Virus record (IMG/VR): IMGVR_UViG_3300024239_000013
Location: 255,335-319,334 of that record
Length of the DNA: 64,000 nt
Strand: one strand, 5' to 3'
Shown here: piece by piece, positions 1-64,000 of the stretch
How positions within the stretch are numbered: the first letter of the stretch is position 1
Layout of the letters: each line of letters starts with the position of its first letter
Notes under the pieces: model-generated
The model's database searches: none
What the model saw: only the letters and a program-made list of their open reading frames with translations
What the model was told of the DNA's origin: nothing
Translations under genes and position numbers: made by a program

Positions 1-825
1 AGAATTACCGGATTTAAAATTTTTATCTTGATCTCCAATTATGGTATTAACCACACCTAAATTACTACCTGGATTGTTACCAGACCCAAGTAAAGTAGAA
101 AGATTATCAATTGCTGTAAGTGCTGCAGAAGAACCTAACAATCTAGAGGTCTTAAAAAAATTACGTATCTCTGAAACAAAAATGTACATAGTAAATTTTC
201 TAAGATTTCTTGGAAGCAATTCTCTCATATTATCGTAATCAAAAGTAGCTTGATTATAAAGATCTGCTAATGCAGTCATTCTTAGATTTAAAGATTCAAG
301 TGTAGTAAATTCGAGTACCTTTCCTGCGGTTCTTTGCGGATTAAAAGCATTCTCTGAAGGATTTGATTGATATCCGGGTCTAGAAACTTTAGCCAATTCG
401 TCTAATCCATTTATCGATTGTATAAACCAGGGGGAATTTGATAAAAGATCGCTGAGTATTACCTTAAATTGTCTAAGCATATCTGATCTTTTCCCACCAT
501 AAAGGAAATCGGATTCTCTCTGTTCTAAATAACTTGCTGCAGAATAATAAGCAACCTTACCATTAGGTGATGGATTTATATAGTCATATTGTCTTTGTCC
601 AAATGGATTTTCGCTAAAAAAGCTATTTCCTGATCCGTGATAATAGCTATCATCTTTAAAAAGTGGACTTGGGGGAAGCCCGTCGTCAGCATTTATTGGA
701 AGGGTTCCGAAATCAAAAACAAGTTTAAATCCAAGATATGTTGGATCCTCATAATTTCCTTGTTTTGATAGTTTAAATCCTTTTAAAAATAAACTTCTAT
801 GTTTGTCTGTTGCTCCTAATGACAT
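1..825 (-). CDS. Partial ORF (runs off window), probable tail-tube-like/baseplate structural protein
   Basis: Not in ORF track (no stop in window). ATG at 825; hand translation of sampled stretches is open (MSLGATDKHRSLFLKGF...EDPTYLGFKLVFDF...SPWFIQSINGLDEL); follows baseplate genes. Confidence 0.6.
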   Translation of the reverse strand, partial: MSLGATDKHRSLFLKGFKLSKQGNYEDPTYLGFKLVFDFGTLPINADDGLPPSPLFKDDSYYHGSGNSFFSENPFGQRQYDYINPSPNGKVAYYSAASYLEQRESDFLYGGKRSDMLRQFKVILSDLLSNSPWFIQSINGLDELAKVSRPGYQSNPSENAFNPQRTAGKVLEFTTLESLNLRMTALADLYNQATFDYDNMRELLPRNLRKFTMYIFVSEIRNFFKTSRLLGSSAALTAIDNLSTLLGSGNNPGSNLGVVNTIIGDQDKNFKSGNS

Positions 826-845
826 CTGAGTTCTATAATATTTAC

Positions 846-856
846 TATATTTATCC
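846..856 (-). promoter_or_regulatory. Late-promoter-like motif variant GGATAAATATA
   Basis: About 20 nt upstream of ATG 825; variant of the GATATATA motif. Confidence 0.45.
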
Positions 857-862
857 TACATT

Positions 863-2416
863 TTAAAATTGTCTATTTTGGATCGATATCGGGAAAGCTT
901 TAGGTATAGCCCCAGATTCATTAGCGACCCAAGTTCTTTTAGATAAAATAAGTATGTGTTTCATACCACCTGCTGTTTCTGACCAGGTAACATGCATACC
1001 CATAACCACATACAACCCAGAAAGGAATTCATCCCTTGTTGGAATTAGATCAGTGTTTGTTTTTCTGTTTGGTATTTTTCCAACATTCTGTTGTCTAACT
1101 CCACCATCAAAAACATAAATTTCTACAGGTACTACTTGACCTCTATAGATACCGGGAAAATAGCCATTCAATTCAACCTCCAATGTCATCTTAGTGACGT
1201 CATTAATATTTATTATATTTTGATATTTTGAATGATAATAGTTCTTATGAACTCCCTCTCCATTTTGAGGATCAGTATTTAGAATTCCTATCCATTCCCT
1301 TCTAGTTTCTAACTTATAATCATTACTTCTTGCCCTACCTTTTTGTAAAATACCACTAGATGGAACGTTATCAGTTGTAAGTGATTCTATCTCGTAGCTT
1401 ATGTATTTTTTTGAAGGGTCATCGGTTTCTAAATTTTCATCATAGAACCCTATGTTTGTAATATACCCCATTTCGTTGCTGTTTATACCAGCTCTAGAAG
1501 TTAATGTATATCCGTTTATCATAAAAGGGTTTACTGCAGCTCCTATTACATTAGTCAAAAGTAAAGGGAGGCTAACTGGATCTCTAGTAGGGGTTCCAGG
1601 AAACATAGTATCAGCCTTTCCTCCTAAGTTGGTGTACCCTGGTACTATTACTATTTCTTCCTTGGTATCTCCAGAAAAAGAAAATTGATTTCCTAAATTT
1701 GCAAAATTTAGATTATAATAACTGTCTATCCAGCAATCATAAAAACTGGATTCGTCATCCTTGTATGATCTAATTGAAACTTCTTGTATAAAATCATAAT
1801 AAGAGTAATTTGGACATATCCATGTCATCGAATCTTCAGTGTTTTTCTCGTTTGTAGAAAATCCTAAGTTTAATTCCTGAGAAACCTCTAATAATACATC
1901 AACAGAACTCATCGATTTGAAGGACTTTATCTTCGGTGTATATAAACCAGGAATATAACATTCAGCGACAACAAAAAATTTAAAATAAGATCCATTTGGG
2001 TCTGTTCCATCATTTGAATATCTACTAGAAACATCACCATCAACGGAAAGGATCTTGAAATCCATTCTGAATGGTTTATAGAAATCTCCAGGAGCTCTCA
2101 TGTAAACCGAAACTATATCTCCGTCTTTTGGATAATTTACTGAAATAAAAGCTGTTTCTGCAGCACTAAAAGTAAAATTAATAACAGGTAAAAATCCACT
2201 AAGATTTAAGCTAAAGTTTATTAAATATGTTGTAACATTATAACCATTAATTGAGATATAAGGGGAAACCACACCAGTTGCTTTCTCGTCAATTGATCCC
2301 ATATTTCTCTTAGTTTCGATGCTTTCTGATCCGTTTGCAGCATCGATCTTAATAAGTTCATCAAGTTTTATATTATTTAGAGCTAGTGTTCCAAATTTTA
2401 TATCATCTACAGTCAT
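863..2416 (-). CDS. Probable baseplate hub / tail protein D-like (gp27-like)
   Basis: 517 aa; C-terminal LEVELNG..PGIYRGQVV...LSGLYVVMGM pattern typical of hub proteins; next to gp53-like gene. Confidence 0.5.
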   Translation of the reverse strand: MTVDDIKFGTLALNNIKLDELIKIDAANGSESIETKRNMGSIDEKATGVVSPYISINGYNVTTYLINFSLNLSGFLPVINFTFSAAETAFISVNYPKDGDIVSVYMRAPGDFYKPFRMDFKILSVDGDVSSRYSNDGTDPNGSYFKFFVVAECYIPGLYTPKIKSFKSMSSVDVLLEVSQELNLGFSTNEKNTEDSMTWICPNYSYYDFIQEVSIRSYKDDESSFYDCWIDSYYNLNFANLGNQFSFSGDTKEEIVIVPGYTNLGGKADTMFPGTPTRDPVSLPLLLTNVIGAAVNPFMINGYTLTSRAGINSNEMGYITNIGFYDENLETDDPSKKYISYEIESLTTDNVPSSGILQKGRARSNDYKLETRREWIGILNTDPQNGEGVHKNYYHSKYQNIININDVTKMTLEVELNGYFPGIYRGQVVPVEIYVFDGGVRQQNVGKIPNRKTNTDLIPTRDEFLSGLYVVMGMHVTWSETAGGMKHILILSKRTWVANESGAIPKAFPISIQNRQF

Positions 2417-2429
2417 AATAAATTATAAA

Positions 2430-3020
2430 TTATACGGGTTTATTGAATCCCCCTCCACCTGCGCTAGGAGCAAATATTAAGAATCCATCTTTCTTTTCTA
2501 TCGATTTATCGTTAGGTTGAGCTACATTAGGTGCCAATATCATAGAAGGCTGGTTCTTAATTTTGGATTCTAAGAATTTTTTTCTACCTTCACTAACTTT
2601 GAATTTTTTCTGCTCCTGATTTTCTCTGAAAACCTGGTTCGGATTAGTATTAGTGTTTGATGATGATGTTCTTTGGTTCTCATTTTTTTTAGACATAAAG
2701 CTTTCTTCCACAGTAGAAGAAGTTGGAATTAATAATACATTTCCCTCCATTAAAGAGAAAGGATTGCTGATATTATTCATTTTAAGAAGTGATCCTACTG
2801 AAGAATGGTCACCTAACTTTATAGCAGCTATTAAATCAGGCCTCATTTGATAGTATTCAGTAACAAGAAATACACTATCTACAGAAACTTTTACTGCATT
2901 ATAAGTAATAGATGATTTAGTCAAGTCCCAAATACCATAGTTTCCACTAGATTCTAATGTTTTGTCAGGATTGAATATGTTCTTATTCCTATATAAGGTA
3001 TCTATTTTAAAATATCCCAT
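2430..3020 (-). CDS. Baseplate wedge protein, gp53/LysM-like
   Basis: RPDLIA...LLKMNNISNPFSLMEGNVLLIP LysM-like motif. Confidence 0.7.
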   Translation of the reverse strand: MGYFKIDTLYRNKNIFNPDKTLESSGNYGIWDLTKSSITYNAVKVSVDSVFLVTEYYQMRPDLIAAIKLGDHSSVGSLLKMNNISNPFSLMEGNVLLIPTSSTVEESFMSKKNENQRTSSSNTNTNPNQVFRENQEQKKFKVSEGRKKFLESKIKNQPSMILAPNVAQPNDKSIEKKDGFLIFAPSAGGGGFNKPV

Positions 3021-3032
3021 TGTCTATTAATA

Positions 3033-4892
3033 TTATTGTTGTCCAGGAGCTTTTTGATCAGGTAAATCTGCTCCGTAAGGATTAAGTGTCAATGTATCCT
3101 TAATAACTTCTTCACTCAATATATTACCAGCAGTATCAGCATAAGCATCATAACTTTGTAAAGAAGATGAAGTTTCTAATGAGCTTTGATATAATCTACC
3201 ATCACCTCTATTAAATATACTTTCTATTTCACCTCTTTCTCTGGATCTGGCATGTTTTAATGTAAAAGTAGCCTTTATCGTCGTAGGAAAATCGTCAGGA
3301 CCTAAAGCATCTCCGAATTCTATTTTTAAATCATCACAGATCAAATTACCTATCATTGCTATAGGATTACATGGATTTCCTATTGTTAAATGCCATTCTC
3401 CTATAGGAGTCCCTGTTAATAAACTTGAAGATGCCTGGATCTTTTCGATATAATCTGCTGTTACTACGTTCTGTAAAATTCTACGAAGTGCACCAGGAAA
3501 CTTTTTACTAAGATCTCTTATTTTATTAATATCTACTGTGGCTCCGTCTTTATTTGTTAATTGTAATATCTGTGCTCTCAATTCAGCTAGATCTGAATTT
3601 TCCGTTGATGTTGAAGCCCCTGGGGATATTTCTCCAGTTATTTGTGCTCCTTGAGCGGATTTTGTCGCTTGTCCCTGTGCATTTAATATTTTTTCGCCAT
3701 AAGTTAAAATAAAATTAAGCGGATCCTTATAGAATTGTAAAAGCCCTTCCTCTCCTCCAGGAAATCCCACTGCAGGGAATTCGCTATTGTATTTAATATC
3801 AGGACTTAAAAAATTACCATAGTTTGTTCCGATTGATAGTAAATTTCCCATTATATCCAGCATAGCAGCCTTAGTATTAACTTCACCGACTGATGTTAAA
3901 TCATATTCAAATACAACATTCAGATTTTCCCACGTAAACTTAAGTCCAGATTTTCTTACATAGGTATCTTTAATAACATCCATAGGAACCCATTGATATT
4001 TACTCAAAAGACCAAAATTTCCTTCAGTAGCTCTGTCCCTCAATCCACTGTACCTTCTACTTTCTACTGTTGTGTTATTGGGGTCTGCATAAATAGCTGC
4101 ATTTTCCCCTATAGACTGCAAAGCTAAAGAAAGGTCATCCGTACCTGTAACAACCCTAGCTGCTTCTGAGAACCATTTATAAGGTAAATCCCCATAGAAA
4201 CCCTTTGATGTTGCTTCCTGCGTAATGACATCTGCTTGGGTATCTTGATCCCATTCTAGTCCGGTTGTAAATTGGATTAAACTACTAAGTACATTACCGG
4301 TATTTCCACCAAACCAGGTAACAGCTTGTGCTACTGGTCTTCCTGCACCTTTAGTAAGGTAAGCTTCTGATGTCTTAACCGATTCGGGTACTGATAAATT
4401 ATCGAGAACTGGAGTTGGAAACCTTCTTAAGGTTATCATGTAATTATTAGGTATCGTTCCATAATACTTACAATATAAAAAATCTTTCCAGTAATAAGGA
4501 GCAGAAAGTCCCCCGATAATACTTTTTTCGAATTTAGAAACAAATCCGGATAACCTTCCTTCATTGTTACCGATTATAGATTCCAGATCAGAGGTCTCTC
4601 TTACTAGATATCCTGCTGAAGGATTTTTTGATTTTAGTGAGGATACTCTTCTATTATATTCGGCATTTTCCGATTTATAATAGGAATCCACAAAGTCATT
4701 TTCATTATTTCCTAATGAATAAAATAAGAACTGTCCATACGCATTTGGAGTTCTTTTTGCAGCTTCGTAGAAAAGACTTCTGGCTGTAGGTCCCTTAAAT
4801 GGATTATTTGATCCTAGATTGCTATATCGTTTTACAATCGTAGAAACATTTTTTCTTAAAAGAGTTTCTTGTAAACTTGGTCCTGGAATCAT
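3033..4892 (-). CDS. Probable baseplate/tail-tube initiator structural protein
   Basis: 619 aa; C-terminal WHLTIGNPCNPIAMIGNLIC...FPT.IKATFTLKH; upstream of gp53-like gene. Confidence 0.45.
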   Translation of the reverse strand: MIPGPSLQETLLRKNVSTIVKRYSNLGSNNPFKGPTARSLFYEAAKRTPNAYGQFLFYSLGNNENDFVDSYYKSENAEYNRRVSSLKSKNPSAGYLVRETSDLESIIGNNEGRLSGFVSKFEKSIIGGLSAPYYWKDFLYCKYYGTIPNNYMITLRRFPTPVLDNLSVPESVKTSEAYLTKGAGRPVAQAVTWFGGNTGNVLSSLIQFTTGLEWDQDTQADVITQEATSKGFYGDLPYKWFSEAARVVTGTDDLSLALQSIGENAAIYADPNNTTVESRRYSGLRDRATEGNFGLLSKYQWVPMDVIKDTYVRKSGLKFTWENLNVVFEYDLTSVGEVNTKAAMLDIMGNLLSIGTNYGNFLSPDIKYNSEFPAVGFPGGEEGLLQFYKDPLNFILTYGEKILNAQGQATKSAQGAQITGEISPGASTSTENSDLAELRAQILQLTNKDGATVDINKIRDLSKKFPGALRRILQNVVTADYIEKIQASSSLLTGTPIGEWHLTIGNPCNPIAMIGNLICDDLKIEFGDALGPDDFPTTIKATFTLKHARSRERGEIESIFNRGDGRLYQSSLETSSSLQSYDAYADTAGNILSEEVIKDTLTLNPYGADLPDQKAPGQQ

Positions 4893-4910
4893 TTAGTACA
4901 CATTCTTTTT

Positions 4911-5258
4911 TTAAAGAGTGTGTATGGTATATCCAAATTCTTCGGAATGCTCGTCTAAGAAGGTCTCAAAATTTTCTAAAAAATCCGGAGAAATGTTCTT
5001 ATAGCAAACTAGTATACCATCACACTTCGTACTATATATTCCTTGTAGTATTTTCTTGCGAATAGTGTAGTTTATTATAAATTCAGATTCATTAGATAAA
5101 TTGTCGATATCATATCCAAGTTCTCTTATTATTTTAGAAATATCTACTACATAAAAATCTGAGCCATGAGTTGATCTTTTCTTGGCTTCTTTTGGTGAAT
5201 ATCGGGATATGTAGAATTTTACAATAATTTTATTATGCATCGGATTCATTAGATTCAA
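4911..5258 (-). CDS. Hypothetical protein
   Basis: 115-aa ORF in tightly packed - strand run. Confidence 0.5.
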   Translation of the reverse strand: MNLMNPMHNKIIVKFYISRYSPKEAKKRSTHGSDFYVVDISKIIRELGYDIDNLSNESEFIINYTIRKKILQGIYSTKCDGILVCYKNISPDFLENFETFLDEHSEEFGYTIHTL

Positions 5259-5529
5259 GACTATCCCAATTTTTATTTAGTAAAAAGGATTTAAGTGATG
5301 AATATTCAGTGGATTCGTTTCTATAAAAAAAGACATCATTAGAATCTGGTTCTTTACCAAATTTTTCTTTTTCTTGCTTTATAAGGTCGTTTTTAACAGC
5401 CTGAAGATGTTTTCTGTGTCTATTCTTTCCATATTCTACAGTTTCTTCAAGTTTAAGATTTTTTGATTTTATGTCACCCAAAAGGCCCATTTTCCTTAAA
5501 ATTTTTCTTCTTTCTTTTCTATTACTCAT
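5233..5529 (-). CDS. Hypothetical basic protein
   Basis: 98-aa ORF, MSNRKERRK start, A-rich leader. Confidence 0.55.
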   Translation of the reverse strand: MSNRKERRKILRKMGLLGDIKSKNLKLEETVEYGKNRHRKHLQAVKNDLIKQEKEKFGKEPDSNDVFFYRNESTEYSSLKSFLLNKNWDSLESNESDA

Positions 5530-5539
5530 AATAAATATA

Positions 5540-6121
5540 TTAGATATCTATACTAAATCCTTTATTTTTACCGAAAACTGAATCATCCCTGTTATAGAGA
5601 TCCATTCCTACAACAAATTTAAAAAGCTTAAGGAATAGAGAAGGTATAAAAACATCCTTAACTTTAACCACATCATTAGCAGGGATAAATTGGAAAGTTG
5701 ACGATAACTCTTTATCTGAACCGTCCGTAATTGGCTCATTTCTTTTCATATCACTAACATCTATAGCAAAACAAGGATATTCCTTATCAATAAATTTAGA
5801 AGCGGTAACGGTACCTAAGAAATACCATTTATTATTATCCTGAATATCATACCCGGATTCCTCTTTTAGTTCTCTTTTTGCTGTTTGTAGATAGTCAGGA
5901 TCTTCATCTTCTGAAGTTCCAGTAATTAAAGTTATCGAATATCCACCTTCTCTAAATGGGTTTTTTTCTTTTAGTACACCTAACATCAGAGGTAACCCGT
6001 TATCATCCTTTATGAAAGGTAACAAGATAACAGTTTCAGTATTCGAGCATATTCCGATACTATTTTCTCTTTCAACGACATTAAAATTAGGAGAACTGTA
6101 TAAAATTTTTTCGTTATTCAT
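5540..6121 (-). CDS. Nudix hydrolase
   Basis: Nudix box GTSEDEDPDYLQTAKRELKEESGY. Confidence 0.85.
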   Translation of the reverse strand: MNNEKILYSSPNFNVVERENSIGICSNTETVILLPFIKDDNGLPLMLGVLKEKNPFREGGYSITLITGTSEDEDPDYLQTAKRELKEESGYDIQDNNKWYFLGTVTASKFIDKEYPCFAIDVSDMKRNEPITDGSDKELSSTFQFIPANDVVKVKDVFIPSLFLKLFKFVVGMDLYNRDDSVFGKNKGFSIDI

Positions 6122-6788
6122 TATTCTTAGAATTTTTTCCTATAGTTGATTTTTCTAAAACAAGATTCTTTTCTGATTCTACTTTTTTATTTACAGAATA
6201 ATAAGTTTTTTTTATAGAATCTGCCAGAGAAGATTTGATATCTTCAATATCAATACCATCTAAAACAAAATTTATAATCTCACTATCTGCATCATCAAAA
6301 GAACTAGATAAAACTCCATATAGCTCTTTTGGAGGTAGATTTAACTTTAATTTTATAGAAACCTCTACAATGTTTTCTTTTTGTTTTTTTAACAGCTTAT
6401 ATATCGGAGAATCCGTATCAACAAATAACTGAGGATCCTTATAAACTACCTCAGTAACAGATGATGTTTTTGACTGCGGGATCGCTTTTATAATATCAGA
6501 TTCTCTGTGATCTATTTGTTTTAATTTTGGTTGGGCTGGAAAATAAGTCATATACTCTTCCAAAAGTTCTAAATTAATTCTCTTTCCACTTTCAAATTCA
6601 ACAAAAACGCTCTCGCCGACTTTATTGACTCTTTTGAATGATTCTATCGATAAACTATCGTCTCCTTTTATCCATTGGAACTCCATATTAGAATACATAC
6701 TACTAAGTTCTTCGAGATTAACTTTTTTATTTTCCATTTTTTTATTTTTTTTATTTTTACCGAATAAAAGACCAATGAAATTAGGCAT
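6114..6788 (-). CDS. Hypothetical protein (true start possibly ATG 6737, MENKK)
   Basis: 224-aa ORF; A-rich leader before 6737. Confidence 0.55.
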   Translation of the reverse strand: MPNFIGLLFGKNKKNKKMENKKVNLEELSSMYSNMEFQWIKGDDSLSIESFKRVNKVGESVFVEFESGKRINLELLEEYMTYFPAQPKLKQIDHRESDIIKAIPQSKTSSVTEVVYKDPQLFVDTDSPIYKLLKKQKENIVEVSIKLKLNLPPKELYGVLSSSFDDADSEIINFVLDGIDIEDIKSSLADSIKKTYYSVNKKVESEKNLVLEKSTIGKNSKNNE

Positions 6789-6871
6789 CTTTATACAATT
6801 TTACGTTTAGTATATGATTTTTTCCTACTATTAATAAATATATTTTAATAAAAAAATAAAACCATCCAAGA

Positions 6872-6900
6872 TTGTAGAATCCGGGATGGTCTTTTGTTTC
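6872..6900 (-). promoter_or_regulatory. ECF-type promoter variant GAAAC-N18-CTACAA
   Basis: Spacer one base longer than the other copies; overlaps a weak hairpin. Confidence 0.35.
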
Positions 6901-6916
6901 GTATATGTTAAAATAT

Positions 6917-7873
6917 TTAATCCTTATTTTTAGAAACTTCCCTTATTTTTTTATCTGATATGAAGAAGCGTAAAAGTTTTTTTAATTTTTTTACATATTT
7001 TTCATCTTTCTTGCTTCTTTCTTGCTTTTCTTTTTCGTCCAAATCATTATATTTCCAATCTTCTCTATTTTCAACTTCTAGGAAGTGGTTATATAATCTT
7101 TCTTCATCTTCACTATTTTCTATACCTAAAGATTTTTTAAGAAGATAGTTTAAATAATCGTTTTTATTTATATCCTGGATATCTGATTCTATTTCCTCCT
7201 CTTCAAAACCATCTATATTAAAATTCAAGATTGTTTTACCTCTTTCGCTATTTATTGAAACTGAAGGATAAACGTCAGATTTTTTTCTAAATATTTCAAA
7301 ATTACCTATGAATTGATCTGGAGATTTTTTTCTTATGTCCACCTGCATATCATTCATAAGAGATATTTCATATTTCCCATCTTCGCATTTTTTCAAATCT
7401 TTAACTTCGCACGGAACTCCGAGTATTTCCATTATAAAATAAACATCATCCTTAACTGTGTCCAATTGTCTAGTTTTATATGTCTCGTTATCTATTTTAG
7501 AATTAATGTAATCTTCTATAAAATCTTCTAGTATTTCTCTATTGGATCTTTTATTTAGCCATCTTTGATTAGGATCAATTTTTATAGAATATTGATTTTC
7601 CTGGATTTTATTAATCTTGATAGAATCTTTGGGCAGATTTATTTTTTTGTCCATTTTACCAAATCTATTACAGAAAGAAATTGTAACGTTATTATCATCT
7701 TGTGAAGTAATCAATAACTTACCAACAGGGGGTATAGATTCATTCCCACTAAAATTTTCGGCGAATATTTCATATCCGTCTTCTATTATATTTTTAATTT
7801 CGTCAATTTCATAATTAAAAGACTCAGACTCCTTTATCATGAATTCTCTAAAATTTAGTATTCTGTTATTCAT
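6917..7873 (-). CDS. Probable internal head protein with capsid-targeting-like leader
   Basis: N-terminus MNNRILNFREFMIKES. Confidence 0.5.
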   Translation of the reverse strand: MNNRILNFREFMIKESESFNYEIDEIKNIIEDGYEIFAENFSGNESIPPVGKLLITSQDDNNVTISFCNRFGKMDKKINLPKDSIKINKIQENQYSIKIDPNQRWLNKRSNREILEDFIEDYINSKIDNETYKTRQLDTVKDDVYFIMEILGVPCEVKDLKKCEDGKYEISLMNDMQVDIRKKSPDQFIGNFEIFRKKSDVYPSVSINSERGKTILNFNIDGFEEEEIESDIQDINKNDYLNYLLKKSLGIENSEDEERLYNHFLEVENREDWKYNDLDEKEKQERSKKDEKYVKKLKKLLRFFISDKKIREVSKNKD

Positions 7874-7893
7874 ATTATCTACAGTCTAGCATA

Positions 7894-8343
7894 TTATTTT
7901 TCACCAAAATAAACAGTAATATCAAAGTTTCTTGGGTCTGTTGACTTATTCATATTTATTTCTAATTTTTCAGGATAAGTTGGGATTGGTGAATCACTTA
8001 CTTCATTTTTCAACTGGCTGTAGTCTATGGTTTTACCTGGAATTAAGTCTATATCAAATTCTTTAATTCCATTTGGATAATCATCAACCTCAAATTCAAG
8101 CTCTATTGAATTTAAAGAGAATATGATTCCGTCGATTCCTCCCTTCTTTACAATTAGATCTACTGAATACTCAATAAAAGCTTTACAGTCGTTTATTTCT
8201 TCATATTCTTCTGGTCTATCATATAAATCTATATCAACGTACTTTAACTCCCACCCAAAAGAATAGTCATTGATTCCGCCTCCTATTTTCTTTCCATTTG
8301 AATTGTTTTCTGAAAAAGCAGTATAATCGTATATTTTCGACAT
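7894..8343 (-). CDS. Probable internal head protein
   Basis: MSKIYDYTAFSE leader; TTGGATATATA upstream. Confidence 0.45.
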   Translation of the reverse strand: MSKIYDYTAFSENNSNGKKIGGGINDYSFGWELKYVDIDLYDRPEEYEEINDCKAFIEYSVDLIVKKGGIDGIIFSLNSIELEFEVDDYPNGIKEFDIDLIPGKTIDYSQLKNEVSDSPIPTYPEKLEINMNKSTDPRNFDITVYFGEK

Positions 8344-8359
8344 TTTATTTTTTTTATTC

Positions 8360-8370
8360 TATATATCCAA
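8360..8370 (-). promoter_or_regulatory. Late promoter TTGGATATATA
   Basis: Exact 11-mer 16 nt upstream of ATG 8343. Confidence 0.7.
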
Positions 8371-8425
8371 AGTAATATTTTTAGATTTAAAATATATAGA
8401 TAGAGCATTTTAAAAAAATTGTATC

Positions 8426-9148
8426 ATGAAGCAAATAAGTCCAGTATGGTTTATAAAGAAACCACTAGATCAAGAACACAAGGAATACGTACTTTTAGAT
8501 TATCTTAAAAAATTAAGTAGAAAATTAGATAAAGAAAATTGTTATTCCATACTAAGAGAAATCTCCAACAAAATAAAAATAATAAACGAATTTAAAGAAT
8601 CTAAGATTATAAGTGAATTTCTAATAAATAATCTTAAGAAGGAAGATAAAAAAATAGCTAAAGAGTTTATATATGATAATTTAGACGAATCTGATAAATT
8701 ATTATTGGAAAAAATATTAGAAAGTTCTCTAGAAATACTATACGAATATTTAGGTATTTGTTTAGATATGATAAAAGAAGAAGAATCTAAAATAAGGATA
8801 TTTAAAATAGACCCACCATCAGGAGTAGAAGATAGACAAAAATCTGGTATAGTAATAGTTAGAAATATGATAACAGATAGAATTATACCATATTATTGGC
8901 AGGATTCGGTTACTCTAAAAACAAAGGAAGGAGATAAAGAAATTTTTATATTAAAAAAAATTCATATAAAAAACCAAACATTCTCCTTAAATTATGAGTA
9001 CATTTATCACGAGATATTGGAAAAATTCAGTAAAAGTTCCAAGAGATTGTCCCCTGATTTACACATAATTGAAATATATGAGAATTTTGAAGAAGACTCT
9101 GGTATTTATAAATTAGCAAAAGAAAAATTTATAGAAATGTTATCATAA
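8426..9148 (+). CDS. Hypothetical protein; only credible + strand gene
   Basis: 240 aa, no overlap with - strand genes, ends at a bidirectional terminator. Confidence 0.75.
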   Translation: MKQISPVWFIKKPLDQEHKEYVLLDYLKKLSRKLDKENCYSILREISNKIKIINEFKESKIISEFLINNLKKEDKKIAKEFIYDNLDESDKLLLEKILESSLEILYEYLGICLDMIKEEESKIRIFKIDPPSGVEDRQKSGIVIVRNMITDRIIPYYWQDSVTLKTKEGDKEIFILKKIHIKNQTFSLNYEYIYHEILEKFSKSSKRLSPDLHIIEIYENFEEDSGIYKLAKEKFIEMLS

Positions 9149-9180
9149 AAAAAGAGAGCTAATTTTTAGCTCTCTTTTTT
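9146..9180. terminator. Bidirectional intrinsic terminator
   Basis: aaagagagctaa-ttt-ttagctctcttt stem flanked by A and T runs between convergent genes. Confidence 0.85.
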
Positions 9181-9181
9181 A

Positions 9182-9517
9182 TTAAAAATCATTTAGTTTT
9201 TTAATACTGAATTGTTCGGATTCACTAGTATCCATATTGAATATTCCACCTGATGCCGAAGCGTCAGCCATACCAGTAGTATCTCCTACATTCATTCTAT
9301 ATCCAGGTACTTCTATTTTAGACTGCTTACCAAAAACTGAATCAGCATAACCTACATAGTCGTAAGCATGTTGTCTAGTAATTTCAGATAGTCCAGTTTT
9401 TTCTGGTTGATGAGTTTGGTTTTCTTTTGAAAATGGTTTATATTCATTATCGTGGACTTTACCTAAAAATTGTTCATAGTCCAATATTTCTCTTTTTGCA
9501 ACGTTTTGTTGGTTCAT
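9182..9517 (-). CDS. Small probable internal head protein
   Basis: EILDYEQF near N-terminus, IKKLNDF at C-terminus. Confidence 0.45.
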   Translation of the reverse strand: MNQQNVAKREILDYEQFLGKVHDNEYKPFSKENQTHQPEKTGLSEITRQHAYDYVGYADSVFGKQSKIEVPGYRMNVGDTTGMADASASGGIFNMDTSESEQFSIKKLNDF

Positions 9518-9538
9518 GATCGATTTATTAATATTTTA

Positions 9539-10159
9539 TTATTTATCACTCTTACCAAAGAGTCCTTCCCAAAAAGATCCAAAAGAATTGGATTTTGTTT
9601 TTTCAGGATATTCTTTTACTAGCTGTTGCGATAGAGCATCCTTCATTTTTTCTTTACTTTCATCGTCAAGCTTATTGATAACATCTTTACCTACTGGTTC
9701 TTCTCCTAAAACTTTCAGAAAAAACTTAGTTAAATTTTCCTTACCCATTCTTTCCTGTAAACTTTCTCTTATTATGGAAGCTAACCATCCGTTAGGCATT
9801 ATACCAAATGGAGTATAAAGGGAATCGAAACCTTTTCTTTGGATATATTCTTGTACGGCTTGAGCTAAACGAGGAGCTAAAAATTGAGCATTAGCATTTT
9901 TACCGGTTAATAATCCTGGGATTTCTTTAATCTCTATGGCGTCTACAACTTCTTGAATTATAGTAGAGGCTTCACTATTTTCAGAGATCCCTAATTTCTC
10001 CAGAAGCGAAGCTGCAAGTTTTTGTTTAACGGTTTTAACAAAACCTGCTCCTAATAAAGGAAGCATCCTACCAAATATTGAGTTCATATCGGATATAAGA
10101 TCTTCATTAACCTCATTTGAATCGTATGAAAAATCTTCAAAACTTTTTATCTTTGACAT
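9539..10159 (-). CDS. Probable internal head protein
   Basis: MSKIKSFEDF...VNE leader; late promoter upstream. Confidence 0.55.
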   Translation of the reverse strand: MSKIKSFEDFSYDSNEVNEDLISDMNSIFGRMLPLLGAGFVKTVKQKLAASLLEKLGISENSEASTIIQEVVDAIEIKEIPGLLTGKNANAQFLAPRLAQAVQEYIQRKGFDSLYTPFGIMPNGWLASIIRESLQERMGKENLTKFFLKVLGEEPVGKDVINKLDDESKEKMKDALSQQLVKEYPEKTKSNSFGSFWEGLFGKSDK

Positions 10160-10179
10160 TTTTGGATTTTATTTTAGTG

Positions 10180-10190
10180 TATATATCCAA
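10180..10190 (-). promoter_or_regulatory. Late promoter TTGGATATATA
   Basis: Exact 11-mer 20 nt upstream of ATG 10159. Confidence 0.7.
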
Positions 10191-10212
10191 TAAAAATAAA
10201 AATATTCGAAGA

Positions 10213-11619
10213 TTAGGCTATAGCTAAAAATAATTCAACAGCCTTTTGTCTATAAGTTAATTTATCCTTTTTTATTTCTGGATTTTTGAGAGCCTCTTTT
10301 TTTCTATTTATTATTGATTCTGGTAACATAGGACCAAAAGTATCTTTTAATATCTTTTTGTCCTTTCTCCATTCTAGAGGAAGATGCATTGCAAATCTAA
10401 CAATTTCTAAATTTAAAAACGGATTTCTTAATTCCAATGTATGAGCCATTGACATCTTATCAAGTCTTGGTAAATGATAGAAAGTAAGTTCTTCAAAAAT
10501 ATCAGATTTTTGTGAATCGTATTCATGAATTCTTGAATACCCTCCAAATAACTCATCTGCTCCATCTCCACTTAATACTATTCTATAATCAGTATTATTA
10601 CGAATTGATTCGAATAAATGATATTGGGGTATAACAGATCCCAAATCTATCGGGCTTTCGTTCCATTGTGCATATATAAGACCATTTTTTGCAGGATCCA
10701 TATCATAGCTAAGGAAATTTACAGGAGTGTCTAAATGAGCTCTTAAATCGTTTATAAAGGGAGTTTCCCCATTTTCTATACTAAACCAAGTAACCTTTGC
10801 ATCTAACTCTTTTAAAATAGCAGCAATTATAGAAGAATCCAATCCTCCGGAAACTAAAAGGGATATCGGATAATTTCTAGATACCAATCTATTCTTAACA
10901 CTTTCAAACATCTTATCCCAAAGCCAATCGACGTATGAGTCATAATCAGCACCTTCCAATTCAGGAATTGGAAGATCCCATAATCTATAATAGTCCTTGT
11001 AGGTTTGTTCAAATCCGGGTGATTGCATATTATGATAATAAATTGTATTAGGAAGAACTCTTTTTATATTTTTATATGCTGTTCTCGTATCCGTATTATA
11101 TCCCCATTTTCTAACTGAGCTTATAAAAATTTCATCTATATCAGAAAAATTAGTATAAAGTCCTTTTATCTCAGAGCAGATTTCTCCCAATTCATTTTTA
11201 TATAAAGATTTCTTTCCAAGAGGATCTGTAAAATATATAACGTCTCCGTTTTTTGAATTGTAGACCACAATAGACCAAAAACCATCCCATTTTACAATGT
11301 GAGGAACATACATAGCAACAAAAAATTCTAAATTACCTCCTTTATAATTTTTAAAAAGATCACATAGGTATTCAGTATCAGATTCAAATATATTCGAATC
11401 ATAATTAAAAATTTCACCATTAAACATCAGATAAATACCGTCGTTTATTTCTATTGGTTGGTTCCAATTATCACCGTCTAAAGTTTGTATAGGTAATCTA
11501 TGATGACATAGCGTTATGTCACCAAATGACTCTGTTGATCTTTCTATTCCCCTGTGTTTAATAGAGTCTAATATTCTATCATCAGAATTTCCTCTTGTAG
11601 TAAGTAATATTCCACACAT
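10213..11619 (-). CDS. asnB: Asparagine synthetase B-like glutamine amidotransferase
   Basis: MCGI (Ntn Cys2), HRG, FNGEIFNY, SGGLDSS, LSGDGADELFGGY, RLDKMSMAHTLELRNPFL. Confidence 0.9.
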   Translation of the reverse strand: MCGILLTTRGNSDDRILDSIKHRGIERSTESFGDITLCHHRLPIQTLDGDNWNQPIEINDGIYLMFNGEIFNYDSNIFESDTEYLCDLFKNYKGGNLEFFVAMYVPHIVKWDGFWSIVVYNSKNGDVIYFTDPLGKKSLYKNELGEICSEIKGLYTNFSDIDEIFISSVRKWGYNTDTRTAYKNIKRVLPNTIYYHNMQSPGFEQTYKDYYRLWDLPIPELEGADYDSYVDWLWDKMFESVKNRLVSRNYPISLLVSGGLDSSIIAAILKELDAKVTWFSIENGETPFINDLRAHLDTPVNFLSYDMDPAKNGLIYAQWNESPIDLGSVIPQYHLFESIRNNTDYRIVLSGDGADELFGGYSRIHEYDSQKSDIFEELTFYHLPRLDKMSMAHTLELRNPFLNLEIVRFAMHLPLEWRKDKKILKDTFGPMLPESIINRKKEALKNPEIKKDKLTYRQKAVELFLAIA

Positions 11620-11621
11620 AA

Positions 11622-12203
11622 TTATTTAGATAAAATTTTTTTAAAGTTTTTTGTTATGTTTTGTATCGAGGTCTCATCAAAATTATTTAGAAATCTATGT
11701 ATTTTAGCTATTTCATATTTTTCAAAAACAGAAATGACCTTTAAATATGATTCAATTTCTCTAGAATCTCCATCGATTCTATCCCATTGATCTTTATTCC
11801 TGTTATTTTTATTTGGATTGTCTCCATATAGGAATATAATCTCGATATTTTCCATTAGATTGAAATCCTTAATTAGCTTAATTTGATCCTCCATTTCAGA
11901 TTCAGATATTCTTCCTTCCATTATTCCCCAAGCAAGTACAGTAAGAATACCTCTATCGTGAATAAAAGAAAAAACATTTCCATTAGACTCAATAGGAACT
12001 AAATCCTTAAAAAGCTGCATTAACATAAGTTCTTTCCCCATAGAAAAAGCATGAGCTTCTTTACTATTTTGACTTTCTAGACCAAGTCTAGAAAAATAGC
12101 CAGCAAAGGAAAATTGATACCTTTGGATGTTGAATTTCTCCGATATTAATTTGGAGATGAATGTTTTTCCAGAATTTCTAGGACCTTCAAATACGTATAC
12201 CAT
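11622..12203 (-). CDS. Thymidylate-kinase-like dNMP kinase
   Basis: P-loop EGPRNSGKT and IHDRG; ATG 12203 preferred over TTG 12218. Confidence 0.75.
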   Translation of the reverse strand: MVYVFEGPRNSGKTFISKLISEKFNIQRYQFSFAGYFSRLGLESQNSKEAHAFSMGKELMLMQLFKDLVPIESNGNVFSFIHDRGILTVLAWGIMEGRISESEMEDQIKLIKDFNLMENIEIIFLYGDNPNKNNRNKDQWDRIDGDSREIESYLKVISVFEKYEIAKIHRFLNNFDETSIQNITKNFKKILSK

Positions 12204-12208
12204 GTATT

Positions 12209-12236
12209 TTATATCCAAAAAATACTAAATGTTTTC
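12209..12236 (-). promoter_or_regulatory. ECF-type promoter variant GAAAA-N17-ATATAA
   Basis: Same spacing as the GAAAC copies with one -35 mismatch; also resembles TTGGATATAAA. Confidence 0.4.
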
Positions 12237-12267
12237 AAAATAGTTATAAAAATTGACTTAAAATAAA

Positions 12268-12299
12268 AAAAAAAGAGGGATTTAATTCCCTCTTTTTTT
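12268..12299 (-). terminator. Intrinsic terminator
   Basis: AAAAGAGGGA-attaaa-TCCCTCTTTT followed by T run. Confidence 0.8.
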
Positions 12300-12302
12300 A
12301 TT

Positions 12303-14786
12303 TTAATTTTTGAATTCCTTACATTTGAAAGGTGATGTTTGTGGTACCTGTTCGAATGTGTTTGCATTCATTCTCTTTAGATGAGTTTTTATACTTGGAT
12401 ATATGTCTGCACCTATATAGTAACAGTTTTTGGCAAGAGATTTTCTTATAGGTGAATCTGGATTTACGTCAGAAAGTATTCTAAGACCAGCTAAGTCTTC
12501 GCTAACTTCACCATTTTTATTAACTTTCCTCTCTGCTATCTTTTTGGAAGGTGCTGTTATTATGGTAGATTTTTCAAACCCTAATAAATTACCGGTATCT
12601 TCATCTTCATTAGTAGCTGAAAACATTTGGTCTCTATTTATTCTTTTAGCGGTAGCTTCACCCAATAAATTATCATGAATCCATTTAACACAGCTGATGA
12701 ATTTATTACCATCGAAAGATATTGCGTTTGCTATCATCACTAAGAAGTTATTTATAGCAACAAAATCTTCTTTACCTAAATCTGGATTTTTTTCAGCAGT
12801 CTGTAATGCAATTTTAAATGCTTTTGCTATATCGCCTTTAAGGTCGTCATATTCTATGAAAGGTATACTCTTATTCTTAATAGAAGCACTCATCATTTCA
12901 TAAGAAGAGCTTAGATCTAATTCATCATTCTGTGAATTTTCTCTGAGTAATGATTTTATACCTTCGTATCTATATTCAGGTCTAATCATACCAAAAGTTT
13001 TCCACCCTTTTAAATAATTCTCTATAAAATCAACCGAATCATCATTACCTAAATTTTTTATCCCTCTGGCATCTGCCCATTTATTCCAGTTACATGGATT
13101 TTTTAGAGAACTTGAAGATAGATTTAGATTATAAACACCTCCAGAAAAAAAGAAATATGAGTATTCTTCAATATCTTTTTCTTTCACTATCTTTTCTATA
13201 CTGTCGTTCCAAGCTTTAATAAACTGTGGGCTATATGAAGATTTTAAAGATCCATCAGATTTAAGGAAATCCTCTTCCTCAACTTTTAGGTTATAAACAG
13301 ACCTTAAATTTTTTGATAGGGTCTTAATTCCTGAAGAAGATCCTCCTCTACTTGGGGATTCGTAAGTTTCACCCTTATCTGAGACATTTCCTCCTAAATT
13401 TTTATATTGAGTATTAAGCTCTTTTTCGAAATCTGAATTATTTATGACTATTTTACTTTCATATAACTTACTAAAATCATCTAGACTAACTACTGGACTA
13501 TATCCCTCATTCATCTTGTTTCTTATAATATCCAAAGATCTTTGTATCGATTTCTTATCCTTATCAGAAACCCAATCAGAAGAAAGAATATCATCTAAAA
13601 GAACCTTATCTATTTCACCATTGTTGTTTTTATTTCCTATTATTTTCTGAAGAGTAGAAACTACAGCAGTTGTTGCTGGACCATATTTACCATTAGGACC
13701 GCCTTTAGATTTTATCAATTTAGAAGCAGAAGGAATCCCATTTACAAGTGCATTTTGAACGGCATAAATAAGTCCGCTTCCTTTTATTTTTTTATCCGAA
13801 TCTGAGTCACCTCTTTTAAGTGGAAATACTGATTTAACTATCTGATTTTCTTCAGCTATTTTATCTTCTTTTATCTCCTTTGTTGTTATAGTATATTGTG
13901 CTTTAGCTCTAGTCAAAAGATCCAGTGCAGCATTAGTAAGATCTGTCACATCAGAATATGATGTATAGACTTCTTCATCATCTTCTAAATTCTGTAAAGA
14001 TCTATTAGCAGTTTGAATTAATGTTTTATTGAAATCCTCCTGGTATTTCTCAACTTGTTTCTCCAACTCCTCTAGTGCTTTTCTGTCTCTTTCTCCAAAT
14101 CCACCTCTGGTGGTATCCAAAACTTTTCTTTTCTCGTCAAGATCGATGAATGTTCTTTTCCAATCTCTACCATAACCATTTCTTTGGTCCTTTCCCTCTG
14201 CAGAAGTTATGAGATTATATAGAAGTTTTTTGAGATTCTCTATTCTTCCTTTATAACCGGTAAACATGGATTCTAATATAGGATTACCCAGGAATAATTC
14301 AGATTCGTCTACTTTCTTACTTTTTAATTCCTTCTCTGCTTCTTTTGCTATATTATCTAAAGTGTTTTGTAATTTTACTGGAGACTTTCTAAAACTTTTT
14401 AAAATAACCTCGTCCTTATCTTTACCGATCTCAGAAGCTCTCTTTAGCGCTTCTGCAAGCTTTTTAAGAGCTTCCAAATAAAGTCTCTTAGTTTCAGCGT
14501 ATTTAGAATTTAGCAAATCATTATCGTCTGCATAATCCAAAAGTTTAGCAGTTAACTCTTTAACATTCTTAGAATTACTAATATCTGAAAGTTTTACTCT
14601 CATAACATCAGGATTTCTATCTCTGGCAGGAGCCAAATCAAAAGTCAATATTTTGAAAGCATCTAGAGCATTATCAGATATCTTATTTAAAAGTGCATCT
14701 ACTTTTTCGTTCTCCAAAATTACTTCATAGTGCTCATTAAATAAAGATTTTGCTACTGGATTATTTAAGTATGGATTTTTTCTCAT
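12303..14786 (-). CDS. Large probable virion protein with peptidoglycan-binding-like domain
   Basis: 827 aa; AVQNAL...NGKYGPATTAVVSTLQK motif; several (L/I)xE sites. Confidence 0.5.
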   Translation of the reverse strand: MRKNPYLNNPVAKSLFNEHYEVILENEKVDALLNKISDNALDAFKILTFDLAPARDRNPDVMRVKLSDISNSKNVKELTAKLLDYADDNDLLNSKYAETKRLYLEALKKLAEALKRASEIGKDKDEVILKSFRKSPVKLQNTLDNIAKEAEKELKSKKVDESELFLGNPILESMFTGYKGRIENLKKLLYNLITSAEGKDQRNGYGRDWKRTFIDLDEKRKVLDTTRGGFGERDRKALEELEKQVEKYQEDFNKTLIQTANRSLQNLEDDEEVYTSYSDVTDLTNAALDLLTRAKAQYTITTKEIKEDKIAEENQIVKSVFPLKRGDSDSDKKIKGSGLIYAVQNALVNGIPSASKLIKSKGGPNGKYGPATTAVVSTLQKIIGNKNNNGEIDKVLLDDILSSDWVSDKDKKSIQRSLDIIRNKMNEGYSPVVSLDDFSKLYESKIVINNSDFEKELNTQYKNLGGNVSDKGETYESPSRGGSSSGIKTLSKNLRSVYNLKVEEEDFLKSDGSLKSSYSPQFIKAWNDSIEKIVKEKDIEEYSYFFFSGGVYNLNLSSSSLKNPCNWNKWADARGIKNLGNDDSVDFIENYLKGWKTFGMIRPEYRYEGIKSLLRENSQNDELDLSSSYEMMSASIKNKSIPFIEYDDLKGDIAKAFKIALQTAEKNPDLGKEDFVAINNFLVMIANAISFDGNKFISCVKWIHDNLLGEATAKRINRDQMFSATNEDEDTGNLLGFEKSTIITAPSKKIAERKVNKNGEVSEDLAGLRILSDVNPDSPIRKSLAKNCYYIGADIYPSIKTHLKRMNANTFEQVPQTSPFKCKEFKN

Positions 14787-14801
14787 TTTTGATTAATCTT
14801 T

Positions 14802-15071
14802 TTAGTATATATTAGTATTTCCTGCATCTGGATTTGCTCTAATTTCCGCAGCTAAAGTTTTAAGAAGATTTGATATCTGTAAGTAAACAACTGATTGTTT
14901 ATTCAGAGATTCAATTTCAGAATTAACATTTCCTGGTTTTTTAGCTTTTTTAATTGCAGATATCTCAGAGAATTTTTTCGAAAGATCCAATTTCGTTTGT
15001 TCCATCTTAGATATTTCTGCTTCATTCATTTCAGAATATCCACCCATTTTAAATTCATTAAAACTAATCAT
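14802..15071 (-). CDS. Small probable internal head protein
   Basis: MISFNEF...MNEAE leader. Confidence 0.5.
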   Translation of the reverse strand: MISFNEFKMGGYSEMNEAEISKMEQTKLDLSKKFSEISAIKKAKKPGNVNSEIESLNKQSVVYLQISNLLKTLAAEIRANPDAGNTNIY

Positions 15072-15954
15072 GATTTCTTGCTACTGTTATTTTAGATCTG
15101 AGGTCTCTTATTTGACCCATATATTTTTCTCTAATTTCCTTTATTCTCTTAGCTGCTGATTCTCTAGTTTCTCCGTTCCCGGTTTTATTTGAAATTTCAT
15201 TATTAAGAGCATCCCTTTCCAAATCCATCTGAACGTATAAAGAATCTCTTTCCTTTATAAGAGAGGAAGTTAGTTTTTTGATTTGTTCCTTGGTAAGAGA
15301 TGAAATTTCTTTCGTAAACTCTGATATTGACATTGATGTATATCGATCGATAGAGCTATCATTTAAACCAGAAGATTTCTTTTCGTCCTCCTTTGATTTA
15401 ACTTCTCTACTAACCAAATCACCATAGTTTTTTTTGAATTCCAGATCTCTTTCCTTTGCTTTAAGAACTGCCTTTTTGTATTTGTCATAAAGATCCTTAG
15501 ATGTGGAAGAATCTGCTAATTCTTTAGACTTCTTATACATTTCCTCTGCAACTTCAGCATCGACTTTAGCTTTATTCACCTCCCAGAAATTTTGCAATTT
15601 AATGCTATCACTAATTACATCTTTAACAACCTTCATTAAATGATCTACTTTTTTAGCGTGAACCTTTTTAGAATTAGCTAAAACAGCATTATTTCTTTGG
15701 ATATATCTTTCGGCTTTTTTTGCTTCTGCTGGGTCATTTTTAGATTGGGCTCTTTCCAATTCTAGTTTATCTATTTCAATTAAAACTTCCTCCCATTCAT
15801 CAACAAATTCCAATTCTAGATTTTTATAGTCATTTAGGAGTCCTTGAAGTTTACTCATAGCTCCACCAAAATTAGCACTAAACCAATCTTTAACTTTATC
15901 AAAAAAGTTTGCTTCATTTAGGGTTTCCCATTCTTTAAATTTAAGAGTCTTCAT
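15064..15954 (-). CDS. Coiled-coil probable internal head protein
   Basis: MKTLKFKEWETLNEAN leader; helical and charged. Confidence 0.55.
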   Translation of the reverse strand: MKTLKFKEWETLNEANFFDKVKDWFSANFGGAMSKLQGLLNDYKNLELEFVDEWEEVLIEIDKLELERAQSKNDPAEAKKAERYIQRNNAVLANSKKVHAKKVDHLMKVVKDVISDSIKLQNFWEVNKAKVDAEVAEEMYKKSKELADSSTSKDLYDKYKKAVLKAKERDLEFKKNYGDLVSREVKSKEDEKKSSGLNDSSIDRYTSMSISEFTKEISSLTKEQIKKLTSSLIKERDSLYVQMDLERDALNNEISNKTGNGETRESAAKRIKEIREKYMGQIRDLRSKITVARNHD

Positions 15955-15955
15955 T

Positions 15956-17104
15956 TTAATCTATTAATTTTGATTTAGCTTTTTTAATTCTTCCTACGTT
16001 AGCTGGAGAATTCTTATCTTTTTCTATACTAGCAAAAAGATCAGATACCACCTTTTTAGTTCCTGAATTAGCATCATCTCCGTTAATAATCTCCTGATTT
16101 ATTTTATTTGTTAACTTAGTAAAATCAGATTCTTTGGATAAAACCTTAGTTATCTCTGATTCAGTTTTACCTAGACCTCTAAATAGATGTAAGAGATTTT
16201 CCTTTGCATCTAAAGTAGAGCTCAGTTCAAGAAGATCCATTTTAAAAGTCTCTATGTACTTTAGTGATATTGTTTTAGGGCTCTTAGCCATTTTAGATTC
16301 TAAAACATTCAATTTTCTCTCAATATCAGATCTTAAATCTGCTATTTCTTTTTCTAATTCATTTTTTCTTTGTATTAGGTCCTTACCCTTTCTACTCGAG
16401 ATTTTTTTCTTCTCCTTTTCTAAATCTACAGATAGATCATTTTTAGGGGCTCTGTCCTCTAAATCTCTCTCAGTTTTAGCTTTTATATCATTAGCCTTTT
16501 CCTCTGCATCTCTCTTTGCATCTTCTATTTTTTCTTTATACTTTCTAATTTCAGTTTGGTCTTTAGATCTTTCTGAAGCTAATTTATATTCTAGTTCTGC
16601 TATAGCAATTTCATCCTCTGCATATCCTGCAGCTAAATATTGTTTTCTTCTAGAATTATCATCAGTAAGTCTATAAGCAACATCTTTTGATTTTTTAATC
16701 TTTAATTTTTGAGCTTTCACATAAGCTTCAAATTCTTTAATTTTAGAATCTCTTTCTTTCTCTAAAGAATCTATTTTTTCTTTATTTCCGGATCTAGATA
16801 AGCTATCTATTTGAATATCTATTTTTTCTATATTCTTTTCAAACTCGTCTTTTTTTTCTATTAAATCTAATTCTAAATCAAGAATAATTTTTCTAGCCTG
16901 ATCAATCATACTTATTCTTGACATAGATCCAAGGAAAAATTTAGATAAGCTATTCTTTAAATTATTCATAAGATTCCCTTCATTAACCGAATGTATAGGT
17001 TCAACTCTTTCTAGGGAATTAAGCTCATTCAACAATTCAGGACTTACACTTTCCATCAAATCCCCATATTTTTTGAATTCACTAAAAGATGGTATATTTT
17101 TCAT
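15956..17104 (-). CDS. Coiled-coil probable internal head protein, paralog of 15064..15954
   Basis: MKNIPSFSEF leader; NEGNLMNNLKNSLSKFFLGSMS resembles NEANFFDKVKDWFSANFGGAMS. Confidence 0.55.
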   Translation of the reverse strand: MKNIPSFSEFKKYGDLMESVSPELLNELNSLERVEPIHSVNEGNLMNNLKNSLSKFFLGSMSRISMIDQARKIILDLELDLIEKKDEFEKNIEKIDIQIDSLSRSGNKEKIDSLEKERDSKIKEFEAYVKAQKLKIKKSKDVAYRLTDDNSRRKQYLAAGYAEDEIAIAELEYKLASERSKDQTEIRKYKEKIEDAKRDAEEKANDIKAKTERDLEDRAPKNDLSVDLEKEKKKISSRKGKDLIQRKNELEKEIADLRSDIERKLNVLESKMAKSPKTISLKYIETFKMDLLELSSTLDAKENLLHLFRGLGKTESEITKVLSKESDFTKLTNKINQEIINGDDANSGTKKVVSDLFASIEKDKNSPANVGRIKKAKSKLID

Positions 17105-17130
17105 ATATAGACAATTATATTTTTCTATTC

Positions 17131-17141
17131 TATATATCCAA
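17131..17141 (-). promoter_or_regulatory. Late promoter TTGGATATATA
   Basis: Exact 11-mer upstream of ATG 17104. Confidence 0.7.
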
Positions 17142-17168
17142 TAAGATTTTTTATATGTTACCTAAACT

Positions 17169-18905
17169 CTAATGAATTCCATATTTATAATTACCACAGT
17201 CCCATATTTTATAATATCCCATAGAATGCATAATATCATCAGCTTTTAAGTTTGGATCAAATCCAAGAGAAATCAATTTAGATTTTGTCCAGTTTAGTCG
17301 ATTAGATTTTCTATCGTCAACAACCCAATAATATCCAGGAGTTGTTTTTCCGATATAAATAAATCCACTTTTATAATAAGAAGTTTCTTTGTGATTGGGG
17401 GAGAAAGAAACATCGCAATAAGTAACTATAGATTTGGTAATATTATCTTTTATATACTTAATAATCCTAGAAACTCCACCAACTACAGTTGTATTAATAA
17501 GACTACAACTTCTGATTACCTCATATTCATATTTAGATTTTTTACTATCTATTAATTTTCTAGTTTTCGCTAAACTCATCAGAGAAACTAATACATTCTC
17601 GTAATATAATCCTATTATTATACTTGCTGGACAATATCCCTTGAGATGATTCTTCTGTGTAAAATGCTTATATTCACTTTTAGTGACCTGTTTTATTTCA
17701 CACTTTCTGGCAAAAATTTTTCTTGAAATAGCACCAACTGCAGAAGATATCATAGACTTAACTATTTCTTTTTTATACCTCCAATCATCCTCCCATATAT
17801 GATATAAACTAATACCTTTACTTGATAAAAATTCAGTTTTTTCTTGGTGATATTTAGAATTCTTATATATCTCAGAGTGCCAATAAAGTCCATTAAACTC
17901 AAAAGCAACGTTTATTTTTGGCAAATAGACGTCAACTTCAGAAAATTGTTTATTGTTTTTAAATAAACTTCTATTATTAGATAATACCTCTCCAGGATAT
18001 ATTTCTTCTATATATTTTAGTAATTCCCTTTCCAAAACAGAAGATTTCATGTCTATTGGGTTACAATATGGACATGGATCTATTCCATTTCTAAGTTTAG
18101 CATTTATAGTTGTTGAATGGAAACTAAAATCATGATTGCATCTTTCACAATTTAGATCAACCTTAGTTGTCGAATAACTAATCAATCCAATAGAATAAGA
18201 ATCCAATTTACTAGAAAGTGTTTTTTGCTTAGTTATCGATGAAGACTCCGAAACTTTCTTAGCTATTTCAGGATTTTTCATAGTATTCTCGTGTCCATAC
18301 TTAAGAATATTGGTATTTCTTGACGACTCCGAATTAATAAAATCCAAGGTTCCATATTTTTCAATACAGGTTTTAAGTCTTTTTTCAGAAATCTCCTTAT
18401 TTTTTAAGGGAGAGTCTACACCATATTTTTCATTAAGGGTTTCCCTTATTTTTTCTTTTACTTCATTGGATTTGAAATTATGATCAACCCCATATTTTGT
18501 TAACATAGTAGCTTCATATTTTTTTCTTTCTTCCGAACCTTTTTTGAAATACGAGTCTCCGTATTTTGACTTTATTGTATTTTTAAAACTATCGACTTTA
18601 ATTTTTCTTTTACATTCAGAATTACCACATGTATTAAAGTAACCATCACTGAATCTATAGAATTTTTTAGGGTTTCCGCATATGCACTTTTCTACTAATT
18701 CCAAATTATTTATTATATGATATAATCTTTGTCCTATAGTAATGTCAAAATATACTTGATTTAGAAAATGTGTTACGTTCTCGATATCTGAAATTAATTC
18801 CTTATCGTTCCTTATTCTAGTGAATATGCCATTTAATGACATATTATTCGAAAGCTTATCGTTGATGTCATTCGTTATTAATATCAGATTATTGCTAAGT
18901 TTCAT
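17169..18905 (-). mobile_element. Free-standing Hef-like (Vsr/PD-(D/E)xK-type) homing endonuclease
   Basis: KYGVD repeats, zinc-binding Cys pairs, EVDVYLP..AFEFNGLYWHS, HIWEDDW, KIFARKC, IWDCG. Confidence 0.8.
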
Positions 18906-18942
18906 GTTTCGTAAAATTGCTTATATTGTTTAATATTATAGC

Positions 18943-18977
18943 AAAAAAAAGCTTTAGTTTTCACTAAAGCTTTTTTT
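18943..18977 (-). terminator. Intrinsic terminator after the capsid gene
   Basis: aaagctttagt-tttc-actaaagcttt perfect stem with long A/T tails. Confidence 0.85.
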
Positions 18978-18995
18978 ATTTATTTAATGTTTAGA

Positions 18996-20708
18996 TTATG
19001 CTAGACCTCCTGCAGGTACATTAACAAAGAATGTTAAGTACATAGTTTCAGGTAACATACCAGCTTCAACTAGAGCGTATCTAGATTTAACTGCTATTTT
19101 AGGTGACATAGTACCTTCAGAGATTGTCTGAATTGACTCTGCCATCATATAAGGCATGAATTTAAGACCTGGTTCGTCGTCTCCACCTTTTCTACCAACT
19201 AATACTCTAGTATCTCCGTAGCTCATGTTTTGATCTACATAAACAGTCATACCAGCAAGAGATCCTACCGGATATAATGTACCGTTATTTTGAGTTAGAG
19301 TGTTAGAGAAAGGAGCAAAAGTGAATTGAGAGATGTCTTGAAGTGCACTTGCAACTGCAGCGTTTGTTACGATGAAGTTAGCTGGACCTCTTCTACCTCT
19401 GTTAGCTACTACGTTAGCAGCTGCAAGAATTCTAGAGAATAATCTTCTTTGTAAAGTTGATAAGTTCTCGTAAGAAGTTGATGCAGGACCTGCTGGAATA
19501 GCCATAGCTACACCTTGATCTGATTTATTAACGTAAGCTGCTGTTGTACCAGTAGATCCGTTAAGTACTAAGTTTAAGTTCAAGTTTTGGTTTTCAACGT
19601 TGTTGAATTGAACGTGGTTAGACCAACCTAGAGCAAATGCTCTTGAAAGGATGTGCTTGTTAATTGCTTGAGAAACCTCGTTAACTAATGCATTCTCGAT
19701 CATTGAAATAACGTCGATACCGAATTGTTTGTTAAGGTCTTGGATTTGCTCAGTTGTAACTGAAGCAGCAACTTGGAAAGTCTCAGCTTCTACGAACTTA
19801 GTGAAAGTAGAAAGACCCATTGAGTTATAGTAAGTAGATTCAGCTACTCCTCTTAACATTGGGTTATAAGTTTTAGTACCATCAACATAAGGTCCTTGCC
19901 AATCAGCATCGTTATTGAAACCAGCACCAGAGAATCCTTGGATGTGATCTTCTAAAGCTTTAACTAATTGAGCAACGTATCCGTTAACTGAAGTAGAAGT
20001 ACCAGTGTACATACCGCTAGTACCAACTTGTACTGAAGTACCGTTGACGATAGAAGCTATTGTATAGTTTTGAGTAACTCCAGCAACCTCGAAAATTGGG
20101 AAACCGTCAATTCTTGAAAGTCCAACGAAAGTTAAAGTTAAAGTACCACCGTTAACTACAGTGTAAGAAGTTCCTACTGTAAAAGTACCAGCTGTAGCAC
20201 CAGTAGCACCAGCAGCAGATCCTTGATAAACAGGGAATTTAATCATTGATGGAGCTTTTGCTAAAGCATCTGCAGCAGAAGCATCTGAGCCAGTAGCACC
20301 AGCTAATTTACCACCTGCATATACATAATCTAGATAAGATAAGATACCAGTTGGTCCTGACATAGGAATAACAGGAACGATATCAAACCCGATTGTTTTA
20401 GCAGCTACTTGAATAGCTAAAGGTAACAATGATGGGAATTTATCTCCTGAACCTTGCCAAGATGCGTTATAGAAACCAGCATTAGCACCAGTTGATAATC
20501 CACCTGCTCCTGGGAATGATGGAGGGGTTACGTTACCCATACCATTTACAACACCTAAAGAGTTATATGCACCCGCAGATTCGTTTAATGAGTGATAGTG
20601 ACAATATTTAGTTAACCACTCTTTTTTGCTTGAGTCAGTGATTCCTGCTTTACTCTCGATGATAGGAGACCAGGTTTCATAGATTTCTTGTTCGTTAATC
20701 AATTTCAT
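18996..20708 (-). CDS. gp23: Major capsid protein (T4 gp23-like)
   Basis: FPSLLPLAIQVAAKTIGFDIVPVIPMSGPTG, RRGPANFIVT, GLKFMPY, PKIAVKSRYAL; LNE|S candidate maturation site. Confidence 0.92.
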   Translation of the reverse strand: MKLINEQEIYETWSPIIESKAGITDSSKKEWLTKYCHYHSLNESAGAYNSLGVVNGMGNVTPPSFPGAGGLSTGANAGFYNASWQGSGDKFPSLLPLAIQVAAKTIGFDIVPVIPMSGPTGILSYLDYVYAGGKLAGATGSDASAADALAKAPSMIKFPVYQGSAAGATGATAGTFTVGTSYTVVNGGTLTLTFVGLSRIDGFPIFEVAGVTQNYTIASIVNGTSVQVGTSGMYTGTSTSVNGYVAQLVKALEDHIQGFSGAGFNNDADWQGPYVDGTKTYNPMLRGVAESTYYNSMGLSTFTKFVEAETFQVAASVTTEQIQDLNKQFGIDVISMIENALVNEVSQAINKHILSRAFALGWSNHVQFNNVENQNLNLNLVLNGSTGTTAAYVNKSDQGVAMAIPAGPASTSYENLSTLQRRLFSRILAAANVVANRGRRGPANFIVTNAAVASALQDISQFTFAPFSNTLTQNNGTLYPVGSLAGMTVYVDQNMSYGDTRVLVGRKGGDDEPGLKFMPYMMAESIQTISEGTMSPKIAVKSRYALVEAGMLPETMYLTFFVNVPAGGLA

Positions 20709-20737
20709 GATTTTATTTACTTTTTTTTAATTTTAAT

Positions 20738-22726
20738 TTACCTTTTTGAGAATTTTTGCTCTAGTGCTGAAGCTATATAATTCATATAATCATTTGAATA
20801 AGCTTTTGGAGCATCGTCTTGAGCTAGATTTTCATTCTCGTTTAGTTTTTGAACACCAACTGGTTTAGTCCCTAGCTGTCTAGTAGACCAGAAGTTTTTG
20901 ATCTGGTAAGGTGTATCTAATCTATAGAAGTTACTTTGAGCAATGATAGATTGCTGGTGGCCTTCGTTAAGAGATTCCCAAACCTGAACATATTCTTCAG
21001 GCATCTCGTCGATAAACTTAAGTCCTGTTTTGTTAGTGTTCTCGTTAAGAGTTTCTTCTGCCTTCTGTGTGTCGGCTGGTGCTTCTACAAATCTAGAAGC
21101 TTCGTTTATATTTGATTCAGTTTTTTGTGTTTTAACTGATTCTATCAAATTGTCAATTTTTGTTGAAAGATTATCATAATCTCCAGCAAATCCAGATTCA
21201 TTTAAACCTGCTTTAGCTGAAAGATCTACGCTTTCTCTTAGTGATTCTTCTTTTTGCATAATTCCGTTATTAACGCTTTCTGCTATATATTCAGTATAAG
21301 ATATTGATCTTTTAACTTTTTCTGCTAAATATTCAGAATAATCCAATCCTCTATTAAGATTTTCAGCTAAATAATCAGAATATTCGATTGATTTGTTTAA
21401 GTTTTCTGCTAAGTACTCAGTATATTCAATTCCATCATTTAGTTTTTCTGCTACGTATTCAGTGTAGGCAATACCTTTATCTAAGTTTTCTGCAATATAT
21501 TCAGTGTAAGCAATACCTTTATCTACATTTTCTGCAAGATATTCAGCGTAGGCAATACCTTTATCTACATTTTCTGCAAGATATTCAGAATATTGGATAT
21601 TCTGATCAACTTTCTCTGCAAGATACTTAGAATATTCAATGGATTTATCTACATTTTCAGCAACATACTCAGAATAAGAAATGGATTTATCTACATTTTC
21701 AGCTAAATACTTAGAATAAGAAATATTCTTATCAAGATTTTCAGCTAAATATTTGCTGTAGCTGATACTAGAATCTAAATTCTCTGCAAGATATTCTCCG
21801 TACTTGATAGCATTATCTAAGTTTTCAGCAAGATATTCAGAATATTTTTCTAATTTTTTTACTCTTTCTTCTAGTGCTGAAGTATTAGAAGATTCATCAG
21901 ATTCTGTCAATTTTTCTCTTTGGTCTTTAATTTCTGCTATTGAACTTTTCATAGCATCCATCTCTTTTTTTAAGAAAATCGAATATCGATTAAGTTCTTC
22001 TGCAGTAACAAGTTCTTTATTCTCCATGAGGATTGTTTTATTTTTGTCTATTTTTGATACGAGTTTGTTAAATTCTTCGTTATTTTCAACTTTATATATC
22101 TTTACTGAGGATTCATTTTCTAGGCCTAATGATTCATTCACACAAATTAAATCAGATAATACACTAGAATTTCTCATTTCGAAAAATTCTTCAAATGTAT
22201 AACCTGCACTTTCATAAACTCTTTCAAGCTGTGCGTCTTGAAATCCAGGATCTGCAACTAGGTCGTAAGTAAATATCTTTTTAATTTGAACTTTCTTATC
22301 GTTACCTACCGCTCCTGCTGCTCTAGATGATATAGATAAAGGAACTCCAGCATCTACTAATTTCTTAGCAATCTGACCCGCTGGTGTATCTAGAAGTCTT
22401 ACTTTAATTCTAATTTCTCTAGTATTCTTATCGTAAGTAAGATCCGTAATTATGTGGGATATGTTTTTTAAAGAAACGTCAAACTTTTCTGGGTGGTCTA
22501 ATTCTCCAACCAGTCTTTTTTGAGCTATCTTATCTTTAAGATAATTTAAATGTGGAAGATATTCAGCTTCTTCATATATCCTATTGTTGTTGTTCTCTTT
22601 TCCGAAAACAGCAGCAATACCCTCAAGTACATATTCTTCAGAATCTGTTTTTTTAGATTCCAAAACCGTTTCCTGTCTTTCTAGAATAAAAACTAAATCT
22701 TCGTTCAATTTTTGAGTTGTCGGCAT
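20738..22726 (-). CDS. gp21: Prohead protease (gp21-like) fused to repeat-rich scaffold
   Basis: LEGIAAVFG.ENNNNRIY, LVGELDHP, GVPLSISSRAAG, TYDLVADPGF, followed by 14-aa repeats. Confidence 0.9.
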   Translation of the reverse strand: MPTTQKLNEDLVFILERQETVLESKKTDSEEYVLEGIAAVFGKENNNNRIYEEAEYLPHLNYLKDKIAQKRLVGELDHPEKFDVSLKNISHIITDLTYDKNTREIRIKVRLLDTPAGQIAKKLVDAGVPLSISSRAAGAVGNDKKVQIKKIFTYDLVADPGFQDAQLERVYESAGYTFEEFFEMRNSSVLSDLICVNESLGLENESSVKIYKVENNEEFNKLVSKIDKNKTILMENKELVTAEELNRYSIFLKKEMDAMKSSIAEIKDQREKLTESDESSNTSALEERVKKLEKYSEYLAENLDNAIKYGEYLAENLDSSISYSKYLAENLDKNISYSKYLAENVDKSISYSEYVAENVDKSIEYSKYLAEKVDQNIQYSEYLAENVDKGIAYAEYLAENVDKGIAYTEYIAENLDKGIAYTEYVAEKLNDGIEYTEYLAENLNKSIEYSDYLAENLNRGLDYSEYLAEKVKRSISYTEYIAESVNNGIMQKEESLRESVDLSAKAGLNESGFAGDYDNLSTKIDNLIESVKTQKTESNINEASRFVEAPADTQKAEETLNENTNKTGLKFIDEMPEEYVQVWESLNEGHQQSIIAQSNFYRLDTPYQIKNFWSTRQLGTKPVGVQKLNENENLAQDDAPKAYSNDYMNYIASALEQKFSKR
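21269..21856 (-). repeat. 14 tandem in-frame 42-bp repeats (14 aa, consensus KSIxYSEYLAENLD)
   Basis: Counted directly in the protein, from KLEKYSEYLAENLD to RSISYTEYIAESVN. Confidence 0.92.
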
Positions 22727-22751
22727 TTTTCTATATTCTTTTTATCTTTCT

Positions 22752-22761
22752 TATATATCAA
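22752..22761 (-). promoter_or_regulatory. Late promoter TTGATATATA
   Basis: 25 nt upstream of the protease/capsid operon. Confidence 0.7.
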
Positions 22762-22794
22762 TAAAGATTTTAATATTTTTAATCTTTTTTTATA

Positions 22795-25377
22795 TTATTC
22801 ATATTTTATTCTATCTTCAACTTCAGTCGTAAACTTTTTAGCTATTTGGAAAGCTTCACCGTCGGTCACTCTATATTTTCTAACTCTATCCCCAGGGGAT
22901 GCAAATTTATTTTTAAGTTTAACTTCTACTATATCTCCTCTGTTATCCTGTAGTGCTTTTGCGAAAGATATTGCCTTCCATCCTTCTACGCCTAGAACTT
23001 CTTTTTCCTTATCTGATAAGAACTTATCTATTAAGTTTATTCCACCAGTTACTGAATTGTCTCTTATTATCGTAGAACTTCTTCTATCCTTAATTTTAAC
23101 ATCATTTGGATCAACCTTGATATAATAATCATCAGAAACCTTACCTTCTACTTTATCACCAGAAACTTCTGGTTTTTTTTCATCGGTTTTTGGATTTACT
23201 ACTGTTACGATATCAGATTCTCTTCCGTCTTTTTTATTATCAAGTTTGGCTTTTTTAAATTGATATACACCTCTCTTAGGATTGTTTATATCCTCATTTA
23301 TGGTATTTGTCTGAACCGAAATCGATTCACCTCTTTTGGCTCCATAGTCACTTGGATCTATAGTAAAGTTAGTGAATTTTCCAGTTTTATATTTTCTTAA
23401 TTCTGGATCTGCGTATTCTCTATCAGTAACCCAATATATTGCGACTTTTGCTGGTGTTGATAAATCGGCTGAAGATAGACTAACAATATCTCCTGATTTT
23501 TTATCCTCATTTATACCATAAATTCTATCGCTAAACGAAGAGAAGCTTGTAATGACATCATTTTCATTAACAAGGTCCATGTATACTAAGCCACCGTCTT
23601 CTGATTCATTCTTTTTAGAACCATTTCCTGAATCTTCTTTAACTTCCTTAGGTATAAATATTTTATCGATGTCATCTTTAGAAGTTGATCTTAATTCGTC
23701 ATTATTCATAAGTCTACCAACAACATTTATTATATCACCTTCATCGTTCTGATAATAAAATTCATAATTTTCTGGTGCACTATCATCTGAAATTATAAGT
23801 TGATCTGAAGAACTGTCCAAAGCTGTTTTAAAAACATCCCAATCACACATACCCTTAAATTTAAAGATAGTTGCTAATTTAGATATTCCGTCAACATAAG
23901 ATATTTTAAAATCAAGGTCTTCGTTATCGAAAACTCTAGCTATAGTATTTAGAGCACCTTCTTGGTCATTAACAATGTCGTTATTGTCCAATGCAATTAA
24001 AACAAGATCATGTTCTGCAAGTTGTTTCTGTGCTTCTTTAGAATTTATCTGAGTTAATATAAGTATGGAGTAATTGTTCTTATCCGCTATTTTAATAAAT
24101 TCTGCTGTTGTTCTCGTTTCATTGTTAAAAAGGAAACTAGTAACAGTGCCCCATCCTCCTCCTGCTGGCTGAGACCAACAAACTGTAATAGGTACTCCGA
24201 TTGGGATTTTTTTAGAATCCATTTCCCTCTGTGCAAATGATTTAACCTCATTATATTTTGGAGCTTGCTTATCACTAAACCAATTCCAAGCTGATCCTAT
24301 TACGTCAGTTAAAATAAGTATTTCACCAACAAAAGGAATAAGTTTAGCTCCTCCTTGAGCTGCTCCTCTTGTAAATCCTTTAGAAAATGCTTTTAAAGCA
24401 CCCTTTGCTCCAACCTTACCTAATGTATAAGCTGATTTTGCTCCCTTTGCTCCTCTAACTATCGAAGATCCAATAGTTCTGGTGTTTTTAAGTAAAGCAA
24501 CATCTTTAGCTCCTCCCCATAGACTTTTTATAGCAGAACCACCATAATTTTTTATCTTATCCATTACACCAGGGGGAACCTGAGTTGCATTTTTTGGATT
24601 TATTCTAAATCCCGATATACTCTTAAGTAAAAGTGCTCCAGATAATGCTCCACCCGCAGCTTTTAATGCTCCAAAAAGAGTGATACTAACCCCACCCATT
24701 ACTGCTAATATTGATGCATCTTGTATAATTTTTTGAGTAAGACCTTCAGCAGTTTCATTTTCTGGAATTTGACCACCGGGATACATCTCATTAACATCAA
24801 GAAGCATTATCTTTGATGCAGATTGAGATTTAGTGAAAGATTTCATTTTTACCGCCTTTAAGGTTTCCTGTATATCTTCTCCAGTATCTGGATCATTTCC
24901 ACAGATAAAAATTGCCTTTTCCTTTCCATCTAATATTTCACCAGGACTTAAAGTTTCGTCTATTTTACCTTCACTCTTTAATTTATTGTAAGCAAAATGG
25001 AATTTTATGGCTTCCCTAAATTTAGGATCATCATCAGCAGTATTAGTATCTTCATTCAATTTAGAAAAATTAGAAAAAGAAATTACTCCGTTATCTAAAT
25101 CGTTCTCATCTAACGAAACGTTTATATCGTCTAAATTAAAATTATATTTTTCCTTGATGTATTCTGCAACATTAGAATATTTACTCATATCTTCAGAATC
25201 AGCGACCCAAGATCTAGGATTTTTATCAAGCCATTTTTGAAAATCCTCAGATTTTGCCCACCATTGAAAATCTTCAAAAGATGCACTTTCTGCTCCTTTC
25301 ATATCAAGGGGAACTGTTAAGAATGGGAAATCGTCTCCGTTTTTATATTCTGTTTTTTTAGGTAGTAGTATAATCAT
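22795..25377 (-). CDS. Large probable virion protein with hydrophobic Gly/Ala-rich segment
   Basis: 860 aa; ILAVMGGVSITLFGALKAAGGALSGALLL and LIPFVGEILILTDV; internal ISFSNFSKLNE motif. Confidence 0.5.
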   Translation of the reverse strand: MIILLPKKTEYKNGDDFPFLTVPLDMKGAESASFEDFQWWAKSEDFQKWLDKNPRSWVADSEDMSKYSNVAEYIKEKYNFNLDDINVSLDENDLDNGVISFSNFSKLNEDTNTADDDPKFREAIKFHFAYNKLKSEGKIDETLSPGEILDGKEKAIFICGNDPDTGEDIQETLKAVKMKSFTKSQSASKIMLLDVNEMYPGGQIPENETAEGLTQKIIQDASILAVMGGVSITLFGALKAAGGALSGALLLKSISGFRINPKNATQVPPGVMDKIKNYGGSAIKSLWGGAKDVALLKNTRTIGSSIVRGAKGAKSAYTLGKVGAKGALKAFSKGFTRGAAQGGAKLIPFVGEILILTDVIGSAWNWFSDKQAPKYNEVKSFAQREMDSKKIPIGVPITVCWSQPAGGGWGTVTSFLFNNETRTTAEFIKIADKNNYSILILTQINSKEAQKQLAEHDLVLIALDNNDIVNDQEGALNTIARVFDNEDLDFKISYVDGISKLATIFKFKGMCDWDVFKTALDSSSDQLIISDDSAPENYEFYYQNDEGDIINVVGRLMNNDELRSTSKDDIDKIFIPKEVKEDSGNGSKKNESEDGGLVYMDLVNENDVITSFSSFSDRIYGINEDKKSGDIVSLSSADLSTPAKVAIYWVTDREYADPELRKYKTGKFTNFTIDPSDYGAKRGESISVQTNTINEDINNPKRGVYQFKKAKLDNKKDGRESDIVTVVNPKTDEKKPEVSGDKVEGKVSDDYYIKVDPNDVKIKDRRSSTIIRDNSVTGGINLIDKFLSDKEKEVLGVEGWKAISFAKALQDNRGDIVEVKLKNKFASPGDRVRKYRVTDGEAFQIAKKFTTEVEDRIKYE

Positions 25378-25379
25378 TT

Positions 25380-26180
25380 CTATTTTTCTGTGTAAATTTT
25401 ATCGTATGATTTTGAAATAATATTTATCAATTTTTCTATATATCCTTCATTTCTAAGCTTTTTAAATGCTAGGTTTCCTATAGACATTTCTCCTCCTTTT
25501 TCTAACCCCTCTCTTCTCATTTTAAATATTTTTTTCTTCATCGTAAGACATCTCTTATAAAGTTGTCTAGCATTTGAAGGTATCATCGAGTCAACAAGAA
25601 GTCTTGAATGTAATTGTTCTATGTCAGAAACTATGGAATTATATTTCTTTTCAACATCTCTCTCGTCTATTGAAGGTGGATTATATGATGGAGATTTTAT
25701 CCATTCATTTTTTAAAAGAGAAAAGAGAGCAGATGCTGTATGTGGTTCTGATTCGTCCTGTACGTAAAGTTCAACGTCATAACCTCTAATAACGATATCA
25801 TGTCTAAGATTCCACATGAATCTAATCCCACCTATGGCTTTTTTTAGTATTTGAGGATTGTCATCATCAATACCTTTAAGGTTAACTATAATATGAACGT
25901 CAAGATCAGAAAAATCTGTGTAGTTGTAATTTGATAAAGATCCAGTTAATTGTATATCAACAATATCCTTTTGTTTTAATACATCTTCATAATTAGAAAA
26001 AAATTCATTGGCTATCCTAAGTAGCTTTCTTCTAACTCTCTGGTCAAATACCCATTTATCCTTCTTCTTAGTCCAAAAAACTGGAGCCAACTCATCATGG
26101 TAGAAAGAATTTACCTTTCCTTCATTTAATGAATTGCTTCTTTTATTTAAAAATCTATTAAACTCTAATAATCTATCCAC
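25380..26180 (-). CDS. Pol-beta-superfamily nucleotidyltransferase with capsid-targeting-like leader
   Basis: LTGSLSNYNYTDFSDLDVHII (hGS-x-DhDh) and VELYVQD; GTG start; MDRLLEFNRF..LNE leader. Confidence 0.75.
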   Translation of the reverse strand: MDRLLEFNRFLNKRSNSLNEGKVNSFYHDELAPVFWTKKKDKWVFDQRVRRKLLRIANEFFSNYEDVLKQKDIVDIQLTGSLSNYNYTDFSDLDVHIIVNLKGIDDDNPQILKKAIGGIRFMWNLRHDIVIRGYDVELYVQDESEPHTASALFSLLKNEWIKSPSYNPPSIDERDVEKKYNSIVSDIEQLHSRLLVDSMIPSNARQLYKRCLTMKKKIFKMRREGLEKGGEMSIGNLAFKKLRNEGYIEKLINIISKSYDKIYTEK

Positions 26181-26219
26181 AAAAAAAAAGCTTTTCTCTA
26201 TATATCGAGAAAAGCTTTT
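26181..26219 (-). terminator. Intrinsic terminator whose loop is the late-promoter octamer GATATATA
   Basis: 13-bp stem aaaagcttttctc / gagaaaagctttt, loop tatatatc (26199-26206), T run on - strand. Confidence 0.8.
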
Positions 26220-26238
26220 AATGTATTTGATTTTTTTA

Positions 26239-26940
26239 CTAGAAGCAGATTTTTTTCATGATAAGCATTAATGTTCTAACGTCGGACTCACAATATCTTG
26301 ATATCTTCAAGTGATCTTTGTCCAACCAATACGTTTCATTTACTTTGGATCCATCAAGATCTCCTTTAGGAGATTCTATATTTAGGGAGCAGGCTAATAA
26401 ATCTAAGCTAAGATATTTTTGTTGAACCCAGCTACCAAATGAAAATATCTCAGAGGTATCAACATAAGGGATTTCCCATGGTTTTTTGTCCCATACTTGT
26501 AAATTTCCTGATGGATTTATTCCATTGAATATCATTCTTTTACCAAGACATGGAACATCAAATCCCTTAATATTATGACCACACAATTTCCAATTTTTGG
26601 CCATTGCATTATTGAATATCTTGTTGGTTTTGTTTAGTATATCAACCTCATCGTCACCATAAAAAGATTTAAACGACATTTCACCATCCGCACTAAAAGA
26701 TCCAAAACTAACACATACAACTTTTGAAAATTCGGGTTCTAGAGATCCTTTTTGTAAAAATATTTCACTGTCAGATGCTTTTTCTAGCTCTATATTAGAT
26801 CCTCTATAATAATTTGCTCTCTTAGTCCAAAGAAGAGCAAGTCTAGGATTTAAATATTCCATGGATGAGTAGGATTCGTATGCGCATGCTGTCTCTACAT
26901 CAAAATAAAGTAGATTTTGTATTACTTCTTTTTTAAACAT
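26239..26940 (-). CDS. PolB-exonuclease-like 3'-5' exonuclease (DEDD)
   Basis: YFDVET, GHNIKGFDVP, KPWEIPYVDT, YCESDV. Confidence 0.85.
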   Translation of the reverse strand: MFKKEVIQNLLYFDVETACAYESYSSMEYLNPRLALLWTKRANYYRGSNIELEKASDSEIFLQKGSLEPEFSKVVCVSFGSFSADGEMSFKSFYGDDEVDILNKTNKIFNNAMAKNWKLCGHNIKGFDVPCLGKRMIFNGINPSGNLQVWDKKPWEIPYVDTSEIFSFGSWVQQKYLSLDLLACSLNIESPKGDLDGSKVNETYWLDKDHLKISRYCESDVRTLMLIMKKICF

Positions 26941-26957
26941 AAAAAATTATTTTTAAG

Positions 26958-26965
26958 CAAATTTA
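26958..26965 (-). promoter_or_regulatory. Bacteroidota-type -7 element TAAATTTG(C)
   Basis: Matches TAnnTTTG 17 nt upstream of the ATG; no clear -33 element. Confidence 0.4.
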
Positions 26966-26988
26966 ATAAAAATTCCCGAGAATAAAAA

Positions 26989-27891
26989 TTATTTTTTTAA
27001 AATTTTATTTATTATAGTAGGAGGAAGAGCTTTATAGGTTTTCATATATTTAATATATGATAGTTCTCTTTTAGGTGAATCTATTATAACATCACAATCT
27101 AAACCAAAAGTAGGTATTCTTCTGCTTAAAAATTGTACTGGATTTGGTGAAATAGAAATTCCGTTTTCATTTATTTCCTCAGATTCGGAATGTATATAAA
27201 AAGGTTTTTGACCGGGTCTCCATGTGGAAGCAGCTAAGAATAGTGCTTCTCTTATCGAGAGTCCACCGTCATTAAATTGATGAGGAAGAGATCTGAAACA
27301 AAGAGGAATTCCAGATTCATAATATATTCCAGAAAGAAGATCAGTGATTGAAAATAAACTTGGCTTATCGTCATTTGTTACACATAACTTCTGTCTAGTT
27401 CTATCAGATAACAATGAAAGTCTCTCGCAAAACAATTTCATCGTTTGTTTTCTGTTGCCATAAGCAGATCCAATTCTAACTATTATAGATGGATAATTAA
27501 TGCCGAGAAGGTCTAGTATAGAACTCAATCGGTTTAAAAATAATACACTATTTTCTTTTACCGATTCTATTTGACTTCCTAAGAAATGTTCCTTCCCTAC
27601 AAAAAAACAAATCTTTAGAGAATTCTTGTTAATTAATGAATTTATAGAATTTATTCTTGACGATATCTCAGGATCCTCTTCCTCTATAACATCCAGGAAA
27701 AAAGATTCATGAAAATCAATTTCACCAACATCTAAACAAACAATATTTGCATGGATCCGTGAATTTATTACACAAACATCCAATATTAACGAAAGTATAT
27801 CCTTATAAGAGGTTATTGTAAAGTCCCCCTTTATATGTTCTCTTGGAATTCCAAGATATGAAATATTCGGTTGATTATTTCCAGATAACAT
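26989..27891 (-). CDS. UvsE-like UV-damage endonuclease fold, metal ligands apparently degenerate
   Basis: IG.AYGNRK...RLSLL...KLCVTNDDK, GIPLCF, ASTW, HSES follow the UvsE layout, but HP, IH, END and DxHHH are altered. Confidence 0.65.
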   Translation of the reverse strand: MLSGNNQPNISYLGIPREHIKGDFTITSYKDILSLILDVCVINSRIHANIVCLDVGEIDFHESFFLDVIEEEDPEISSRINSINSLINKNSLKICFFVGKEHFLGSQIESVKENSVLFLNRLSSILDLLGINYPSIIVRIGSAYGNRKQTMKLFCERLSLLSDRTRQKLCVTNDDKPSLFSITDLLSGIYYESGIPLCFRSLPHQFNDGGLSIREALFLAASTWRPGQKPFYIHSESEEINENGISISPNPVQFLSRRIPTFGLDCDVIIDSPKRELSYIKYMKTYKALPPTIINKILKK

Positions 27892-27904
27892 TTATTTTTT
27901 ACTA

Positions 27905-27932
27905 TTGTATCTGAATAACAGTAAATAGTTTC
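27905..27932 (-). promoter_or_regulatory. ECF-type promoter GAAAC-N17-ATACAA
   Basis: Exact spacing, 13 nt upstream of ATG 27891. Confidence 0.6.
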
Positions 27933-27937
27933 GCTAG

Positions 27938-28417
27938 TTATCCACCAGTAGTTTCCAAGCCAAGTTCGTTTGAGCTATATACAGTATCTGAATTGTAAGC
28001 AGATCCTGGTATTTCGTTATTTTTATATTTTGAAAGGGTTTCCATGTTACCGTGATCCCCACCTTCTGCAAATTTAACGGTGTCACTTTTAACCTCAATA
28101 ACGCTTTCTGTTTTTTTACCGTCAGTATAAACTTGTATAAAATATCTATATTGCTGATTATCAGGATTTCTAAAAGCTCTAACTATTACACCAATAACCT
28201 TCTTCTTTGAATTCAATGGCTGAGCAGTGATAACATCACCCAATTGAAATTGTGAACCCTTAACAGTTCTATCCACATTAGGATCTGGGCCAACGGAAAC
28301 CGAAAGATCACTGAATGGCTTATAATTTATTTTAAATACACCATTGGCTCCGCCATATCCATAGCTGTCTCCAAATGCATTGCTATCAAATTCATTTATT
28401 GAGATTATGTGTTTCAT
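27938..28417 (-). CDS. Probable internal head protein with SH3/KOW-like domain
   Basis: MKHIISINEF leader; FQLGDVITAQ...IGVIV. Confidence 0.5.
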   Translation of the reverse strand: MKHIISINEFDSNAFGDSYGYGGANGVFKINYKPFSDLSVSVGPDPNVDRTVKGSQFQLGDVITAQPLNSKKKVIGVIVRAFRNPDNQQYRYFIQVYTDGKKTESVIEVKSDTVKFAEGGDHGNMETLSKYKNNEIPGSAYNSDTVYSSNELGLETTGG

Positions 28418-28418
28418 A

Positions 28419-28967
28419 TTAATTAATGTCGGGATTTTCCGAGTTATTTTGAAGCTTTATAACTTCTTTTATCTTAGAAGCTAATTCATATTGTTCATTG
28501 TCAATAGCCTTTTTGAACATAATCTCGAGTTTATTCTCATCGGAATCCTCAAATTTATTATTCTTATATTGAGAATTTTCTATAGTTAGGACCCTTTGTG
28601 GAGAGTAGATGACTTCTAGTGTAGAATCTAGTACAATCTCTTCGAATTCCGCTTCTTCATCATCATATTGTTCCATCAGCTGGTTTAATGATTCTTCGGT
28701 CCATTCTGCATTGTTCCAGAAAATCATCCAATACCCATAAATTAATTCGGAAAGATCATTTTCTATGACGTATTTTAATAGGCATTTTAGCTCATTTTTT
28801 ATATCTGATTTGGTTATACCGGTATCAAAAGATTTTCTCTTAATTCCAGGTATAGCAGAGGTTCCGTCTCCGACACCTTTTTTAAAGCAAGTATTTACCG
28901 CATAAATAGAATCCCAGTCTAGACTAGAAATTACTTTTTCGATTAATTTATTGTTGGGCTTTTTCAT
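28419..28967 (-). CDS. Hypothetical protein with C-terminal UVR (UvrB/UvrC) motif
   Basis: KLEIMFKKAIDNEQYELASKIKEVI. Confidence 0.6.
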   Translation of the reverse strand: MKKPNNKLIEKVISSLDWDSIYAVNTCFKKGVGDGTSAIPGIKRKSFDTGITKSDIKNELKCLLKYVIENDLSELIYGYWMIFWNNAEWTEESLNQLMEQYDDEEAEFEEIVLDSTLEVIYSPQRVLTIENSQYKNNKFEDSDENKLEIMFKKAIDNEQYELASKIKEVIKLQNNSENPDIN

Positions 28968-28972
28968 TTTTT

Positions 28973-28981
28973 TATATATCC
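28973..28981 (-). promoter_or_regulatory. Late-promoter motif GGATATATA
   Basis: 5 nt upstream of ATG 28967, implying a very short leader. Confidence 0.5.
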
Positions 28982-28983
28982 TT

Positions 28984-29397
28984 TTATCTTCCTATTTGCT
29001 CTGCTATATCGGATATCCATTTCTGGTATCTTTCTGGATAGAAACTTTTTAACTGTAAAAGATCTTTTTTTGTAATTTTGTATTTTTCCCTTATTAAATC
29101 TTCAATATCAGGTAATTCTTTTACTGAATCTATCTTCTCCTTTTCTAATTTTTTAGTTTTTGTATATATCCAAGTTGGAGGTTTGCTGTATCTGTGAGAT
29201 AGATTGTCTCTCCACCAATCTACTACCGGAGGGGAGACAACCTTTAATTTATTGAATTGATTAGCCTGTATGGGAAATTGTATCGACATGATTCGATTGA
29301 CCATAAAAAAATTCTTAGACTTATCAAATTTACCTACAGTTTTCCAAACTTTATCGTCACTTGAAAATATATTTTTTATTAAAGTAAATAATTCCAT
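28984..29397 (-). CDS. Probable clamp-loader small subunit (gp62-like)
   Basis: FFMVNRIMSIQFPIQANQFN resembles the gp62 FMINR.LS...AN pattern; same run as the gp44-like gene. Confidence 0.5.
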   Translation of the reverse strand: MELFTLIKNIFSSDDKVWKTVGKFDKSKNFFMVNRIMSIQFPIQANQFNKLKVVSPPVVDWWRDNLSHRYSKPPTWIYTKTKKLEKEKIDSVKELPDIEDLIREKYKITKKDLLQLKSFYPERYQKWISDIAEQIGR

Positions 29398-29402
29398 TGT
29401 TA

Positions 29403-30551
29403 TTAATTTAGAAAATTTTCAAAAGGATCAAATCCTTTAGGTTGGTATCCACTAGTTACCCATTCGGTTCCTTCTAATATTTTTATTCTATCTAGAGTTA
29501 CTGATCTTTTTTCAATATTAGATCCTCTCTCAATCTCACTTAAACAACCTTTAGCTACAAAATCTGGTATCATACTTCGATCCAACCACATCAATTTAAA
29601 GTTCCTAATTATATTAGATTTAACTTTTACCCTGTTTTCTGTACTATCTACGCCTTTAGAAGTTCGAATTACAATACCACTAAGCCAATCCAGGAAATTC
29701 TCGCTATCTTCGGAATTTAACAAATAGCTAAAACTCTTATCAGACCATTCTGATTCTAGGAATGCACCGTAAACAGCTTCTGCTTTTTTTTGTGTGAAAT
29801 TGACAATCTTATTGTTATTGGTATAAGACCATACACTAGGTACAGAATCTCCTTTATCCCCGATTAAAATTTTATTAAATATGAAAGGTCTACTTTCAAT
29901 TTCCTCTATCTGAACTTTCTTAAGAAAATCTTTAAACCTTTCCTTTTCTGGGGAAATTGCAGAAGCCATATTAAAAATATCAATAGACTCGTTTTTATCC
30001 AGCCAATCCTCTTTCCATCCTTTAGGAACCGAAATCACATTTTTCTTAGAGTTATTGTTCCATATCGTAGTCCACGATTTATTAGAAATTTTTGCTAATT
30101 GGTGCAAATCCTTATCACCAGTTATGATTATGCAATTTTCTCCTGCTTCGTTAAAGTGATCTGACCAGTACATAAGTAAATCGTCACCCTCTGCACCTTC
30201 GGTTTTAGAAAAAATGAATCCCATTTTTTCTAATTGGGCACCAAAAGATTGCATGAGATCAAAAAATATAGTCCAGTCTACTGCTTCATCTTTTACTCTT
30301 CCTGATTTATACCCCCCGTCCTCTATTTCAATATCCTTCCTCCAGCTTCTACTATCAGAAGTAAAAATTAATCTTCCCCCTTGTGGGATCATTTTCAGGG
30401 AGGAGCAAAGATCGGTAGAAACTTTTCGGATAAATGCAGCTTGTTCAGATTTATCTTTTAAGATTTTACCAGGATCTACATTTCCATACCCACCAAATAT
30501 TCCAAAGGTTTTATGAAATATATAATTCCCGTCTATTAATATATTAACCAT
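29403..30551 (-). CDS. rnh: T4-type RNase H / 5'-3' flap exonuclease
   Basis: ILIDGNYIFH, DSRSWRK, EGDDL, TGDKDLHQL, LIGDKGDSVP. Confidence 0.88.
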   Translation of the reverse strand: MVNILIDGNYIFHKTFGIFGGYGNVDPGKILKDKSEQAAFIRKVSTDLCSSLKMIPQGGRLIFTSDSRSWRKDIEIEDGGYKSGRVKDEAVDWTIFFDLMQSFGAQLEKMGFIFSKTEGAEGDDLLMYWSDHFNEAGENCIIITGDKDLHQLAKISNKSWTTIWNNNSKKNVISVPKGWKEDWLDKNESIDIFNMASAISPEKERFKDFLKKVQIEEIESRPFIFNKILIGDKGDSVPSVWSYTNNNKIVNFTQKKAEAVYGAFLESEWSDKSFSYLLNSEDSENFLDWLSGIVIRTSKGVDSTENRVKVKSNIIRNFKLMWLDRSMIPDFVAKGCLSEIERGSNIEKRSVTLDRIKILEGTEWVTSGYQPKGFDPFENFLN

Positions 30552-30559
30552 TTCTTTTA

Positions 30560-31081
30560 TTATATTTTATATTTATTAACATCTGCCCATTCAACATCTA
30601 ATTTAAAATTAGGGTCGGTTATTTTATAATCGAAATCAGTAAAGTTTTCAAAATCCTTTTTATCTGATTCCAATCTTCTATTTACAGTATCAGCATCTTT
30701 CCTATCGGATAATCTTTTTTTTCTTATCTCCTCGTCTATATCAAAATAAACTATAAAAGACTCCTTTCTATCTTCAGGTTTTAATCTCATGATCCCGGAT
30801 GGTGTCATTATAAATAAATTGGATTTAGAAAATTCTTCAATAGTTGTTCCGTATAACCATCCATTAAAAATTACATATTCATAAAATAAATCTTTAGCTA
30901 TAAAATGATGGTTAGCAGAGTCCATAGATATAAAATGATAATCCTTCCCATCAACCTCACCAATTCTAGGAGGTCTTGTGGTATGGGATATACAATAGAC
31001 AAATCCAGATTCCTCCAGAATTTCTCTAGCATAATCTTTTCCTGAAGCTCCTTTACCCACTAATATAATTCTTTTCATCAA
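30560..31081 (-). CDS. gmk: Guanylate kinase-like
   Basis: GKGASGKD, SHTTRPPRIGEVDGKDYHF. Confidence 0.88.
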   Translation of the reverse strand: MMKRIILVGKGASGKDYAREILEESGFVYCISHTTRPPRIGEVDGKDYHFISMDSANHHFIAKDLFYEYVIFNGWLYGTTIEEFSKSNLFIMTPSGIMRLKPEDRKESFIVYFDIDEEIRKKRLSDRKDADTVNRRLESDKKDFENFTDFDYKITDPNFKLDVEWADVNKYKI

Positions 31082-32022
31082 TCTATCATTTTTTGTATCT
31101 GATAAACTAAGGATAAAAGGGAAACCATCGGATCTATTACCTGTGTTCTTTGAGCTTGATGTTCGGCCACTAGTATTATAACACCAGGTATTATTTTTTT
31201 ATGCTCAGGCTTATTGTCGATTATCCATTTTATGAATTCATCTCCTAATGCAGACATTACATCATCTACCTTACCTTGATATTCACCAACTATAGATTGA
31301 TAATTCTTGATAGGATCCTTCGAATTTAATATGAGATCGTAAAGAGTCTCGTAAGACCAGCCTAGTTCCTTCATTTTATTCTGATCTACGGTTTTAACTC
31401 CTTCGATAGTCCAACTTTGAATTTTATTTAAAGCTGATCTAAAATCAGGATAATAATTTCTCTGGAATTCTAAAAGTGATTCGCTATCGATAGAAATATT
31501 CAATTTGCTAAGAATTAAACTAATTCTTTTATTCCATTCTTCTTTTAGTTGGTTTTCTTCTTCAGTTGTTGCTGGAGTAAAATCTATAACTTCGAATCTA
31601 CTTTTTATAGCATCTGGGATTTTGTTGATATAGTTACATGTGGATATGAATCTGGTATTTCCAGCAAATTTCTCGATAGTTCCTCTTAAAGCTTTATGAA
31701 ACTGATCTGAAACCCCATCAAACTCATCCAATATTACCACTTTTTTTGAAGACTTACCATCCAATACAGATATTGTTGAGCAGAAATCATTTATCTTAAC
31801 TCTAAGGGTTTCTACTGAACTCTCATCTGATCCATTTATGAATATATGGGGATAAGGCGCAGCTAAAATTTTAGCCAGAGTTGTCTTCCCACACCCCGGA
31901 GGTCCACTAAGAAGTACATTTTGATTTAATCCATTTTCAAACACTCTTGAAATTCTTTGAGGCAATATCATATGTCTCAATTCTTTCGGTCTAAGCTTTT
32001 CTGTTAATAATTCTTGTATCAT
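31078..32022 (-). CDS. gp44: Clamp-loader AAA+ subunit (gp44/RFC-like)
   Basis: EKLRPK, GPPGCGKTT, ILDEFD, TCNYINKI.DAIKSRF. Confidence 0.92.
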   Translation of the reverse strand: MIQELLTEKLRPKELRHMILPQRISRVFENGLNQNVLLSGPPGCGKTTLAKILAAPYPHIFINGSDESSVETLRVKINDFCSTISVLDGKSSKKVVILDEFDGVSDQFHKALRGTIEKFAGNTRFISTCNYINKIPDAIKSRFEVIDFTPATTEEENQLKEEWNKRISLILSKLNISIDSESLLEFQRNYYPDFRSALNKIQSWTIEGVKTVDQNKMKELGWSYETLYDLILNSKDPIKNYQSIVGEYQGKVDDVMSALGDEFIKWIIDNKPEHKKIIPGVIILVAEHQAQRTQVIDPMVSLLSLVYQIQKMID

Positions 32023-32027
32023 ACTAA

Positions 32028-32055
32028 TTCTAGTGAATAAATTAATTCTTGTTTC
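32028..32055 (-). promoter_or_regulatory. ECF-type promoter GAAAC-N17-CTAGAA
   Basis: Directly upstream of the clamp loader-gmk-RNase H run. Confidence 0.65.
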
Positions 32056-33387
32056 TTAAAATTTATTAGAAAAGTCATCTGAAGTTGTCTTGTCGGATCT
32101 TATCTCTATAAATCTTGGTAAAAATAAAGATCTGTTTCCGTGTTTATCCTCTATAGTTACGTTATATTGGACAGCAGCAATTTTTCCAATATGAGAATCT
32201 GGATCTTCACTTAGTGTTTTTAAATCATTGTCAGTAAATCCGGCTCCGACTTTAACATTAAGAGTCCCACTTGAATCTGTTAAGATAAATCCACCAATAA
32301 ATCCTTCTCTCTTTCCCTCTCCTGGATACCATCCAGTTATAAGAAGATCGCAATCATTAACCTCTTTAAATTTTATCCAAGACTTAGATCTTTTACATTC
32401 ATAAACAACATCAGCTTTACAAATAACTCCCTCCCCACCTTCATCGACAATCTTTTTATAAATAGACGAAACTTCACTGGCATCTTTAAGCTCCCACATT
32501 TTAGCTAATTTAACCGGGGATTCTTCTGAAATCGAGGATAAAACTTTTTCTAACGTATCTCTTCTTATTTTGTAATTAATAACTCCAGAGCCAGTATCTA
32601 GAGTAGATGCTTCCTCCAGATCAAAAATATTAAAAAGAAGTCCCTTTTCTATAGATGAATCAACTTTACCCTTAAGTATCTGAGTAACCTTGCCACTGAC
32701 TGATTTTCTATTCAAATCCGTTAATTCGCCATCGAAAAACCAATCACCCTTCAATCCGCTATTTATCATACACGTTTTAAGATCGAAAGTTATTTTAGGA
32801 AAACAAGAGGAATCAAGTTCATTAAATGCTCTAGTAAAGTAGGAAAATTCACCATTCTTATAAAGTGCTATTACTCTCACTCCATCATATTTCTCCTCAC
32901 AATATACTTTTCCCCATTTTTCTATGTTATCGTGATCATCTGTTGCCAGCATAAGAGAAGGATCGGGGATTAATTCTCTCTTAAGTGCTTTATTGATAAG
33001 TTTTGCACCTATACCTATGTTCATTCTTTTGGTTAATATTTTCATAAGTACAGTTCTGAGTTCCAAATCCTCAGCATCATCTTCAGATATTCTCTGTGAG
33101 ATGATATTTTGAGCTCTACCTCTAAGTATATCGTTTGCTGCAGGGGCTTTTTTAAGCTCTTCTACAAGGGCTTTAAATTCATCCCAATGATTAGGATTAC
33201 TTTCACTTAAAGATTCGTTAAAAGATATCTTATGAAGTTTTGTGGTAATAAATGGGTTATAACAGACGTCTAGAATATAAGAGAATTTGTCTGTTAAGTT
33301 TTCTTCGATTAATTTTTGTTTTGCCTTTTGAGATCCCTCTCCTGTAAGATTTTCTAGATTTTTAAAAATTCTTAATTCTTGTATCAT
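32056..33387 (-). CDS. lig: ATP-dependent DNA ligase
   Basis: EEKYDGVR, FDGEL, EGVICK, WIKFK, SLFLPRF. Confidence 0.92.
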   Translation of the reverse strand: MIQELRIFKNLENLTGEGSQKAKQKLIEENLTDKFSYILDVCYNPFITTKLHKISFNESLSESNPNHWDEFKALVEELKKAPAANDILRGRAQNIISQRISEDDAEDLELRTVLMKILTKRMNIGIGAKLINKALKRELIPDPSLMLATDDHDNIEKWGKVYCEEKYDGVRVIALYKNGEFSYFTRAFNELDSSCFPKITFDLKTCMINSGLKGDWFFDGELTDLNRKSVSGKVTQILKGKVDSSIEKGLLFNIFDLEEASTLDTGSGVINYKIRRDTLEKVLSSISEESPVKLAKMWELKDASEVSSIYKKIVDEGGEGVICKADVVYECKRSKSWIKFKEVNDCDLLITGWYPGEGKREGFIGGFILTDSSGTLNVKVGAGFTDNDLKTLSEDPDSHIGKIAAVQYNVTIEDKHGNRSLFLPRFIEIRSDKTTSDDFSNKF

Positions 33388-33404
33388 ATTGATTTATTTT
33401 TTCA

Positions 33405-33412
33405 CAAATATA
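33405..33412 (-). promoter_or_regulatory. Bacteroidota-type -7 element TATATTTG
   Basis: 17 nt upstream of the ligase ATG. Confidence 0.4.
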
Positions 33413-33436
33413 ATACAAAAATTCGAACTGAAAAAA

Positions 33437-34408
33437 TTATAAATTGAAATATTTACTATTATAGACATCTTCTATCCCGACCGAAACCGCACCTACACTA
33501 GAGCATGCGATAGATCCAGCTATATTACATAATTTTAAAGATTCTTTTATATCCAACCCAGAAGAAAAACATAAAGATATCATAGCGGTAACGGTATCAC
33601 CAGCACCCGAAACGTCGGAAATTTTCACAGGATATGAAGGAGAGTGATATGATTCATTAGCAGTGATGAAAATTACCCCATTTTCTGATAAGGTGACTAG
33701 TATAGATTCTATACCTAATTTAGATATAATATTCCTTCCCTCATAAACTATGGAATCGAAATCATTGGGACTCAATTTTTTATTGATTAAACTACAAAAC
33801 TCTAAGAAATTGGGTTTAATCAAAGTACAACCGCTATATGAATCAAAATTTTTTAATTTAGGGTCTACTAATACTGGCTTATTTTTTTCCTTGCAAATTT
33901 TTATAATTCCCTTTATAAGTACAGAGGTTAATAATCCTTTATTATAGTCCTCCATAATAACACAATCATAAAAATCTATAACGGATTCTATTTTTGATAA
34001 TATAATAGATTCTAAATTACTATCAATATCAATTATATCCTCATTATCAACTCTTAATAATTGATGAGAATTTGAAATGTATCTTGATTTAGTAGTTGTC
34101 TTTATTCCCGACCTTTTTATAAGAAGGCTGAGATCAGATTTTTCTGAAACCAAACTTTCTACCTTATCTCCATTAAGATCATTTCCTATAACAGAAATAA
34201 TATCGCTATATCCACCTAAAGAATGAATGTTTAGAAAAACATTACCTGCCCCTCCTAAATAGTAATTTTCAGATTTATTTAATAATACCGGTACTGGAGC
34301 TTCTGGGGATATTCTAGATACGATTCCATTTACATAATGGTCTAGCATGATATCTCCAATGACCAATATTTTAAGTCTGGAAAAAATATCCCTGATGTCT
34401 AGATTCAT
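33437..34408 (-). CDS. hldE: HldE/RfaE-type D-glycero-D-manno-heptose-7-phosphate kinase (stand-alone kinase domain)
   Basis: VIGDIMLDHY..G.VSRISPEAPVPV, GGAGNV, QLLRVD, DYNKG, VDPK, DVSGAGDTV. Confidence 0.88.
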   Translation of the reverse strand: MNLDIRDIFSRLKILVIGDIMLDHYVNGIVSRISPEAPVPVLLNKSENYYLGGAGNVFLNIHSLGGYSDIISVIGNDLNGDKVESLVSEKSDLSLLIKRSGIKTTTKSRYISNSHQLLRVDNEDIIDIDSNLESIILSKIESVIDFYDCVIMEDYNKGLLTSVLIKGIIKICKEKNKPVLVDPKLKNFDSYSGCTLIKPNFLEFCSLINKKLSPNDFDSIVYEGRNIISKLGIESILVTLSENGVIFITANESYHSPSYPVKISDVSGAGDTVTAMISLCFSSGLDIKESLKLCNIAGSIACSSVGAVSVGIEDVYNSKYFNL

Positions 34409-34440
34409 TTGAGATTGAGTTTTTTAGAGATTATTTATTA

Positions 34441-36108
34441 TTATAGTGTCACTTCCGGAGTTTCTTCATCTGTTCCCCCTTCTGCTGGTGTTGTTCCCTC
34501 GGTCGGTGAAACTTCTTCACCAGTAGCGGATTCTGCTCCAGCTTCTCCTGATTCTGCTTCATTTTTTTTAGCAGCTTTAGCTTCCTTTTCTTTATAGATT
34601 TTATTCATTTTTATTTCGTCTGGATTCATTCCAAGAAATCTCTGGATTAAGAAATCATTATCGAAATAAGATTTTTCCTCTTCTCCGACTTTAACTTTAA
34701 GTTCAGCTAATCCCTTAATAAATTCACTTCTTTTTGTAAATGACGTCATCTGTACAGATTCCTCAAATTCATTATCTCTATAAAAATTTAAACCAAGATT
34801 TGATTTAAAGCTTTTATCTTTAGATAATTCAGGATGATCTAAGCACATCTGAATATAAAGAGGTTTTACTAGGATCTCCTGGAATATCGATCTAAGTCTT
34901 CTAAGGAATTTTTCAAATCTTATTTCGTCTCTTTCTAGCTGATCTATAGCTATTTGATAATTGGCAGGTGTTCCATTTTTAGAGGCAAATCTAGCATAAG
35001 GTATTTTAGAATCCATTTTAAGTTTATTGAAGAAAAATAAAACACTCTCCATCACATTAAAATCTGGTCCAGATGGGTTTAACGATTCTATCTGTGGGGA
35101 CTGCCCATCTTTCTCGGGAAACAGATAATTCTTATAGAACTGAACTTTAGGTCTACCGTTAATCGTCAATTCTCCAGAAGCATCATTGATAGAAATATCC
35201 TCTTTATAGTTAGACATCAGTTGTCCCAATGTTTGCATAGCTTTTTGTGAAGATTGACTTCCTATAGGTATAATAAATTTAAGTCTATATGAAGCATTCA
35301 TAACATTCCATATAACTCTGGAGTTTTCCATTATTCTTAGAATATTATAAGATCTCACCAATCTTTCTACGTAACTTACTCTTGAAATACTATTTCCCTT
35401 TGCATAAGAAATATAGATAACCTGTTCGTTAGTGAGTTTTCGGGTCATCTGTGGATTTTTTGGATATTGTAGCCAAAATTGAACATATTCGCTTTCTCCA
35501 ACCTTTTCAACTACAGGTTGCAAAGAAGCAGGATCTAATTCTTTAAATCCTATAATCTCTTTCCCCTTGTTATCATAAATTATTTCAAAAGCTAAAAACC
35601 CATCTATGAGAAACTGTCTAAAATACTGCCACCCCAAAACACTATTCTGAAATCCAAAAACATTATATATTCTATTATAATGTTTGAACATTTTTTCCTT
35701 CATTTTTTCCTTCAGATCCATGTTGATAAATGAGGGTTGTGCAAAATAATTTCTATCGTCGTAATTTATTGCCTCGTCACTAATAGTATCCAATATAAAT
35801 TCTATCTCACCATTCAAAGAAAACTTTCTGAGATAATTTCTCTTATCGTTATAGTCTCTATCGAAATATGCAATATATTTTCTTACCTTTGTATCCTGGT
35901 AAGAAGCTGTCCAATAAAAAGCATCATTTTGGGTAAATCCTGTTCCCTCTTGACTGGAGAAGAATCCCTCAGTTTTCCCAATGGCCTGTGAATTTCTCAC
36001 AACCATATCGTCATACTGCATACCAAATTTTGATATATTCCCTAGATTTTTTAATATATTACCTAGTGCGGATTGGTTTGGTTTTAAATAATCTAAAAAT
36101 CCTGCCAT
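34441..36108 (-). CDS. gp20: Portal protein paralog B (gp20-like)
   Basis: FRQFLIDGFLAFEI, SYVERLVRSYN.LRIME.SRVIW, DEIRFEKFLRRLRSIF. Confidence 0.85.
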   Translation of the reverse strand: MAGFLDYLKPNQSALGNILKNLGNISKFGMQYDDMVVRNSQAIGKTEGFFSSQEGTGFTQNDAFYWTASYQDTKVRKYIAYFDRDYNDKRNYLRKFSLNGEIEFILDTISDEAINYDDRNYFAQPSFINMDLKEKMKEKMFKHYNRIYNVFGFQNSVLGWQYFRQFLIDGFLAFEIIYDNKGKEIIGFKELDPASLQPVVEKVGESEYVQFWLQYPKNPQMTRKLTNEQVIYISYAKGNSISRVSYVERLVRSYNILRIMENSRVIWNVMNASYRLKFIIPIGSQSSQKAMQTLGQLMSNYKEDISINDASGELTINGRPKVQFYKNYLFPEKDGQSPQIESLNPSGPDFNVMESVLFFFNKLKMDSKIPYARFASKNGTPANYQIAIDQLERDEIRFEKFLRRLRSIFQEILVKPLYIQMCLDHPELSKDKSFKSNLGLNFYRDNEFEESVQMTSFTKRSEFIKGLAELKVKVGEEEKSYFDNDFLIQRFLGMNPDEIKMNKIYKEKEAKAAKKNEAESGEAGAESATGEEVSPTEGTTPAEGGTDEETPEVTL

Positions 36109-36112
36109 TTTA

Positions 36113-37702
36113 TTATAATGTTACTTCCGGGGTTTCTTCACCTTCACCCTTATTTTCGGCTTTCTTTTTTTCCCTTTCCTTTCTTTCTAAAGCTTCTTTA
36201 TTTGCAACTATATCTTGTTTAGAAATACCTAAGTAGTTTTCTATAAGAAAAGCATTAGAAAAATACGGTTCTTCATTATCTCCTAAAATTCCACTCATGG
36301 ATAGAATTGCTTCTTTCTTCTTTTCTATTGTTGCTATTTCCTGATTTATTTTAAATGGATTATCAGAGAAATAATCTAAACCTAATTGGCTTTTAAATAA
36401 GAAATCATCTTCAAGATTAGGATATTTCTTAACCATTTGTATCCAAAGTGGTTTTATTAGAATCTCCTGGAAAGTAGATCTTAGTCTAGATATGAATTTT
36501 GAAAATCTTATTTCTTCCTTATCCAGTCCCTCTGCACCATTTGAATAAGGAGACGTACTTCCTCCATCTGGATTATGAAACCTAGAAGGAGGTACTTTAG
36601 ATTCTAATATAAACTTATCGAAAAAATAACTCAAAGGTTGAGGATCGTTTAAATTAGGACCCTCCGTATTTATAGGTTCTATAGTAGGTGTACCATTTAC
36701 ACCAGAAGGCATCAGATAGTTTTTGTAGAATTGTATCTTTGGTCTACCGTCTATTGTCAATTCACCACTTTCATCATTAAGTTCTATATCCTCCTTATAA
36801 ATGCTCATTAGTTCGCCTAGAGTTTGCATTCCTTTTTGCTGGGATTTAGATCCTATCGGAACTGTCATTTTCAGCTTAAATGAAGCGTTCATAACGGACC
36901 AAATAACTCTAGTATATTCCATGATTCGTAGAATATTATAGGGTCTTATAAGTCTCTCTATATAGCTTATTCTTGATATAGCATTACCCTTCGCATAAGA
37001 AATATAAATTATCTGTGGATCATATAAAACTCTTTTTCTTTTAGGATCTTGTGGATATTGTGTCCATGTATTTATAAAAGTCCCATCTATTTGTTTTTCT
37101 ACACTAGGAACTAGGGTTACCGCATCTAATTCTTTAAATCCTATTATATTTTCTCCTCTATCATCATAGATTATCTCAAATGCTAAGAAACCATCTATTA
37201 TAAATTGTCTGAAATATTGCCAGGCTGTTATATCGTCCGAAAATCCCCAGATGTCATATAATTTTTTATATGATTCATAAAGTTCATCCTTTAATTTTTC
37301 ATTTATATCAGTAATATCAATAAAGTCGGGATAAGCAAAGAAATTTGAAGGATCATAGGATATCGACTCGTCACATATAGTATCTAGGACCCATTCAATC
37401 TCAGGATTAAGTGAGAATTTTCTTAAGAAATCTCTTTTCCCTTTATAGTCCTTATCGAAATATCCGATAAACTGTTTAGTAGTTATATCCTGCTTTGCTA
37501 AAGTCCATAACATACTTTCGTCCTCCACGTTGGACTTATTCTTGTTTAAGAAGTTTGCTTCGGTTACACCTACAGCCTGTGAATTTCTGATGACCATGTC
37601 ATCATACTTCATACCAAAGGTACTTATCTTCCTAACAGAGTCTCGGATTCTCTGTATAACAGGAGTCTGTGATGGATTATTATTATCTACAAAGCCAGCC
37701 AT
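36113..37702 (-). CDS. gp20: Portal protein paralog A (gp20-like)
   Basis: FRQFIIDGFLAFEI, SYIERLIRPYN.LRIME, EEIRFSKFISRLRSTF. Confidence 0.85.
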   Translation of the reverse strand: MAGFVDNNNPSQTPVIQRIRDSVRKISTFGMKYDDMVIRNSQAVGVTEANFLNKNKSNVEDESMLWTLAKQDITTKQFIGYFDKDYKGKRDFLRKFSLNPEIEWVLDTICDESISYDPSNFFAYPDFIDITDINEKLKDELYESYKKLYDIWGFSDDITAWQYFRQFIIDGFLAFEIIYDDRGENIIGFKELDAVTLVPSVEKQIDGTFINTWTQYPQDPKRKRVLYDPQIIYISYAKGNAISRISYIERLIRPYNILRIMEYTRVIWSVMNASFKLKMTVPIGSKSQQKGMQTLGELMSIYKEDIELNDESGELTIDGRPKIQFYKNYLMPSGVNGTPTIEPINTEGPNLNDPQPLSYFFDKFILESKVPPSRFHNPDGGSTSPYSNGAEGLDKEEIRFSKFISRLRSTFQEILIKPLWIQMVKKYPNLEDDFLFKSQLGLDYFSDNPFKINQEIATIEKKKEAILSMSGILGDNEEPYFSNAFLIENYLGISKQDIVANKEALERKEREKKKAENKGEGEETPEVTL

Positions 37703-37735
37703 TTAAATAATACTTTATTAATTTTATCGAATTTC

Positions 37736-38338
37736 TTAAATTAATTTCGATCTATATTCATTATATATCCCCTGTATGGATAACCCCTCTATCATATTAA
37801 AACTAAGATAAGGAATTTTTGGCCAATCCTCCATGGAAATAACCTTAACATTTTTTATGAATTTATATTTAAATCCAAAATAGGAATTTAAATATCCAGT
37901 ACCTTTAAGAATATTCTTTAGCACAGGGTCCTTTAAATTCACTGGAACTTTGGTCGATCCTCTTTCGTATGAATTCTTATTAGCTAATAATTGTTCATAG
38001 AAATTATCATATATTCTTTCTATTATATCAACTCTTATTATATTCGGTACAGTTATTAAATCTATACCTTTTATTACAGTTCCAGATTCTAATGTGTTGA
38101 AAACATCGGTACAAATAACAAGAGGCATTCGATCTACGAAAGGCCTTTTTTTGCTAATTTCAGAATCCGTTAAATACCTAAAAGAGTAAATCTCTCCTGG
38201 GATGAATGGAGGAATGAAAGATATATCTGGTGAATCGTTCTTAAAATATTTACTTAAGAACAGATCATTAGTTGAAGTGAATATGTTTCCCGAACTAGTT
38301 TCATCTTCTTTGTATTTAAGAACTAAATCTTTATACAT
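37736..38338 (-). CDS. gp2: DNA end protector (gp2-like)
   Basis: PGEIYSFRY...PFVDRMPLVI...GIDL; adjacent to gp4. Confidence 0.7.
   Translation of the reverse strand: MYKDLVLKYKEDETSSGNIFTSTNDLFLSKYFKNDSPDISFIPPFIPGEIYSFRYLTDSEISKKRPFVDRMPLVICTDVFNTLESGTVIKGIDLITVPNIIRVDIIERIYDNFYEQLLANKNSYERGSTKVPVNLKDPVLKNILKGTGYLNSYFGFKYKFIKNVKVISMEDWPKIPYLSFNMIEGLSIQGIYNEYRSKLI
37762..37770 (-). promoter_or_regulatory. Late-promoter motif GGATATATA embedded in the 3' end of gp2
   Basis: About 60 nt upstream of the portal A start. Confidence 0.5.
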
Positions 38339-38823
38339 TATTTACTTTTAAATAGGAAATTTTCATCAATAACACCAAATTTATAGCCCCTTTTTTCAGC
38401 CCATATTTTTGCAGCTTTGAATTTTGCTTGGTTTGTTATCCAGATCTGCATATTTCTATTATATGATTTTAACTTTGCAACCGTCATCTTACCCTCATAA
38501 ATTGGTTTTTTCGTTTGATTCTCTGGTTTTATTTCAATTATCCATTCTTGAGCATCTCCAGATTCCTTTACAACCTTGATATAAAAATCTACATTATATT
38601 TATGCTCTTTTTTATCTAATGGATTATAATACTCGATAGCAATTGGTTCGGAACTCCACTTTACTATAGAATCATTTGTATCACAATACGTACAAAAACG
38701 ATACTCCCAAGAGGATCTATATATGATGTTATGAATATCTCCTATATACTTTTCAGGATTTCTGGGTTCGTATTTACCGGATTTATATTCACCGTTTGGT
38801 TTTATCTTCTTTATATCAGGCAT
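38338..38823 (-). CDS. gp4: Head completion nuclease (gp4-like, TnsA-type)
   Basis: YRSSWE, KWSSE, VDFYIK, IEIKP, AKFKAA. Confidence 0.9.
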   Translation of the reverse strand: MPDIKKIKPNGEYKSGKYEPRNPEKYIGDIHNIIYRSSWEYRFCTYCDTNDSIVKWSSEPIAIEYYNPLDKKEHKYNVDFYIKVVKESGDAQEWIIEIKPENQTKKPIYEGKMTVAKLKSYNRNMQIWITNQAKFKAAKIWAEKRGYKFGVIDENFLFKSK

Positions 38824-38829
38824 ATGGTA

Positions 38830-39189
38830 TTAAATATTATATGAATTATCATCACCAGTGATATAGCTAAATGGTATAGTTTTAGGATTTTTAGGGGGAT
38901 GTAATTTTTTCCATCCCTTAGCAAATCCATTTTTAGCAATCTGTGTAAAATAAGCAAATGGATTATTAGACTTTTCAGGATTGAATCGATTCCAATATTT
39001 ACAGAGATCTTCCATAGCAAAGGCCATACAATCTTCTTTATCTTCTGGATCTTTATATGACATTTTCTTAGCTATACCGTTTATCATTAAGGTAAACATT
39101 TCTATAGTTTCCGGTGTCAGCTTACCGGCTTTCTTTGATTCTATTACAGCAAGCATAAGCTCACTATTTTTAACATATTCTTTTGCCAT
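38830..39189 (-). CDS. gp55: Late-transcription sigma factor (gp55-like); start reassigned to ATG 39189 (MAKEYV)
   Basis: YVKNSEL, KYWNRFNPEKSNNPFAYFTQI. Confidence 0.85.
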   Translation of the reverse strand: MAKEYVKNSELMLAVIESKKAGKLTPETIEMFTLMINGIAKKMSYKDPEDKEDCMAFAMEDLCKYWNRFNPEKSNNPFAYFTQIAKNGFAKGWKKLHPPKNPKTIPFSYITGDDNSYNI

Positions 39190-39216
39190 TAATTGTTTAA
39201 TTAGTTTGGATTTATA

Positions 39217-39244
39217 TTCTAGTATAAAAAATGGTAAATATTTC
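39217..39244 (-). promoter_or_regulatory. ECF-type promoter GAAAT-N17-CTAGAA upstream of gp55
   Basis: Same spacing and -10 as the other copies. Confidence 0.6.
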
Positions 39245-39246
39245 AT

Positions 39247-39283
39247 AAAAAAAGAATGTAGCTTTTTGGTTACATTCTTTTTT
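39247..39283 (-). terminator. Intrinsic terminator
   Basis: aaaaaagaatgta-N10-tacattctttttt 13-bp stem. Confidence 0.75.
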
Positions 39284-39441
39284 ATTTTTATTCCTTTCTT
39301 CTCCGGTTTCGTCTGCATCCGAATCGTCTTTTATTTCTTTTCCATCTGGTGCCTTACTTAATTTTCCTTCCGAAGATTGAACGAAGGGTTCACCCGGTTT
39401 ATTTTGATCTTCCGATTTTGGAGCAAAATAAAAGTTACGAC

Positions 39442-41829
39442 TTAGTTTTTTTTTAAAGTTTCAGATTCGGTTAAATTCCCATCATTTTCAACTTTACCCT
39501 CTCTAAGATTATATCCAATTTCATATTTTTCCCCATCTGCATCTTCTGCATCAAAATTAGTTTTATCTTTGGTTTTAGGTGAATCAGCTAAAAGTTTTTC
39601 TCCTTCCACTTTACCCTTTTCTTTTTTATTGTTTCCTGGGGCTTTTGCAAGATCGTCATTACCATCTTTCTTCTTAGCTTCGTTCATAGTAATATTATAC
39701 CCATGAAGAGAATCTAATTCCATTTCTATGGAATCTTGTTCTCCCTTAGGAGCTTTAGAAAAACTGTGGCTATCTGCAAAATTCTTTAAAAGAGTTTTTT
39801 GCTCTTCTATGCTTAGGTCTGATTTATTAAGATTATTTGACTCTTTAACTTCTTCTGCTTCCTCCTCCTCTTTAGCATCTTTTTCATTTTTATCTGCAGC
39901 TTGACTTAAAGCTTCTTCCAAATCAGAAATTTCATTAACTAGGAAATCTTCGGTTTTTCCGTTGTCTAAAAGTATAGTATATCTTCCAGATGTCCCATCT
40001 ACTGAAATTATCTTACCGGTTTCTCCTGATTCTTTAACTTTTATAAAATCTCCAATATTGAATTTTTCATCTTCTGATATATTAATTTTGTCAGCAAATG
40101 AAATTTCTTCTTCTATTTTAGATATTTCAGTGTTTATTTGGTTCCATTTTTCTCTTAGAACATTTAGTTCGTTTTCTAATGCAGATTTAGCAGTTAGAAT
40201 TTCATTAGAGCTTTTATATAAAGGTGAAGATTCTAATAAAGAATTTATTTTATTAATCTCATTCTCAACTTTAGAAATATTTTCTAAAACTTTATTTCTA
40301 TCATTTACCATGATAGATTTTAGTTTATTTTCGCCTTCCAAGAACTCAGTTAACCCTTCCGAAATATCATATTTTAAATAAGACTTAACCATAGAAACTG
40401 CTTGAGTTCCACTAACTTTGAAAATTGAATTTTCATTCATAGTTTGGTTAATCTTTTGTAAATAGATCTGATTATTCCACTTGAACATATTTACACCAAC
40501 TCCTTCATAGATATTAGAATTTATACTTTTTGCAAAATCTAACTCAACTATATCTGAATAGTTATTGTATAAGAACATTGTATCATTAACAACTTCTGAT
40601 TCATTTACTCCAAAATAAGAGCTAGACTCTAATCCTAATATTTTAGCAAGTCCAATATTATCTGAAAATCTTAATTTATCTTTTCCTAAATAAACTGCTA
40701 CATTTTCTCCCTCTTCTACTAGTTTAACTATTTTTTTACCAAATCTAATGGAAATACCATTCTCATTAATAGTAACATGTGGTTTTTTAGTAATCTCCAC
40801 TAATTTAAGATAATCTGAAGGTAATTCAGAAACCTGTTTTTCTGTTAATTTAACTAATTCTTTTTCTGATGCTTCGAATACAGAATTTCCTATATGGAAG
40901 AAAGTTCTTCCATTTTCAAATAAAATAGGCGAGTAAACTCTAGAAACGCTAGATTCACCCTGAGCTTTTATTGGAATTTCCAAGAATCTATTATCCTCTT
41001 TCTCGTTTATATTTAGAAAATTTATTAAATTTCTAACAACTGGATTGAAACTATATTTAGAAATATCTCTAACTAATAAACCATTTGACTTTTCTTCTGA
41101 AACCAACCAAGAATTTAAAGTTTCAGAAAGTTCAGAATAGAATGCATAGCTTCCACTATTTTTGATAGATTCTAAAACTTTAGAAACCTCAATTTCTCTA
41201 GAATATTTTTTAGCTTTATTCTTTAACTCTTCTGCTATACCTCTAACTGAATTTTCCCAATTAAAAGATTCTAATTCAGCAATAAAATTATTCACTACAA
41301 CAAACTCAGGAAGATTCTTATTTAAAATAAGATTCTGATATTGTTCAAAAAGTACTTTTGCTTTAGGATACTCACAGATAGAAGATTCTTTCAACTTGGA
41401 AATTGCCTCCATAACTCCCAAGTTTTTAATTCCTTGAGATTCAATAAATGAAATAGCAGATCCGTCTTTATCTTCTAAACTAGATATACTCTCTAATAGT
41501 TTTTCAGATTTGGCATCGTCCATTTCATTACCAGGAAGATATGATCCTGAATTTGATGATGTGTTTTTACCTAATCCTGACCAAGATTCCATAAGTGCTT
41601 CTGCTGCTCTTTTAGATACCTCAGCTTCTTCCTTTCTTATTGCTTCAATGTGATTGACAATACTAGGAGATTCGTTTTGTGTCATTTCTGAATTATTATG
41701 TTCGTTGATAGAAGCTATTAATTGATCTTTAGAAACGGATTCGCCTCTAAGAAAACTCTCACATAGTGATTTTACCTCTGGAGATTTTGTTACCTCTTTT
41801 AATTTTTTTACTTGGTTTATAAAGTCCAT
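39442..41829 (-). CDS. Large probable head/core protein with KOW-like domain and xKAP repeats
   Basis: 795 aa; FNIGDFIKVKESGETGKII; many (L/I)xE sites; late promoter upstream. Confidence 0.6.
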   Translation of the reverse strand: MDFINQVKKLKEVTKSPEVKSLCESFLRGESVSKDQLIASINEHNNSEMTQNESPSIVNHIEAIRKEEAEVSKRAAEALMESWSGLGKNTSSNSGSYLPGNEMDDAKSEKLLESISSLEDKDGSAISFIESQGIKNLGVMEAISKLKESSICEYPKAKVLFEQYQNLILNKNLPEFVVVNNFIAELESFNWENSVRGIAEELKNKAKKYSREIEVSKVLESIKNSGSYAFYSELSETLNSWLVSEEKSNGLLVRDISKYSFNPVVRNLINFLNINEKEDNRFLEIPIKAQGESSVSRVYSPILFENGRTFFHIGNSVFEASEKELVKLTEKQVSELPSDYLKLVEITKKPHVTINENGISIRFGKKIVKLVEEGENVAVYLGKDKLRFSDNIGLAKILGLESSSYFGVNESEVVNDTMFLYNNYSDIVELDFAKSINSNIYEGVGVNMFKWNNQIYLQKINQTMNENSIFKVSGTQAVSMVKSYLKYDISEGLTEFLEGENKLKSIMVNDRNKVLENISKVENEINKINSLLESSPLYKSSNEILTAKSALENELNVLREKWNQINTEISKIEEEISFADKINISEDEKFNIGDFIKVKESGETGKIISVDGTSGRYTILLDNGKTEDFLVNEISDLEEALSQAADKNEKDAKEEEEAEEVKESNNLNKSDLSIEEQKTLLKNFADSHSFSKAPKGEQDSIEMELDSLHGYNITMNEAKKKDGNDDLAKAPGNNKKEKGKVEGEKLLADSPKTKDKTNFDAEDADGEKYEIGYNLREGKVENDGNLTESETLKKN

Positions 41830-41851
41830 TTTTTACTTTTTTTTTACTGTT

Positions 41852-41862
41852 TATATATCCAA
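41852..41862 (-). promoter_or_regulatory. Late promoter TTGGATATATA
   Basis: Exact 11-mer upstream of ATG 41829. Confidence 0.7.
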
Positions 41863-41913
41863 CTAAGGACAAGAAACTTTTACTATATATTTTACGATAT
41901 AATCTTTTTTTTC

Positions 41914-42408
41914 TTAATGACATACTAATATTTCCAATTTAACTGTTATATCAGTACTTGGATTATAAAATGATATTCCACCATCACCAATATTACCGGA
42001 AACTGTTCCAGGTTTAGATAGATTCCATCCAAGATATTCTGAATTTATAGTAGAAACTTTAGGTCCGGAAAGCACCATCAATTCACCCATATTATTAATA
42101 TTTCCCTGATATGTCCAATTTATGTATTTTCTAGATTCTACGACCGTGCTCGGGTATACTGCTTTTACTGCTATGAATGAAACATATCCATTTTCATCTG
42201 CAATATCACTTTGACTCAATAGAGATCTACTACCAGGTCTTAAAGTTACTCTAGATCTAGAAAATTTATTCACGGGTATACTCAAATCACTCAAAGAAAG
42301 GTATTTTATGGGATTCATAGAATTGCCATCATCTAATACTAAGTCTTCTTTATAAAATCTAAGTCCTTCTGTTACGTCATAAGGACAATTGATAGGTTGT
42401 GTTGCCAT
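41914..42408 (-). CDS. Hypothetical beta-rich protein, paralog of 42410..43084
   Basis: Shared NG.VS.I..KA.Y, MGE.M.LSG and GG..F.NP motifs. Confidence 0.6.
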   Translation of the reverse strand: MATQPINCPYDVTEGLRFYKEDLVLDDGNSMNPIKYLSLSDLSIPVNKFSRSRVTLRPGSRSLLSQSDIADENGYVSFIAVKAVYPSTVVESRKYINWTYQGNINNMGELMVLSGPKVSTINSEYLGWNLSKPGTVSGNIGDGGISFYNPSTDITVKLEILVCH

Positions 42409-42409
42409 T

Positions 42410-43084
42410 TTAATTTGCTGTTATTACTATTAATTTTACCTCTGAAGATGTTGGGTTAGTAAAAATAAAACCACCCATCGAAGAATCCGAATTTTCGCTG
42501 TGGTCATACGTAGAAAATGGATCTACGTCCCATCCCATCCAAGATGAATTATTTTTAATTGCACCAGAAAGAATCATAATTTCACCCATTACATTTCTCT
42601 GATTTGCCTTATAGTCCCAAAATAATATCTTATCCTCTTCGGGGGTTCCTGGTAGATATTCGGCTTTAGCTATTATAAGGGAAACTTCTCCGTTTGTGCT
42701 GGTAAATGAAGAAGGGTCCAAATTAGCTGATGTTTTTGGCGATATAACAAAGGTTTGCTTTTGGTAATTAGAAAATTCTTGAAGTGGATGAAAAAAATCA
42801 ATCACACTAAGCTTATCCAATATTTTATCCTGGAAAACAACATCAAAAGCTCTGTTTATGAACTTTATTTGATTAGGATCGTTGAATCTTTTAAATGTAG
42901 CTTCTATTACTTCCATCTGTGGTATAGATCTAGCTATATTTTGATATTCTATATCAAAAGAAGCAGTATCACCAGAAGGTGATATCGAGAACTGTGAATT
43001 CCCACCTAATATTGAATTAGAACTACTTTGTATCGAATTCCCTCCATCGAAATTTTCATTGTTTAATATTTCTGTATCTGACAC
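42410..43084 (-). CDS. Hypothetical beta-rich protein, paralog of 41914..42408
   Basis: Same shared motifs; GTG start. Confidence 0.6.
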   Translation of the reverse strand: MSDTEILNNENFDGGNSIQSSSNSILGGNSQFSISPSGDTASFDIEYQNIARSIPQMEVIEATFKRFNDPNQIKFINRAFDVVFQDKILDKLSVIDFFHPLQEFSNYQKQTFVISPKTSANLDPSSFTSTNGEVSLIIAKAEYLPGTPEEDKILFWDYKANQRNVMGEIMILSGAIKNNSSWMGWDVDPFSTYDHSENSDSSMGGFIFTNPTSSEVKLIVITAN

Positions 43085-43101
43085 TTTTACTTGTGATATT
43101 T

Positions 43102-43806
43102 TTATAGTTTGGTTGGATCTATATCCTGATGTATTCTATTTCTATTTACGTGTTTTAATTTCTCATCATATTCTGAATTAGAGTTACTAGAATCTGATAA
43201 ATCTAATATCTGGATCTCATCAGTATTATTAGTTTCAGATCCCAATCCATCAACAAAAAATTCAGATTCTTCCTCTTTTTTTTCAAAATCCATCAATTCC
43301 TCATTTATTTTAGAATTAGTATCAGAATCGTTATTATCTGATTGTGTTCTACTATTTCCAATTTCAACTTCTTCTTCCGGTTTTATGTAGTCAACTAGGG
43401 ATTTAATAAAACCCAAAGCAATGACAGGAAGAACTGCTCCACTTATAATAGACAATACTCTTTTCTGATAGATTTTCTCTTCCTCGTCAAGACCAAATAA
43501 TTCAGACCAACCCTGAAAATCTTGTAGATGAGTATATGCATAGAAAGTATTACCCATTGCTTGCATAAGGGTTAATATAATAAATAAGCTCCAAACCATT
43601 CCCTTGTTCATTTTATCTAAGGAAATTAAAGATGCTAATGATGCAGCCGCACCAATCTCAAAGGCAATAGCCAAACTAACTGCTAGCCAAGTGGGATTGG
43701 AGAGTTTAAAGAAATCTATAACGTGAATGGTCGATATAACCGAAACCATCAGATATAAACTAACAAATGTACCTATTATAAAATAACTTACTGTTTTTTT
43801 GCTCAT
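43102..43806 (-). CDS. Multi-pass membrane protein (holin candidate)
   Basis: About four hydrophobic helices followed by an acidic tail. Confidence 0.5.
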   Translation of the reverse strand: MSKKTVSYFIIGTFVSLYLMVSVISTIHVIDFFKLSNPTWLAVSLAIAFEIGAAASLASLISLDKMNKGMVWSLFIILTLMQAMGNTFYAYTHLQDFQGWSELFGLDEEEKIYQKRVLSIISGAVLPVIALGFIKSLVDYIKPEEEVEIGNSRTQSDNNDSDTNSKINEELMDFEKKEEESEFFVDGLGSETNNTDEIQILDLSDSSNSNSEYDEKLKHVNRNRIHQDIDPTKL

Positions 43807-43820
43807 TATTATCGATTCTG

Positions 43821-44123
43821 TTATTTTTTAAGACTTTCAAGTTTTTTTATTTCTAAATCAATTTCACTCTGTCTGTTCACGTCTAATATTTTTCTATCCG
43901 TAGATTGAATCATTCTTTTTTCAACTTTAAGACCTTCTATTTCGATCATATTTTTTAATTCCTGTTTATTCGCTACAGAATCAAGAATAGCTGATTGTAT
44001 TTTAGATTGTTTAGCTAATTTTTCAATATCACTATTAGCTCCACACTGTTTAACGAAAAGAACAGCTAAAAACACAAGTACAATAACTTCAAAATTAGAT
44101 TTGATTTTCTCGATTATTTTCAT
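43821..44123 (-). CDS. Membrane-anchored coiled-coil protein (spanin candidate); start reassigned to ATG 44123
   Basis: MKIIEKIK..FEVIVLVFLAVLFVKQC then coiled coil; longer ORF-track start crosses a terminator. Confidence 0.45.
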   Translation of the reverse strand: MKIIEKIKSNFEVIVLVFLAVLFVKQCGANSDIEKLAKQSKIQSAILDSVANKQELKNMIEIEGLKVEKRMIQSTDRKILDVNRQSEIDLEIKKLESLKK

Positions 44124-44143
44124 AATATTAATTTTTATTTTTT

Positions 44144-44154
44144 TATATATCCAA
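44144..44154 (-). promoter_or_regulatory. Late promoter TTGGATATATA
   Basis: Exact 11-mer 20 nt upstream of ATG 44123. Confidence 0.7.
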
Positions 44155-44167
44155 AAACAAACTCCAC

Positions 44168-44201
44168 AAAAAAACCAGTAATAAAAATCACTGGTTTTTT
44201 T
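44168..44201 (-). terminator. Intrinsic terminator
   Basis: aaaaaaaccagt-N10-actggttttttt. Confidence 0.75.
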
Positions 44202-44220
44202 CATTTTTTTTATGTTTATA

Positions 44221-44778
44221 TTAACCTAGAGTAACTCCTTGCATAGCTGCAGCTAGTTGTTTTTCTAAATCTTTTACTAAAGCTGCATCTTCTTTTGCAT
44301 CGGATAATGCTTGATCGAATGCTTTAAACAGTCTAAGAAAATCTTCAGCGCTCTTTAAACCAACACCTTTGGATTTAGAAAGGAAATAGTGACTTGCTTC
44401 CAGAGGTAAAGCACTCATATAAATAGTATTGTCTTTAATTCCTTCTTTTCTGATCTTTTTAATCTGTTTATTAACTTCAACAACACCTAAAGCTTCAGTT
44501 GAATTCCATTCAGCCTTTTCCTGCATGAATTTTTCATATTCAGAGAAAAGATCTTGATTACAAGAAATAGCATAAAGCTTTGTCTTAATCTCTTCTTTTT
44601 TAGCAGAAATTTCTTTATGTAATTGATCCACTTTTTCTTGATCAATTCCTATAGGTGAATCCAAAATTGAATCTTGAGGAACAGTTGGACCATTAGTATT
44701 AAATTTGATTACATTCGATGCTAGAGGTTCGGTATTTCCAATCTCTATTTTTTGTGAATTCTTCTTAGTTGATGACAT
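44221..44778 (-). CDS. Hypothetical helical protein
   Basis: 185-aa ORF with its own promoter motif and terminator. Confidence 0.6.
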   Translation of the reverse strand: MSSTKKNSQKIEIGNTEPLASNVIKFNTNGPTVPQDSILDSPIGIDQEKVDQLHKEISAKKEEIKTKLYAISCNQDLFSEYEKFMQEKAEWNSTEALGVVEVNKQIKKIRKEGIKDNTIYMSALPLEASHYFLSKSKGVGLKSAEDFLRLFKAFDQALSDAKEDAALVKDLEKQLAAAMQGVTLG

Positions 44779-44796
44779 ATTTTTTTAATTTTATAG

Positions 44797-44824
44797 TTCT
44801 AGTTATTTTTATTTGTTTTGTTTC
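44797..44824 (-). promoter_or_regulatory. ECF-type promoter GAAAC-N17-CTAGAA
   Basis: Exact copy upstream of ATG 44778. Confidence 0.65.
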
Positions 44825-45643
44825 TTATCTTATATCAAAAATATCAAAATTAGTTCTATTTTGTTCGAGATATGCTCTCAGAGGCTCTCTTAGATCTTTT
44901 GCCGGATATATTTTGGGATTTGAATTTGGTCCTATGTGACAAAGAAATCCACTTTCGGTTTCTATTCCAATTTCCTCCTCCAATATTAATCTATATAGAC
45001 TTATTTGTATAGAATATAAGTTGTGCTCATTCTCCCATAAATGAGTAAAAGGTCTTAATAATCTTTTATACCTTCCTTCAGGATGATCATCATGCTTAAA
45101 TACACCATTTGTTTTCCAGTCTCCTATAAGTAGAAATAATTTTTCTCTTTTCTGGTCCCAAAATAAAAATGGTTGGTCGACAGTTCCAGCAAGTCTCCAC
45201 CTTCTAGAGAATATTTTGAGCTCAGAAGGAAGTGGTACCAATACATGAAATTTTCTATTGTAGAGTTCAATAAATTTATTTACTCTCAATGAATATTCAT
45301 CATCAGGATCTATAGAAGGAATCTCTGGATTTTCACCACTCCAAAAATCCTCTATAAATTTATGAACCTTCGTACCAAGTTCATTTGCTACATTTGCTTT
45401 ATTTTTCCATTCATCTAATATAACCGAAACGTCGACTCCTCTTTCTGCTGCTTTTCTCTTAGACCAATATTCTCTATTAAAAGGGGCCTTAAAATTTTTA
45501 ATGTATGTTGTTACGGAATCGAATAATATACCATCATATCTATATGTATGCGTGGCTTCATCAAAAACAAATTTAGGATCCTTCGAAAAAATAGCCAATT
45601 TGCTTTCTATATCTTTTTTTGTGCTTTCTATGTATTCCTTCAT
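44825..45643 (-). CDS. PD-(D/E)xK exonuclease
   Basis: HTY...SVTT, GTKVHKFIE, LAGTVD, IGDWKT, Y..QISLY. Confidence 0.85.
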   Translation of the reverse strand: MKEYIESTKKDIESKLAIFSKDPKFVFDEATHTYRYDGILFDSVTTYIKNFKAPFNREYWSKRKAAERGVDVSVILDEWKNKANVANELGTKVHKFIEDFWSGENPEIPSIDPDDEYSLRVNKFIELYNRKFHVLVPLPSELKIFSRRWRLAGTVDQPFLFWDQKREKLFLLIGDWKTNGVFKHDDHPEGRYKRLLRPFTHLWENEHNLYSIQISLYRLILEEEIGIETESGFLCHIGPNSNPKIYPAKDLREPLRAYLEQNRTNFDIFDIR

Positions 45644-46086
45644 TAAACTAAATTAATAATTTTTAAGAGCCATTCCCACTTAATAGCAACAAAAACTATA
45701 AGTGAAACCTCAACAATAAATCTAAGAATCCACAATAGACTAATATATCTAAATAAGAATTGATATACTACTAAATATGATTCTTCATCGGTTCCTTTTA
45801 CTGGCTCTATCCACATCGTAAGTAACTCCTCTAAATTAAGAGATTTGAAATACTCGTTAGTAGGCTTAATTTCACTTATAACAAAAGAAGGTCTAGCATC
45901 TTTAGGAAGATCTACAGAAAGAGTAACCTGTGGGGGAAGATTAACGACAGTGTATATTCTATTTAAATAATCTCTTCTTAAATTTCTTCTTGCCCATATA
46001 GGAGAATCTGTCTCCTCTTTTTTTATGATTTTCACATATTCAAGATAGAGTAAAAATTCTTTTATAACCTTAAAAATTCTAAACAT
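45643..46086 (-). CDS. Hypothetical protein with C-terminal membrane anchor
   Basis: 147 aa with hydrophobic C-terminus. Confidence 0.55.
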   Translation of the reverse strand: MFRIFKVIKEFLLYLEYVKIIKKEETDSPIWARRNLRRDYLNRIYTVVNLPPQVTLSVDLPKDARPSFVISEIKPTNEYFKSLNLEELLTMWIEPVKGTDEESYLVVYQFLFRYISLLWILRFIVEVSLIVFVAIKWEWLLKIINLV

Positions 46087-46099
46087 GATGGTTTATTTT

Positions 46100-46127
46100 T
46101 TATATCATCGTAAATCTTTATTGTTTC
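46100..46127 (-). promoter_or_regulatory. ECF-type promoter GAAAC-N17-ATATAA
   Basis: 13 nt upstream of ATG 46086. Confidence 0.6.
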
Positions 46128-46726
46128 TCGTCTATTTTTTTTCTGATTTTACTGCGAGCTCTTCTGATCCTTGTAGCGATGGATCTTTTCTTTATCCCAT
46201 ATTTTTCTGCAATGTCCTTATATTTCATATTGTTTATCTCTCGGTCGATCATAATGTCTCTGTATAACTCTGGGAGATCTCTAATCTCATCCAGAACGGA
46301 TTCATAAAACTCATCAAAAGTAGATTCCTCCTTATAGAATGCATACAAAGGATCCTCTTCTAAAACATACTGTCCTCCTATCTCATTGGATTCGTTTTTT
46401 GAAGAAAGATATTCGAGTTCAGCATCAGTGTGATTGTGATATCTTTTTCTGGACTTCATTAAGAGGAGAGATTCATTTCTTGCTATATTATAACACCAAG
46501 TTGAAAAATTTCCTCTTTCATTGTTATACTGGTCTATTTTTATCCAAATTTTAGACATGGTATTAATGAAAGCATCTTCAGCAAGTTCCTGTTCTTTTAC
46601 AATCAAAAAACAATGGTTTAGTATACCAGGTCGGAGTCTCTCGAATAAAATTTTAAAATTCTTATCATTTTTCACAGTTATGAAATCCTCAGCTATCTTT
46701 TGGATATTCTTTTCTTTTTGTTGCAT
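46118..46726 (-). CDS. ECF-family (sigma-24-like) RNA polymerase sigma factor
   Basis: Region 2 AEDAF...NFSTWCYNIARN; region 4 LPELYR...MKYKDIAE..GI...IATRIRRAR. Confidence 0.9.
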   Translation of the reverse strand: MQQKEKNIQKIAEDFITVKNDKNFKILFERLRPGILNHCFLIVKEQELAEDAFINTMSKIWIKIDQYNNERGNFSTWCYNIARNESLLLMKSRKRYHNHTDAELEYLSSKNESNEIGGQYVLEEDPLYAFYKEESTFDEFYESVLDEIRDLPELYRDIMIDREINNMKYKDIAEKYGIKKRSIATRIRRARSKIRKKIDEKQ

Positions 46727-46729
46727 ATA

Positions 46730-47335
46730 TTAAAATTGGTTTTTTATTTTACTGTTTGAAAATTTTACTATTTCTATATTGGCTTCTACCAAGAACGATA
46801 AAGATTCAGGTTTTCTATAAACCTCTGAAAAAATAACTCTCTTTATACCAGATTGGATTATTAGTTTAGAACACTCATAACAGGGAGAAAGAGTTACATA
46901 TAAACTAGAACCCTCAGAACTCTGAGTTCCCTTCGCTAGCTTAGTTATCGCATTAGCTTCTGCGTGTAATACATAAGGAAGAGTTATATTATCCACATTT
47001 TCACAAATGTTCGGGAACCCTGTAGGAGATCCGTTATATCCGTCCGATATTATCGATTTGTCTTTAACTATTAAACATCCAACTTTCATTCGATTGCAAT
47101 GAGAATTTTTAGACCAAACCGAAGCCATTTCCAGGTAAATTGAATCTTTTTTATCCGTTACTTCCGAAAATTCACGATCGGACAATTCAGATTCAGAATA
47201 GAATACTTCTAATTTTTTATCTTCGTTAGTTTTAACCGACCAAAAGGGTAAAGACAGAAAATCATCCGTCATAAAAGACATGTCATCACAGACTCGTCTA
47301 TTAACATTTTCTGTAATTTTTATAGATTTTAACAT
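46730..47335 (-). CDS. dCMP deaminase
   Basis: KVGCLIVKD, DGYNG, LHAEANAI, LSPCYECSKLIIQSGI. Confidence 0.92.
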   Translation of the reverse strand: MLKSIKITENVNRRVCDDMSFMTDDFLSLPFWSVKTNEDKKLEVFYSESELSDREFSEVTDKKDSIYLEMASVWSKNSHCNRMKVGCLIVKDKSIISDGYNGSPTGFPNICENVDNITLPYVLHAEANAITKLAKGTQSSEGSSLYVTLSPCYECSKLIIQSGIKRVIFSEVYRKPESLSFLVEANIEIVKFSNSKIKNQF

Positions 47336-47355
47336 ACAACTACATTTGATTGGTG

Positions 47356-47363
47356 CAAATGTA
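47356..47363 (-). promoter_or_regulatory. Bacteroidota-type -7 element TACATTTG(C)
   Basis: 20 nt upstream of the dCMP deaminase-ECF sigma pair. Confidence 0.45.
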
Positions 47364-47403
47364 GATCAAAATCTCGCTATAAAAAAATATTTTGTATTAT
47401 TTT

Positions 47404-48921
47404 TTAGATTCTTCTCGAATCCGGTCTTAATACTCTGTCACCTGAGGTAACGTTTAAAGGTCCTTCTAGTAATAAAGCTATTCTAACTAAGGTAGCTTTC
47501 ATTTCTTGTATATCTTTAGAACTTAAGCTTTCAGATTGATTATTACTTTTAGATGGATCCTTATCATCAGATTTAGAAACTGTTTTTATATCATTAACTG
47601 GTTTCTGTAAATTATTATCAGGTAAACCTGTATCTGTAGTAGAATTTTCAATAACTGATGGGGATAACTTGGACTGAGGTTTAGGGGAAAGACTAGTTAT
47701 AGACTTCTTTATCTCGGGAGCTTTTATAGCTGGAATTTTAGTAGATAGTGAAGGTATTTTATTCTCTTTAAAAGTTGGAGTTATATTTTTAGATTGTAGA
47801 GGTTCTATCTTATTTAAAAATGAATCCTGTTTATTTTTACTGAACATACTTCCTACACTCTTAGCTAAACCAACTCCAGTACCCATTAAATTATTTTTAT
47901 CTAAGCCCTTTAATAAAGATCCACCCTTTTGTATTAATTCCGAAGGATTATCTAGACCAAAATCTAAATTTTTTACTTTATTTAAAGTGTCAAAAGCACC
48001 AGATAATAGAGGGGATTCTTTTAGATTTAATTTTCCACTAAAATTTTTACCTATATTACTAACAAAACCAGAAAGAGAATCGGGACTTAATATATTTTCT
48101 ATCTTAGATGATATTGATTTATTTAAATTTCCCAATCCTTCCTTAAATATTGGATTTTTATCATCAAAATTCAAAAGTGATGACATTTCTTTTAGAGGGG
48201 ATTCTATATTCTTCAAAAGATCTGTTGGAATTAGACCCTTTATATTATCCATCACGCTATTACCAGAATTCTTGGTAAAGGTTTCAAGTATGTCATTTAT
48301 AGGATTTTCTGTGGTTTTTTTAGAGAACTCTGTTTTTATTAATTCTGGTAGTTTATCCCCCATTAACGAGTTAAATGCTTCTTCAAGATTCTTAGATTCA
48401 TTAGGTATACCCAACAAATCATTACCTTTTTTTAATAAGGTTTCCATAGAACCAGAAACGATTTCCGAAATTTTATCAGAATTTAACGGTTCGTCTGGTT
48501 TTTTAGCTATAATTTCTTTAGCTAAATTTGGAATATTTTTTATATCTGTTTTTATAACATTACTGATATCCTTTAGACCAAGATTTTCTATCCCTTTGTA
48601 AACCCCCTTGAAATCTAGAGATTTTATATCATTAGAAAGTTCTTTAAAATCTAGAGTTTTCAGGTCAGTAGAAAGACCTTTAAAATCCAGCTCACCAATA
48701 CTTTTAGTGAGCTGGTTAAATTCATTCTTTAGACTATTTAGATCTAGTCCGTTTATTTTTTCAACTACCTTTACTATTTTATCCCCACTCTCTGAACTTT
48801 TTTCGTGGGATTCTATTAAATCATCTGTAGATGCTATATTTTTTCTAATGTCGCTAGAAAGTTTATCAACGTTTCTAGACAAATCCAATAGAGAGGATAT
48901 AAGTTTTTGATCTGTGGCCAT
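47404..48921 (-). CDS. Probable tape-measure/baseplate hub protein (gp29-like position)
   Basis: 505 aa, helical, short LDFK repeats; directly after the tail chaperones. Confidence 0.4.
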   Translation of the reverse strand: MATDQKLISSLLDLSRNVDKLSSDIRKNIASTDDLIESHEKSSESGDKIVKVVEKINGLDLNSLKNEFNQLTKSIGELDFKGLSTDLKTLDFKELSNDIKSLDFKGVYKGIENLGLKDISNVIKTDIKNIPNLAKEIIAKKPDEPLNSDKISEIVSGSMETLLKKGNDLLGIPNESKNLEEAFNSLMGDKLPELIKTEFSKKTTENPINDILETFTKNSGNSVMDNIKGLIPTDLLKNIESPLKEMSSLLNFDDKNPIFKEGLGNLNKSISSKIENILSPDSLSGFVSNIGKNFSGKLNLKESPLLSGAFDTLNKVKNLDFGLDNPSELIQKGGSLLKGLDKNNLMGTGVGLAKSVGSMFSKNKQDSFLNKIEPLQSKNITPTFKENKIPSLSTKIPAIKAPEIKKSITSLSPKPQSKLSPSVIENSTTDTGLPDNNLQKPVNDIKTVSKSDDKDPSKSNNQSESLSSKDIQEMKATLVRIALLLEGPLNVTSGDRVLRPDSRRI

Positions 48922-48925
48922 ATTG

Positions 48926-48938
48926 TATATATTTATTC
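48926..48938 (-). promoter_or_regulatory. Late-promoter variant GAATAAATATATA
   Basis: 4 nt upstream of ATG 48921. Confidence 0.35.
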
Positions 48939-49174
48939 TACTTTTTTAGATTAAATACTTGTTTCACACCTCCTTCATTCTGTGCTTCTGCATTTTCAGC
49001 TTCTATGGTAGCATTTAATTTATTTAGCCATATCTGATATTCGTAGAAAGGTATGGATTCTAACCATTCTGGGTCTATTCCATGTTCTCTCCACATTCTA
49101 AACTTAATATCAAAGAAGTTCTCTAAAGATATCTGAAATAACGAAAAGAGATCTAATCCCTCTGGGAAATGCAA
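48938..49174 (-). CDS. gp51-like tail/baseplate assembly chaperone; no upstream ATG, overlaps gp26-like ORF
   Basis: SLENFFDIKF.MW..HG....LESIPFYE.QIW resembles the gp51 SLENYY..NF..H....LE..P.E pattern. Confidence 0.6.
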   Translation of the reverse strand: MHFPEGLDLFSLFQISLENFFDIKFRMWREHGIDPEWLESIPFYEYQIWLNKLNATIEAENAEAQNEGGVKQVFNLKK

Positions 49175-50195
49175 GGTAAGCGGATACCTCTTCTTGTCCG
49201 CACAATTCGCACTTTTGTTTAACGGTTAATTCAGTTCCCAATTTTATTCTTTCGGAAAGCTCAAAATATAAACTATATTCTTCTTTTGTCCAATAATCAG
49301 ATTCCCTCATTTTGAACATTATTTTTTCAGTTGTTAAATCTCTCCACTCTTCAAATAGGAAAGGTGATATTTTAAGGAATCCCTCATCTATTTCTATTCC
49401 TTTTTTAACTGAATCTGCCACAAACTTAGATATTGCTTTAGTAACTCCTATGCTAGGTATAAACATTTCTATTTTTTTACCAATTCTCTTAACATCAAAA
49501 ACAAAAGATCTAGTTTCCGGATTATAATATTCCATTATTTTTTCATCAAGTTCATATGAACTTAAAACGCCGGTTCTTAATTCTATTCCATCCTTATATG
49601 GACACTGTGGATTATTACCACATTCCTTATTTAAAGGAAGAATTATCGAATTCTCTCCTTTTACAAAAGTAAGATCCCTGATTGCCATTATAACAAAAAA
49701 TCTATCCTCCTGCTTAAGATCCATATATGAAACTACTCCTTCCCCTGGAAAATCGATTCTTAGACATCTGTCCAAGATATAGCTAAGCTTATCTTCTACG
49801 TCAAGTCTATCTTCGTCATCAATAGTCGAGAAATGTCTTATCTCTCTTACCTCAGCAGATCTTATAGCTAATTTAGATCCATCGGGATAAAAAAGACCCA
49901 TTGAAGGAAGTATTTCAACTGGAAGATTTTTCCAACCAGTATCAAAAGCTGGAGAAGCTGATTGTGCCTTACCAAAACTATTAACTAGTGGTTCCTCCGA
50001 ATTTAAACTAGATTCTAGTTTTATCGGTTCCTTTCTGATTAGATTATCAGGGATGTTAATTTGTTTTGACTGATCTATTTCTACTCCAACTACTGAACTT
50101 TGCATATTTTCGTTAGAAGTTACCGGATCATCATAAACTATTCCTCCTGACAATTCCTTATTCTTTAGAATTTCTTCTGGTGATATGTTATCCAT
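49110..50195 (-). CDS. gp26-like baseplate/tail assembly chaperone
   Basis: LPS.G.FYP, D.KQEDRFFVIMAIRDLTF, C-terminal KCELCG. Confidence 0.7.
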   Translation of the reverse strand: MDNISPEEILKNKELSGGIVYDDPVTSNENMQSSVVGVEIDQSKQINIPDNLIRKEPIKLESSLNSEEPLVNSFGKAQSASPAFDTGWKNLPVEILPSMGLFYPDGSKLAIRSAEVREIRHFSTIDDEDRLDVEDKLSYILDRCLRIDFPGEGVVSYMDLKQEDRFFVIMAIRDLTFVKGENSIILPLNKECGNNPQCPYKDGIELRTGVLSSYELDEKIMEYYNPETRSFVFDVKRIGKKIEMFIPSIGVTKAISKFVADSVKKGIEIDEGFLKISPFLFEEWRDLTTEKIMFKMRESDYWTKEEYSLYFELSERIKLGTELTVKQKCELCGQEEVSAYLAFPRGIRSLFVISDIFRELL

Positions 50196-50228
50196 AATTT
50201 TTTATTTATTCATTATATAACCAAAAAC

Positions 50229-50261
50229 AAAAAAAGAGACCAAAATTGATCTCTTTTTTTT
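50229..50261 (-). terminator. Intrinsic terminator after the tail tube genes
   Basis: AGAGATCA-attt-TGGTCTCT plus T run on - strand. Confidence 0.75.
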
Positions 50262-50285
50262 ATATAATTTAAAAAAATTATCAAA

Positions 50286-50861
50286 TTACAAGAAAAGGTC
50301 TTCCCAATAATCACAAACCCAACTAGTTGTTATTGTATAGATAGTTGCTTGTTCATAGTCTAGTTCCATGGGATTTATAGCTTCACTCAAGAAACATGAG
50401 GGTATTCTTATTCTCCTAAAAACATCCCCTCTTTTATTAAAGATTGATATTGAGATAGATCCTACATAGTCTGCTTTTATCCCCATTGCACCTGTAAGAG
50501 GATTATAAATTAAATCTGACCATTGTCTAAGTATTTTATAAACGCTCATCGAATTAGCATCATTTAAGTTAACCTCAAATTCCATGGTCAATGTCATATC
50601 ACTTTGAGAAGGTTCTCCCCCTGCATATCTTCTTGTTGCAAACTTATAGTTTTGGTTAATAGTCTGTGCAGGAGCAATATCAACAGCTAACCCTGTTATA
50701 GATTTAACTTGTTGTGCTAATATTCCCTCCCCATTAAATGCCGTTGTTGCATCTAAAATACCAGCAGGAGGATTTATAATAACTTCAAACTGGTTCAAAA
50801 ATACCGGTTCATAGTTATTTATTGCTGCTTTAGAATTCGTAAAATGTGGTAATCCTGCCAT
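50286..50861 (-). CDS. Tail tube protein paralog 2 (gp19-like)
   Basis: MAGLPHF, LRQWSDLIYNPLTG, W.CDYWEDLFL. Confidence 0.85.
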   Translation of the reverse strand: MAGLPHFTNSKAAINNYEPVFLNQFEVIINPPAGILDATTAFNGEGILAQQVKSITGLAVDIAPAQTINQNYKFATRRYAGGEPSQSDMTLTMEFEVNLNDANSMSVYKILRQWSDLIYNPLTGAMGIKADYVGSISISIFNKRGDVFRRIRIPSCFLSEAINPMELDYEQATIYTITTSWVCDYWEDLFL

Positions 50862-50878
50862 TTATTATTTTTAATTTT

Positions 50879-51433
50879 TTATAGGAATAAATCTTCCCAA
50901 TAATCAACCGCCCAAGTCATATCGTCAATTTTATATAAATCGGTAGAGGTATAATTTAAATTCATAGGAGATATTGGTTTAGTAGGAAAGCAATCCTTAC
51001 ATGTTATTCTTCTAAAAACGTCTCCTTGTTTATTAAAAATCGATATAACTATAGTTCCCGTATAGTCGCTTTTAATGCCCATTGCACCAGTCAATGGATT
51101 ATAAATCAAATCTGACCATTGTCTTAATGTTTTGAAAACATACATAGAGTTAGCATCATTAAGGTTTACAGTAAAACTTAAACTAACGTCCATAAATGTA
51201 TTTTCGGGTTTAGCTCCAGCATAATTTCTTTTAGCAAATTTATACTTTTGGCTAGTTACTCCGGGATTCTTATCTAAAGAAAGTCCGCTAACCTTAGTAA
51301 CATGTTGGAGTAATATTTCACCACCAGCTACAGCAGCAGGAGGTATTATTGTTACCTCGAACTGGTTCAGATAAACAGGTTCAAATTTGTTTATAGCTGA
51401 AAGTGAATTTTGAAAATGTGATAGTCCTGCCAT
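50879..51433 (-). CDS. Tail tube protein paralog 1 (gp19-like)
   Basis: MAGLSHF, LRQWSDLIYNPLTG, WAVDYWEDLFL. Confidence 0.85.
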   Translation of the reverse strand: MAGLSHFQNSLSAINKFEPVYLNQFEVTIIPPAAVAGGEILLQHVTKVSGLSLDKNPGVTSQKYKFAKRNYAGAKPENTFMDVSLSFTVNLNDANSMYVFKTLRQWSDLIYNPLTGAMGIKSDYTGTIVISIFNKQGDVFRRITCKDCFPTKPISPMNLNYTSTDLYKIDDMTWAVDYWEDLFL

Positions 51434-51440
51434 AGTTAGT

Positions 51441-51450
51441 TATATTTATC
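51441..51450 (-). promoter_or_regulatory. Late-promoter variant GATAAATATA
   Basis: 7 nt upstream of the tube ATG 51433. Confidence 0.5.
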
Positions 51451-51477
51451 TTTACTTATGAAAATCATCAAATTACA

Positions 51478-54400
51478 TTATACAAATTGTATAAATCCTC
51501 CTGATGATATTCCTCCTGTTTTACTAACAGTAAGTCTGTTGATGAATTTTTGAATTCCTTTTGCAGGTTCAACAATAACATCAATTATACCCATATTCAT
51601 ATCTATGATTGAAGGGGTGTTATTAGAAGCATCCATAATAGTCTGATATGCATAAATACCTCCTCCTGCTCTAACTCCATCAAGATAATTATCAACTAAA
51701 GTTTTTATCTCAAGTCTGATTGTGTCTTCATTGAAATCAAAAAGATAATTAGCTAGAATTTCTTGTACGTCAGTTTCGATACTAATTAAAAGATCTCTAA
51801 CATGTATAAGATTAAAAGCAGAGTTAACTTGTTGATAAGCAGTTTGGTTACCATAGATGGCTACACCAACCCCTCTTCTTTTTATAATTGGATTGATACC
51901 AAAAGGCTCTAAATTACCTCTATCTTCTTCATCGAAATCATATTCAACCCCTACTATATTAGATCCGCTTATTAAACCTCTTTTTTGACCAGCAATGATA
52001 GCATAAGGTTCTCCGTTAGAAAATTTTCTAAGGAAATTGTTAGAAACAAATGCTGCAGGAGGAACGTTTATATTTCTATTTCCCTCTCTTACTGTTATGT
52101 ATGGAGCATAGAAACCACAGAATTTAGCTCCATCTTCTTCGCTAGGTAAGCTGAAAGTGTAGGTTGGATTTAATGATAAATTACCTCCTTCCGTAATATA
52201 AGCTGTATTTAGCTTAGGATATGGGTTTACAGAAGTAGGAGCATCGGTAAATCTAGGGTCTGTACTAGCTCTAAATTGTTCCATAGAAGGAGCATTTATA
52301 ATAGCAAGTGCTTGTTGTCTTAGTTTAGCAAGTCTACTTAATTGATATTTAGAATTAGGTAGAATTTGACCAGAGAATGTGTCTACAATATATCTAAATG
52401 ATATAACGTCTTTAGAGGATAAAGTTTTAGCTATGTTTGTGTTGTACATAACATCTAAAATCTCTGATATTCTCGCGTCTGTTCCGTTAGGTCTATGCCA
52501 ATCATTCATACTAAATCCTGAAAGATATGAGAAATCAAAAGATCTAGTAAATTGAGCAATAGATGCAAATTTTTGAACTCTGACCCCATTAGCAGTAGAA
52601 TAGTATAATACAGGTCTTGAAGAAACTACTTTATAAATACCTGCTGTACTAGTTCTTGAAACTGATGTAATTTTAGCTAATCTATTTTGTCTGTTTCCAT
52701 TAACATTTTCACAAACATCCAAGTCTGTAGATACTACCAAGTCACCTACAGAAAATGGAACATTACCGTTCAAATCTAATCCAATAGTGAACGTATTAAC
52801 ATCTATTCTTGTACAATCAATAAATTGATTAATGGAACCATTTTTAGAAACGATATCAAATTTCTGAGTGTCTACTGGATATCCAATATTATCTGAAGCA
52901 TATGTCGTGCCAAAAGAAGGAACGTCTGTTATCGTAGCATCATCTAGATCTACATTGCTATAAGCCCTAGTATAAACTAGATTAAATTGGTCTCTATCTA
53001 CTGTAGATTCAAACCCCAAATATCTAACTTGCGTTCCTGCAGAGTTAATCCAAGCAAGATCCCCTGTAGTAATTTCCGAATATTTATGATCCTGATAAAG
53101 TTGGGATGCATTATAAGCTAAGATTGCATTAGAAATACCCAAAGGTGCTCCAGGCCCAGTTATTCCATTAGGTGTAAATATACTTTCTATATTAACATAA
53201 TCCGAATTACCAAATTGATAAGCTTTAGCGTAGAACGGTTGGCTACTTCCCGATGCTCCTGTATTATAAGAATTTAAATTATAAGTAGGGGTAACGGTTA
53301 TACCCTGAGATCTATAGAAAGGAGTATCTAAAGGATGTGTGAAATAAATTCTAAGTGCTCCAGAAACCTCCTTAGTTCCAGTAACTTTAAGTTTAACTAT
53401 ACTTGCTTCAGAGAATTGATTTATTAATGCACCTGTTAATCCCCCAGTGTATCCTGAAACTACTCCTAGTATAAATTTCTGATCGTTTGAAGAGGTAACA
53501 CTTAAGAAACTTTTAAGTTCAGCAACATCTGTATTATTTTGGATGTAACCTGCGGTAACACCATAAGTAGTTTTAGTTTGCAAATAATGTAAACCACTAT
53601 CATAAGCAGAAGGATCATAGATTTCAAAAGAATCAGAAACGATCCCTGCAGTAGCTCCTTCGGAACCGGTTAAAGTAAATAAAGTACCAACTTTAGTTCC
53701 TGTAGTAAATACAGTTGCTCCAGTTGGACTAGTAAATCCAGTAGCACCAGTTACACCAACTACTTTTTGAGAGTATAAGTAATCTGCAACTAAAACCTGG
53801 TCATAACTTAAGAAATTGATCTTTGGTGTTTTAAGGTCTCTGTCTCCTGTTAATTCATCAATTAAGTGGTTACCAACTAAATCTATTCTAGATGTATTTT
53901 GACAAATGCTATCAAATGCTTGTTCATCAATAGCACAGAATAACCCAGTTGACGGAGTATTATTATTAACTAGTGTTTGTATATACTGATTAACTCCATT
54001 TAAATCAACGAAATCTGGAATTATACATCCAGTAACATTCGTAACAATAGAAACATCAGGATCGTTTAGAAATTGATCAATTCTATCTTTTATAAATCCA
54101 TTATTGGTAAAATATTTACTCCATTTCGGATCTATTGAAAGTGCTTGATAATTTGTCCAGTTACCATAAACTGCTATAACATCAATAAAATAATCAGATA
54201 TGTAATCATAAGGGTGCATGAAACTAGGAACATTATCAGCACCATACCAATCTATTGCGAAAATATCATAACCTTTAAGCGGCTTATTAGAATCTGTAGA
54301 TTTTCTAACTATTACGCTCATAGGTGATTTACCGAGATTCGTTAAATTAAACAATTTACCTTGGTCTTCTACGCTTAGTGTTGCAAGGAAATAATTTGGA

Positions 54401-54831
54401 TCTGCAAACCAGAATCTCTCCTTATTATAATAAGAAGAATAAAGTCTGCTTGTTACAACACCATTATTTTCTTCAGTGTCAATTGAATATGATTGATATG
54501 TTGCTTTATCTGGGTTAGATGATTCTTCGTCGTCATTTAATCTTAATAGATTTAACGCAAAGACTGGTCCAGTATTTAGACATGTTAATATTGACCTTTG
54601 AAAGAAAGATCCTTTATTTTCTAGTGATCTATCGACGTCACCGAAAATAGATATAAGAGTTGTTACGTCTGGAATATAGACTGGTGTATTGAACGGTCCC
54701 TTATTAGAGAATCCTACAACTAATCTGATAGTCTGAGATGTTAATATTACATTTTGAGTTGTCTCAAATTCCAATGTATAAACTCCAGATGCTCTAAATT
54801 GAGAGTAGTCTATTTTTACCTTATTTGCCAT
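51478..54831 (-). CDS. gp18: Contractile tail sheath (gp18-like) with large insertion
   Basis: SGVYTLE, GFS.KGPFNTP, VPPAAFV, GINPI, GNQT, IHVRDLLI, VEPAKGI. Confidence 0.92.
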   Translation of the reverse strand: MANKVKIDYSQFRASGVYTLEFETTQNVILTSQTIRLVVGFSNKGPFNTPVYIPDVTTLISIFGDVDRSLENKGSFFQRSILTCLNTGPVFALNLLRLNDDEESSNPDKATYQSYSIDTEENNGVVTSRLYSSYYNKERFWFADPNYFLATLSVEDQGKLFNLTNLGKSPMSVIVRKSTDSNKPLKGYDIFAIDWYGADNVPSFMHPYDYISDYFIDVIAVYGNWTNYQALSIDPKWSKYFTNNGFIKDRIDQFLNDPDVSIVTNVTGCIIPDFVDLNGVNQYIQTLVNNNTPSTGLFCAIDEQAFDSICQNTSRIDLVGNHLIDELTGDRDLKTPKINFLSYDQVLVADYLYSQKVVGVTGATGFTSPTGATVFTTGTKVGTLFTLTGSEGATAGIVSDSFEIYDPSAYDSGLHYLQTKTTYGVTAGYIQNNTDVAELKSFLSVTSSNDQKFILGVVSGYTGGLTGALINQFSEASIVKLKVTGTKEVSGALRIYFTHPLDTPFYRSQGITVTPTYNLNSYNTGASGSSQPFYAKAYQFGNSDYVNIESIFTPNGITGPGAPLGISNAILAYNASQLYQDHKYSEITTGDLAWINSAGTQVRYLGFESTVDRDQFNLVYTRAYSNVDLDDATITDVPSFGTTYASDNIGYPVDTQKFDIVSKNGSINQFIDCTRIDVNTFTIGLDLNGNVPFSVGDLVVSTDLDVCENVNGNRQNRLAKITSVSRTSTAGIYKVVSSRPVLYYSTANGVRVQKFASIAQFTRSFDFSYLSGFSMNDWHRPNGTDARISEILDVMYNTNIAKTLSSKDVISFRYIVDTFSGQILPNSKYQLSRLAKLRQQALAIINAPSMEQFRASTDPRFTDAPTSVNPYPKLNTAYITEGGNLSLNPTYTFSLPSEEDGAKFCGFYAPYITVREGNRNINVPPAAFVSNNFLRKFSNGEPYAIIAGQKRGLISGSNIVGVEYDFDEEDRGNLEPFGINPIIKRRGVGVAIYGNQTAYQQVNSAFNLIHVRDLLISIETDVQEILANYLFDFNEDTIRLEIKTLVDNYLDGVRAGGGIYAYQTIMDASNNTPSIIDMNMGIIDVIVEPAKGIQKFINRLTVSKTGGISSGGFIQFV

Positions 54832-54860
54832 TATTTTTCAAGATATTTTTGCTTCATGTC

Positions 54861-54870
54861 TATATATCAA
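54861..54870 (-). promoter_or_regulatory. Late promoter TTGATATATA
   Basis: 29 nt upstream of the sheath ATG. Confidence 0.65.
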
Positions 54871-54913
54871 AAAAGAAAACGGAATTATTGGTAAGAGAGA
54901 TTAAATGGATATA

Positions 54914-56737
54914 TTACATGAGTTTACTAAAGTCTCCATAGCTCCTTCCTTCCTTAGTAGAAGGTCCCCTTTGTTCCTCATCAAACGACATTCCATCTTC
55001 GAGTTTACCGATAATAATATCCTTGTATGGATTATCTTCCATCTCATCAAAAACTTCTCCAATCAATTGATTGAAATCATATCCTTCGAAAAGACCAGAA
55101 AGATTTACTAAAGTCATTACAACATCGTCATGTCCACTTTGACTTGAGTATGTTCCTCTTGAATTTAATCCGAATGTAAAAAGCTCTGGTATGGTCCATT
55201 TCTTTTCATTGATTAGTATCTTGTCTGATTTAACTAAACTTCTGAGAACCTCACAGTATTTCATTTTGTTCTTTTCGTTGTATTTTATACCAGGTTTTAG
55301 AATCCTTGCACTTTCTGTGTGTTTGGTGAAGAGGAACATTTCATCGAAAAAGTCATCTCTTGATATCAGTTTATCATATAAAAGTTCACCCTTGAAGTTC
55401 ATTTCAAGTGCTATTTTAACTCTATCTACAGTGAAAACATCAGTACAAAGGAGTTGTAAGAGTTTAGTTAATTCTTCCAATTTTATTTCATTATCTCTAA
55501 ATACACCAACCTGTACAAGACCGAAGAAATCAGATTCATCATCAAACTCTTCAATTCTTTCTATAACAACTCTGGGTAAAGGAACAATCTTAAGTATATT
55601 AATTACGGTAAAGTCCCCACTCCCACCTGCGCTAAGATCTACAGATAAAACAAATTTTTTACCTGGTCGGTCGCATTTATCGAGATTAAATTTTGGATGC
55701 CATATCAGATTCTCGTAGTTTATTCCGCTATCATGTAAACACTCAATCTCTCTCCAGATGTACTCAACCTCATTTTTTCTAATCTTTCTAAGCTCGCTAG
55801 AGCCTAATAATAAACTAGACGAACTTAAAAATTGATTCCCATATTCCTGATTAAAAAGTTCCTCGCTACCAAGGTTACCAATTTCTTTCTGTTTCCACTC
55901 TTCGTCTCTACCTGGAACCTGCCACCAATCAACACGGATTGGATTAAAGCTATTCTCCCCTGTTAGTGCTCCCTGGTATATCTCATAGAACTTATTCATT
56001 CCATTAGGAGTTGAAGTAATAATAATTCTGGAGACTTTAGACGAAGAAACAGTTGGGTATGTAGATCTAAAGAAAGCTTCTATAAAGTTGGGATTAATGT
56101 GAGCAAATTCATCCATGTATAGAAAGTGTATCGTAAAACCAATACCCGACGTTTTTGTAGTTGTCTTAGCTAATACTCTGCATCCATTATCGAAACGCAT
56201 TGACATCACGTTATTCACCATTATACCTGGTTTAAGGAAGAATGGCAGACCTTTTATTATGGATTTAATCTTATCCATTAATTCTTCTGCTGTATCCCCT
56301 ACGTTCGCCAATATCATAGCGTTTTTATCATGATTGAAAAGAAGATACCAAACAAGTATTATAGAAGAAGTGATAGATTTACCAACTTGTCTGGGTGCTA
56401 GAAAAACATTAAATCTATTGCTCTGGTATTCTCTAAGAACCGATTCCTGATAGTCTCTAAGTCTAATATATTCTAATCCAGTATCAGTCATTACTTTACA
56501 ATATTTAGCAAAGTAGGTAACGTCCTCTGCACATTTTTTCATTTCAAGAATTTCCTCTTTGGTATACTCCCAAAGAATATTTGCTCTTTTTAGTTCTGGA
56601 TTATTATCATGAAATGGATTCTCGACACTTTTATAGTCAAGTCCTTCTTCATCAACTCTTCTTAAAAGTTCGTCAATTCTTGCAGTAGTCCAATATGTAG
56701 TTTCTTGTTGGACCCCATTTTCTAATAATTCTGCCAT
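54914..56737 (-). CDS. terL: Terminase large subunit (gp17-like)
   Basis: APRQVGKS, LYMDEFAHI, IITSTPNG, SVDLSAG.SGDFT, HDDVVM. Confidence 0.95.
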   Translation of the reverse strand: MAELLENGVQQETTYWTTARIDELLRRVDEEGLDYKSVENPFHDNNPELKRANILWEYTKEEILEMKKCAEDVTYFAKYCKVMTDTGLEYIRLRDYQESVLREYQSNRFNVFLAPRQVGKSITSSIILVWYLLFNHDKNAMILANVGDTAEELMDKIKSIIKGLPFFLKPGIMVNNVMSMRFDNGCRVLAKTTTKTSGIGFTIHFLYMDEFAHINPNFIEAFFRSTYPTVSSSKVSRIIITSTPNGMNKFYEIYQGALTGENSFNPIRVDWWQVPGRDEEWKQKEIGNLGSEELFNQEYGNQFLSSSSLLLGSSELRKIRKNEVEYIWREIECLHDSGINYENLIWHPKFNLDKCDRPGKKFVLSVDLSAGGSGDFTVINILKIVPLPRVVIERIEEFDDESDFFGLVQVGVFRDNEIKLEELTKLLQLLCTDVFTVDRVKIALEMNFKGELLYDKLISRDDFFDEMFLFTKHTESARILKPGIKYNEKNKMKYCEVLRSLVKSDKILINEKKWTIPELFTFGLNSRGTYSSQSGHDDVVMTLVNLSGLFEGYDFNQLIGEVFDEMEDNPYKDIIIGKLEDGMSFDEEQRGPSTKEGRSYGDFSKLM

Positions 56738-56738
56738 T

Positions 56739-57521
56739 TTATTCTAATATATCGTCCTCTATTTCAAACTCTTCAGGATCTTCGTAATTATCATCATCCT
56801 TTCTATTCGGATTCTGTGCATCTATTAATTTTTTTTCTCTTGCATTAACAACTGAGTTGGGATCTACTATTTCCGGTTTAATGTCAACTATTTCAGACCC
56901 TATTATATCTCTAAGACCCTCCATAATTCCTCTAGTTCCTCTGGATCTCAATCCTTCACTTGAACTTGAAGCTATATATGTCGTACCATCAGAATCTGAA
57001 GTTTGATCTAATACCATCCCTCCAGAGTGTCTTTTTTCGTCTATTTCTATCTTCGTCTTTTTATAATTCTGTTCCATTTTTTCCAGATAGTTCTGGTAAT
57101 CCTTCGGCATCTGCATTATCTGAGATTGTAATTGGGCCAATACTTCAAATAATCTTGGATGCATATTACCAAGATCAATCTCTTCCAATATTTTTGTTAT
57201 TGCATGCTGTGCAGACTTTAGCTGAAACATCATAGCAGATAGATTTAAAGTGTCCGCTTTTTTCTTAAACTCCACATGAGATCCAGATGCTTGATCCAAA
57301 TCCACATAAAATTTCGTAATCGAATCCATTAAAGCCTTCGCCTCGGTTAAAGCTGTAGATTTTTCTCCAGCAATATCCATCATTTCGGTGGTCTTTAGTC
57401 TAGGAAGCTCATCAGTATCAGGAAGTATATTTTCCAAAGCTTCCTCCATTATAATGGAATCTAAACTTTCCTTAATCTTTTCCTGTACTACTTTTTCTGG
57501 TTTTGGTTTTCTTCTTGGCAT
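56739..57521 (-). CDS. Putative terminase small subunit
   Basis: Helical 260-aa ORF directly upstream of terL; position-based call only. Confidence 0.4.
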   Translation of the reverse strand: MPRRKPKPEKVVQEKIKESLDSIIMEEALENILPDTDELPRLKTTEMMDIAGEKSTALTEAKALMDSITKFYVDLDQASGSHVEFKKKADTLNLSAMMFQLKSAQHAITKILEEIDLGNMHPRLFEVLAQLQSQIMQMPKDYQNYLEKMEQNYKKTKIEIDEKRHSGGMVLDQTSDSDGTTYIASSSSEGLRSRGTRGIMEGLRDIIGSEIVDIKPEIVDPNSVVNAREKKLIDAQNPNRKDDDNYEDPEEFEIEDDILE

Positions 57522-57524
57522 ATA

Positions 57525-60014
57525 TTATCTATTTCTTGCAAATTTAGGAATATTTAATAAAGGCTTAGCATTATCTATAATGTGAGCCAAATGTGCATCT
57601 CTAATTATATTTTGATTTAATACTGTTGATTGATTATCTATATCTATCATATTTTTAAATAATCTAACATTTCCTACGTATATAGGACCAGTAAATATCT
57701 TATAAGAGTTATTGTCTGTTCCGTAATAAGGACTTGAGTTATCGTTATCTATATCAGGATTAGCTTTAAAAATCATTGGAGAATTCATCATTCTTACATC
57801 TTCATGAAGCTTTTCTAATTTACTAGATTGATCTGACGAATTTACAGGATCATAAGTCATTCCCCATATATTAGCAGCAATCTGTTTATAAACATTGGAT
57901 ACATTTACAACAACTCCGTACCAGCTACCATATTCGGGTACAAATTGTAACGGCGAATTTACTATCTTATTATTAATTCTTACTACTAAACTTCCCTGTT
58001 CTAAAAAGTTGTTAGCAGTATCATCAATTACACCAGAGTGTATTAAATCCACTCTAATTCCCTTTATTGAGCTATTTTCGTCTAAGTGTAATCCACTTAT
58101 TAAATTTCTACTTTGTGCTTTTTGCATTTTCCAAACAATAGTTCCTTGGGAAAATGTTTCTGAATTATTCTTAATTTTAAATCTATATTCGTCTGAAACT
58201 TCAAGAACCTCATATCCTCCCGAATGTAGTTTATCACCTTTTATAGCAACATATCCCTCAGGATTACTATCATACGATTCCCATTTTTTTAAATTGTGTT
58301 TTTTAGGATAAGTGTTAAAATATAAATAATCAGGATCATATGATTCTAGTGTTAGATTTAGTATAGGATAAGGTCTTCTTAACATTTGTTGATTATCATA
58401 GAAATTTCTGAGGTTAAACCAACATGTATAAGAAATTTCGCCAGTAGGACCGAGTTCTGGAAGAATCTTATATCTTACTGCATTTCTATATCTATAAGGA
58501 TCGTATTTAAATTCTGAATCGTCTGCAAAAGCACCGGAAAGATCATAATAATTATTAAGTACTATTGTCCAGTTATTATTAAGATCGTATTCAATTATAG
58601 GGAGATCTTTATAAACATAAGATCTAGTTGGATCCTGTGACATTTGATTTATGGTAGTAGCATACTGCTGTGGTTTTGCTATTTTTGTCCCTTCTTCTCT
58701 GATTTCGTCACCAAATAGTTTCTCAGTAGTTAGAGTTATACCATCCAATTCCTCCTTATATGCAGGATCTTGAAAATATGTATTGCTTTTAGGACTGTAT
58801 TTTTTAAGTTCAATCTTAAAATATACGGGAGCATTCATAAAATCTCTAAACAAGTAAGTTGAATTTATCTCATAAATTCTATTAGTTAGTGGAAAATATA
58901 TGATGTCTCTTTTTCTAGGTTGTGAACCCCTTCCGAATATACTTTCGAAATATTTTTTATCTATTTGTATTTCAAAAGGCTCGTCGAACTGTAATCCGAA
59001 AGGATCAAAATTTATCTTATTATCAGGAAATTGATTTTGTGGAACTAGAACTTTCACACATTTCTCATCAACTACATTAAAGATGGTATATTCTTTTAAT
59101 ATTACATCCTTTCCTCTTGCCTGTGGTTGAACTGAATAATAATTTGCCTCTAATCCAAATAAATTATTAACCATTAAGCTAAGGTCCTGGTACATATTTA
59201 GCGCTTTGTTTACAGCATAAGGATTGAATGTAAATTTACAATCTGAAAATATTACAGGTCTATTTGAAATTTCATTAGAACATATAGCAGCAGGTTTAAA
59301 AATGACAGTTTCAACATCAGCAGCATATTCTAAATCAAGATCAAAATTAACTATTACGATGCTAGGATCTATTGGTTCTTCTGTATTATAAACTATTGTC
59401 CCATCAGGATTCACTAAAACTGAGGTAAATCTAAATTCCGGATAGAATTTATTAGCTGGGTCTAAATTTATATCAAAAAGGTCAGAAAACTCGTTGGTTA
59501 TTCCACCTAGAGCGGTTCCCACATTCGTCCAAAGAGACCACGTTTTCCCGTCTATACTATATCTAAAATCTATAGAAATATCATTAGAATCTAGTCTAGA
59601 ACCGGAATTATTACTATTCGACGCATCTATTATCCATCCATTAAACTTACTAACATTTACGAAAGGCTTATCCCAACTTAATATTCTATAATTACCTATG
59701 TACGTGAAATTAAGAGCACTATCGAGTTGCTCCATCCTGGTTTCATAATAATCAGGGGAAGAACAAGGCTTATAATAAGTCTTTCCATCAATTAAAACCT
59801 CATGATATCCACCACAACCTATTTGTTTTGCCCTCGCTTCTGCTGAATCTGGTGTAGAATATAAGTTGTCAACAGATGATTCTTTTATTTTAGTAGTGTT
59901 TTCTAATCCGTCATGATAATTATATCTATTATCTGACAATTCGTACTGTTCCCCGTTACCGTTTTTAATAGGGAATCCTTTTTTTGGAAATTTATCTTCT
60001 GGGTAAAAATTCAT
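57525..60014 (-). CDS. Neck protein (gp14-like core) with extra N- and C-terminal domains
   Basis: FGLQFDEPFEI.I.K.YF...PRKRDIIYFPLTNRIYEI; N-terminal AEARAKQIGCGGYH...YKPC. Confidence 0.65.
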   Translation of the reverse strand: MNFYPEDKFPKKGFPIKNGNGEQYELSDNRYNYHDGLENTTKIKESSVDNLYSTPDSAEARAKQIGCGGYHEVLIDGKTYYKPCSSPDYYETRMEQLDSALNFTYIGNYRILSWDKPFVNVSKFNGWIIDASNSNNSGSRLDSNDISIDFRYSIDGKTWSLWTNVGTALGGITNEFSDLFDINLDPANKFYPEFRFTSVLVNPDGTIVYNTEEPIDPSIVIVNFDLDLEYAADVETVIFKPAAICSNEISNRPVIFSDCKFTFNPYAVNKALNMYQDLSLMVNNLFGLEANYYSVQPQARGKDVILKEYTIFNVVDEKCVKVLVPQNQFPDNKINFDPFGLQFDEPFEIQIDKKYFESIFGRGSQPRKRDIIYFPLTNRIYEINSTYLFRDFMNAPVYFKIELKKYSPKSNTYFQDPAYKEELDGITLTTEKLFGDEIREEGTKIAKPQQYATTINQMSQDPTRSYVYKDLPIIEYDLNNNWTIVLNNYYDLSGAFADDSEFKYDPYRYRNAVRYKILPELGPTGEISYTCWFNLRNFYDNQQMLRRPYPILNLTLESYDPDYLYFNTYPKKHNLKKWESYDSNPEGYVAIKGDKLHSGGYEVLEVSDEYRFKIKNNSETFSQGTIVWKMQKAQSRNLISGLHLDENSSIKGIRVDLIHSGVIDDTANNFLEQGSLVVRINNKIVNSPLQFVPEYGSWYGVVVNVSNVYKQIAANIWGMTYDPVNSSDQSSKLEKLHEDVRMMNSPMIFKANPDIDNDNSSPYYGTDNNSYKIFTGPIYVGNVRLFKNMIDIDNQSTVLNQNIIRDAHLAHIIDNAKPLLNIPKFARNR

Positions 60015-60033
60015 TATAGCTAGATACTTTGGT

Positions 60034-60042
60034 TATATATCC
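60034..60042 (-). promoter_or_regulatory. Late-promoter motif GGATATATA
   Basis: 19 nt upstream of the neck-terS-terL run. Confidence 0.6.
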
Positions 60043-60053
60043 GCTTAAAAAAG

Positions 60054-61256
60054 TTAGAATGAATTTTGAGTGTAATTAGAATTTACCCAATCGATTATGG
60101 AAAGATATACATCTTCAGGTTTTATTGTTTTTGTACATTCAAAAGCTCTTTCGGTTCCTTTATGCAAAGGACACCACCACCAATCACCCCTATCAAATTT
60201 ATATTTGGGGTCAGTAAAGCAACCATGACAAACGTTTTTATTTATAATCCTTAAGCATTTGTCGGAAAATTCTAAAAAAGGATCTGTAAATCCAGATATC
60301 ATAACAGTTGGAATTCCTAGTCCCCAAGATAACCAAGAAAGACCTGAACTTAATCCTATAAAGAAATCACAATTCAAAAGGTCACTTATTCTATCCTCAA
60401 GAGGGAAATCCCCACTCTTATCGACTACTCCTTTTAATTTGGTTTCTCCTTTTTGTATAACCACAACTTCATAACCAGAAAATTTCAGAAGATCTACTAG
60501 TCTTTGCCATCCGCCAGGATAGTGCCAAAATTTTGAACCTGCGGTAGATTCGGTAGCTATACAAACATATTTTTTATCAAAAATTTTATTTTTCTCTCTC
60601 CTATTGATTTTAGGTCTAATTTCTCCAATATAATCAACCCCCAGTATATCACTACATACTTTTTGTAGAGGAATGCTTCTGGGATCGTTTATATGAACGT
60701 TTCTATCATCCTCTTCATACCATCCTATACCGATAACAACTTTCGTTCCTGGTTCTCTGTGGCCTGGAGGTTTAAATTTAATTTCGGGATACATCGAATC
60801 GAAAAGTTCATTATAGAAAGTAGTAACAGTTAGATCCATAACTCCATATTTTTTTCTAAATTCCTCAATATAAGGAACCCATGCTATAGTATCACCTAGA
60901 GATGAACTATCTATAGAGATACAAACCTTGCCGGTTTTTAGGTAATCGTAAAGATGAAATTCAGAGATTAATATTTTATCAGAATTATAGACTTCTATTA
61001 TGCAATTATAGATTCCCCTTTTAAATGCACTGGAGAACATATTATGAGATAGCTTAGCACCATATAATTCTTTGTTACCATCTCTTATAATGACGAAAAA
61101 ATAATCATCCGGATTTTCAGATCTTCCTGAAATATAAACTCTGGGATAATAATCAAACCAACAATGAACGTCAGTTTTTAGATTGTCACTTACAAAAATA
61201 TTTTCTGACTTTTCTATATCAGAATAAATTGAAATTGAATTTTTACTTATTTCCAT
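60054..61256 (-). CDS. TibC/Aah-type (autotransporter) protein O-heptosyltransferase
   Basis: SSSLGDTIAW.PY.EEF, KYVCIA, K.W..P.GW..LV, FIGLSSGLSWL, MISGFT, VCHGCF...FDRGDWWWCP.HKGT...FECTKTI. Confidence 0.82.
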   Translation of the reverse strand: MEISKNSISIYSDIEKSENIFVSDNLKTDVHCWFDYYPRVYISGRSENPDDYFFVIIRDGNKELYGAKLSHNMFSSAFKRGIYNCIIEVYNSDKILISEFHLYDYLKTGKVCISIDSSSLGDTIAWVPYIEEFRKKYGVMDLTVTTFYNELFDSMYPEIKFKPPGHREPGTKVVIGIGWYEEDDRNVHINDPRSIPLQKVCSDILGVDYIGEIRPKINRREKNKIFDKKYVCIATESTAGSKFWHYPGGWQRLVDLLKFSGYEVVVIQKGETKLKGVVDKSGDFPLEDRISDLLNCDFFIGLSSGLSWLSWGLGIPTVMISGFTDPFLEFSDKCLRIINKNVCHGCFTDPKYKFDRGDWWWCPLHKGTERAFECTKTIKPEDVYLSIIDWVNSNYTQNSF

Positions 61257-62215
61257 TACACGTTTAATAATTTTAAAATTAAAGAAACGTTAAATGCTTT
61301 ATCCGAACTTAAATAGTGAACATTTTTCATATTGTCATACATATCCAAATAAGTCGGTAGTTTCTTTATAACAGTAGGCAAATTCCAAGAAAGAGATTCC
61401 TTTATTGAAAGAGGATTTAATTCAAAATTTGATGTAAATAAAAATAAATCTGATGCTTGATAGAACAAATCGACATCGGATCTTTCTCCCCATATATGAC
61501 AATTAGAAGGCACATCAGAGACCAAAGGTTCCCAATAATCTCTAAAATTATCTGCAAGATTACCAACAAAATGGAATATGATCTGGGTCTCTAAATTCAT
61601 ATTTAAAATTTCTCTAGCATACTCAAAAATCTCAGATTGATTTTTTCCAGGTGTAAAAAGACCAACGTTTACGATATGTTTATATTTTGGATTAAAACCT
61701 AAAAATTCCATACATTTTGATTTTTCAGCCTTTAATTCCTCTATCGGATATTCGAGAATAATTGAAGGTATTCCTAGCACTTTGAATTTTTCATCGTTCC
61801 ACTTAGAAACCATTACAAAAAGATCAGGTTTGTAAATTTTACTAGAAACCTCAGTTACCGAACTATGACAACTTTCTACTATTTTATATTTTCTATCTTT
61901 AGAAAATATTTTTAGAAGAATCTCATCAGGAACAAAGCTTTCACAAAACTCTTCAAAATGAATTACGTCTGGGTTTATTTTTTCTATAGTCTCATAAAGT
62001 AAAGCCCCGTCACTAAAAATGGGGATAAATCTATCCCCTAATAATTCTTTTATTCTGTTCCTTTGTACTACATATGCATCTCCAAGATAATCATATTCCA
62101 CACAATATACTTCTCCGACATCATTAAAGACTTCTATTTTTTTCCAAAGATATTGTGGTAATCCACCAGTAGAAAGATGTGGGGATATGTATAATATTTT
62201 TAATTTATCCTGCAT
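61256..62215 (-). CDS. GT4-family glycosyltransferase
   Basis: SPHLSTGGLPQY, NVGLFTPGKNQ, WGERSDVD.FYQASDLF, ELNPLSIKE. Confidence 0.85.
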   Translation of the reverse strand: MQDKLKILYISPHLSTGGLPQYLWKKIEVFNDVGEVYCVEYDYLGDAYVVQRNRIKELLGDRFIPIFSDGALLYETIEKINPDVIHFEEFCESFVPDEILLKIFSKDRKYKIVESCHSSVTEVSSKIYKPDLFVMVSKWNDEKFKVLGIPSIILEYPIEELKAEKSKCMEFLGFNPKYKHIVNVGLFTPGKNQSEIFEYAREILNMNLETQIIFHFVGNLADNFRDYWEPLVSDVPSNCHIWGERSDVDLFYQASDLFLFTSNFELNPLSIKESLSWNLPTVIKKLPTYLDMYDNMKNVHYLSSDKAFNVSLILKLLNV

Positions 62216-62232
62216 ATTTAGATTTAAAGAAA

Positions 62233-62505
62233 TTATCCCTTTGTATATACGCCAGTAGCAAAATCTAATTTACCCTCACCATATTGATTTACTACCTTTA
62301 CTTGTAAATCCTCCTCCATTTTAGAAATAGCCTCTGCTTTTGAATAAAGTGATTCTAATTCAGCATTAATCATTTCCAGATCCTTTTCATAAAATCTTTT
62401 TTGTACATTTAATCTACCTATCGCAATGACATTTTCGGTTAATTCGTTTTTTACGTCTTGAATTTCGGATAACAATTCATTAGGCAATTGAATACTTTCG
62501 CTCAT
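62233..62505 (-). CDS. Small coiled-coil protein
   Basis: 90 aa ending YGEGKLDFATGVY. Confidence 0.6.
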   Translation of the reverse strand: MSESIQLPNELLSEIQDVKNELTENVIAIGRLNVQKRFYEKDLEMINAELESLYSKAEAISKMEEDLQVKVVNQYGEGKLDFATGVYTKG

Positions 62506-62522
62506 ATTTTTAATTTTTTATA

Positions 62523-62550
62523 TTCTATAACATGAAAATGAAATAGTTTC
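62523..62550 (-). promoter_or_regulatory. ECF-type promoter GAAAC-N17-ATAGAA
   Basis: Heads the 90-aa, GT4, heptosyltransferase run. Confidence 0.6.
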
Positions 62551-62566
62551 GTGTTATAGAATAATA

Positions 62567-62986
62567 TTATTCAATTAATATCTTTGAGAAAAATATAGGG
62601 TAATATCCTTCAATTTTCACATCTTGAAAATCTTCAATTTTCACCTCACTAAATTCTATTTCTTTTTCTTCTAATAGAATAGGATTTAATTCTTCTAGAT
62701 ATTTTAAAATATTGGGGTTTTGTTTTTTTTCTGAGGTTTCTGAATCGTCTAAATAGTTAGGAATTAAATAATTTCCATCCCTTTCTTCTCCATATTTTTT
62801 GATCAATTCATCATTAATCTTCTGATAGGTCTCAACTTCTTTCGCTAATTCATTATTTAATTTACTCAATCTAAATTTAGTCAACATTGTCATGGACAAG
62901 GATAGTATTCCCTGGAGTTTAGCATTACCATTAAGTTCTTGTGATAGTTCTAAGATCTCGGCTAATTTAAAAATTTTTTTTACCAT
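62567..62986 (-). CDS. Small helical protein (possibly DUF1617-like); start reassigned to ATG 62986
   Basis: KFRLSKL..EL..E...Y......LIKKYGE. Confidence 0.5.
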   Translation of the reverse strand: MVKKIFKLAEILELSQELNGNAKLQGILSLSMTMLTKFRLSKLNNELAKEVETYQKINDELIKKYGEERDGNYLIPNYLDDSETSEKKQNPNILKYLEELNPILLEEKEIEFSEVKIEDFQDVKIEGYYPIFFSKILIE

Positions 62987-63062
62987 ATATTTTTTATTTA
63001 TTATATACAAGATTATATATTTTATTTCGGGATAAAATATATAATCTTATTTTTTAAGTACA

Positions 63063-63392
63063 TTAATTATTATTTATAAAAGGATTATATTCTACAATTA
63101 TTGGTGGATTTTTAATCTTTTCAATTTCAGTTGCTATTGATGTTTGAAATGAATCTACATCTAATTTCTTTTCTAACCAAGATACTACAGTTGCTTCTGT
63201 TAATTCATCATAAGGAATATATGCTGTGGTATTTGGAGCATCCATTGCTTGAGCACCAAATAGTTCATAAGATGTACCTGATGTTTCCTCAGTTCCCTTA
63301 TATCTCCAATGTACGGTTTTAACCACTTTATTTAAACCATTTTCTTCTGTAGCACATTCTAATGCTGCTATTGTCCATGTGTAATTTGTCAT
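63063..63392 (-). CDS. Probable tail-fibre-associated protein
   Basis: YTWTIAALEC...GL.KVV..VHWRY; follows the repeat protein. Confidence 0.5.
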   Translation of the reverse strand: MTNYTWTIAALECATEENGLNKVVKTVHWRYKGTEETSGTSYELFGAQAMDAPNTTAYIPYDELTEATVVSWLEKKLDVDSFQTSIATEIEKIKNPPIIVEYNPFINNN

Positions 63393-63405
63393 ATTTTTAA
63401 TTATT

Positions 63406-64000
63406 TTAAAATTTATTATAATATTTGTTGTAATTAGATGTTGGTAAATTAGAAAGATTTGAAGGTATTAGTGTATCTGTCCCAATAACATTAGGATTGT
63501 CTACTCTTGATAATTCAAGTATTTGTGAGGAAAAATATTGAGCAAAATAAATCTTTCCATTAGGGGCTAATACTCCTCCATTCCATTTAAAACTTGAAGT
63601 ATATTCTGTACCAACTAGCTGAGTTGTGTTTGTTGTTGGATTTAATTCAAGTATTTGTGTGGCATTATATGGAGCAAAATAAATCTTTCCATTAGGAGCT
63701 AATACTCCTCCGCGCCATTTAGAACCTCCAGTATATGTTGTACCAACTAACTGTGTTGTATTTGTTGTTGGATTTAATTCAAGTATTTGTGAGGAAAAAT
63801 ATGGAGTAAAATAAATCTTTCCATTAGGGGCTAATACTCCTCCCTCCCATTTAAAAAGTGTAATATCTTCTGTACCAACTAGCTGAGTTGTGTTTGTTGT
63901 TGGATTTAATTCAAGTATTTGTGTGGCATTATATGGAGCAAAATAAATCTTTCCATTAGGAGCTAATACTCCTCCGCGCCATTTAGAACCTCCAGTATAT
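63406..64000 (-). CDS. Partial ORF (enters from the window edge): beta-propeller-like repeat protein, probably tail/adsorption related
   Basis: Hand translation gives four 44-aa units KWxGGVLAPNGKIYFxPY..xQILELNPTTNTTQLVG, ending YNKF-stop at 63406. Confidence 0.75.
   Translation of the reverse strand, partial: YTGGSKWRGGVLAPNGKIYFAPYNATQILELNPTTNTTQLVGTEDITLFKWEGGVLAPNGKIYFTPYFSSQILELNPTTNTTQLVGTTYTGGSKWRGGVLAPNGKIYFAPYNATQILELNPTTNTTQLVGTEYTSSFKWNGGVLAPNGKIYFAQYFSSQILELSRVDNPNVIGTDTLIPSNLSNLPTSNYNKYYNKF
63505..64000 (-). repeat. 132-bp tandem repeats arranged as a near-identical 264-bp doublet
   Basis: 63961-64000 is identical to 63697-63736; units alternate A-B-A-B. Confidence 0.9.

What the first reader, a model, noticed from the sequence alone, without database searches (positions are those of the whole stretch)
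10213..12236. dNMP kinase plus AsnB-type amidotransferase two-gene operon: base modification or glycan amidation
Seen: a thymidylate-kinase-like gene 2 nt from an intact AsnB-like gene, bounded by a terminator and its own promoter. A second NMP kinase, a dCMP deaminase and a Nudix hydrolase are also in the window. Known: AsnB-fold enzymes amidate carboxylates using Gln and ATP, and their homologs act on cell-envelope glycans and natural products as well as Asp. Inference: coupling to a dNMP kinase suggests amidation of a carboxylated nucleotide for a modified DNA base; alternatively it amidates a virion sugar.
Basis: partly seen in the sequence, partly recalled or inferred. Interest (0 to 1): 0.6.

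Follow-up and report, generated by a model that had tools for sequence, protein, structure and literature searches.

The report
Phage kinase–amidotransferase genes for DNA-base modification
Two adjacent genes in a 319-kb phage, a small nucleotide-kinase-like protein and a shortened asparagine-synthetase-like enzyme, recur in many unrelated phages beside a cytosine-modifying enzyme, so they most likely help build an unusual, still unidentified DNA base rather than make asparagine.

Summary
The two genes are real: a 193-aa P-loop kinase-fold protein (11622..12203, minus strand) and, 2 nt downstream, an intact 468-aa AsnB-family amidotransferase (10213..11619). A strong terminator and a promoter-like motif precede them. 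The window is the virion structural module of a 319-kb jumbo phage of the Bacteroidota-infecting huge-phage lineage.

The AsnB-like protein belongs to a distinct short subfamily (~450 aa; 215 clusters at E<=1e-30; 420 IMG/VR loci). Its glutaminase and ATP sites are intact, but it scores below the AsnB equivalog cut-offs and lacks aspartate-site residues of E. coli and human AsnB.

A kinase lies directly upstream of it in 99 of 99 jumbo-type loci and in four of six unrelated small-phage loci. Outside the jumbo clade the pair sits in dNTP-supply modules, for example RNR–Kin–AsnB–TS-like–dUTPase–dCMP deaminase–DNA polymerase. The recurring TS-like partner carries the cytosine switch (N177→D) plus its own R143/H173 signature. 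It is also present about 100 kb away in this genome, and in 11 of 12 related large contigs.

Best reading: a T4-style nucleotide-level modified-cytosine pathway with an added glutamine- and ATP-dependent step. The chemistry is unknown.

The parts
12268..12299 (-). Intrinsic terminator ending the upstream 827-aa gene (12303..14786); it isolates the kinase/AsnB unit from upstream transcription
   Evidence: 13-bp stem, 4 GC pairs, T-run; sequence read directly. Related loci also show a hairpin here.
12204..12267 (-). Promoter region of the two-gene unit. It holds TTGGATATA at 12210..12218 (GGATATAAAATA, 6 nt before the ATG) and an imperfect TAttTTTtG.
   Evidence: Motif search gave 79 hits against 43.8 expected. 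Exact copies lie 6-35 nt before six gene starts in the window. ATATATA is 15-fold enriched upstream of genes. In most related loci this position holds a hairpin followed by TAnnTTTG. Promoter function is inferred, not shown.
11622..12203 (-). 193-aa P-loop nucleotide/nucleoside-kinase-fold protein ('Kin'). Invariant motifs are FEGxRNSGK(T/S), HDRG, NP and KDQWD. Proposed to be the dedicated dNMP kinase for the modified nucleotide.
   Evidence: Start fixed by alignment A1. AF2 pLDDT 87.8. Foldseek best matches are thymidylate kinases, TM 0.53-0.60. No Pfam hit. It lies directly upstream of AsnB-like in all 75 kinase loci and in 24/24 loci at 49-55% AsnB identity. A family member sits in the unrelated locus L127 (E 5.2e-30).
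10213..11619 (-). 468-aa AsnB-family glutamine amidotransferase / PP-loop ATP pyrophosphatase of a distinct short, phage-borne subfamily
   Evidence: Pfam and NCBIfam scans. Best PDB match is human ASNS at 1e-21. Residue mapping against E. coli AsnB. Subfamily delimited. Contexts.
46730..47335 (-). dCMP deaminase; a likely pathway associate, because it is a fixed member of the compact cassettes in other phages. It is preceded by a TAcaTTTG box.
   Evidence: PF00383 87.2 bits. Homologs follow the TS-like gene in L127, L128, L186 and L187. Upstream motif seen.

Best explanation
The two genes are the kinase and amidotransferase components of a nucleotide-level pathway that makes a non-canonical cytosine derivative for phage DNA. 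It follows the T4 hydroxymethylcytosine scheme with one extra step.

Proposed steps:
1. A dCMP-type thymidylate-synthase homolog (in this genome at G000 163110..163904, about 100 kb outside the window) modifies C5 of dCMP.
2. The AsnB-like enzyme uses glutamine-derived ammonia and ATP (adenylation by its PP-loop domain) to convert that nucleotide, or its immediate precursor, into an amide- or amine-bearing form.
3. The small P-loop kinase phosphorylates the modified dNMP, which host kinases would not accept, so that it can reach the triphosphate and be incorporated.
4. The dCMP deaminase, and in other phages a dUTPase or MazG-type pyrophosphatase, balance the pyrimidine pools.

Shown: gene identities at family or fold level, intact catalytic residues, conserved linkage and contexts, and the active-site signature of the TS-like partner.

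Inferred: the order of steps, action on free nucleotides, the substrate, and the product. My rough split within this explanation is: amidation of a C5-borne carboxylate about 40%, amination of an activated 5-hydroxymethyl group (to 5-aminomethyl-dC) about 35%, other about 25%.
For: 1. Catalytic machinery intact and invariant. Across 135 subfamily representatives, 112 start with MC (the Cys1 nucleophile). G75/E76, the SGGLDS PP-loop, D351, E352, R387, K429 and K449 are kept.
2. Not an ordinary AsnB. TIGR01536 scores 205 against a cut-off of 267, and NF006949 scores 142 against 499. E348 is Asp in 134/136, D384 is His, and TTxR is replaced by an invariant xDLGS. The human equivalents E364, D400 and R403 line the aspartate site, and E364A/Q are inactive (PMC6748925).
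3. Distinct subfamily. 215 clusters at E<=1e-30 against 13,390 at 1e-10, nearly all 420-480 aa. IMG/VR holds 420 loci.
4. Kin-AsnB adjacency. 38/38, 75/75 and 24/24 loci. Insertions occur on either side of the pair but never between the two genes.
5. Independent contexts:
- L124: TS-like-AsnB-dUTPase.
- L125: DUF1599-AsnB-dUTPase_2-C5 methylase, with TS-like nearby.
- L127: Kin-AsnB-dUTPase_2-TS-like-dCMP deaminase.
- L128: UDG/kinase fusion-AsnB-methylase-TS-like-PRA-PH-deaminase.
- L195: TS-like...kinase-AsnB-PRA-PH-methylase.
- L194: kinase-AsnB.
- L186: DnaB-RNR-Kin-AsnB-TS-like-dUTPase-dCMP deaminase-polB.

6. The TS-like partner is homologous to this genome's divergent 264-aa TS-like protein and not to its canonical ThyA. 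It is present in 11/12 large Kin-AsnB contigs and 8/8 records that are at least 90% complete.
7. The partner has C146, S167 and D169, with N177 replaced by Asp as in T4 dCMP hydroxymethylase, plus invariant R143 and H173. Published diagnostics for these positions are in PMC13326640.
8. The same paper shows that a TS homolog plus its cognate dNMP kinase is enough to put a modified dC into DNA.
9. T4's own dNMP kinase gene also lies among structural genes, so the head-module location here is not an objection.
Against: - No chemistry was tested, and no phage carrying the AsnB-like gene is in culture.
- No enzyme that would create a carboxylate on a pyrimidine was found.
- The kinase cannot be tied by sequence to Tmk or T4 gp1.
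- Kin, TS-like, dUTPase and dCMP deaminase are also simply the enzymes of dTTP supply, so part of the context is generic.
- The TS-like family also occurs without AsnB in about 120 isolated phages, so AsnB is an optional add-on.
- In this genome the pair lies in the late structural module and carries the motif shared with structural genes. If that motif is a late promoter, it fits a pre-replicative role poorly.
- I did not compare the aspartate-site residues with Bacillus-type AsnBs. From memory these may share SGDG-type motifs, so the residue argument alone is not proof of a changed substrate.
Confidence: 0.55

Rival explanations
1. Same cassette, but the AsnB-like enzyme aminates the C4 carbonyl of a uracil-type dNMP (dUMP or a 5-substituted dUMP) to the cytosine-type dNMP. 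It would do this by adenylating O4 and adding glutamine-derived ammonia. It would thus feed dCMP to the TS-like enzyme or convert a dU derivative to a dC derivative, and no amide-bearing base would result.
For: PP-loop enzymes outside the AsnB family adenylate nucleobase oxygens (GMP synthase, ThiI, TilS; established knowledge). The cassette combines enzymes that make dUMP (dUTPase, dCMP deaminase) with a dCMP-specific TS-like enzyme, so a dU-to-dC step would make metabolic sense. The aspartate-site residues are changed.
Against: No AsnB-family member is known to act on anything but a carboxylate (my knowledge). It would run opposite to the co-encoded dCMP deaminase. dCMP is available from host DNA breakdown.
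Confidence: 0.12
2. Post-replicative modification on DNA. The kinase phosphorylates a 5-hydroxymethylpyrimidine in DNA, as 5-HMUDK does. The AsnB-like enzyme then supplies ammonia or activation to replace the leaving group on the polymer.
For: The literature lists class-II GATase domains (PF13522/PF13537), P-loop kinases and AADTs as co-occurring thymidine-hypermodification machinery and notes uncharacterised amidotransferases in such clusters. The pair carries a motif shared with late structural genes. C5 DNA methylases neighbour the subfamily in four small-phage contexts: L125, L128, L195 and the P0277 contig.
Against: The kinase does not match PF18751. The genome has no PF18751 above noise and no AADT, PF18724. 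The kinase fold is closest to NMP and dN kinases. Neither protein has a recognisable DNA-binding domain. The compact cassettes sit between RNR and DNA polymerase with pool enzymes.
Confidence: 0.12
3. Ordinary metabolism: a plain asparagine synthetase carried as an auxiliary metabolic gene, next to an ordinary thymidylate kinase, with no functional link between them.
For: The best PDB and family matches are true asparagine synthetases. JGI pipelines name the homologs asparagine synthase. The genome has no other Thymidylate_kin hit, so the kinase could simply be its Tmk.
Against: Scores fall below both AsnB equivalog cut-offs. The aspartate-site residues of E. coli and human AsnB are missing throughout the subfamily. 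Linkage to kinases and to dCMP-type TS-like genes is tight, often with overlapping codons, in unrelated phages. No amino-acid-metabolism neighbours were seen anywhere. The protein is the most conserved gene of its neighbourhood (65-87%).
Confidence: 0.08
4. NAD+ reconstitution: the kinase is a nicotinamide/nicotinate riboside kinase, and the AsnB-like enzyme amidates a nicotinate nucleotide, acting as a NadE analogue.
For: Language-model neighbours of the kinase include AAA_28/NadR-like clusters. NadE uses the same adenylate-then-amidate chemistry (established knowledge). The genome has a NadV-type PRTase with an adjacent PRPP-synthetase-like gene, an NMNAT-motif protein and no NadE.
Against: Those NAD genes are about 130 kb away. 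None of the independent contexts of the subfamily contains any NAD gene; all are pyrimidine or replication contexts. NadV makes NMN directly, so no amidation step is needed.
Confidence: 0.03
5. Amidation of a virion glycan or a capsid protein carboxylate.
For: The genes lie about 7 kb from the major head protein gene, among probable head proteins. AsnB relatives amidate peptidoglycan and sugars or form lactams (NCBIfam hits TIGR03108 and NF033535).
Against: The head-module position is peculiar to the jumbo clade. Elsewhere the pair sits in replication modules. No glycosyltransferase or sugar-nucleotide genes were seen next to any member. Lasso and beta-lactam-type relatives lack Cys1, whereas this subfamily keeps it.
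Confidence: 0.03

Closest known systems
T4-type modified-cytosine nucleotide pathway (gp42 dCMP hydroxymethylase, gp1 dNMP kinase, gp56 dCTPase/dUTPase, Cd dCMP deaminase) and the related 5-hydroxy-dCMP pathway of RB69/DLP3
   Same: A TS homolog with Asp at the N177 switch position and no C-terminal tail. A dedicated small P-loop kinase. A dCMP deaminase and a dUTPase or MazG-type pyrophosphatase, placed with replication genes. The kinase gene sits among structural genes in both T4 and this phage.
   Different: An AsnB-family amidotransferase is inserted in the cassette, which no described pathway has. The TS homolog has R143/H173, whereas T4 has D143/G173 and the 5hodCMP synthases have N169. 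The kinase shows no sequence relation to gp1 beyond the P-loop. No DNA glycosyltransferase was noted.
Asparagine synthetase B (E. coli AsnB, human ASNS; TIGR01536 / NF006949)
   Same: Two-domain architecture: an Ntn glutaminase with Cys1, R49 and N74-G75-E76, and a PP-loop synthetase with SGGLDS, K429 and K449.
   Different: About 90 residues shorter at the C-terminus. Below the curated cut-offs. E348 is Asp, D384 is His, and the TTxR motif is absent. The context is nucleotide metabolism, not amino-acid metabolism.
Thymidine hypermodification systems (5-HMUDK PF18751 + AADT PF18724 +/- class-II GATase)
   Same: The combination of a P-loop kinase with a class-II GATase-domain protein, next to a TS-superfamily enzyme in phages.
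   Different: 5-HMUDK and AADT are absent here. The partner TS homolog is dCMP-type, not a dUMP hydroxymethylase. The kinase fold resembles NMP kinases. The contexts look pre-replicative.
Cassettes of isolated phages with the same TS-like family but no AsnB (Serratia phage Serbin gp53-gp49; Streptomyces phage Zuko gp73-gp77)
   Same: The order kinase - NTP pyrophosphatase - slot gene - TS-like (R143/H173/D177) - dCMP deaminase - DNA polymerase. Serbin's kinase is detectably related.
   Different: The slot before the TS-like gene holds unrelated unannotated proteins of 269 and 353 aa with no Pfam hit, instead of AsnB.

Membership tests
AsnB superfamily (Pfam Asn_synthase + class-II GATase) | N-terminal Ntn glutaminase domain with Cys1, plus a C-terminal PP-loop (SGGLDS) ATP pyrophosphatase domain | tested here: met
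   PF00733 1.9e-38, PF13522 and PF13537. C2, R41, N67-G68-E69 and S257-S262 aligned to E. coli C1, R49, N74-E76 and S234-S239.
Asparagine synthetase B proper (equivalog TIGR01536 / NF006949) | Score above the curated equivalog cut-off | tested here: not met
   TIGR01536 scores 205 bits against 267.1. NF006949 scores 142.5 against 499.
Asparagine synthetase B proper (equivalog TIGR01536 / NF006949) | Aspartate-site residues of the E. coli and human enzymes (E348/E364, D384/D400, TTxR motif) | tested here: not met
   Asp, His and (I/V)D-L-G-S respectively, invariant across the family. Roles of the human residues are from PMC6748925. Caveat: not compared with Bacillus-type AsnBs.
Thymidylate kinase (Pfam PF02223) | Sequence match to the family profile or to a bona fide member | tested here: not met
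   No Pfam or NCBIfam hit. No PF02223 hit anywhere in the genome. hhalign against E. coli Tmk gives 6.9% probability, P-loop only. PDB sequence and profile searches found nothing.
Thymidylate kinase (Pfam PF02223) | P-loop NMP-kinase fold with Walker A and a DR(Y/H)-type motif | tested here: inconclusive
   Foldseek best hits are TMP kinases, TM 0.53-0.60 and probability 1.0, but dN, shikimate and gluconate kinases score similarly. GPRNSGKT and HDRG are invariant.
T4 gp1-type dNMP kinase | Sequence relation to gp1 | tested here: not met
   hhalign probability 2.4%.
T4-type modified-dCMP pathway | TS homolog with catalytic Cys and Asp at the N177 (uracil/cytosine) switch | tested here: met
   C146 and D177 in all 10 complete partner sequences, including this genome's 264-aa protein.
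T4-type modified-dCMP pathway | Dedicated kinase, dCMP deaminase and dCTPase/dUTPase encoded with it | tested here: inconclusive
   All are present in the compact cassettes. In this genome the kinase and deaminase are present, but there is only a sub-threshold dUTPase_2-like ORF and no PF00692 hit.
T4-type modified-dCMP pathway | A non-canonical cytosine actually present in virion DNA | not testable with these tools
   Needs nucleoside LC-MS or native-DNA signal analysis.
5-HMUDK / AADT thymidine hypermodification | PF18751 kinase and PF18724 transferase present | tested here: not met
   PF18751 gives only 13.5 bits in another ORF, at the level of the control genomes. PF18724 gives no hit.
7-deazaguanine DNA modification (DpdA / Gat-QueC) | TGT-family DpdA in the genome | tested here: not met
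   PF01702 gives no hit.

The most novel reading that the evidence does not exclude
A widespread, phage-specific branch of the asparagine-synthetase family is the first of that family to act on a nucleotide. Working with an unusual dCMP-type thymidylate-synthase homolog (R143/H173) and a dedicated kinase, it makes a so far undescribed nitrogen-bearing C5-modified cytosine (carboxamide- or aminomethyl-type). That base replaces cytosine in the DNA of many environmental phages, including freshwater jumbo phages.
Probability: 0.35. Interest if true: 0.85.

Novelty: new variant of a known kind. Interest (0 to 1): 0.72.

Why it matters
Phage DNA hypermodifications defeat restriction and CRISPR defences, and have given useful enzymes and nucleotide chemistries. 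The known pyrimidine pathways start from TS homologs and then use kinases, glycosyltransferases or amino-acid transferases. An ATP- and glutamine-dependent AsnB-type step has not been characterised, although reviews of hypermodification clusters mention unassigned amidotransferases.

This analysis delimits the enzyme subfamily (215 clusters, 420 IMG/VR loci) and names its partners. These are a kinase family without a Pfam model and a TS-like family with a new active-site signature, which is also present in about 120 isolated phages such as Serbin, Zuko and Muddy. It also gives a three-gene set that can be expressed in E. coli, so the question can be tested directly.

It further shows that in jumbo phages a functional cassette can be scattered over 100 kb, so local neighbourhood alone would have missed the partner.

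Tried and rejected
- Near-identical DNA in deposited phages: none. AsnB-like relatives among isolates reach only about 23% identity. The kinase has no phage relative at E<1 except a marginal Tmk hit.
- PDB sequence and profile searches for the kinase: nothing meaningful.
- Synteny within the jumbo clade looked at first like evidence for coupling. The whole 12-kb region is collinear, so I discounted it.
- NAD hypothesis: followed through, then set aside because no independent context holds NAD genes.
- 7-deazaguanine: no TGT/DpdA.
- 5-HMUDK/AADT: absent.
- The extra 311-aa gene that overlaps the kinase start in L086-type loci, and the slot proteins Serbin gp51 and Zuko gp75: no Pfam family.
- Literature searches for phage AsnB, and for aminomethyl- or carbamoyl-cytosine: nothing relevant.
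- Iyer et al. 2013 (PMC3763556), the most likely place for a prior prediction, is not held, so prior prediction cannot be excluded.
- Sigma-70 promoter scan: not above shuffles (17 against 20.2).
- Not used because no claim needed them: complex prediction, the reads tools, and a second structure prediction.
- One mafft run timed out and was rerun with faster settings.
Full report
WHAT IS THERE. The window is the last 64 kb of a 319,334-bp IMG/VR virus record rated 100% complete. Nearly all genes run on the minus strand. Two minus-strand ORFs occupy the finding: 11622..12218 and 10213..11619. An alignment of 35 homologs places the real start of the first at the ATG at 12203, giving 193 aa. The stop of the first and the ATG of the second are 2 nt apart. 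A 13-bp-stem terminator (12299..12268) follows the upstream 827-aa gene. There is no terminator after the second gene.

GENOME CONTEXT. The window is the virion module. It holds the tail sheath (51478..54831), two portal-like paralogs, the prohead protease (20738..22726) and the major head protein (18996..20708). The head protein is about 44% identical to those of Lak and other huge uncultured phages, and 28-39% identical to Flavobacterium, Tenacibaculum and Chryseobacterium phages. This points to a Bacteroidota host. That fits the TAnnTTTG boxes (the Bacteroidota sigma-A -7 consensus, from my own knowledge) seen upstream of some genes. A second NMP kinase is not: the other Walker-A protein of the window is an AAA+ clamp loader.

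THE AsnB-LIKE PROTEIN. It has the two AsnB domains, and its best solved relative is human ASNS at 1e-21. It falls below both curated AsnB equivalog cut-offs. Mapped on E. coli AsnB, the glutaminase residues (C1, R49, N74-G75-E76) and the ATP and pyrophosphate residues (SGGLDS, K429, K449) are kept. But E348 is Asp, D384 is His, and the TTxR motif is replaced by (I/V)D-L-G-S. These changes are invariant in the clade and across 135 more distant representatives. The human equivalents E364, D400 and R403 line the aspartate site, and E364A/Q are inactive (PMC6748925). I did not compare with Bacillus-type AsnBs, so this alone does not prove a different substrate.

THE SUBFAMILY. A search of 1.84 billion cluster representatives shows that the protein belongs to a separate group. 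There are 215 clusters at E<=1e-30 against 13,390 at 1e-10. The best 150 are almost all 420-480 aa and match over their full length at 34-54% identity. IMG/VR holds 420 stretches encoding relatives. PHROGs lists the family as of unknown function.

THE KINASE-LIKE PROTEIN. It has no Pfam or NCBIfam hit and only a weak PHROG 'thymidylate kinase' match (2.3e-5). A confident AlphaFold model (pLDDT 87.8) matches thymidylate kinases best (TM 0.53-0.60, 16-18% identity). Deoxynucleoside, shikimate and gluconate kinases follow closely. Profile comparison with E. coli Tmk and T4 gp1 aligns only the P-loop. Language-model neighbours are AAA_28/NadR-like, dNK and Thymidylate_kin clusters. So it is a P-loop nucleotide or nucleoside kinase by fold, and its substrate cannot be read from sequence.

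LINKAGE INSIDE THE JUMBO LINEAGE. The kinase is directly upstream of AsnB in 38/38, 75/75 and 24/24 loci. Within the closest clade the whole neighbourhood is collinear, so this is weak evidence on its own. However, insertions of 2.4-3.8 kb occur upstream of the kinase and others occur downstream of the next genes, yet never between the two. AsnB is also the most conserved gene locally: 62-87% identity where its neighbours fall to 27-45%.

INDEPENDENT CONTEXTS. Subfamily members at 34-51% identity lie in unrelated, mostly small phages, always in replication and nucleotide modules:
- L124: DNA pol A ... TS-like (stop overlapping the AsnB start) - AsnB - dUTPase.
- L125: DUF1599 'nucleotide modification associated domain 1' - AsnB - dUTPase_2 - C5 DNA methylase ... 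TS-like.
- L127: kinase-family member (profile E 5.2e-30) - AsnB - dUTPase_2 - TS-like - dCMP deaminase.
- L128: UDG/TMPK-like fusion - AsnB - DNA methylase - TS-like - PRA-PH - dCMP deaminase.
- L195: pol A - TS-like ... TMPK-like kinase - AsnB - PRA-PH - methylase.
- L194: TMPK-like kinase - AsnB.
- L181, L182, L186, L187: Kin - AsnB - TS-like - dUTPase - dCMP deaminase. In L186 this lies between a class II ribonucleotide reductase and a family-B DNA polymerase.
Three contigs were too short to say anything about more distant partners, although the P0277 contig does show a C5 methylase and a dUTPase flanking AsnB.

THE THIRD PARTNER. The TS-like genes of these contexts are homologs of this genome's divergent 264-aa TS-like protein (G000 163110..163904; Pfam Thymidylat_synt only 19.3 bits) at up to 56% identity. 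They are not homologs of its canonical 408-aa ThyA (325.7 bits). That protein is found in 11 of 12 large contigs that carry Kin-AsnB, and in 8 of 8 records that are at least 90% complete. So the cassette is complete in the window's genome but dispersed.

The family keeps W80, Y94, C146, S167 and D169. It has Asp at N177, the uracil/cytosine switch, as in T4 dCMP hydroxymethylase. It has Thr/Ser at H147, no C-terminal tail, and invariant R143 and H173, which neither ThyA, T4 gp42 nor the D169N 5-hydroxy-dCMP synthases have.

The same family, with the same signature, occurs without AsnB in about 120 isolated phages. There the layout is kinase - pyrophosphatase - unannotated slot gene - TS-like - dCMP deaminase - polymerase, as in Serbin and Zuko. 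Serbin's kinase is detectably related to the kinase family here. AsnB thus looks like one of several alternative enzymes in a variable slot of a common dCMP-modifying cassette.

INTERPRETATION. The parts match the T4 logic for hydroxymethylcytosine: a TS homolog acting on dCMP, a dedicated dNMP kinase, a dCMP deaminase and a dCTPase/dUTPase. To these is added an enzyme that couples glutamine hydrolysis to ATP-dependent adenylation. A TS homolog plus its cognate dNMP kinase is known to be enough to load a modified dC into DNA (PMC13326640). I therefore take the pair to be part of a nucleotide-level modified-cytosine pathway (confidence 0.55). The AsnB-like step would install a glutamine-derived nitrogen on the C5 substituent or on a precursor.

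The reaction itself is inferred. No enzyme that makes a carboxylate was found, and amination of an activated hydroxymethyl group or of C4 are live alternatives. The head-module position is not an objection, since T4 gene 1 is likewise embedded among structural genes.

The promoter evidence is mixed. Most relatives have a hairpin followed by TAnnTTTG before the kinase. This window instead has the GGATATA-type motif that it shares with structural genes.

RIVALS. On-DNA modification of the 5-HMUDK kind is weakened by the absence of PF18751 and AADT, but it is not excluded, since GATases and P-loop kinases are reported together in such clusters. A plain asparagine synthetase is unlikely, for the reasons given above. 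The NAD idea rests only on chemical analogy and on distant NadV, PRPP-synthetase-like and NMNAT-like genes. The glycan or protein amidation idea has no contextual support.

NOVELTY. I found no description of this AsnB-like subfamily, its kinase, or the R143/H173 TS-like class in the searchable literature. The 2013 survey by Iyer and colleagues could not be read. I rate it a new variant of a known kind of system, namely nucleotide-level pyrimidine hypermodification.

Noticed in passing
G000:C1:163110-163904 (= L041:1321-2115, minus strand; outside the window): A divergent 264-aa thymidylate-synthase homolog with an active-site signature (R143, H173, D177, D169 in E. coli numbering) that matches none of the characterised classes. 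About 120 isolated phages carry the same family, all auto-annotated 'thymidylate synthase' (for example Serbin, Zuko, Muddy).
   Followed up: yes
G003:C1:396502-398409 (record of locus L012): The TS-like gene is split in frame (residues 1-184 and 179-263) inside one 637-aa open frame. This looks like an intein or another in-frame insertion in a conserved enzyme.
   Followed up: no
window 4928-4936, 8362-8370, 10182-10190, 12210-12218, 17133-17141, 41854-41862 (minus strand): TTGGATATA / (T/G)GATATATA lies 6-35 nt upstream of gene starts. ATATATA is present in 51 of 239 upstream regions of the genome (15-fold enrichment), including those of the sheath and protease genes. This may be a phage-specific, possibly late, promoter. 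A second class, TAnnTTTG (Bacteroidota -7 box), precedes the dCMP deaminase and a few others.
   Followed up: partly
window 46118-46726 (minus strand): An ECF-type sigma factor (Sigma70_r2 + r4_2) is encoded immediately downstream of the dCMP deaminase. It is a candidate reader of the GATATATA motif. A sigma-70-type gene also lies near the AsnB cassette in L128.
   Followed up: no
window 34441-36108 and 36113-37702 (minus strand): Two tandem paralogs both match the portal-protein family (phrog_213, 1.9e-62 and 7.2e-52).
   Followed up: no
window 17169-18905 (minus strand): A 578-aa protein next to the major head gene matches PHROG families labelled homing/HNH endonuclease over their full length (6e-103). 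The label is doubtful for a gene conserved at this position in the head module.
   Followed up: no
window 9539-10159 and 14802-15071; L063:6121-9899; L086:11978-12658: Several flanking proteins share an N-terminal 'M..I.SFEDF / F.EF' type motif, and the family is expanded by four extra copies in L063. These may be internal head proteins with a common targeting or cleavage signal.
   Followed up: no
G000:C1:133247-135700 (L122:5248-7701, minus strand): A NadV/NAMPT-type phosphoribosyltransferase (NF006629, 561 bits, NAMPT_N) lies next to a PRPP-synthetase-like protein that scores below all cut-offs. The pair resembles phage NAD+ reconstitution pathways (NARP1 Adps+Namat, or NARP2).
   Followed up: partly
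G000:C1:201181-203157 (L123:5182-7158, minus strand): A 658-aa protein with an N-terminal RNA-ligase-like region and a C-terminal stretch matching only the first ~45 positions of NMN adenylyltransferase / cytidylyltransferase models.
   Followed up: no
L086:9118-10053 (and related loci L087-L100): In the more distant jumbo relatives, an extra 311-aa gene with no Pfam family overlaps the kinase start, where closer relatives have a terminator and promoter. It may be an additional operon member.
   Followed up: partly
L192:4192-5001 (Serratia phage Serbin gp51); L193:3877-4938 (Streptomyces phage Zuko gp75): Unannotated proteins of 269 and 353 aa occupy the slot directly upstream of, and overlapping, the TS-like gene, where AsnB sits in other phages. 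They have no Pfam hit and are only marginally alike (E 0.004). They are candidates for alternative modifying enzymes.
   Followed up: partly
window 5540-6121 (minus strand): The Nudix protein is among the better conserved genes of the region (51-76% identity across relatives) and keeps its position about 6 kb downstream of AsnB in nearly all jumbo-type loci. Its role is unknown.
   Followed up: no

What the first reader, a model, noticed from the sequence alone, without database searches (positions are those of the whole stretch)
27905..62550. Bipartite GAAAC-N17-MTANAA promoter and a probable three-tier sigma cascade
Seen: exact GAAAC-N17-(A/C)TA(G/C/T)AA at 27905, 32028, 44797, 46100 and 62523; GAAAT version at 39217; weaker copies at 12209 and 6872. 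All are just upstream of genes; a rough estimate is about 0.5 chance copies per strand in the window. Known: ECF sigmas read an AAC-containing -35 element. Inference: a host-type promoter drives dCMP deaminase plus the ECF sigma; the ECF sigma drives replication, glycosylation genes and gp55; gp55 drives virion genes. This would be a sigma-only replacement for the T4 MotA/AsiA middle mode.
Basis: partly seen in the sequence, partly recalled or inferred. Interest (0 to 1): 0.72.

Follow-up and report, generated by a model that had tools for sequence, protein, structure and literature searches.

The report
Conserved phage middle promoters, sigma relay
A 319-kb T4-like phage, probably of Bacteroidota, has a conserved two-box promoter-like motif (GAAAC/T, 16-17 nt, nTAnAA) before its replication genes and its late-sigma gene gp55; the phage's own ECF-type sigma most likely reads it, giving a host sigma to ECF sigma to gp55 relay in place of T4's MotA/AsiA step.

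Summary
All five exact GAAAC-N17-MTANAA copies and the GAAAT copy are on the minus (coding) strand, 6-28 nt before start codons. That is 5 found against 0.88 expected.

The motif is not a window fluke:
- The two boxes and the 16-17 nt spacing are kept in about 120 distinct orthologous upstream regions of IMG/VR relatives, while the spacer sequence is free.
- The same spacing peak appears, on the coding strand only, in five further related genomes and in the cultured phage PAU.

De novo analysis also found two other promoter classes. One is a Bacteroidota sigma-A type (T-run, then TAnnTTTG) before the dCMP deaminase-ECF sigma operon. The other is a late GATATATA box before virion genes.

Genes behind the GAAAC class are the clamp loader, gp32, nucleotide enzymes, nucleases, glycosyltransferases and gp55. 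AsiA and MotA were not detected.

- For: close relatives that lack the phage's third sigma (RpoS/RpoD-like, outside the window) keep the motif.
- Against: PAU has the motif without an ECF sigma.

No transcription start data could be obtained. Verdict: a new variant of a known kind (a phage sigma relay), and a well-supported promoter class.

The parts
47356..47387 (-). Early, host-type promoter (T-run, about 18 nt, then TACATTTG, a Bacteroidota -7 box TAnnTTTG) before the dCMP deaminase-ECF sigma operon
   Evidence: The class was found de novo by dyad analysis. It was located and is conserved in relatives. The consensus TTTG/TAnnTTTG is from PMC6847099.
46730..47335 (-). dCMP deaminase
   Evidence: PF00383 at 7.8e-25 and phrog_174 at 2.7e-52.
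46118..46726 (-). ECF-type (group 4) sigma factor, 202 aa, the proposed reader of the middle promoters
   Evidence: It has Sigma70_r2 and r4_2 and no r3. TIGR02937 scores 69.6 bits against a cut-off of 42.9, and the best subfamily is Sig70_bacteroi1. There are 198 IMG/VR relatives. The DNA-binding regions are invariant.
46100..46127 (-). Middle promoter-like site GAAAC-N17-ATATAA before the 147-aa membrane protein and the exonuclease. The GAAAC overlaps the last sigma codons and the stop.
   Evidence: The motif is kept in 47 of 51 distinct orthologous regions even where the sigma C-terminus differs.
44797..44824 (-). Middle promoter-like site GAAAC-N17-CTAGAA before the 185-aa gene 44221-44778
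   Evidence: It is kept in 39 of 40 distinct orthologous regions. The MAFFT alignment shows conserved AGAAAC and CTAAAA blocks with an unconserved spacer.
39217..39244 (-). Middle promoter-like site GAAAT-N17-CTAGAA before gp55
   Evidence: It is kept in 27 of 31 distinct orthologous regions, and is present as GAAAC/TAAAC-N16/17-[AG]TATAA in two distant relatives, L151 and L147.
39248..39283 (-). Intrinsic-terminator-like hairpin with a T-run, directly before the gp55 promoter
   Evidence: The hairpin is conserved in relatives.
38830..39189 (-). gp55-type late sigma (119 aa)
   Evidence: phrog_234 'late sigma transcription factor' at 2.8e-14. Sigma70_r2 only. It is 83-93% identical in relatives.
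37722..37748 (-). GAAAT-N16-GATAAAA site between the late box and the portal A start. It is a conserved second promoter-like element.
32028..32055 (-). Middle promoter-like site before the clamp loader, guanylate kinase and exonuclease. The -10 box ends 5 nt before the ATG, so the mRNA is probably leaderless.
   Evidence: It is conserved in relatives at 79-87% identity, and as [GT]AAAC-N16/17-nTATAA in relatives down to about 34% identity.
27905..27932 (-). Middle promoter-like site before the UvdE-like endonuclease 26989-27891
   Evidence: It is conserved, with some GGAAC variants, in 15 relatives.
62523..62550 (-). Middle promoter-like site before the 90-aa gene and two glycosyltransferases (61256-62215, 60054-61256)
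   Evidence: It is conserved only in the one close relative that has this module.
63001..63028 (-). Candidate GAAAT-N17-ATATAA site before 62567-62986. Not verified.
   Evidence: No conservation test was done.
60034..60041 (-). Late box GATATATA before the 829-aa head-closure-like gene. This is one of 11 exact copies of the box within 60 nt of minus-strand starts in the window. The others begin at 54861, 41852, 37762, 28973, 26199, 25437, 22752, 17131, 10180 and 8360.
   Evidence: The box occurs 40 times in upstream regions against 1.7 expected. Sites are listed. Downstream genes are the tail sheath, prohead protease, portal and head closure. The same box is enriched in G002, G003, G005, G009 and G011.
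33405..33436 (-). Early-type promoter before the DNA ligase. A second one lies at 26958-26988 before the 3'-5' exonuclease.

Best explanation
The motif G(A/G)AA(C/T), 16-17 nt, (C/A/G)TA(N)AA is the middle promoter class of this phage. A -35-like box and a -10-like box are held at a fixed distance and lie 5-30 nt before start codons. The proposed programme has three steps:
1. The host primary sigma reads T-run/TAnnTTTG early promoters. These drive, among others, the dCMP deaminase-ECF sigma operon.
2. The phage ECF-type sigma (46118-46726) joins the host core polymerase and reads the GAAAC class. This turns on replication and nucleotide-metabolism genes, glycosyltransferases and the gp55 gene.
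3. gp55 then reads the -10-only late box GATATATA before virion genes.

Shown: the motif, its conservation, its spacing constraint, the gene classes, the sigma inventory, and that AsiA and MotA were not detected.
Inferred: that the boxes are promoters, which factor reads them, and the temporal order.
For: Statistics: 5 copies against 0.88 expected in the window. There is a coding-strand spacer peak at N16/17 in six genomes: G000 23 against 10.4, G011 26 against 8.7, G009 30 against 9.8, G002 35 against 9.2, G003 23 against 3.3, and PAU 23 at N16 against about 2 per other spacer. In G005 only the nTATAA form is clearly in excess (6 against 0.7). None shows a peak on the other strand.

Footprint: the boxes are kept in 39/40, 47/51, 27/31 and 5/5 distinct orthologous upstream regions, while the spacer sequence varies. 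About 6% of G000 upstream regions match by chance. GAAAC persists across differing sigma C-termini.

Gene classes: middle sites precede the clamp loader, gp32, thymidylate synthase, dTMP kinase, RNA ligase, nucleases and gp55. Late boxes precede the sheath, protease and portal.

Reader:
- G011 (99% complete, ECF 85% identical) and G002 (91% complete) have only the ECF sigma and gp55, and both keep the motif. In these genomes three strong motif classes match three available specificity factors.
- The geometry matches ECF promoters. SigW reads tGAAACnTTTt at -35 and CGTA at -10, and ECF spacers run 14-17 bp (PMC5758882).
- The middle -10 box lacks the near-invariant TTTG of the host sigma-A box (PMC6847099).
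- The optimal spacing and the -10 flavour vary with phage lineage (N17 in G002, N16 in G003 and PAU).
- None of 121 genomes of the phylum of a MAG that holds a relative's contig showed the pattern clearly above its reversed control.
- The ECF gene is behind an early-type promoter in both close and distant relatives.
Against: - No transcription start or expression data exist. The only runs that hold the phage are wastewater libraries kept as contigs, and these are probably DNA.
- The -10 box (nTAnAA, often TATAA-like) lacks the CGT typical of ECF promoters and resembles a group 1-3 sigma -10.
- Phage PAU has the same motif but no ECF sigma. Its only two-domain sigma, gp1, resembles the RpoS-like sigma in region 2. 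So either different sigmas read the same motif in different phages, or a shared factor does.
- G000 has a second early sigma (RpoS-like) with no assigned promoter class.
- The ECF gene is not preceded by its own motif, and no anti-sigma partner was supported.
- Some -10 boxes lie only 5 nt from the ATG, which requires leaderless mRNA.
Confidence: 0.6

Rival explanations
1. The motif is a genuine promoter class, but it is read by a host factor: a Bacteroidota alternative sigma, or host sigma-A redirected by an unidentified phage activator in the manner of MotA. The phage ECF sigma does something else.
For: The same GAAAC-N16/17-nTATAA motif occurs in phages with different sigma repertoires. The G000 clade has an ECF sigma, while PAU has only gp1. 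One shared host reader would be the more economical explanation. PAU has no TAnnTTTG class at all, so something present at entry must read its GAAAC class.
Against: - It would leave the conserved phage ECF sigma without any enriched promoter class.
- The middle -10 box lacks the TTTG that host sigma-A needs.
- The pattern is not enriched in 121 genomes of the putative host phylum.
- Spacing and -10 details vary by phage lineage.
- PAU gp1 is annotated in its record as a virion protein, so it could be delivered with the DNA.
Confidence: 0.2
2. The motif is read by the phage's RpoS/RpoD-like sigma (genome 6573-7490, outside the window), not by the ECF sigma.
For: The -10 box resembles TATAAT, and CTGAAA-N18-TATAAT in PAU is close to a canonical sigma-70 promoter. 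PAU gp1 region 2 is 35% identical to this sigma. The gene is behind an early-type promoter.
Against: The sigma is absent from G011 (99% complete), G002 (91%), G003 and G005. These keep the motif, and G011 keeps the same orthologous sites.
Confidence: 0.07
3. The conserved two-box element is not a promoter. It is another cis signal, for example an operator for a DNA-binding regulator, an RNA-level signal in 5' leaders, or part of terminator-promoter cassettes.
For: No start-site data exist. Several sites lie very close to the ATG. In PAU the GAAAC box often sits inside a hairpin. At portal A the element lies downstream of a late box, so it would be within the late transcript.
Against: A fixed 16-17 nt gap with a free spacer sequence, strict orientation with the downstream gene, placement just after terminators or stop codons, and -35/-10-like content together form the classic signature of a sigma-dependent promoter.
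Confidence: 0.08

Closest known systems
Bacillus phage SPO1 sigma cascade (host sigma-A, then gp28, then gp33/34)
   Same: Early genes are read by the host primary sigma. A phage sigma made early redirects the host core to middle genes, and one of those genes encodes the late specificity factor (abstract of PMC13401047; details from my own knowledge).
   Different: Here the middle sigma is ECF-type and the late factor is T4 gp55-type. The host is probably Bacteroidota, with non-canonical sigma-A promoters. Nothing has been tested experimentally.
Phage T4 programme: early, then MotA/AsiA middle, then gp55/gp33/gp45 late
   Same: The core genes are T4-like: clamp loader, gp32, portal, sheath and gp55. 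There are three promoter classes. The late class is a -10-only A/T box, and gp55 is made before the late genes (abstract of PMC6024815).
   Different: No AsiA or MotA was found. The middle class has its own -35 and -10 boxes rather than a MotA box combined with a host -10. The late box is GATATATA rather than TATAAATA. A gp45-type clamp domain was not detected by Pfam, and gp33 was not examined.
ECF sigma promoters of the SigW type (tGAAACnTTTt at -35, CGTA at -10)
   Same: GAAAC at -35 is often followed by T-rich bases. The spacing falls within the ECF range of 14-17 bp. TA sits where SigW has the TA of CGTA (PMC5758882; the N16 spacing of SigW is from my own memory).
   Different: The -10 box has no CG. 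It is A/T-only (CTAGAA, ATATAA, CATATAA). There is no autoregulation of the sigma gene and no supported anti-sigma.
RpoE-type sigma genes in the T4-superfamily rhizobiophages PhiM9 and P10VF
   Same: A T4-superfamily phage carries a complete ECF-family sigma gene, noted as unusual (PMC4621102).
   Different: There the sigma was proposed to replace gp55/gp33 in late transcription, and no promoter class was defined. Here it coexists with gp55 and has a conserved candidate regulon.
Group 2 jumbo phages with phage-encoded sigma factors (Iyer et al. 2021)
   Same: T4-core jumbo phages, including the Lak and Tenacibaculum phages, encode a minimal sigma and fuller sigmas and are presumed to recruit the host polymerase (PMC7824862).
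   Different: That work is a gene inventory only. It describes no promoter motifs, regulons or ordering.
Coliphage phiEco32 gp36 (ECF-like sigma for middle and late genes)
   Same: A phage ECF-like sigma redirects the host core polymerase (from my own knowledge; not checked here).
   Different: It is a podovirus. As I recall, its promoters have a single -10-region element, and it has no gp55 tier.

Membership tests
ECF (group 4) sigma-70 family, for gene 46118-46726 | Sigma region 2 and region 4 domains are present | tested here: met
   PF04542 at 2.2e-9 and PF08281 at 7e-11, both above their cut-offs.
ECF (group 4) sigma-70 family, for gene 46118-46726 | No region 3 or region 1.1, and a size of about 200 aa | tested here: met
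   The protein is 202 aa with no r3 or r1 hit. TIGR02937 sigma70-ECF scores 69.6 bits against a cut-off of 42.9.
ECF (group 4) sigma-70 family, for gene 46118-46726 | A cognate anti-sigma is encoded next to it. This is usual, not universal. | tested here: inconclusive
   The conserved downstream 147-aa membrane protein has no Pfam hit. The complex prediction gave no verdict.
ECF (group 4) sigma-70 family, for gene 46118-46726 | The sigma gene is autoregulated from its own promoter type. This is usual, not universal. | tested here: not met
   The gene lies 3 nt behind the dCMP deaminase gene and under an early-type promoter. The weak GAAAT site before it is not conserved.
ECF (group 4) sigma-70 family, for gene 46118-46726 | Binds core polymerase and directs promoter-specific initiation | not testable with these tools
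   This needs in vitro transcription or a reporter assay.
ECF-type promoter, for the GAAAC class | A -35 box containing AAC | tested here: met
   G(A/G)AA(C/T) is near-invariant in about 120 orthologous sites.
ECF-type promoter, for the GAAAC class | A constrained short spacer (14-17 bp) | tested here: met
   Spacer peaks occur at 16-17 only.
ECF-type promoter, for the GAAAC class | A -10 box with CGT | tested here: not met
   The -10 box is (C/A/G)TA(N)AA and is A/T-rich.
ECF-type promoter, for the GAAAC class | Transcripts start just downstream | not testable with these tools
   The only runs found are contigs, probably of DNA.
T4-type late transcription | A gp55 homologue | tested here: met
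   phrog_234 at 2.8e-14, with region 2 only.
T4-type late transcription | A -10-only A/T octamer before virion genes | tested here: met
   GATATATA occurs 40 times against 1.7 expected, has no conserved -35 box, and lies before the sheath, protease and portal.
T4-type late transcription | gp33 co-activator and gp45 sliding clamp | tested here: inconclusive
   The gp45 C-domain PF09116 was not found. gp33 was not searched for. Divergent homologues cannot be excluded.
T4 MotA/AsiA middle mode | AsiA anti-sigma and MotA activator | tested here: not met
   PF09010 and PF09158 gave no match at E up to 1 in a genome that CheckV rates 100% complete.
Bacteroidota sigma-A promoter, for the early class | A -7 box TAnnTTTG | tested here: met
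   TACATTTG/TATATTTG boxes with an upstream T-run have dyad P down to 1e-28. The consensus is from PMC6847099.
Bacteroidota sigma-A promoter, for the early class | A -33 box TTTG | tested here: inconclusive
   The upstream element is a T-run or TTATC rather than a clear TTTG. The cited paper also finds the -33 box weak.

The most novel reading that the evidence does not exclude
A whole, mostly uncultivated clade of T4-core jumbo phages of Bacteroidota shares one ancient phage-specific promoter grammar, GAAAC, 16-17 nt, nTA(T)AA. The clade includes hundreds of IMG/VR genomes, wastewater-abundant strains and the cultured phage PAU. The grammar would be read by phage-encoded two-domain sigmas.
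- In most members an early-expressed ECF-type sigma makes it the middle tier that switches on replication genes and gp55.
- PAU has no host-type promoters. There a sigma annotated as a virion protein (gp1) may be delivered with the DNA, making the same grammar the entry tier. Such a phage would never need the host's primary sigma.
Probability: 0.35. Interest if true: 0.78.

Novelty: new variant of a known kind. Interest (0 to 1): 0.62.

Why it matters
How T4-like phages that lack MotA/AsiA time their middle genes is an open question for most of the T4 superfamily. Here a concrete answer can be tested: a defined promoter class, a named candidate sigma, and a wiring diagram in which host sigma leads to the ECF sigma, then gp55.

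All of these are conserved across hundreds of environmental genomes, and the same motif is present in one cultured phage (PAU, on a Sphingobacterium-type host). That gives a bench system.

The finding also yields three promoter classes for annotating operons and temporal classes in Bacteroidota jumbo phages. If confirmed, it would provide an orthogonal sigma/promoter pair for a phylum whose transcription signals differ from the E. coli paradigm.

Tried and rejected
- Megablast of 8 kb against 50,697 phage records found no match. The nearest named phages by protein are the Prevotella Lak phages and PAU, at 36-40% identity in the clamp loader.
- RNA evidence: the runs that hold the phage are wastewater 'RNA-Seq' libraries kept as contigs, probably DNA. 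There are no read starts, so nothing can be said about start sites.
- ECF sigma with the downstream 147-aa membrane protein as a possible anti-sigma: the complex job gave no verdict. It counts neither for nor against.
- Lak-B5, 100 kb around its sigma and clamp loader: no GAAAC peak, only a faint AAAC/TAAAC-N16/17-nTATAA rise at 25% GC. Inconclusive.
- GAAAC alone is not enriched in upstream regions (30 against 27 expected). Only the spaced pair is.
- The TTGTTAATAACTT box of G002 and G005 looked like a variant -35 box. It proved to be a far-upstream element of their early promoters.
- A scan of bacterial genome contigs with the sigma alignment found only two phage contigs inside MAGs, one labelled Saprospirales. 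No cellular homologue was found, so no autoregulated bacterial promoter could be compared.
- PAU gp1 against the ECF alignment aligns only at the region 4 helix, at low probability.

Full report
**Setting.** The window is the last 64 kb of a single 319,334-bp IMG/VR virus record that CheckV rates 100% complete. The genome is 31% G+C. My mechanical gene call gave 440 ORFs, 384 of them on the minus strand. Every feature discussed here is on the minus strand.

**Observation.**
All five are on the minus strand. The expected number is 0.88, and none of 100 shuffles reached five.
- The GAAAT copy is at 39217-39244, directly after a terminator-like hairpin (39248-39283) and 27 nt before the real gp55 start at 39189.
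- Each copy ends 6-28 nt before a start codon.
- The copies at 12209 and 6872 do not hold up.

**Independent statistical test.** The pattern had been fitted to the hits, so I varied the spacer.
- On the coding strand of the whole genome, GAAAC..[AC]TA.AA gives 13 copies at N17 against 3-8 at other spacers. GAAAT gives 22 against 3-17. The opposite strand is flat.
- GAAAC alone is not enriched upstream of genes. The signal lies in the spaced pair.

**Other promoter classes, found de novo.** K-mer and dyad analysis of 283 oriented upstream regions gave two much stronger classes.
- GATATATA(A/G) occurs 40 times against 1.7 expected. It lies 17-30 nt before starts and has no conserved upstream box.
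- A T-run or TTATC element is followed about 14-20 nt later by TA(c/t)(a/t)TTTG, with dyad P down to 1e-28. This second class matches the Bacteroidota primary-sigma promoter TTTG/TAnnTTTG (PMC6847099).
- Canonical TTGACA/TATAAT-like sites are under-represented (29 against 43.8).
- In the window, the early type lies before the dCMP deaminase-sigma operon (47356-47387), the ligase and a 3'-5' exonuclease.
- The late box lies before the tail sheath, the prohead protease, both portal paralogues' operon, head-closure genes and several unknown large proteins.

**Genes.**
- 46118-46726 is a 202-aa sigma with regions 2 and 4 only. It passes the ECF superfamily model, and its best subfamily is a Bacteroidetes ECF group.
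- 46730-47335 is a dCMP deaminase.
- 38830-39189 is a gp55-type late sigma.
- Genes behind GAAAC-class sites in the window:
  - the clamp loader, guanylate kinase and an exonuclease;
  - a UvdE-like endonuclease;
  - a 147-aa membrane protein and a PD-(D/E)XK-type exonuclease;
  - a 185-aa protein;
  - a 90-aa protein and two glycosyltransferases;
  - gp55.
- Elsewhere in the genome, sites conserved with a relative precede a gp32-type SSB, thymidylate synthase, a phosphoesterase-like protein, a cytidylyltransferase-domain protein and a baseplate-hub-like protein. Sites that were not conserved or not tested precede thymidylate kinase and RNA ligase.
- The class is therefore mainly replication and nucleotide metabolism, as expected of middle genes.

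**Comparative evidence.**
- The sigma has 198 relatives in IMG/VR, at 64-86% identity among the best 80, in conserved synteny.
- In distinct orthologous upstream regions, the pattern G[AG]AA[CT]-N16/17-NTANAA is present in 39/40 (185-aa gene), 47/51 (147-aa gene), 27/31 (gp55) and 5/5 (UvdE). The spacer has no conserved sequence. About 6% of G000 upstream regions match by chance.
- An unbiased MAFFT alignment shows only the AGAAAC and CTAAAA blocks as conserved.
- The GAAAC at 46123-46127 overlaps the last sigma codons. It persists in relatives whose sigma C-termini differ in length and sequence, so selection acts on the DNA.
- Before the clamp loader, the motif is kept in relatives at 79-87% identity. 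It recurs as [GT]AAAC-N16/17-nTATAA in relatives down to about 34% identity.
- The -10 box ends a constant 5 nt before that ATG, which suggests a leaderless mRNA (inference).
- The glycosyltransferase site is conserved only in the single close relative that has that module.

**Replication in whole genomes.** I fetched five related genomes and ran the same spacer test.

| Genome | N16+N17 on coding strand | Expected | P |
|---|---|---|---|
| G011 | 26 | 8.7 | 1.5e-6 |
| G009 | 30 | 9.8 | 1.6e-7 |
| G002 | 35 | 9.2 | 7.5e-11 |
| G003 | 23 | 3.3 | 1.7e-12 |
| G005 (nTATAA form) | 6 | 0.7 | 7e-5 |

- None of these genomes shows a peak on the other strand.
- G002 and G003 share only 30-35% sigma identity with the window phage. 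Their sites read GAAAC(A/T)-N15/16-(C/A)ATATAA, 6-30 nt before genes.
- GATATATA is enriched upstream of genes in all of them.

**Who reads the motif?** The genome has three sigma-like genes: the ECF sigma, gp55, and a 305-aa RpoS/RpoD-like sigma at 6573-7490, outside the window. The RpoS-like sigma also sits behind early-type promoters in G000, G009 and G010.
- The RpoS-like sigma is absent from G011 (99% complete, the closest large relative), G002 (91% complete), G003 and G005. All of these keep the motif, and G011 keeps the same orthologous sites. That essentially excludes it as the obligatory reader.
- In those genomes, three strongly enriched motif classes face three available specificity factors:
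  - The host sigma-A fits TAnnTTTG.
  - gp55 fits a -10-only A/T octamer, as in T4.
  - The ECF sigma is left for the two-box class.
- The geometry fits ECF promoters. SigW reads tGAAACnTTTt and CGTA, with spacers of 14-17 bp (PMC5758882). Many sites here read GAAAC(n)TTT.
- The middle -10 box lacks the TTTG that is nearly invariant in host promoters.
- The pattern is not enriched in 121 genomes of the phylum of a MAG that carries a relative's contig.
- The ECF gene itself is early-type in close relatives and in G002.
- AsiA and MotA are not detectable.

**Evidence that cuts the other way.**
- Phage PAU is cultured, and its host has been reclassified to Bacteroidetes (PMC4621102). It shows the strongest peak of all: GAAAC-N16-GTATAA(T), 23 copies against about 2 per other spacer.
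- PAU has no ECF-type sigma. It has only gp55 and gp1, a divergent protein with regions 2 and 4. Region 2 of gp1 is closer to the RpoS-like sigma. Its record also calls gp1 a capsid-internal protein.
- PAU lacks TAnnTTTG-type promoters altogether.
- So the same grammar is apparently served by a different sigma there, or by a shared host factor. This is the main reason I keep the ECF assignment at about 0.6.
- The -10 box is also more TATAAT-like than CGT-like.

**No direct expression data.** The runs found are wastewater libraries stored as contigs, probably DNA. They show only that strains 98-99% identical are abundant there.

**Comparison with the known.**
- Phage sigma relays are established (SPO1). 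So is the T4 three-class programme, and ECF-like or RpoE-like sigma genes have been noted in phages.
- In five of the six literature searches run, which covered phage ECF sigmas, jumbo-phage sigmas, Bacteroidetes promoters and PAU, I found no description of this promoter class, its regulon or this wiring. The sixth search retrieved the SigW promoter consensus.
- I rate it a new variant of a known kind. It has a T4-core late system (gp55) coupled to an ECF-type middle sigma, with its own conserved bipartite promoter, in phages of a phylum with non-canonical transcription signals.

Noticed in passing
window 34441-36108 and 36113-37702 (minus strand): There are two tandem portal-protein paralogues, both phrog_213 (E 1.9e-62 and 7.2e-52). 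This is unusual for a tailed phage.
   Followed up: no
G000 genome 6573-7490 (plus strand; outside the window): A third phage sigma, RpoS/RpoD-like, 305 aa, with regions 1.2, 2, 3 (weak) and 4. It sits behind early-type promoters in G000, G009 and G010. It is absent from G011, G002, G003 and G005. No promoter class can be assigned to it.
   Followed up: partly
window 32023-32033 and orthologous loci L087-L102: The -10 box of the clamp-loader site ends a constant 5 nt (6 in one relative) before the ATG, which suggests a leaderless clamp-loader mRNA.
   Followed up: partly
window 37722-37769: Portal A has a late GATATATA box. It is followed by a conserved TCGAAATTAATTTAA...nTAnAA element, so the gene has tandem late and middle-type signals. 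The arrangement is conserved in relatives with at least 75% protein identity.
   Followed up: partly
window 47340-47364 (minus strand): The -7 box TACATTTG of the early promoter before the dCMP deaminase forms the 5' arm of a 9-bp stem-loop that would lie at the start of the transcript.
   Followed up: no
G000 genome 91.7-100.7 kb (outside the window): Seven hairpins of the form AAAACTTCCCACT-loop-AAGTGG lie 8-12 nt before the starts of small ORFs. They are absent from G009, G011 and G002. Their function is unknown.
   Followed up: partly
window 45643-46086 (minus strand): A conserved 147-aa protein with a C-terminal membrane segment lies directly after the ECF sigma and has its own GAAAC-class site. 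An anti-sigma role was considered but could not be supported.
   Followed up: partly
NC_019521.1 (phage PAU), L254-L264 and L279: PAU has about 23 GAAAC-N16-GTATAA(T) sites, many with the GAAAC inside a hairpin (CCCTCGGAAACTGAAACTTTCGAGGG). It also has a TTATACATAT class of about 40 sites and no TAnnTTTG class. Its sigma-like gp1 is annotated as a capsid-internal protein.
   Followed up: partly
G002 and G005 (L184-L198, L208-L215): The early promoters of these relatives carry an extra, highly conserved TTGTTAATAACTT box about 40-50 nt upstream of the TTATATTTG box, often with a hairpin between the two.
   Followed up: partly
window 41800-47500, L280 and L281: Strains 98-99% identical to the window phage are abundant in several wastewater sequencing runs. 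A relative's 70-kb contig is binned in a MAG labelled Saprospirales, which is a weak hint at the host.
   Followed up: no
window 33437-34408, 60054-62215; genome 201181-203157: A PfkB-family sugar kinase, two glycosyltransferases and a cytidylyltransferase-domain protein are present. They suggest a sugar-activation and glycosylation pathway, with either DNA or virion as the target. Part of it lies behind GAAAC-class sites.
   Followed up: no

What the first reader, a model, noticed from the sequence alone, without database searches (positions are those of the whole stretch)
33437..34408. Stand-alone ADP-heptose pathway kinase placed right behind the portals
Seen: an HldE kinase domain without the adenylyltransferase half, 32 nt downstream of portal B. 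Known: this step lies in the GmhA-HldE-GmhB-HldD route to ADP-heptose. Inference: it supplies donor sugar for the heptosyltransferase at 60054; the remaining steps would be elsewhere in the genome or host-supplied.
Basis: partly seen in the sequence, partly recalled or inferred. Interest (0 to 1): 0.6.

Follow-up and report, generated by a model that had tools for sequence, protein, structure and literature searches.

The report
Phage heptose kinase feeding protein heptosylation
The gene is a real stand-alone heptose-7-phosphate kinase carried by a 319-kb T4-like phage; together with a phage isomerase it most likely boosts ADP-heptose supply for two phage enzymes of the family that puts heptose on proteins, not on lipopolysaccharide.

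Summary
Observation confirmed. [quoted passage not shown] It has no adenylyltransferase half and starts 32 nt after the second portal gene. It matches rfaE_dom_I at 3e-94. All PfkB catalytic motifs are present. The AlphaFold model matches Burkholderia HldA at TM 0.9.

The gene is fixed in this slot (portal-portal-kinase-ligase) across an all-viral clade of jumbo phages. Its nearest cellular relatives are stand-alone Bacteroidota kinases.

The pathway search gave a GmhA isomerase about 79 kb away. No GmhB, HldC or HldD was found, so those steps must come from the host. Some relatives carry a small HldC.

The "heptosyltransferase at 60054" is not an LPS enzyme. It belongs to the TibC/Aah family of protein O-heptosyltransferases, with the catalytic Asp, the ADP-heptose contacts and the four iron-finger cysteines intact. 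It sits directly upstream of a neck-protein gene in 61 of 80 related viral loci. A second copy lies elsewhere in the genome.

All ten tested records in the kinase clade carry this enzyme. One complete relative keeps it but lacks both kinase and GmhA, so the kinase boosts supply and is not required.

The kinase is a new member of a known kind. Virion protein heptosylation is the interesting, unproven reading.

The parts
33437..34408 (-). [quoted passage not shown]
   Evidence: TIGR02198 3.1e-94. PDB 4E84 HldA 1.2e-48. AF2 model pLDDT 93, TM 0.88/0.91 to 4E84. GGAGN, PNxxE and DVSGAGD are invariant in the 28-sequence alignment A1.
34409..34440 (-). 32-nt spacer between portal B and the kinase. 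It is A-rich, has no Shine-Dalgarno motif, and contains AATAAATA, one base off the T4 late-promoter box.
   Evidence: Sequence read. ATAAATA occurs 48 times in the 60 nt upstream of ORFs against 10.4 expected from the genome-wide frequency (AT-rich spacers were not controlled for, so this is a weak hint). Only 1 of 324 genes has a 5-mer SD core.
60054..61256 (-). BAHT-1: TibC/Aah-family protein O-heptosyltransferase (400 aa), the likely consumer of ADP-heptose
   Evidence: TIGR04414 2.9e-75, 253.6 bits, above the cut-off of 200. TibC 4RAP 4.2e-49, with D110, T226, K230, R286, W305 and Cys339/342/358/370 all aligned to identical residues. Model TM 0.74/0.76 to TibC against 0.37-0.48 to WaaC/WaaF.
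61256..62215 (-). GT-B (GT1/GT4-type) glycosyltransferase. Its stop overlaps the BAHT-1 start, and the pair is conserved.
   Evidence: Pfam Glycos_transf_1 9.9e-9. phrog_2170 glycosyltransferase. Found within the 6-kb flank upstream of BAHT in 73 of 80 viral loci, immediately upstream in most of them, and fused with it in G002-G004.
57525..60014 (-). 829-aa neck protein (gp14-like core at residues 327-412, plus large extensions), directly downstream of BAHT-1. It is a candidate acceptor by inference only.
   Evidence: Pfam T4_neck-protein 4e-6 and phrog_679 head closure Hc2. The order GT1-BAHT-neck-p260-TerL-sheath is kept in 61 of 80 BAHT-bearing viral loci.

Best explanation
The ORF is a functional stand-alone HldA-type kinase. 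[quoted passage not shown] It is an auxiliary metabolic gene that has been fixed between the duplicated portal genes and the DNA ligase gene in a lineage of jumbo T4-like phages. The hosts are probably Bacteroidota.

Proposed pathway:
1. The phage GmhA (genome 209799-210413) converts sedoheptulose-7-P to heptose-7-P.
2. This kinase makes heptose-1,7-bisphosphate.
3. Host GmhB and the host's separate HldC finish ADP-D,D-heptose.
4. No epimerase is needed. Both phage heptosyltransferases carry Ser at the position of TibC Pro300, and in Aah that residue tolerates both epimers.
5. The ADP-heptose is used by the phage's two TibC/Aah-type O-heptosyltransferases, each coupled to a second GT-B glycosyltransferase. 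They most likely glycosylate serine residues of phage structural proteins: the neck protein encoded next to BAHT-1, or the Ser/Thr-rich fibre proteins.

What is shown: sequence, fold and motif identity of the kinase, GmhA and the BAHTs; the gene inventory; synteny; co-inheritance.

What is inferred: enzymatic activity, host completion of the pathway, the coupling of the kinase to the BAHTs, and the nature of the acceptor.
For: Kinase identity:
-.
- It is a stand-alone gene with no domain II remnant.

Fixed gene of a viral clade:
- It lies in a 28-row all-viral clade with SH-aLRT 100.
- Portal-kinase-ligase-clamp loader synteny holds in 26 of the other 27 loci of that clade; the long-branch row L084 shows none of these neighbours.
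- Catalytic residues are invariant at 36-63% identity.

Partners:
- GmhA matches NF001628 at 2.4e-67, at a conserved distance of about 79 kb.
- The only GT9-like genes in the genome are the two BAHT-type genes.
- BAHT defining residues and fold are present.
- Ser at the TibC P300 position tolerates both epimers.

Co-variation:
- BAHT is present in 10 of 10 clade records and 0 of 9 kinase-bearing records outside it.
- GmhA is present in all four complete kinase-bearing clade genomes.
- GmhA and the kinase are both missing from the complete relative G019.

The host can supply the rest:
- 128 of 151 sampled Bacteroidia have a stand-alone rfaE_dom_I gene (the count includes one unpublished genome, G137, and the conclusion does not depend on it).
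- 5 of 5 Flavobacteriales tested have a separate HldC.

Structural-module placement of BAHT-1.
Against: - No biochemical data exist.
- The kinase is 26.7 kb from BAHT-1 and 79 kb from GmhA, so there is no operon link.
- G019 (complete) and G026 (complete) carry BAHT without the kinase, and many kinase-bearing phages lack BAHT. The coupling is therefore not obligatory, and the 10/10 against 0/9 pattern may be largely shared ancestry.
- No adenylyltransferase was found in this genome, while relatives G001-G003 have one.
- The acceptor is unknown. The neck protein has no AIDA/TibA-like repeat.
- BAHT-2 has Met in place of the adenine-contacting Arg286.
- The TIGR02198 score is below NCBI's cut-off (315.6 against 345), though that is typical of Bacteroidia.
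Confidence: 0.6

Rival explanations
1. Host-surface remodelling. The kinase and GmhA boost ADP-heptose for the host's own LPS or glycan heptosyltransferases. The purpose would be to keep the envelope intact or to alter receptors against superinfection. This is the usual reading of rfaE-like genes in cyanophages and pelagimyophages. Under this reading the phage BAHTs are unrelated to the kinase.
For: rfaE-like kinases, often with phosphoheptose isomerase and a nucleotidyltransferase, are annotated in many T4-like cyanophages. In pelagimyophages they are read as LPS genes (PMC7029224). Many kinase-bearing phage records have no BAHT.
Against: This genome has no LPS-type heptosyltransferase. Its only GT9-like genes are the two BAHT-type genes. 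The kinase clade and BAHT are co-inherited. The cyanophage kinases are only about 27% identical and were not placed on the tree here.
Confidence: 0.17
2. Host-protein heptosylation. The ADP-heptose feeds the BAHTs, but the acceptors are host proteins, either for takeover or to mask surface adhesins or receptors. Virion proteins are not the target.
For: The known BAHTs modify bacterial surface adhesins (PMC4358343). BAHT-2 lies outside the structural module, next to an FkbM methyltransferase and mobile-element genes.
Against: BAHT-1 is embedded in the neck/terminase/sheath block in 61 of 80 viral loci. No BAHT above the cut-off was found in 151 sampled Bacteroidia, so there is no sign of a native host substrate class for it.
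Confidence: 0.1
3. DNA hypermodification. The heptose is transferred to a hydroxymethylated base in phage DNA, in the way T4 glucosylates hmC.
For: The genome has a canonical ThyA and also a divergent 264-aa thymidylate-synthase-superfamily protein (phrog_160 2.4e-26; Pfam below threshold). That protein could be a pyrimidine hydroxymethylase. T4 DNA glucosyltransferases are also GT-B enzymes (own knowledge).
Against: The BAHT match is full length. It includes the N-terminal barrel and the iron finger, which bind a protein beta-helix in TibC. No heptosylated DNA is known. The function of the second TS-like protein was not tested.
Confidence: 0.06
4. The kinase acts on another sugar phosphate, so it is PfkB-family but not heptose-specific. 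It would then be unrelated to heptose.
For: The score lies below the curated TIGR02198 cut-off. The matching phage family phrog_8133 is listed as 'unknown function'.
Against: There is a gap of about 240 bits to the next PfkB subfamily. The best sequence and structure match is HldA. Most Bacteroidia genomes have one gene that scores in the same 285-345 bit range. A GmhA co-varies with the kinase.
Confidence: 0.05

Closest known systems
HldA of Burkholderia cenocepacia (PDB 4E84), the stand-alone D-beta-D-heptose-7-phosphate kinase of split HldA/HldC pathways
   Same: Single-domain PfkB kinase of about 320 aa. Alignment at 1.2e-48 with GGAGN, PNxxE and DVSGAGD conserved. Model TM 0.88/0.91 with rmsd 2.1 A.
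   Different: About 34% identity. It is encoded by a phage, next to the portal and ligase genes, with no hldC in the genome.
HldE (RfaE) of E. coli, the bifunctional kinase/adenylyltransferase
   Same: The kinase half matches NF008454 positions 7-308 at 3e-68.
   Different: Domain II (TIGR02199) is absent from the gene and from the whole genome.
Stand-alone rfaE-domain-I kinases of Bacteroidota (about 330 aa)
   Same: These are the nearest cellular relatives, at 37-43% identity. They have the same length and architecture and the same sub-threshold TIGR02198 score range.
   Different: The phage genes form their own clade of 28 viral rows with support 100.
rfaE-like 'carbohydrate kinase' genes of T4-like cyanophages (P-SSM2, S-SSM7, S-CAM1) and pelagimyophages
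   Same: Phage-borne heptose-pathway genes regarded as auxiliary metabolic genes (PMC7029224).
   Different: Only about 27% identical. In those phages the kinase is clustered with a nucleotidyltransferase and sometimes an isomerase. None of them appeared among the four phage records with a BAHT match.
TibC and Aah, the bacterial autotransporter heptosyltransferases (for the partner gene at 60054)
   Same: Family model above the cut-off. All catalytic, ADP-heptose-binding and iron-finger residues are present. Full-length fold match. The enzyme gene lies directly upstream of a large structural gene, as aah does with aidA and tibC with tibA (own knowledge).
   Different: Phage-encoded. No autotransporter is present; the downstream gene is a neck protein. 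It is coupled to a second glycosyltransferase. Ser replaces Pro300. No BAHT above the cut-off was found in 151 sampled Bacteroidia.

Membership tests
HldA / rfaE domain I heptose-7-phosphate kinase (TIGR02198) | PfkB (ribokinase-like) fold over the whole protein | tested here: met
   Pfam PF00294 covers residues 13-309. AF2 model pLDDT 93; best PDB match is HldA 4E84, TM 0.88/0.91.
HldA / rfaE domain I heptose-7-phosphate kinase (TIGR02198) | Full-length match to the rfaE_dom_I model, clearly above any other PfkB subfamily | tested here: met
   315.6 bits over positions 5-311 of 315, against 74.9 bits for ribokinase. It lies below NCBI's naming cut-off of 345. So do 111 of the 128 Bacteroidia genomes that hold such a gene.
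HldA / rfaE domain I heptose-7-phosphate kinase (TIGR02198) | PfkB catalytic motifs: GG switch, NxxE, and the GAGD anion hole with catalytic Asp | tested here: met
   L51-G52-G53-x-x-N56, N200-x-x-E203 and D265-V-S-G-A-G-D271 are invariant in 28 sequences and aligned with HldA.
HldA / rfaE domain I heptose-7-phosphate kinase (TIGR02198) | ATP-dependent 1-O-phosphorylation of D-glycero-D-manno-heptose-7-P | not testable with these tools
   This needs an enzyme assay or complementation.
HldE bifunctional enzyme | C-terminal cytidylyltransferase-fold adenylyltransferase domain (TIGR02199) | tested here: not met
   NF008454 is matched only over 7-308 of 475. There are 49 nt to the next gene. TIGR02199 finds nothing in the genome at E<=10.
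Complete phage-encoded ADP-heptose pathway (GmhA-HldA-GmhB-HldC-HldD) | GmhA sedoheptulose-7-P isomerase | tested here: met
   Genome 209799-210413 (-), 204 aa. NF001628 2.4e-67, TIGR00441 2e-54, SIS_2.
Complete phage-encoded ADP-heptose pathway (GmhA-HldA-GmhB-HldC-HldD) | GmhB phosphatase | tested here: not met
   TIGR00213 and the HAD-IIIA model TIGR01662 find no match at E<=10 and E<=1.
Complete phage-encoded ADP-heptose pathway (GmhA-HldA-GmhB-HldC-HldD) | HldC adenylyltransferase | tested here: not met
   TIGR02199 finds none. tblastn with the HldC-like genes of relatives G001 and G002 finds none. PF00483 finds none. The only clear cytidylyltransferase-fold domain is the C-terminus of a 658-aa RNA-ligase fusion with an NMNAT-type GRFQPFHNGH motif.
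Complete phage-encoded ADP-heptose pathway (GmhA-HldA-GmhB-HldC-HldD) | HldD epimerase | tested here: not met
   PF01370 finds only a 26-position scrap in a 120-aa frame.
BAHT (TibC/Aah) protein O-heptosyltransferase, for the gene at 60054-61256 | Family model above the curated cut-off | tested here: met
   TIGR04414 253.6 bits against a cut-off of 200.
BAHT (TibC/Aah) protein O-heptosyltransferase, for the gene at 60054-61256 | Catalytic base Asp110 and ADP-heptose contacts Thr226, Lys230, Arg286, Trp305 | tested here: met
   All five are aligned to identical residues in the phmmer alignment to 4RAP. Residue roles are taken from PMC4358343. In BAHT-2, Arg286 is replaced by Met.
BAHT (TibC/Aah) protein O-heptosyltransferase, for the gene at 60054-61256 | Iron-finger cysteines (TibC Cys339, 342, 358, 370) | tested here: met
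   All four Cys are aligned in BAHT-1 and BAHT-2, and are invariant in alignment A2 as C343, C346, C362, C374.
BAHT (TibC/Aah) protein O-heptosyltransferase, for the gene at 60054-61256 | N-terminal beta-barrel plus GT-B catalytic domain | tested here: met
   The model has beta strands over residues 29-101. Foldseek gives TM 0.74/0.76 to TibC over about 390 columns. The iron-finger stretch is modelled with low confidence.
BAHT (TibC/Aah) protein O-heptosyltransferase, for the gene at 60054-61256 | Dodecameric ring | not testable with these tools
   The assembly is too large for the complex tool, and no job was sent.
BAHT (TibC/Aah) protein O-heptosyltransferase, for the gene at 60054-61256 | Autotransporter adhesin as adjacent substrate | tested here: not met
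   The downstream gene is an 829-aa gp14-like neck protein without AIDA-type repeats. It therefore works like a BAHT, but on a different and unknown acceptor.
LPS heptosyltransferase (WaaC/WaaF, GT9), for the gene at 60054-61256 | Match to LPS heptosyltransferase models and fold | tested here: not met
   TIGR02193 18.3 bits against a cut-off of 185. Pfam GT9 19.8 bits against 22. TM 0.37-0.48 to WaaC/WaaF.

The most novel reading that the evidence does not exclude
A widespread lineage of jumbo T4-like phages, probably of Bacteroidota, carries its own protein O-heptosylation system. The system consists of GmhA and HldA (plus HldC in some members) to raise ADP-heptose, and TibC/Aah-type heptosyltransferases coupled to a second glycosyltransferase. 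These decorate virion proteins (neck or fibres) with heptose-containing glycans. This would be the first phage use of the BAHT family, and a new kind of virion glycosylation.
Probability: 0.4. Interest if true: 0.7.

Novelty: new member of a known kind. Interest (0 to 1): 0.5.

Why it matters
The kinase alone is an ordinary auxiliary metabolic gene. Its interest is that it points to a module that my literature searches did not find described: TibC/Aah-type protein heptosyltransferases conserved next to the neck gene in at least 61 viral loci.

If phages heptosylate their own virions, that could affect adsorption, stability and recognition by host defences. It would extend virion glycosylation, known from mycobacteriophages (own knowledge), to a new sugar, a new enzyme family and a new host phylum.

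It also gives a simple test system. E. coli already makes ADP-heptose, so co-expression of BAHT-1 with candidate phage acceptors is straightforward.

Tried and rejected
- HldC, GmhB, HldD and NTP_transferase searches of the whole genome were all negative. tblastn with the relatives' HldC-like genes was also negative.
- The 658-aa RNA-ligase/cytidylyltransferase fusion was considered as the missing adenylyltransferase. Its motif (GRFQPFHNGH) and its best models are NMN-adenylyltransferase-like, not HldC-like. Its N-terminal half (about residues 1-410) matches BAHT-lacking huge phages too. It showed no significant similarity to the 'cytidylyltransferase like protein' near the BAHT fusion of Microcystis phage Mel-JY01. 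It stays unassigned.
- The 322-aa ORF behind the weak second CTP_transf hit is DUF7487/DUF559 and not a nucleotidyltransferase.
- Late-promoter reasoning was tried. The exact TATAAATA box is not enriched in the window (15 found, 17.7 expected). The shorter ATAAATA is enriched upstream of ORFs, but the genes it precedes are a mix of replication and structural genes. No timing claim is made.
- An AIDA/TibA-like repeat acceptor was not found. The neck protein has no such repeat. Ser/Thr-rich stretches exist in fibre-like proteins, but nothing ties them to the BAHTs.
- Metatranscriptome contigs touch the kinase. They are short, DNA carry-over cannot be excluded, and they say nothing about expression level.
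- No complex prediction was sent, because neighbouring genes alone were not reason enough.
- Literature searches for a phage BAHT, or for phage virion heptosylation, returned nothing relevant.
Full report
**What is there.** The window is the last 64 kb of a 319,334-bp IMG/VR virus record that CheckV rates as 100% complete. GC content is about 31%, and almost all genes lie on the minus strand. The finding is one ORF at 33437-34408 on the minus strand, 323 aa.
- Pfam PfkB scores 1.3e-28.
- NCBIfam TIGR02198 (rfaE_dom_I, heptose-7-phosphate kinase) scores 3.1e-94, 315.6 bits, over positions 5-311 of 315. The next PfkB subfamily, ribokinase, scores 74.9 bits. The bifunctional HldE model is matched only in its kinase half.
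- The only PDB match below 1e-10 is the stand-alone HldA of Burkholderia cenocepacia (4E84, 1.2e-48).
- An AlphaFold model built on 28 homologues has pLDDT 93. It superposes on HldA with TM 0.88/0.91 and rmsd 2.1 A, against about 0.76 for ribokinases.
- The PfkB motifs GGAGN, PNxxE and DVSGAGD are invariant across phage and bacterial homologues of 40-65% identity.
- The gene starts 32 nt after the stop of the second Portal_T4 gene and ends 49 nt before an ATP-dependent DNA ligase gene. No decayed adenylyltransferase half is hidden there.

**A fixed gene of a phage lineage.**
- Homologues of 48-66% identity sit in the same order on metagenomic contigs: gp2-like, portal, portal, PfkB, ligase, clamp loader, guanylate kinase, 5'-3' exonuclease.
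- In a tree of 146 kinases (66 from viral contigs, 80 cellular), the window's protein lies in a clade of 28 rows, all viral, with SH-aLRT 100.
- 26 of the other 27 loci of that clade keep portal-kinase-ligase-clamp loader. The exception is one long-branch row.
- The kinase evolves faster (36-63% identity) than its neighbours (ligase 59-85%, clamp loader 66-88%).

**Origin and probable host.**
- The nearest cellular relatives, at 37-43% identity, are overwhelmingly stand-alone genes of about 330 aa in Bacteroidota and other FCB-group bacteria.
- In a sample of 151 Bacteroidia genomes, 128 carry one such gene. Most score 285-345 bits, below the curated cut-off like the phage gene. This count includes one unpublished genome, G137, and nothing depends on it.
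- Stand-alone is therefore the normal architecture in that phylum and not a truncation of HldE.
- The portal is closest to those of the huge phages LR7565xx and the Prevotella Lak phages.
- Shine-Dalgarno motifs are almost absent upstream of the phage's genes, and the leaders are A-rich. Both features fit a Bacteroidota host by inference.
- Near-identical DNA occurs in subsurface, wastewater, freshwater, estuary and groundwater runs.

**The rest of the pathway.**
- A GmhA gene is present at genome 209799-210413 (minus strand), next to a gp32-like gene (NF001628 2.4e-67). It keeps the same distance of about 79 kb from the kinase in relatives.
- No rfaE domain II, GmhB, HAD-IIIA phosphatase, NTP_transferase or real epimerase was found.
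- Relatives G001 and G002/G003 carry small HldC-like genes. tblastn with these against this genome finds nothing.
- The only clear cytidylyltransferase-fold domain is the C-terminus of a 658-aa RNA-ligase fusion. Its GRFQPFHNGH motif and best models are NMN-adenylyltransferase-like.
- Five of five Flavobacteriales genomes that hold the stand-alone kinase also hold a separate HldC. Host completion of the pathway is plausible but inferred.

**The supposed consumer.** The gene at 60054-61256 gives only a sub-threshold GT9 hit in Pfam. It matches TIGR04414, the autotransporter O-heptosyltransferase family (Aah/TibC, BAHT), at 2.9e-75 and 253.6 bits, above the cut-off of 200. LPS heptosyltransferase I scores 18 bits against a cut-off of 185.
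- Against TibC (4RAP, 4.2e-49), the catalytic Asp110, the ADP-heptose contacts Thr226, Lys230, Arg286 and Trp305, and the four iron-finger cysteines are all conserved. The residue roles come from PMC4358343.
[quoted passage not shown] Aah accepts both epimers. The lack of HldD is therefore no obstacle.
- The AlphaFold model (pLDDT 73) matches TibC over its full length, TM 0.74/0.76, against 0.37-0.48 for WaaC/WaaF.
- A second BAHT domain forms the C-terminus of a 773-aa GT4-BAHT fusion at genome 152727-155048. It lies next to an FkbM methyltransferase, has all motifs except Arg286 (Met instead), and has all four cysteines.
- These two are the only GT9-like genes in the genome.

**Context of BAHT-1.**
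- A GT1-type glycosyltransferase gene (61256-62215) overlaps its start.
- Downstream follow an 829-aa gp14-like neck protein, a 260-aa protein, the large terminase and a 1117-aa sheath.
- The order GT1-BAHT-neck-p260-TerL-sheath is kept in 61 of 80 BAHT-bearing viral loci. In some relatives GT1 and BAHT are fused.
- PHROGs has no family for this protein.
- Among 50,697 phage records, only three huge uncultured phages and Microcystis phage Mel-JY01 match. In Mel-JY01 the domain ends a 1226-aa 'FkbM methyltransferase'.
- No BAHT above the cut-off was found in 151 sampled Bacteroidia.
- I found no paper on phage BAHTs.

**Is the kinase tied to the BAHTs?**
- For: among 19 kinase-bearing viral records, the 10 that belong to the window's kinase clade all have BAHT and the 9 outside it have none.
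- For: all four complete clade genomes also have GmhA.
- For: in the sub-lineage G019/G020/G021 the slot between portal B and ligase is empty, with 221 nt and no remnant. The complete genome G019 has neither kinase nor GmhA, so the two supply genes go together.
- Against: G019 keeps GT1-BAHT-neck. A second complete genome (G026) has BAHT without the kinase. Only 6 of 20 BAHT-bearing records have a kinase, though many of these are fragments.
- Caveat: the 10/10 against 0/9 pattern is largely one shared history and not many independent events.
- My reading: the kinase and GmhA are a dispensable supply booster for a heptose-consuming system, and the only identifiable members of that system in this genome are the BAHTs.

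**The acceptor.** The acceptor is not known. The placement beside the neck gene recalls aah-aidA and tibC-tibA (own knowledge), but the neck protein has no AIDA-type repeats. Several fibre-like proteins at genome 215788-245482 have long Thr/Ser runs. Nothing links them to the BAHTs.

**Rivals.**
- Host LPS or surface remodelling is the usual reading of phage rfaE genes. There is no LPS heptosyltransferase here.
- Host-protein heptosylation is possible.
- Heptosylation of modified DNA cannot be excluded. The genome has a canonical ThyA plus a divergent TS-like 264-aa protein. The full-length TibC-like architecture argues for a protein acceptor.
- A non-heptose substrate for the kinase is unlikely.

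**Weak side evidence.**
- An AATAAATA box lies in the 32-nt spacer. ATAAATA is over-represented upstream of ORFs (48 against 10.4 expected), but the genes it precedes are mixed.
- Short contigs from metatranscriptome libraries lie on the kinase, but DNA carry-over cannot be excluded.

**Verdict.** The gene is a new member of a known kind: the HldA-type kinase, and a phage auxiliary gene of the ADP-heptose route. The finding's value lies in exposing a conserved, undescribed phage module of TibC/Aah-type protein heptosyltransferases.

Noticed in passing
window 34441-36108 and 36113-37702 (minus strand): Two adjacent Portal_T4 (gp20) genes, about 50% identical to each other. The pair is kept as a pair in many relatives, with each copy 67-91% identical to its orthologue.
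   Followed up: partly
genome 152727-155048 (outside the window; L105:16728-19049, minus strand): A 773-aa fusion of a GT4/GT1-type glycosyltransferase with a second TibC-like heptosyltransferase domain. Arg286 is replaced by Met and the four iron-finger Cys are kept. It lies next to an FkbM-type methyltransferase (L105:19054-19905). Microcystis phage Mel-JY01 has an FkbM-to-BAHT fusion of 1226 aa.
   Followed up: partly
genome 201181-203157 (outside the window; L005:7182-9158, minus strand): A 658-aa protein with an N-terminal RNA-ligase-like domain and a C-terminal NMN-adenylyltransferase-like domain (motif GRFQPFHNGH). Its N-terminal half (about residues 1-410) has homologues in the huge phages LR7565xx. 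Its function is unknown, and it is not clearly the missing HldC.
   Followed up: partly
genome 215788-245482 (outside the window): Several very large fibre-like proteins (up to 1546 aa) contain long poly-Thr/Ser runs such as TTTTSTTTTS. These are typical of O-glycosylated linkers and are possible glycosylation targets.
   Followed up: no
genome 149298-150801 (L105:13299-14802, minus strand): An IS200/IS605-type pair (Y1 transposase plus OrfB/TnpB with a Cas12f-like TNB domain) sits inside the phage genome. It lies close to a Shedu SduA_C-like protein (L105:14860-15495) and between ThyA and the second heptosyltransferase.
   Followed up: no
genome 147204-148430 and 163110-163904 (L105:11205-12431; L275:1321-2115): A canonical thymidylate synthase, 408 aa with an apparent insertion, plus a second divergent TS-superfamily protein of 264 aa (phrog_160 2.4e-26; Pfam below threshold). 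The second could be a pyrimidine hydroxymethylase, which would imply modified DNA.
   Followed up: partly
relative record G022, contig position 114587-114763: A GmhA fragment in a 90-aa frame with two in-frame TAG codons, in a relative that still has the kinase. It is either a decaying gene or a hint of TAG recoding, as reported for Lak-type phages (own knowledge).
   Followed up: no
window 10213-11619 (minus strand); genome 144798-145883 (L105:8799-9884): Further metabolic genes: an asparagine synthase (glutamine-hydrolysing type) and an M42 glutamyl aminopeptidase.
   Followed up: no
genome 43883-48374 (plus strand, outside the window): Three tandem paralogous genes of about 300 aa with leucine-rich-repeat-like units (NKLTSLE...). 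They lie on the opposite strand to most of the genome.
   Followed up: no
window 38830-39318, 38338-38823, 26989-27891, 30560-31081: A small sigma-70 region-2 protein (possibly a gp55-like late sigma factor), a TnsA-N-like endonuclease (annotated on the 161-aa orthologue in relatives), a UvdE UV endonuclease and a guanylate kinase flank the portal-kinase-ligase block.
   Followed up: no
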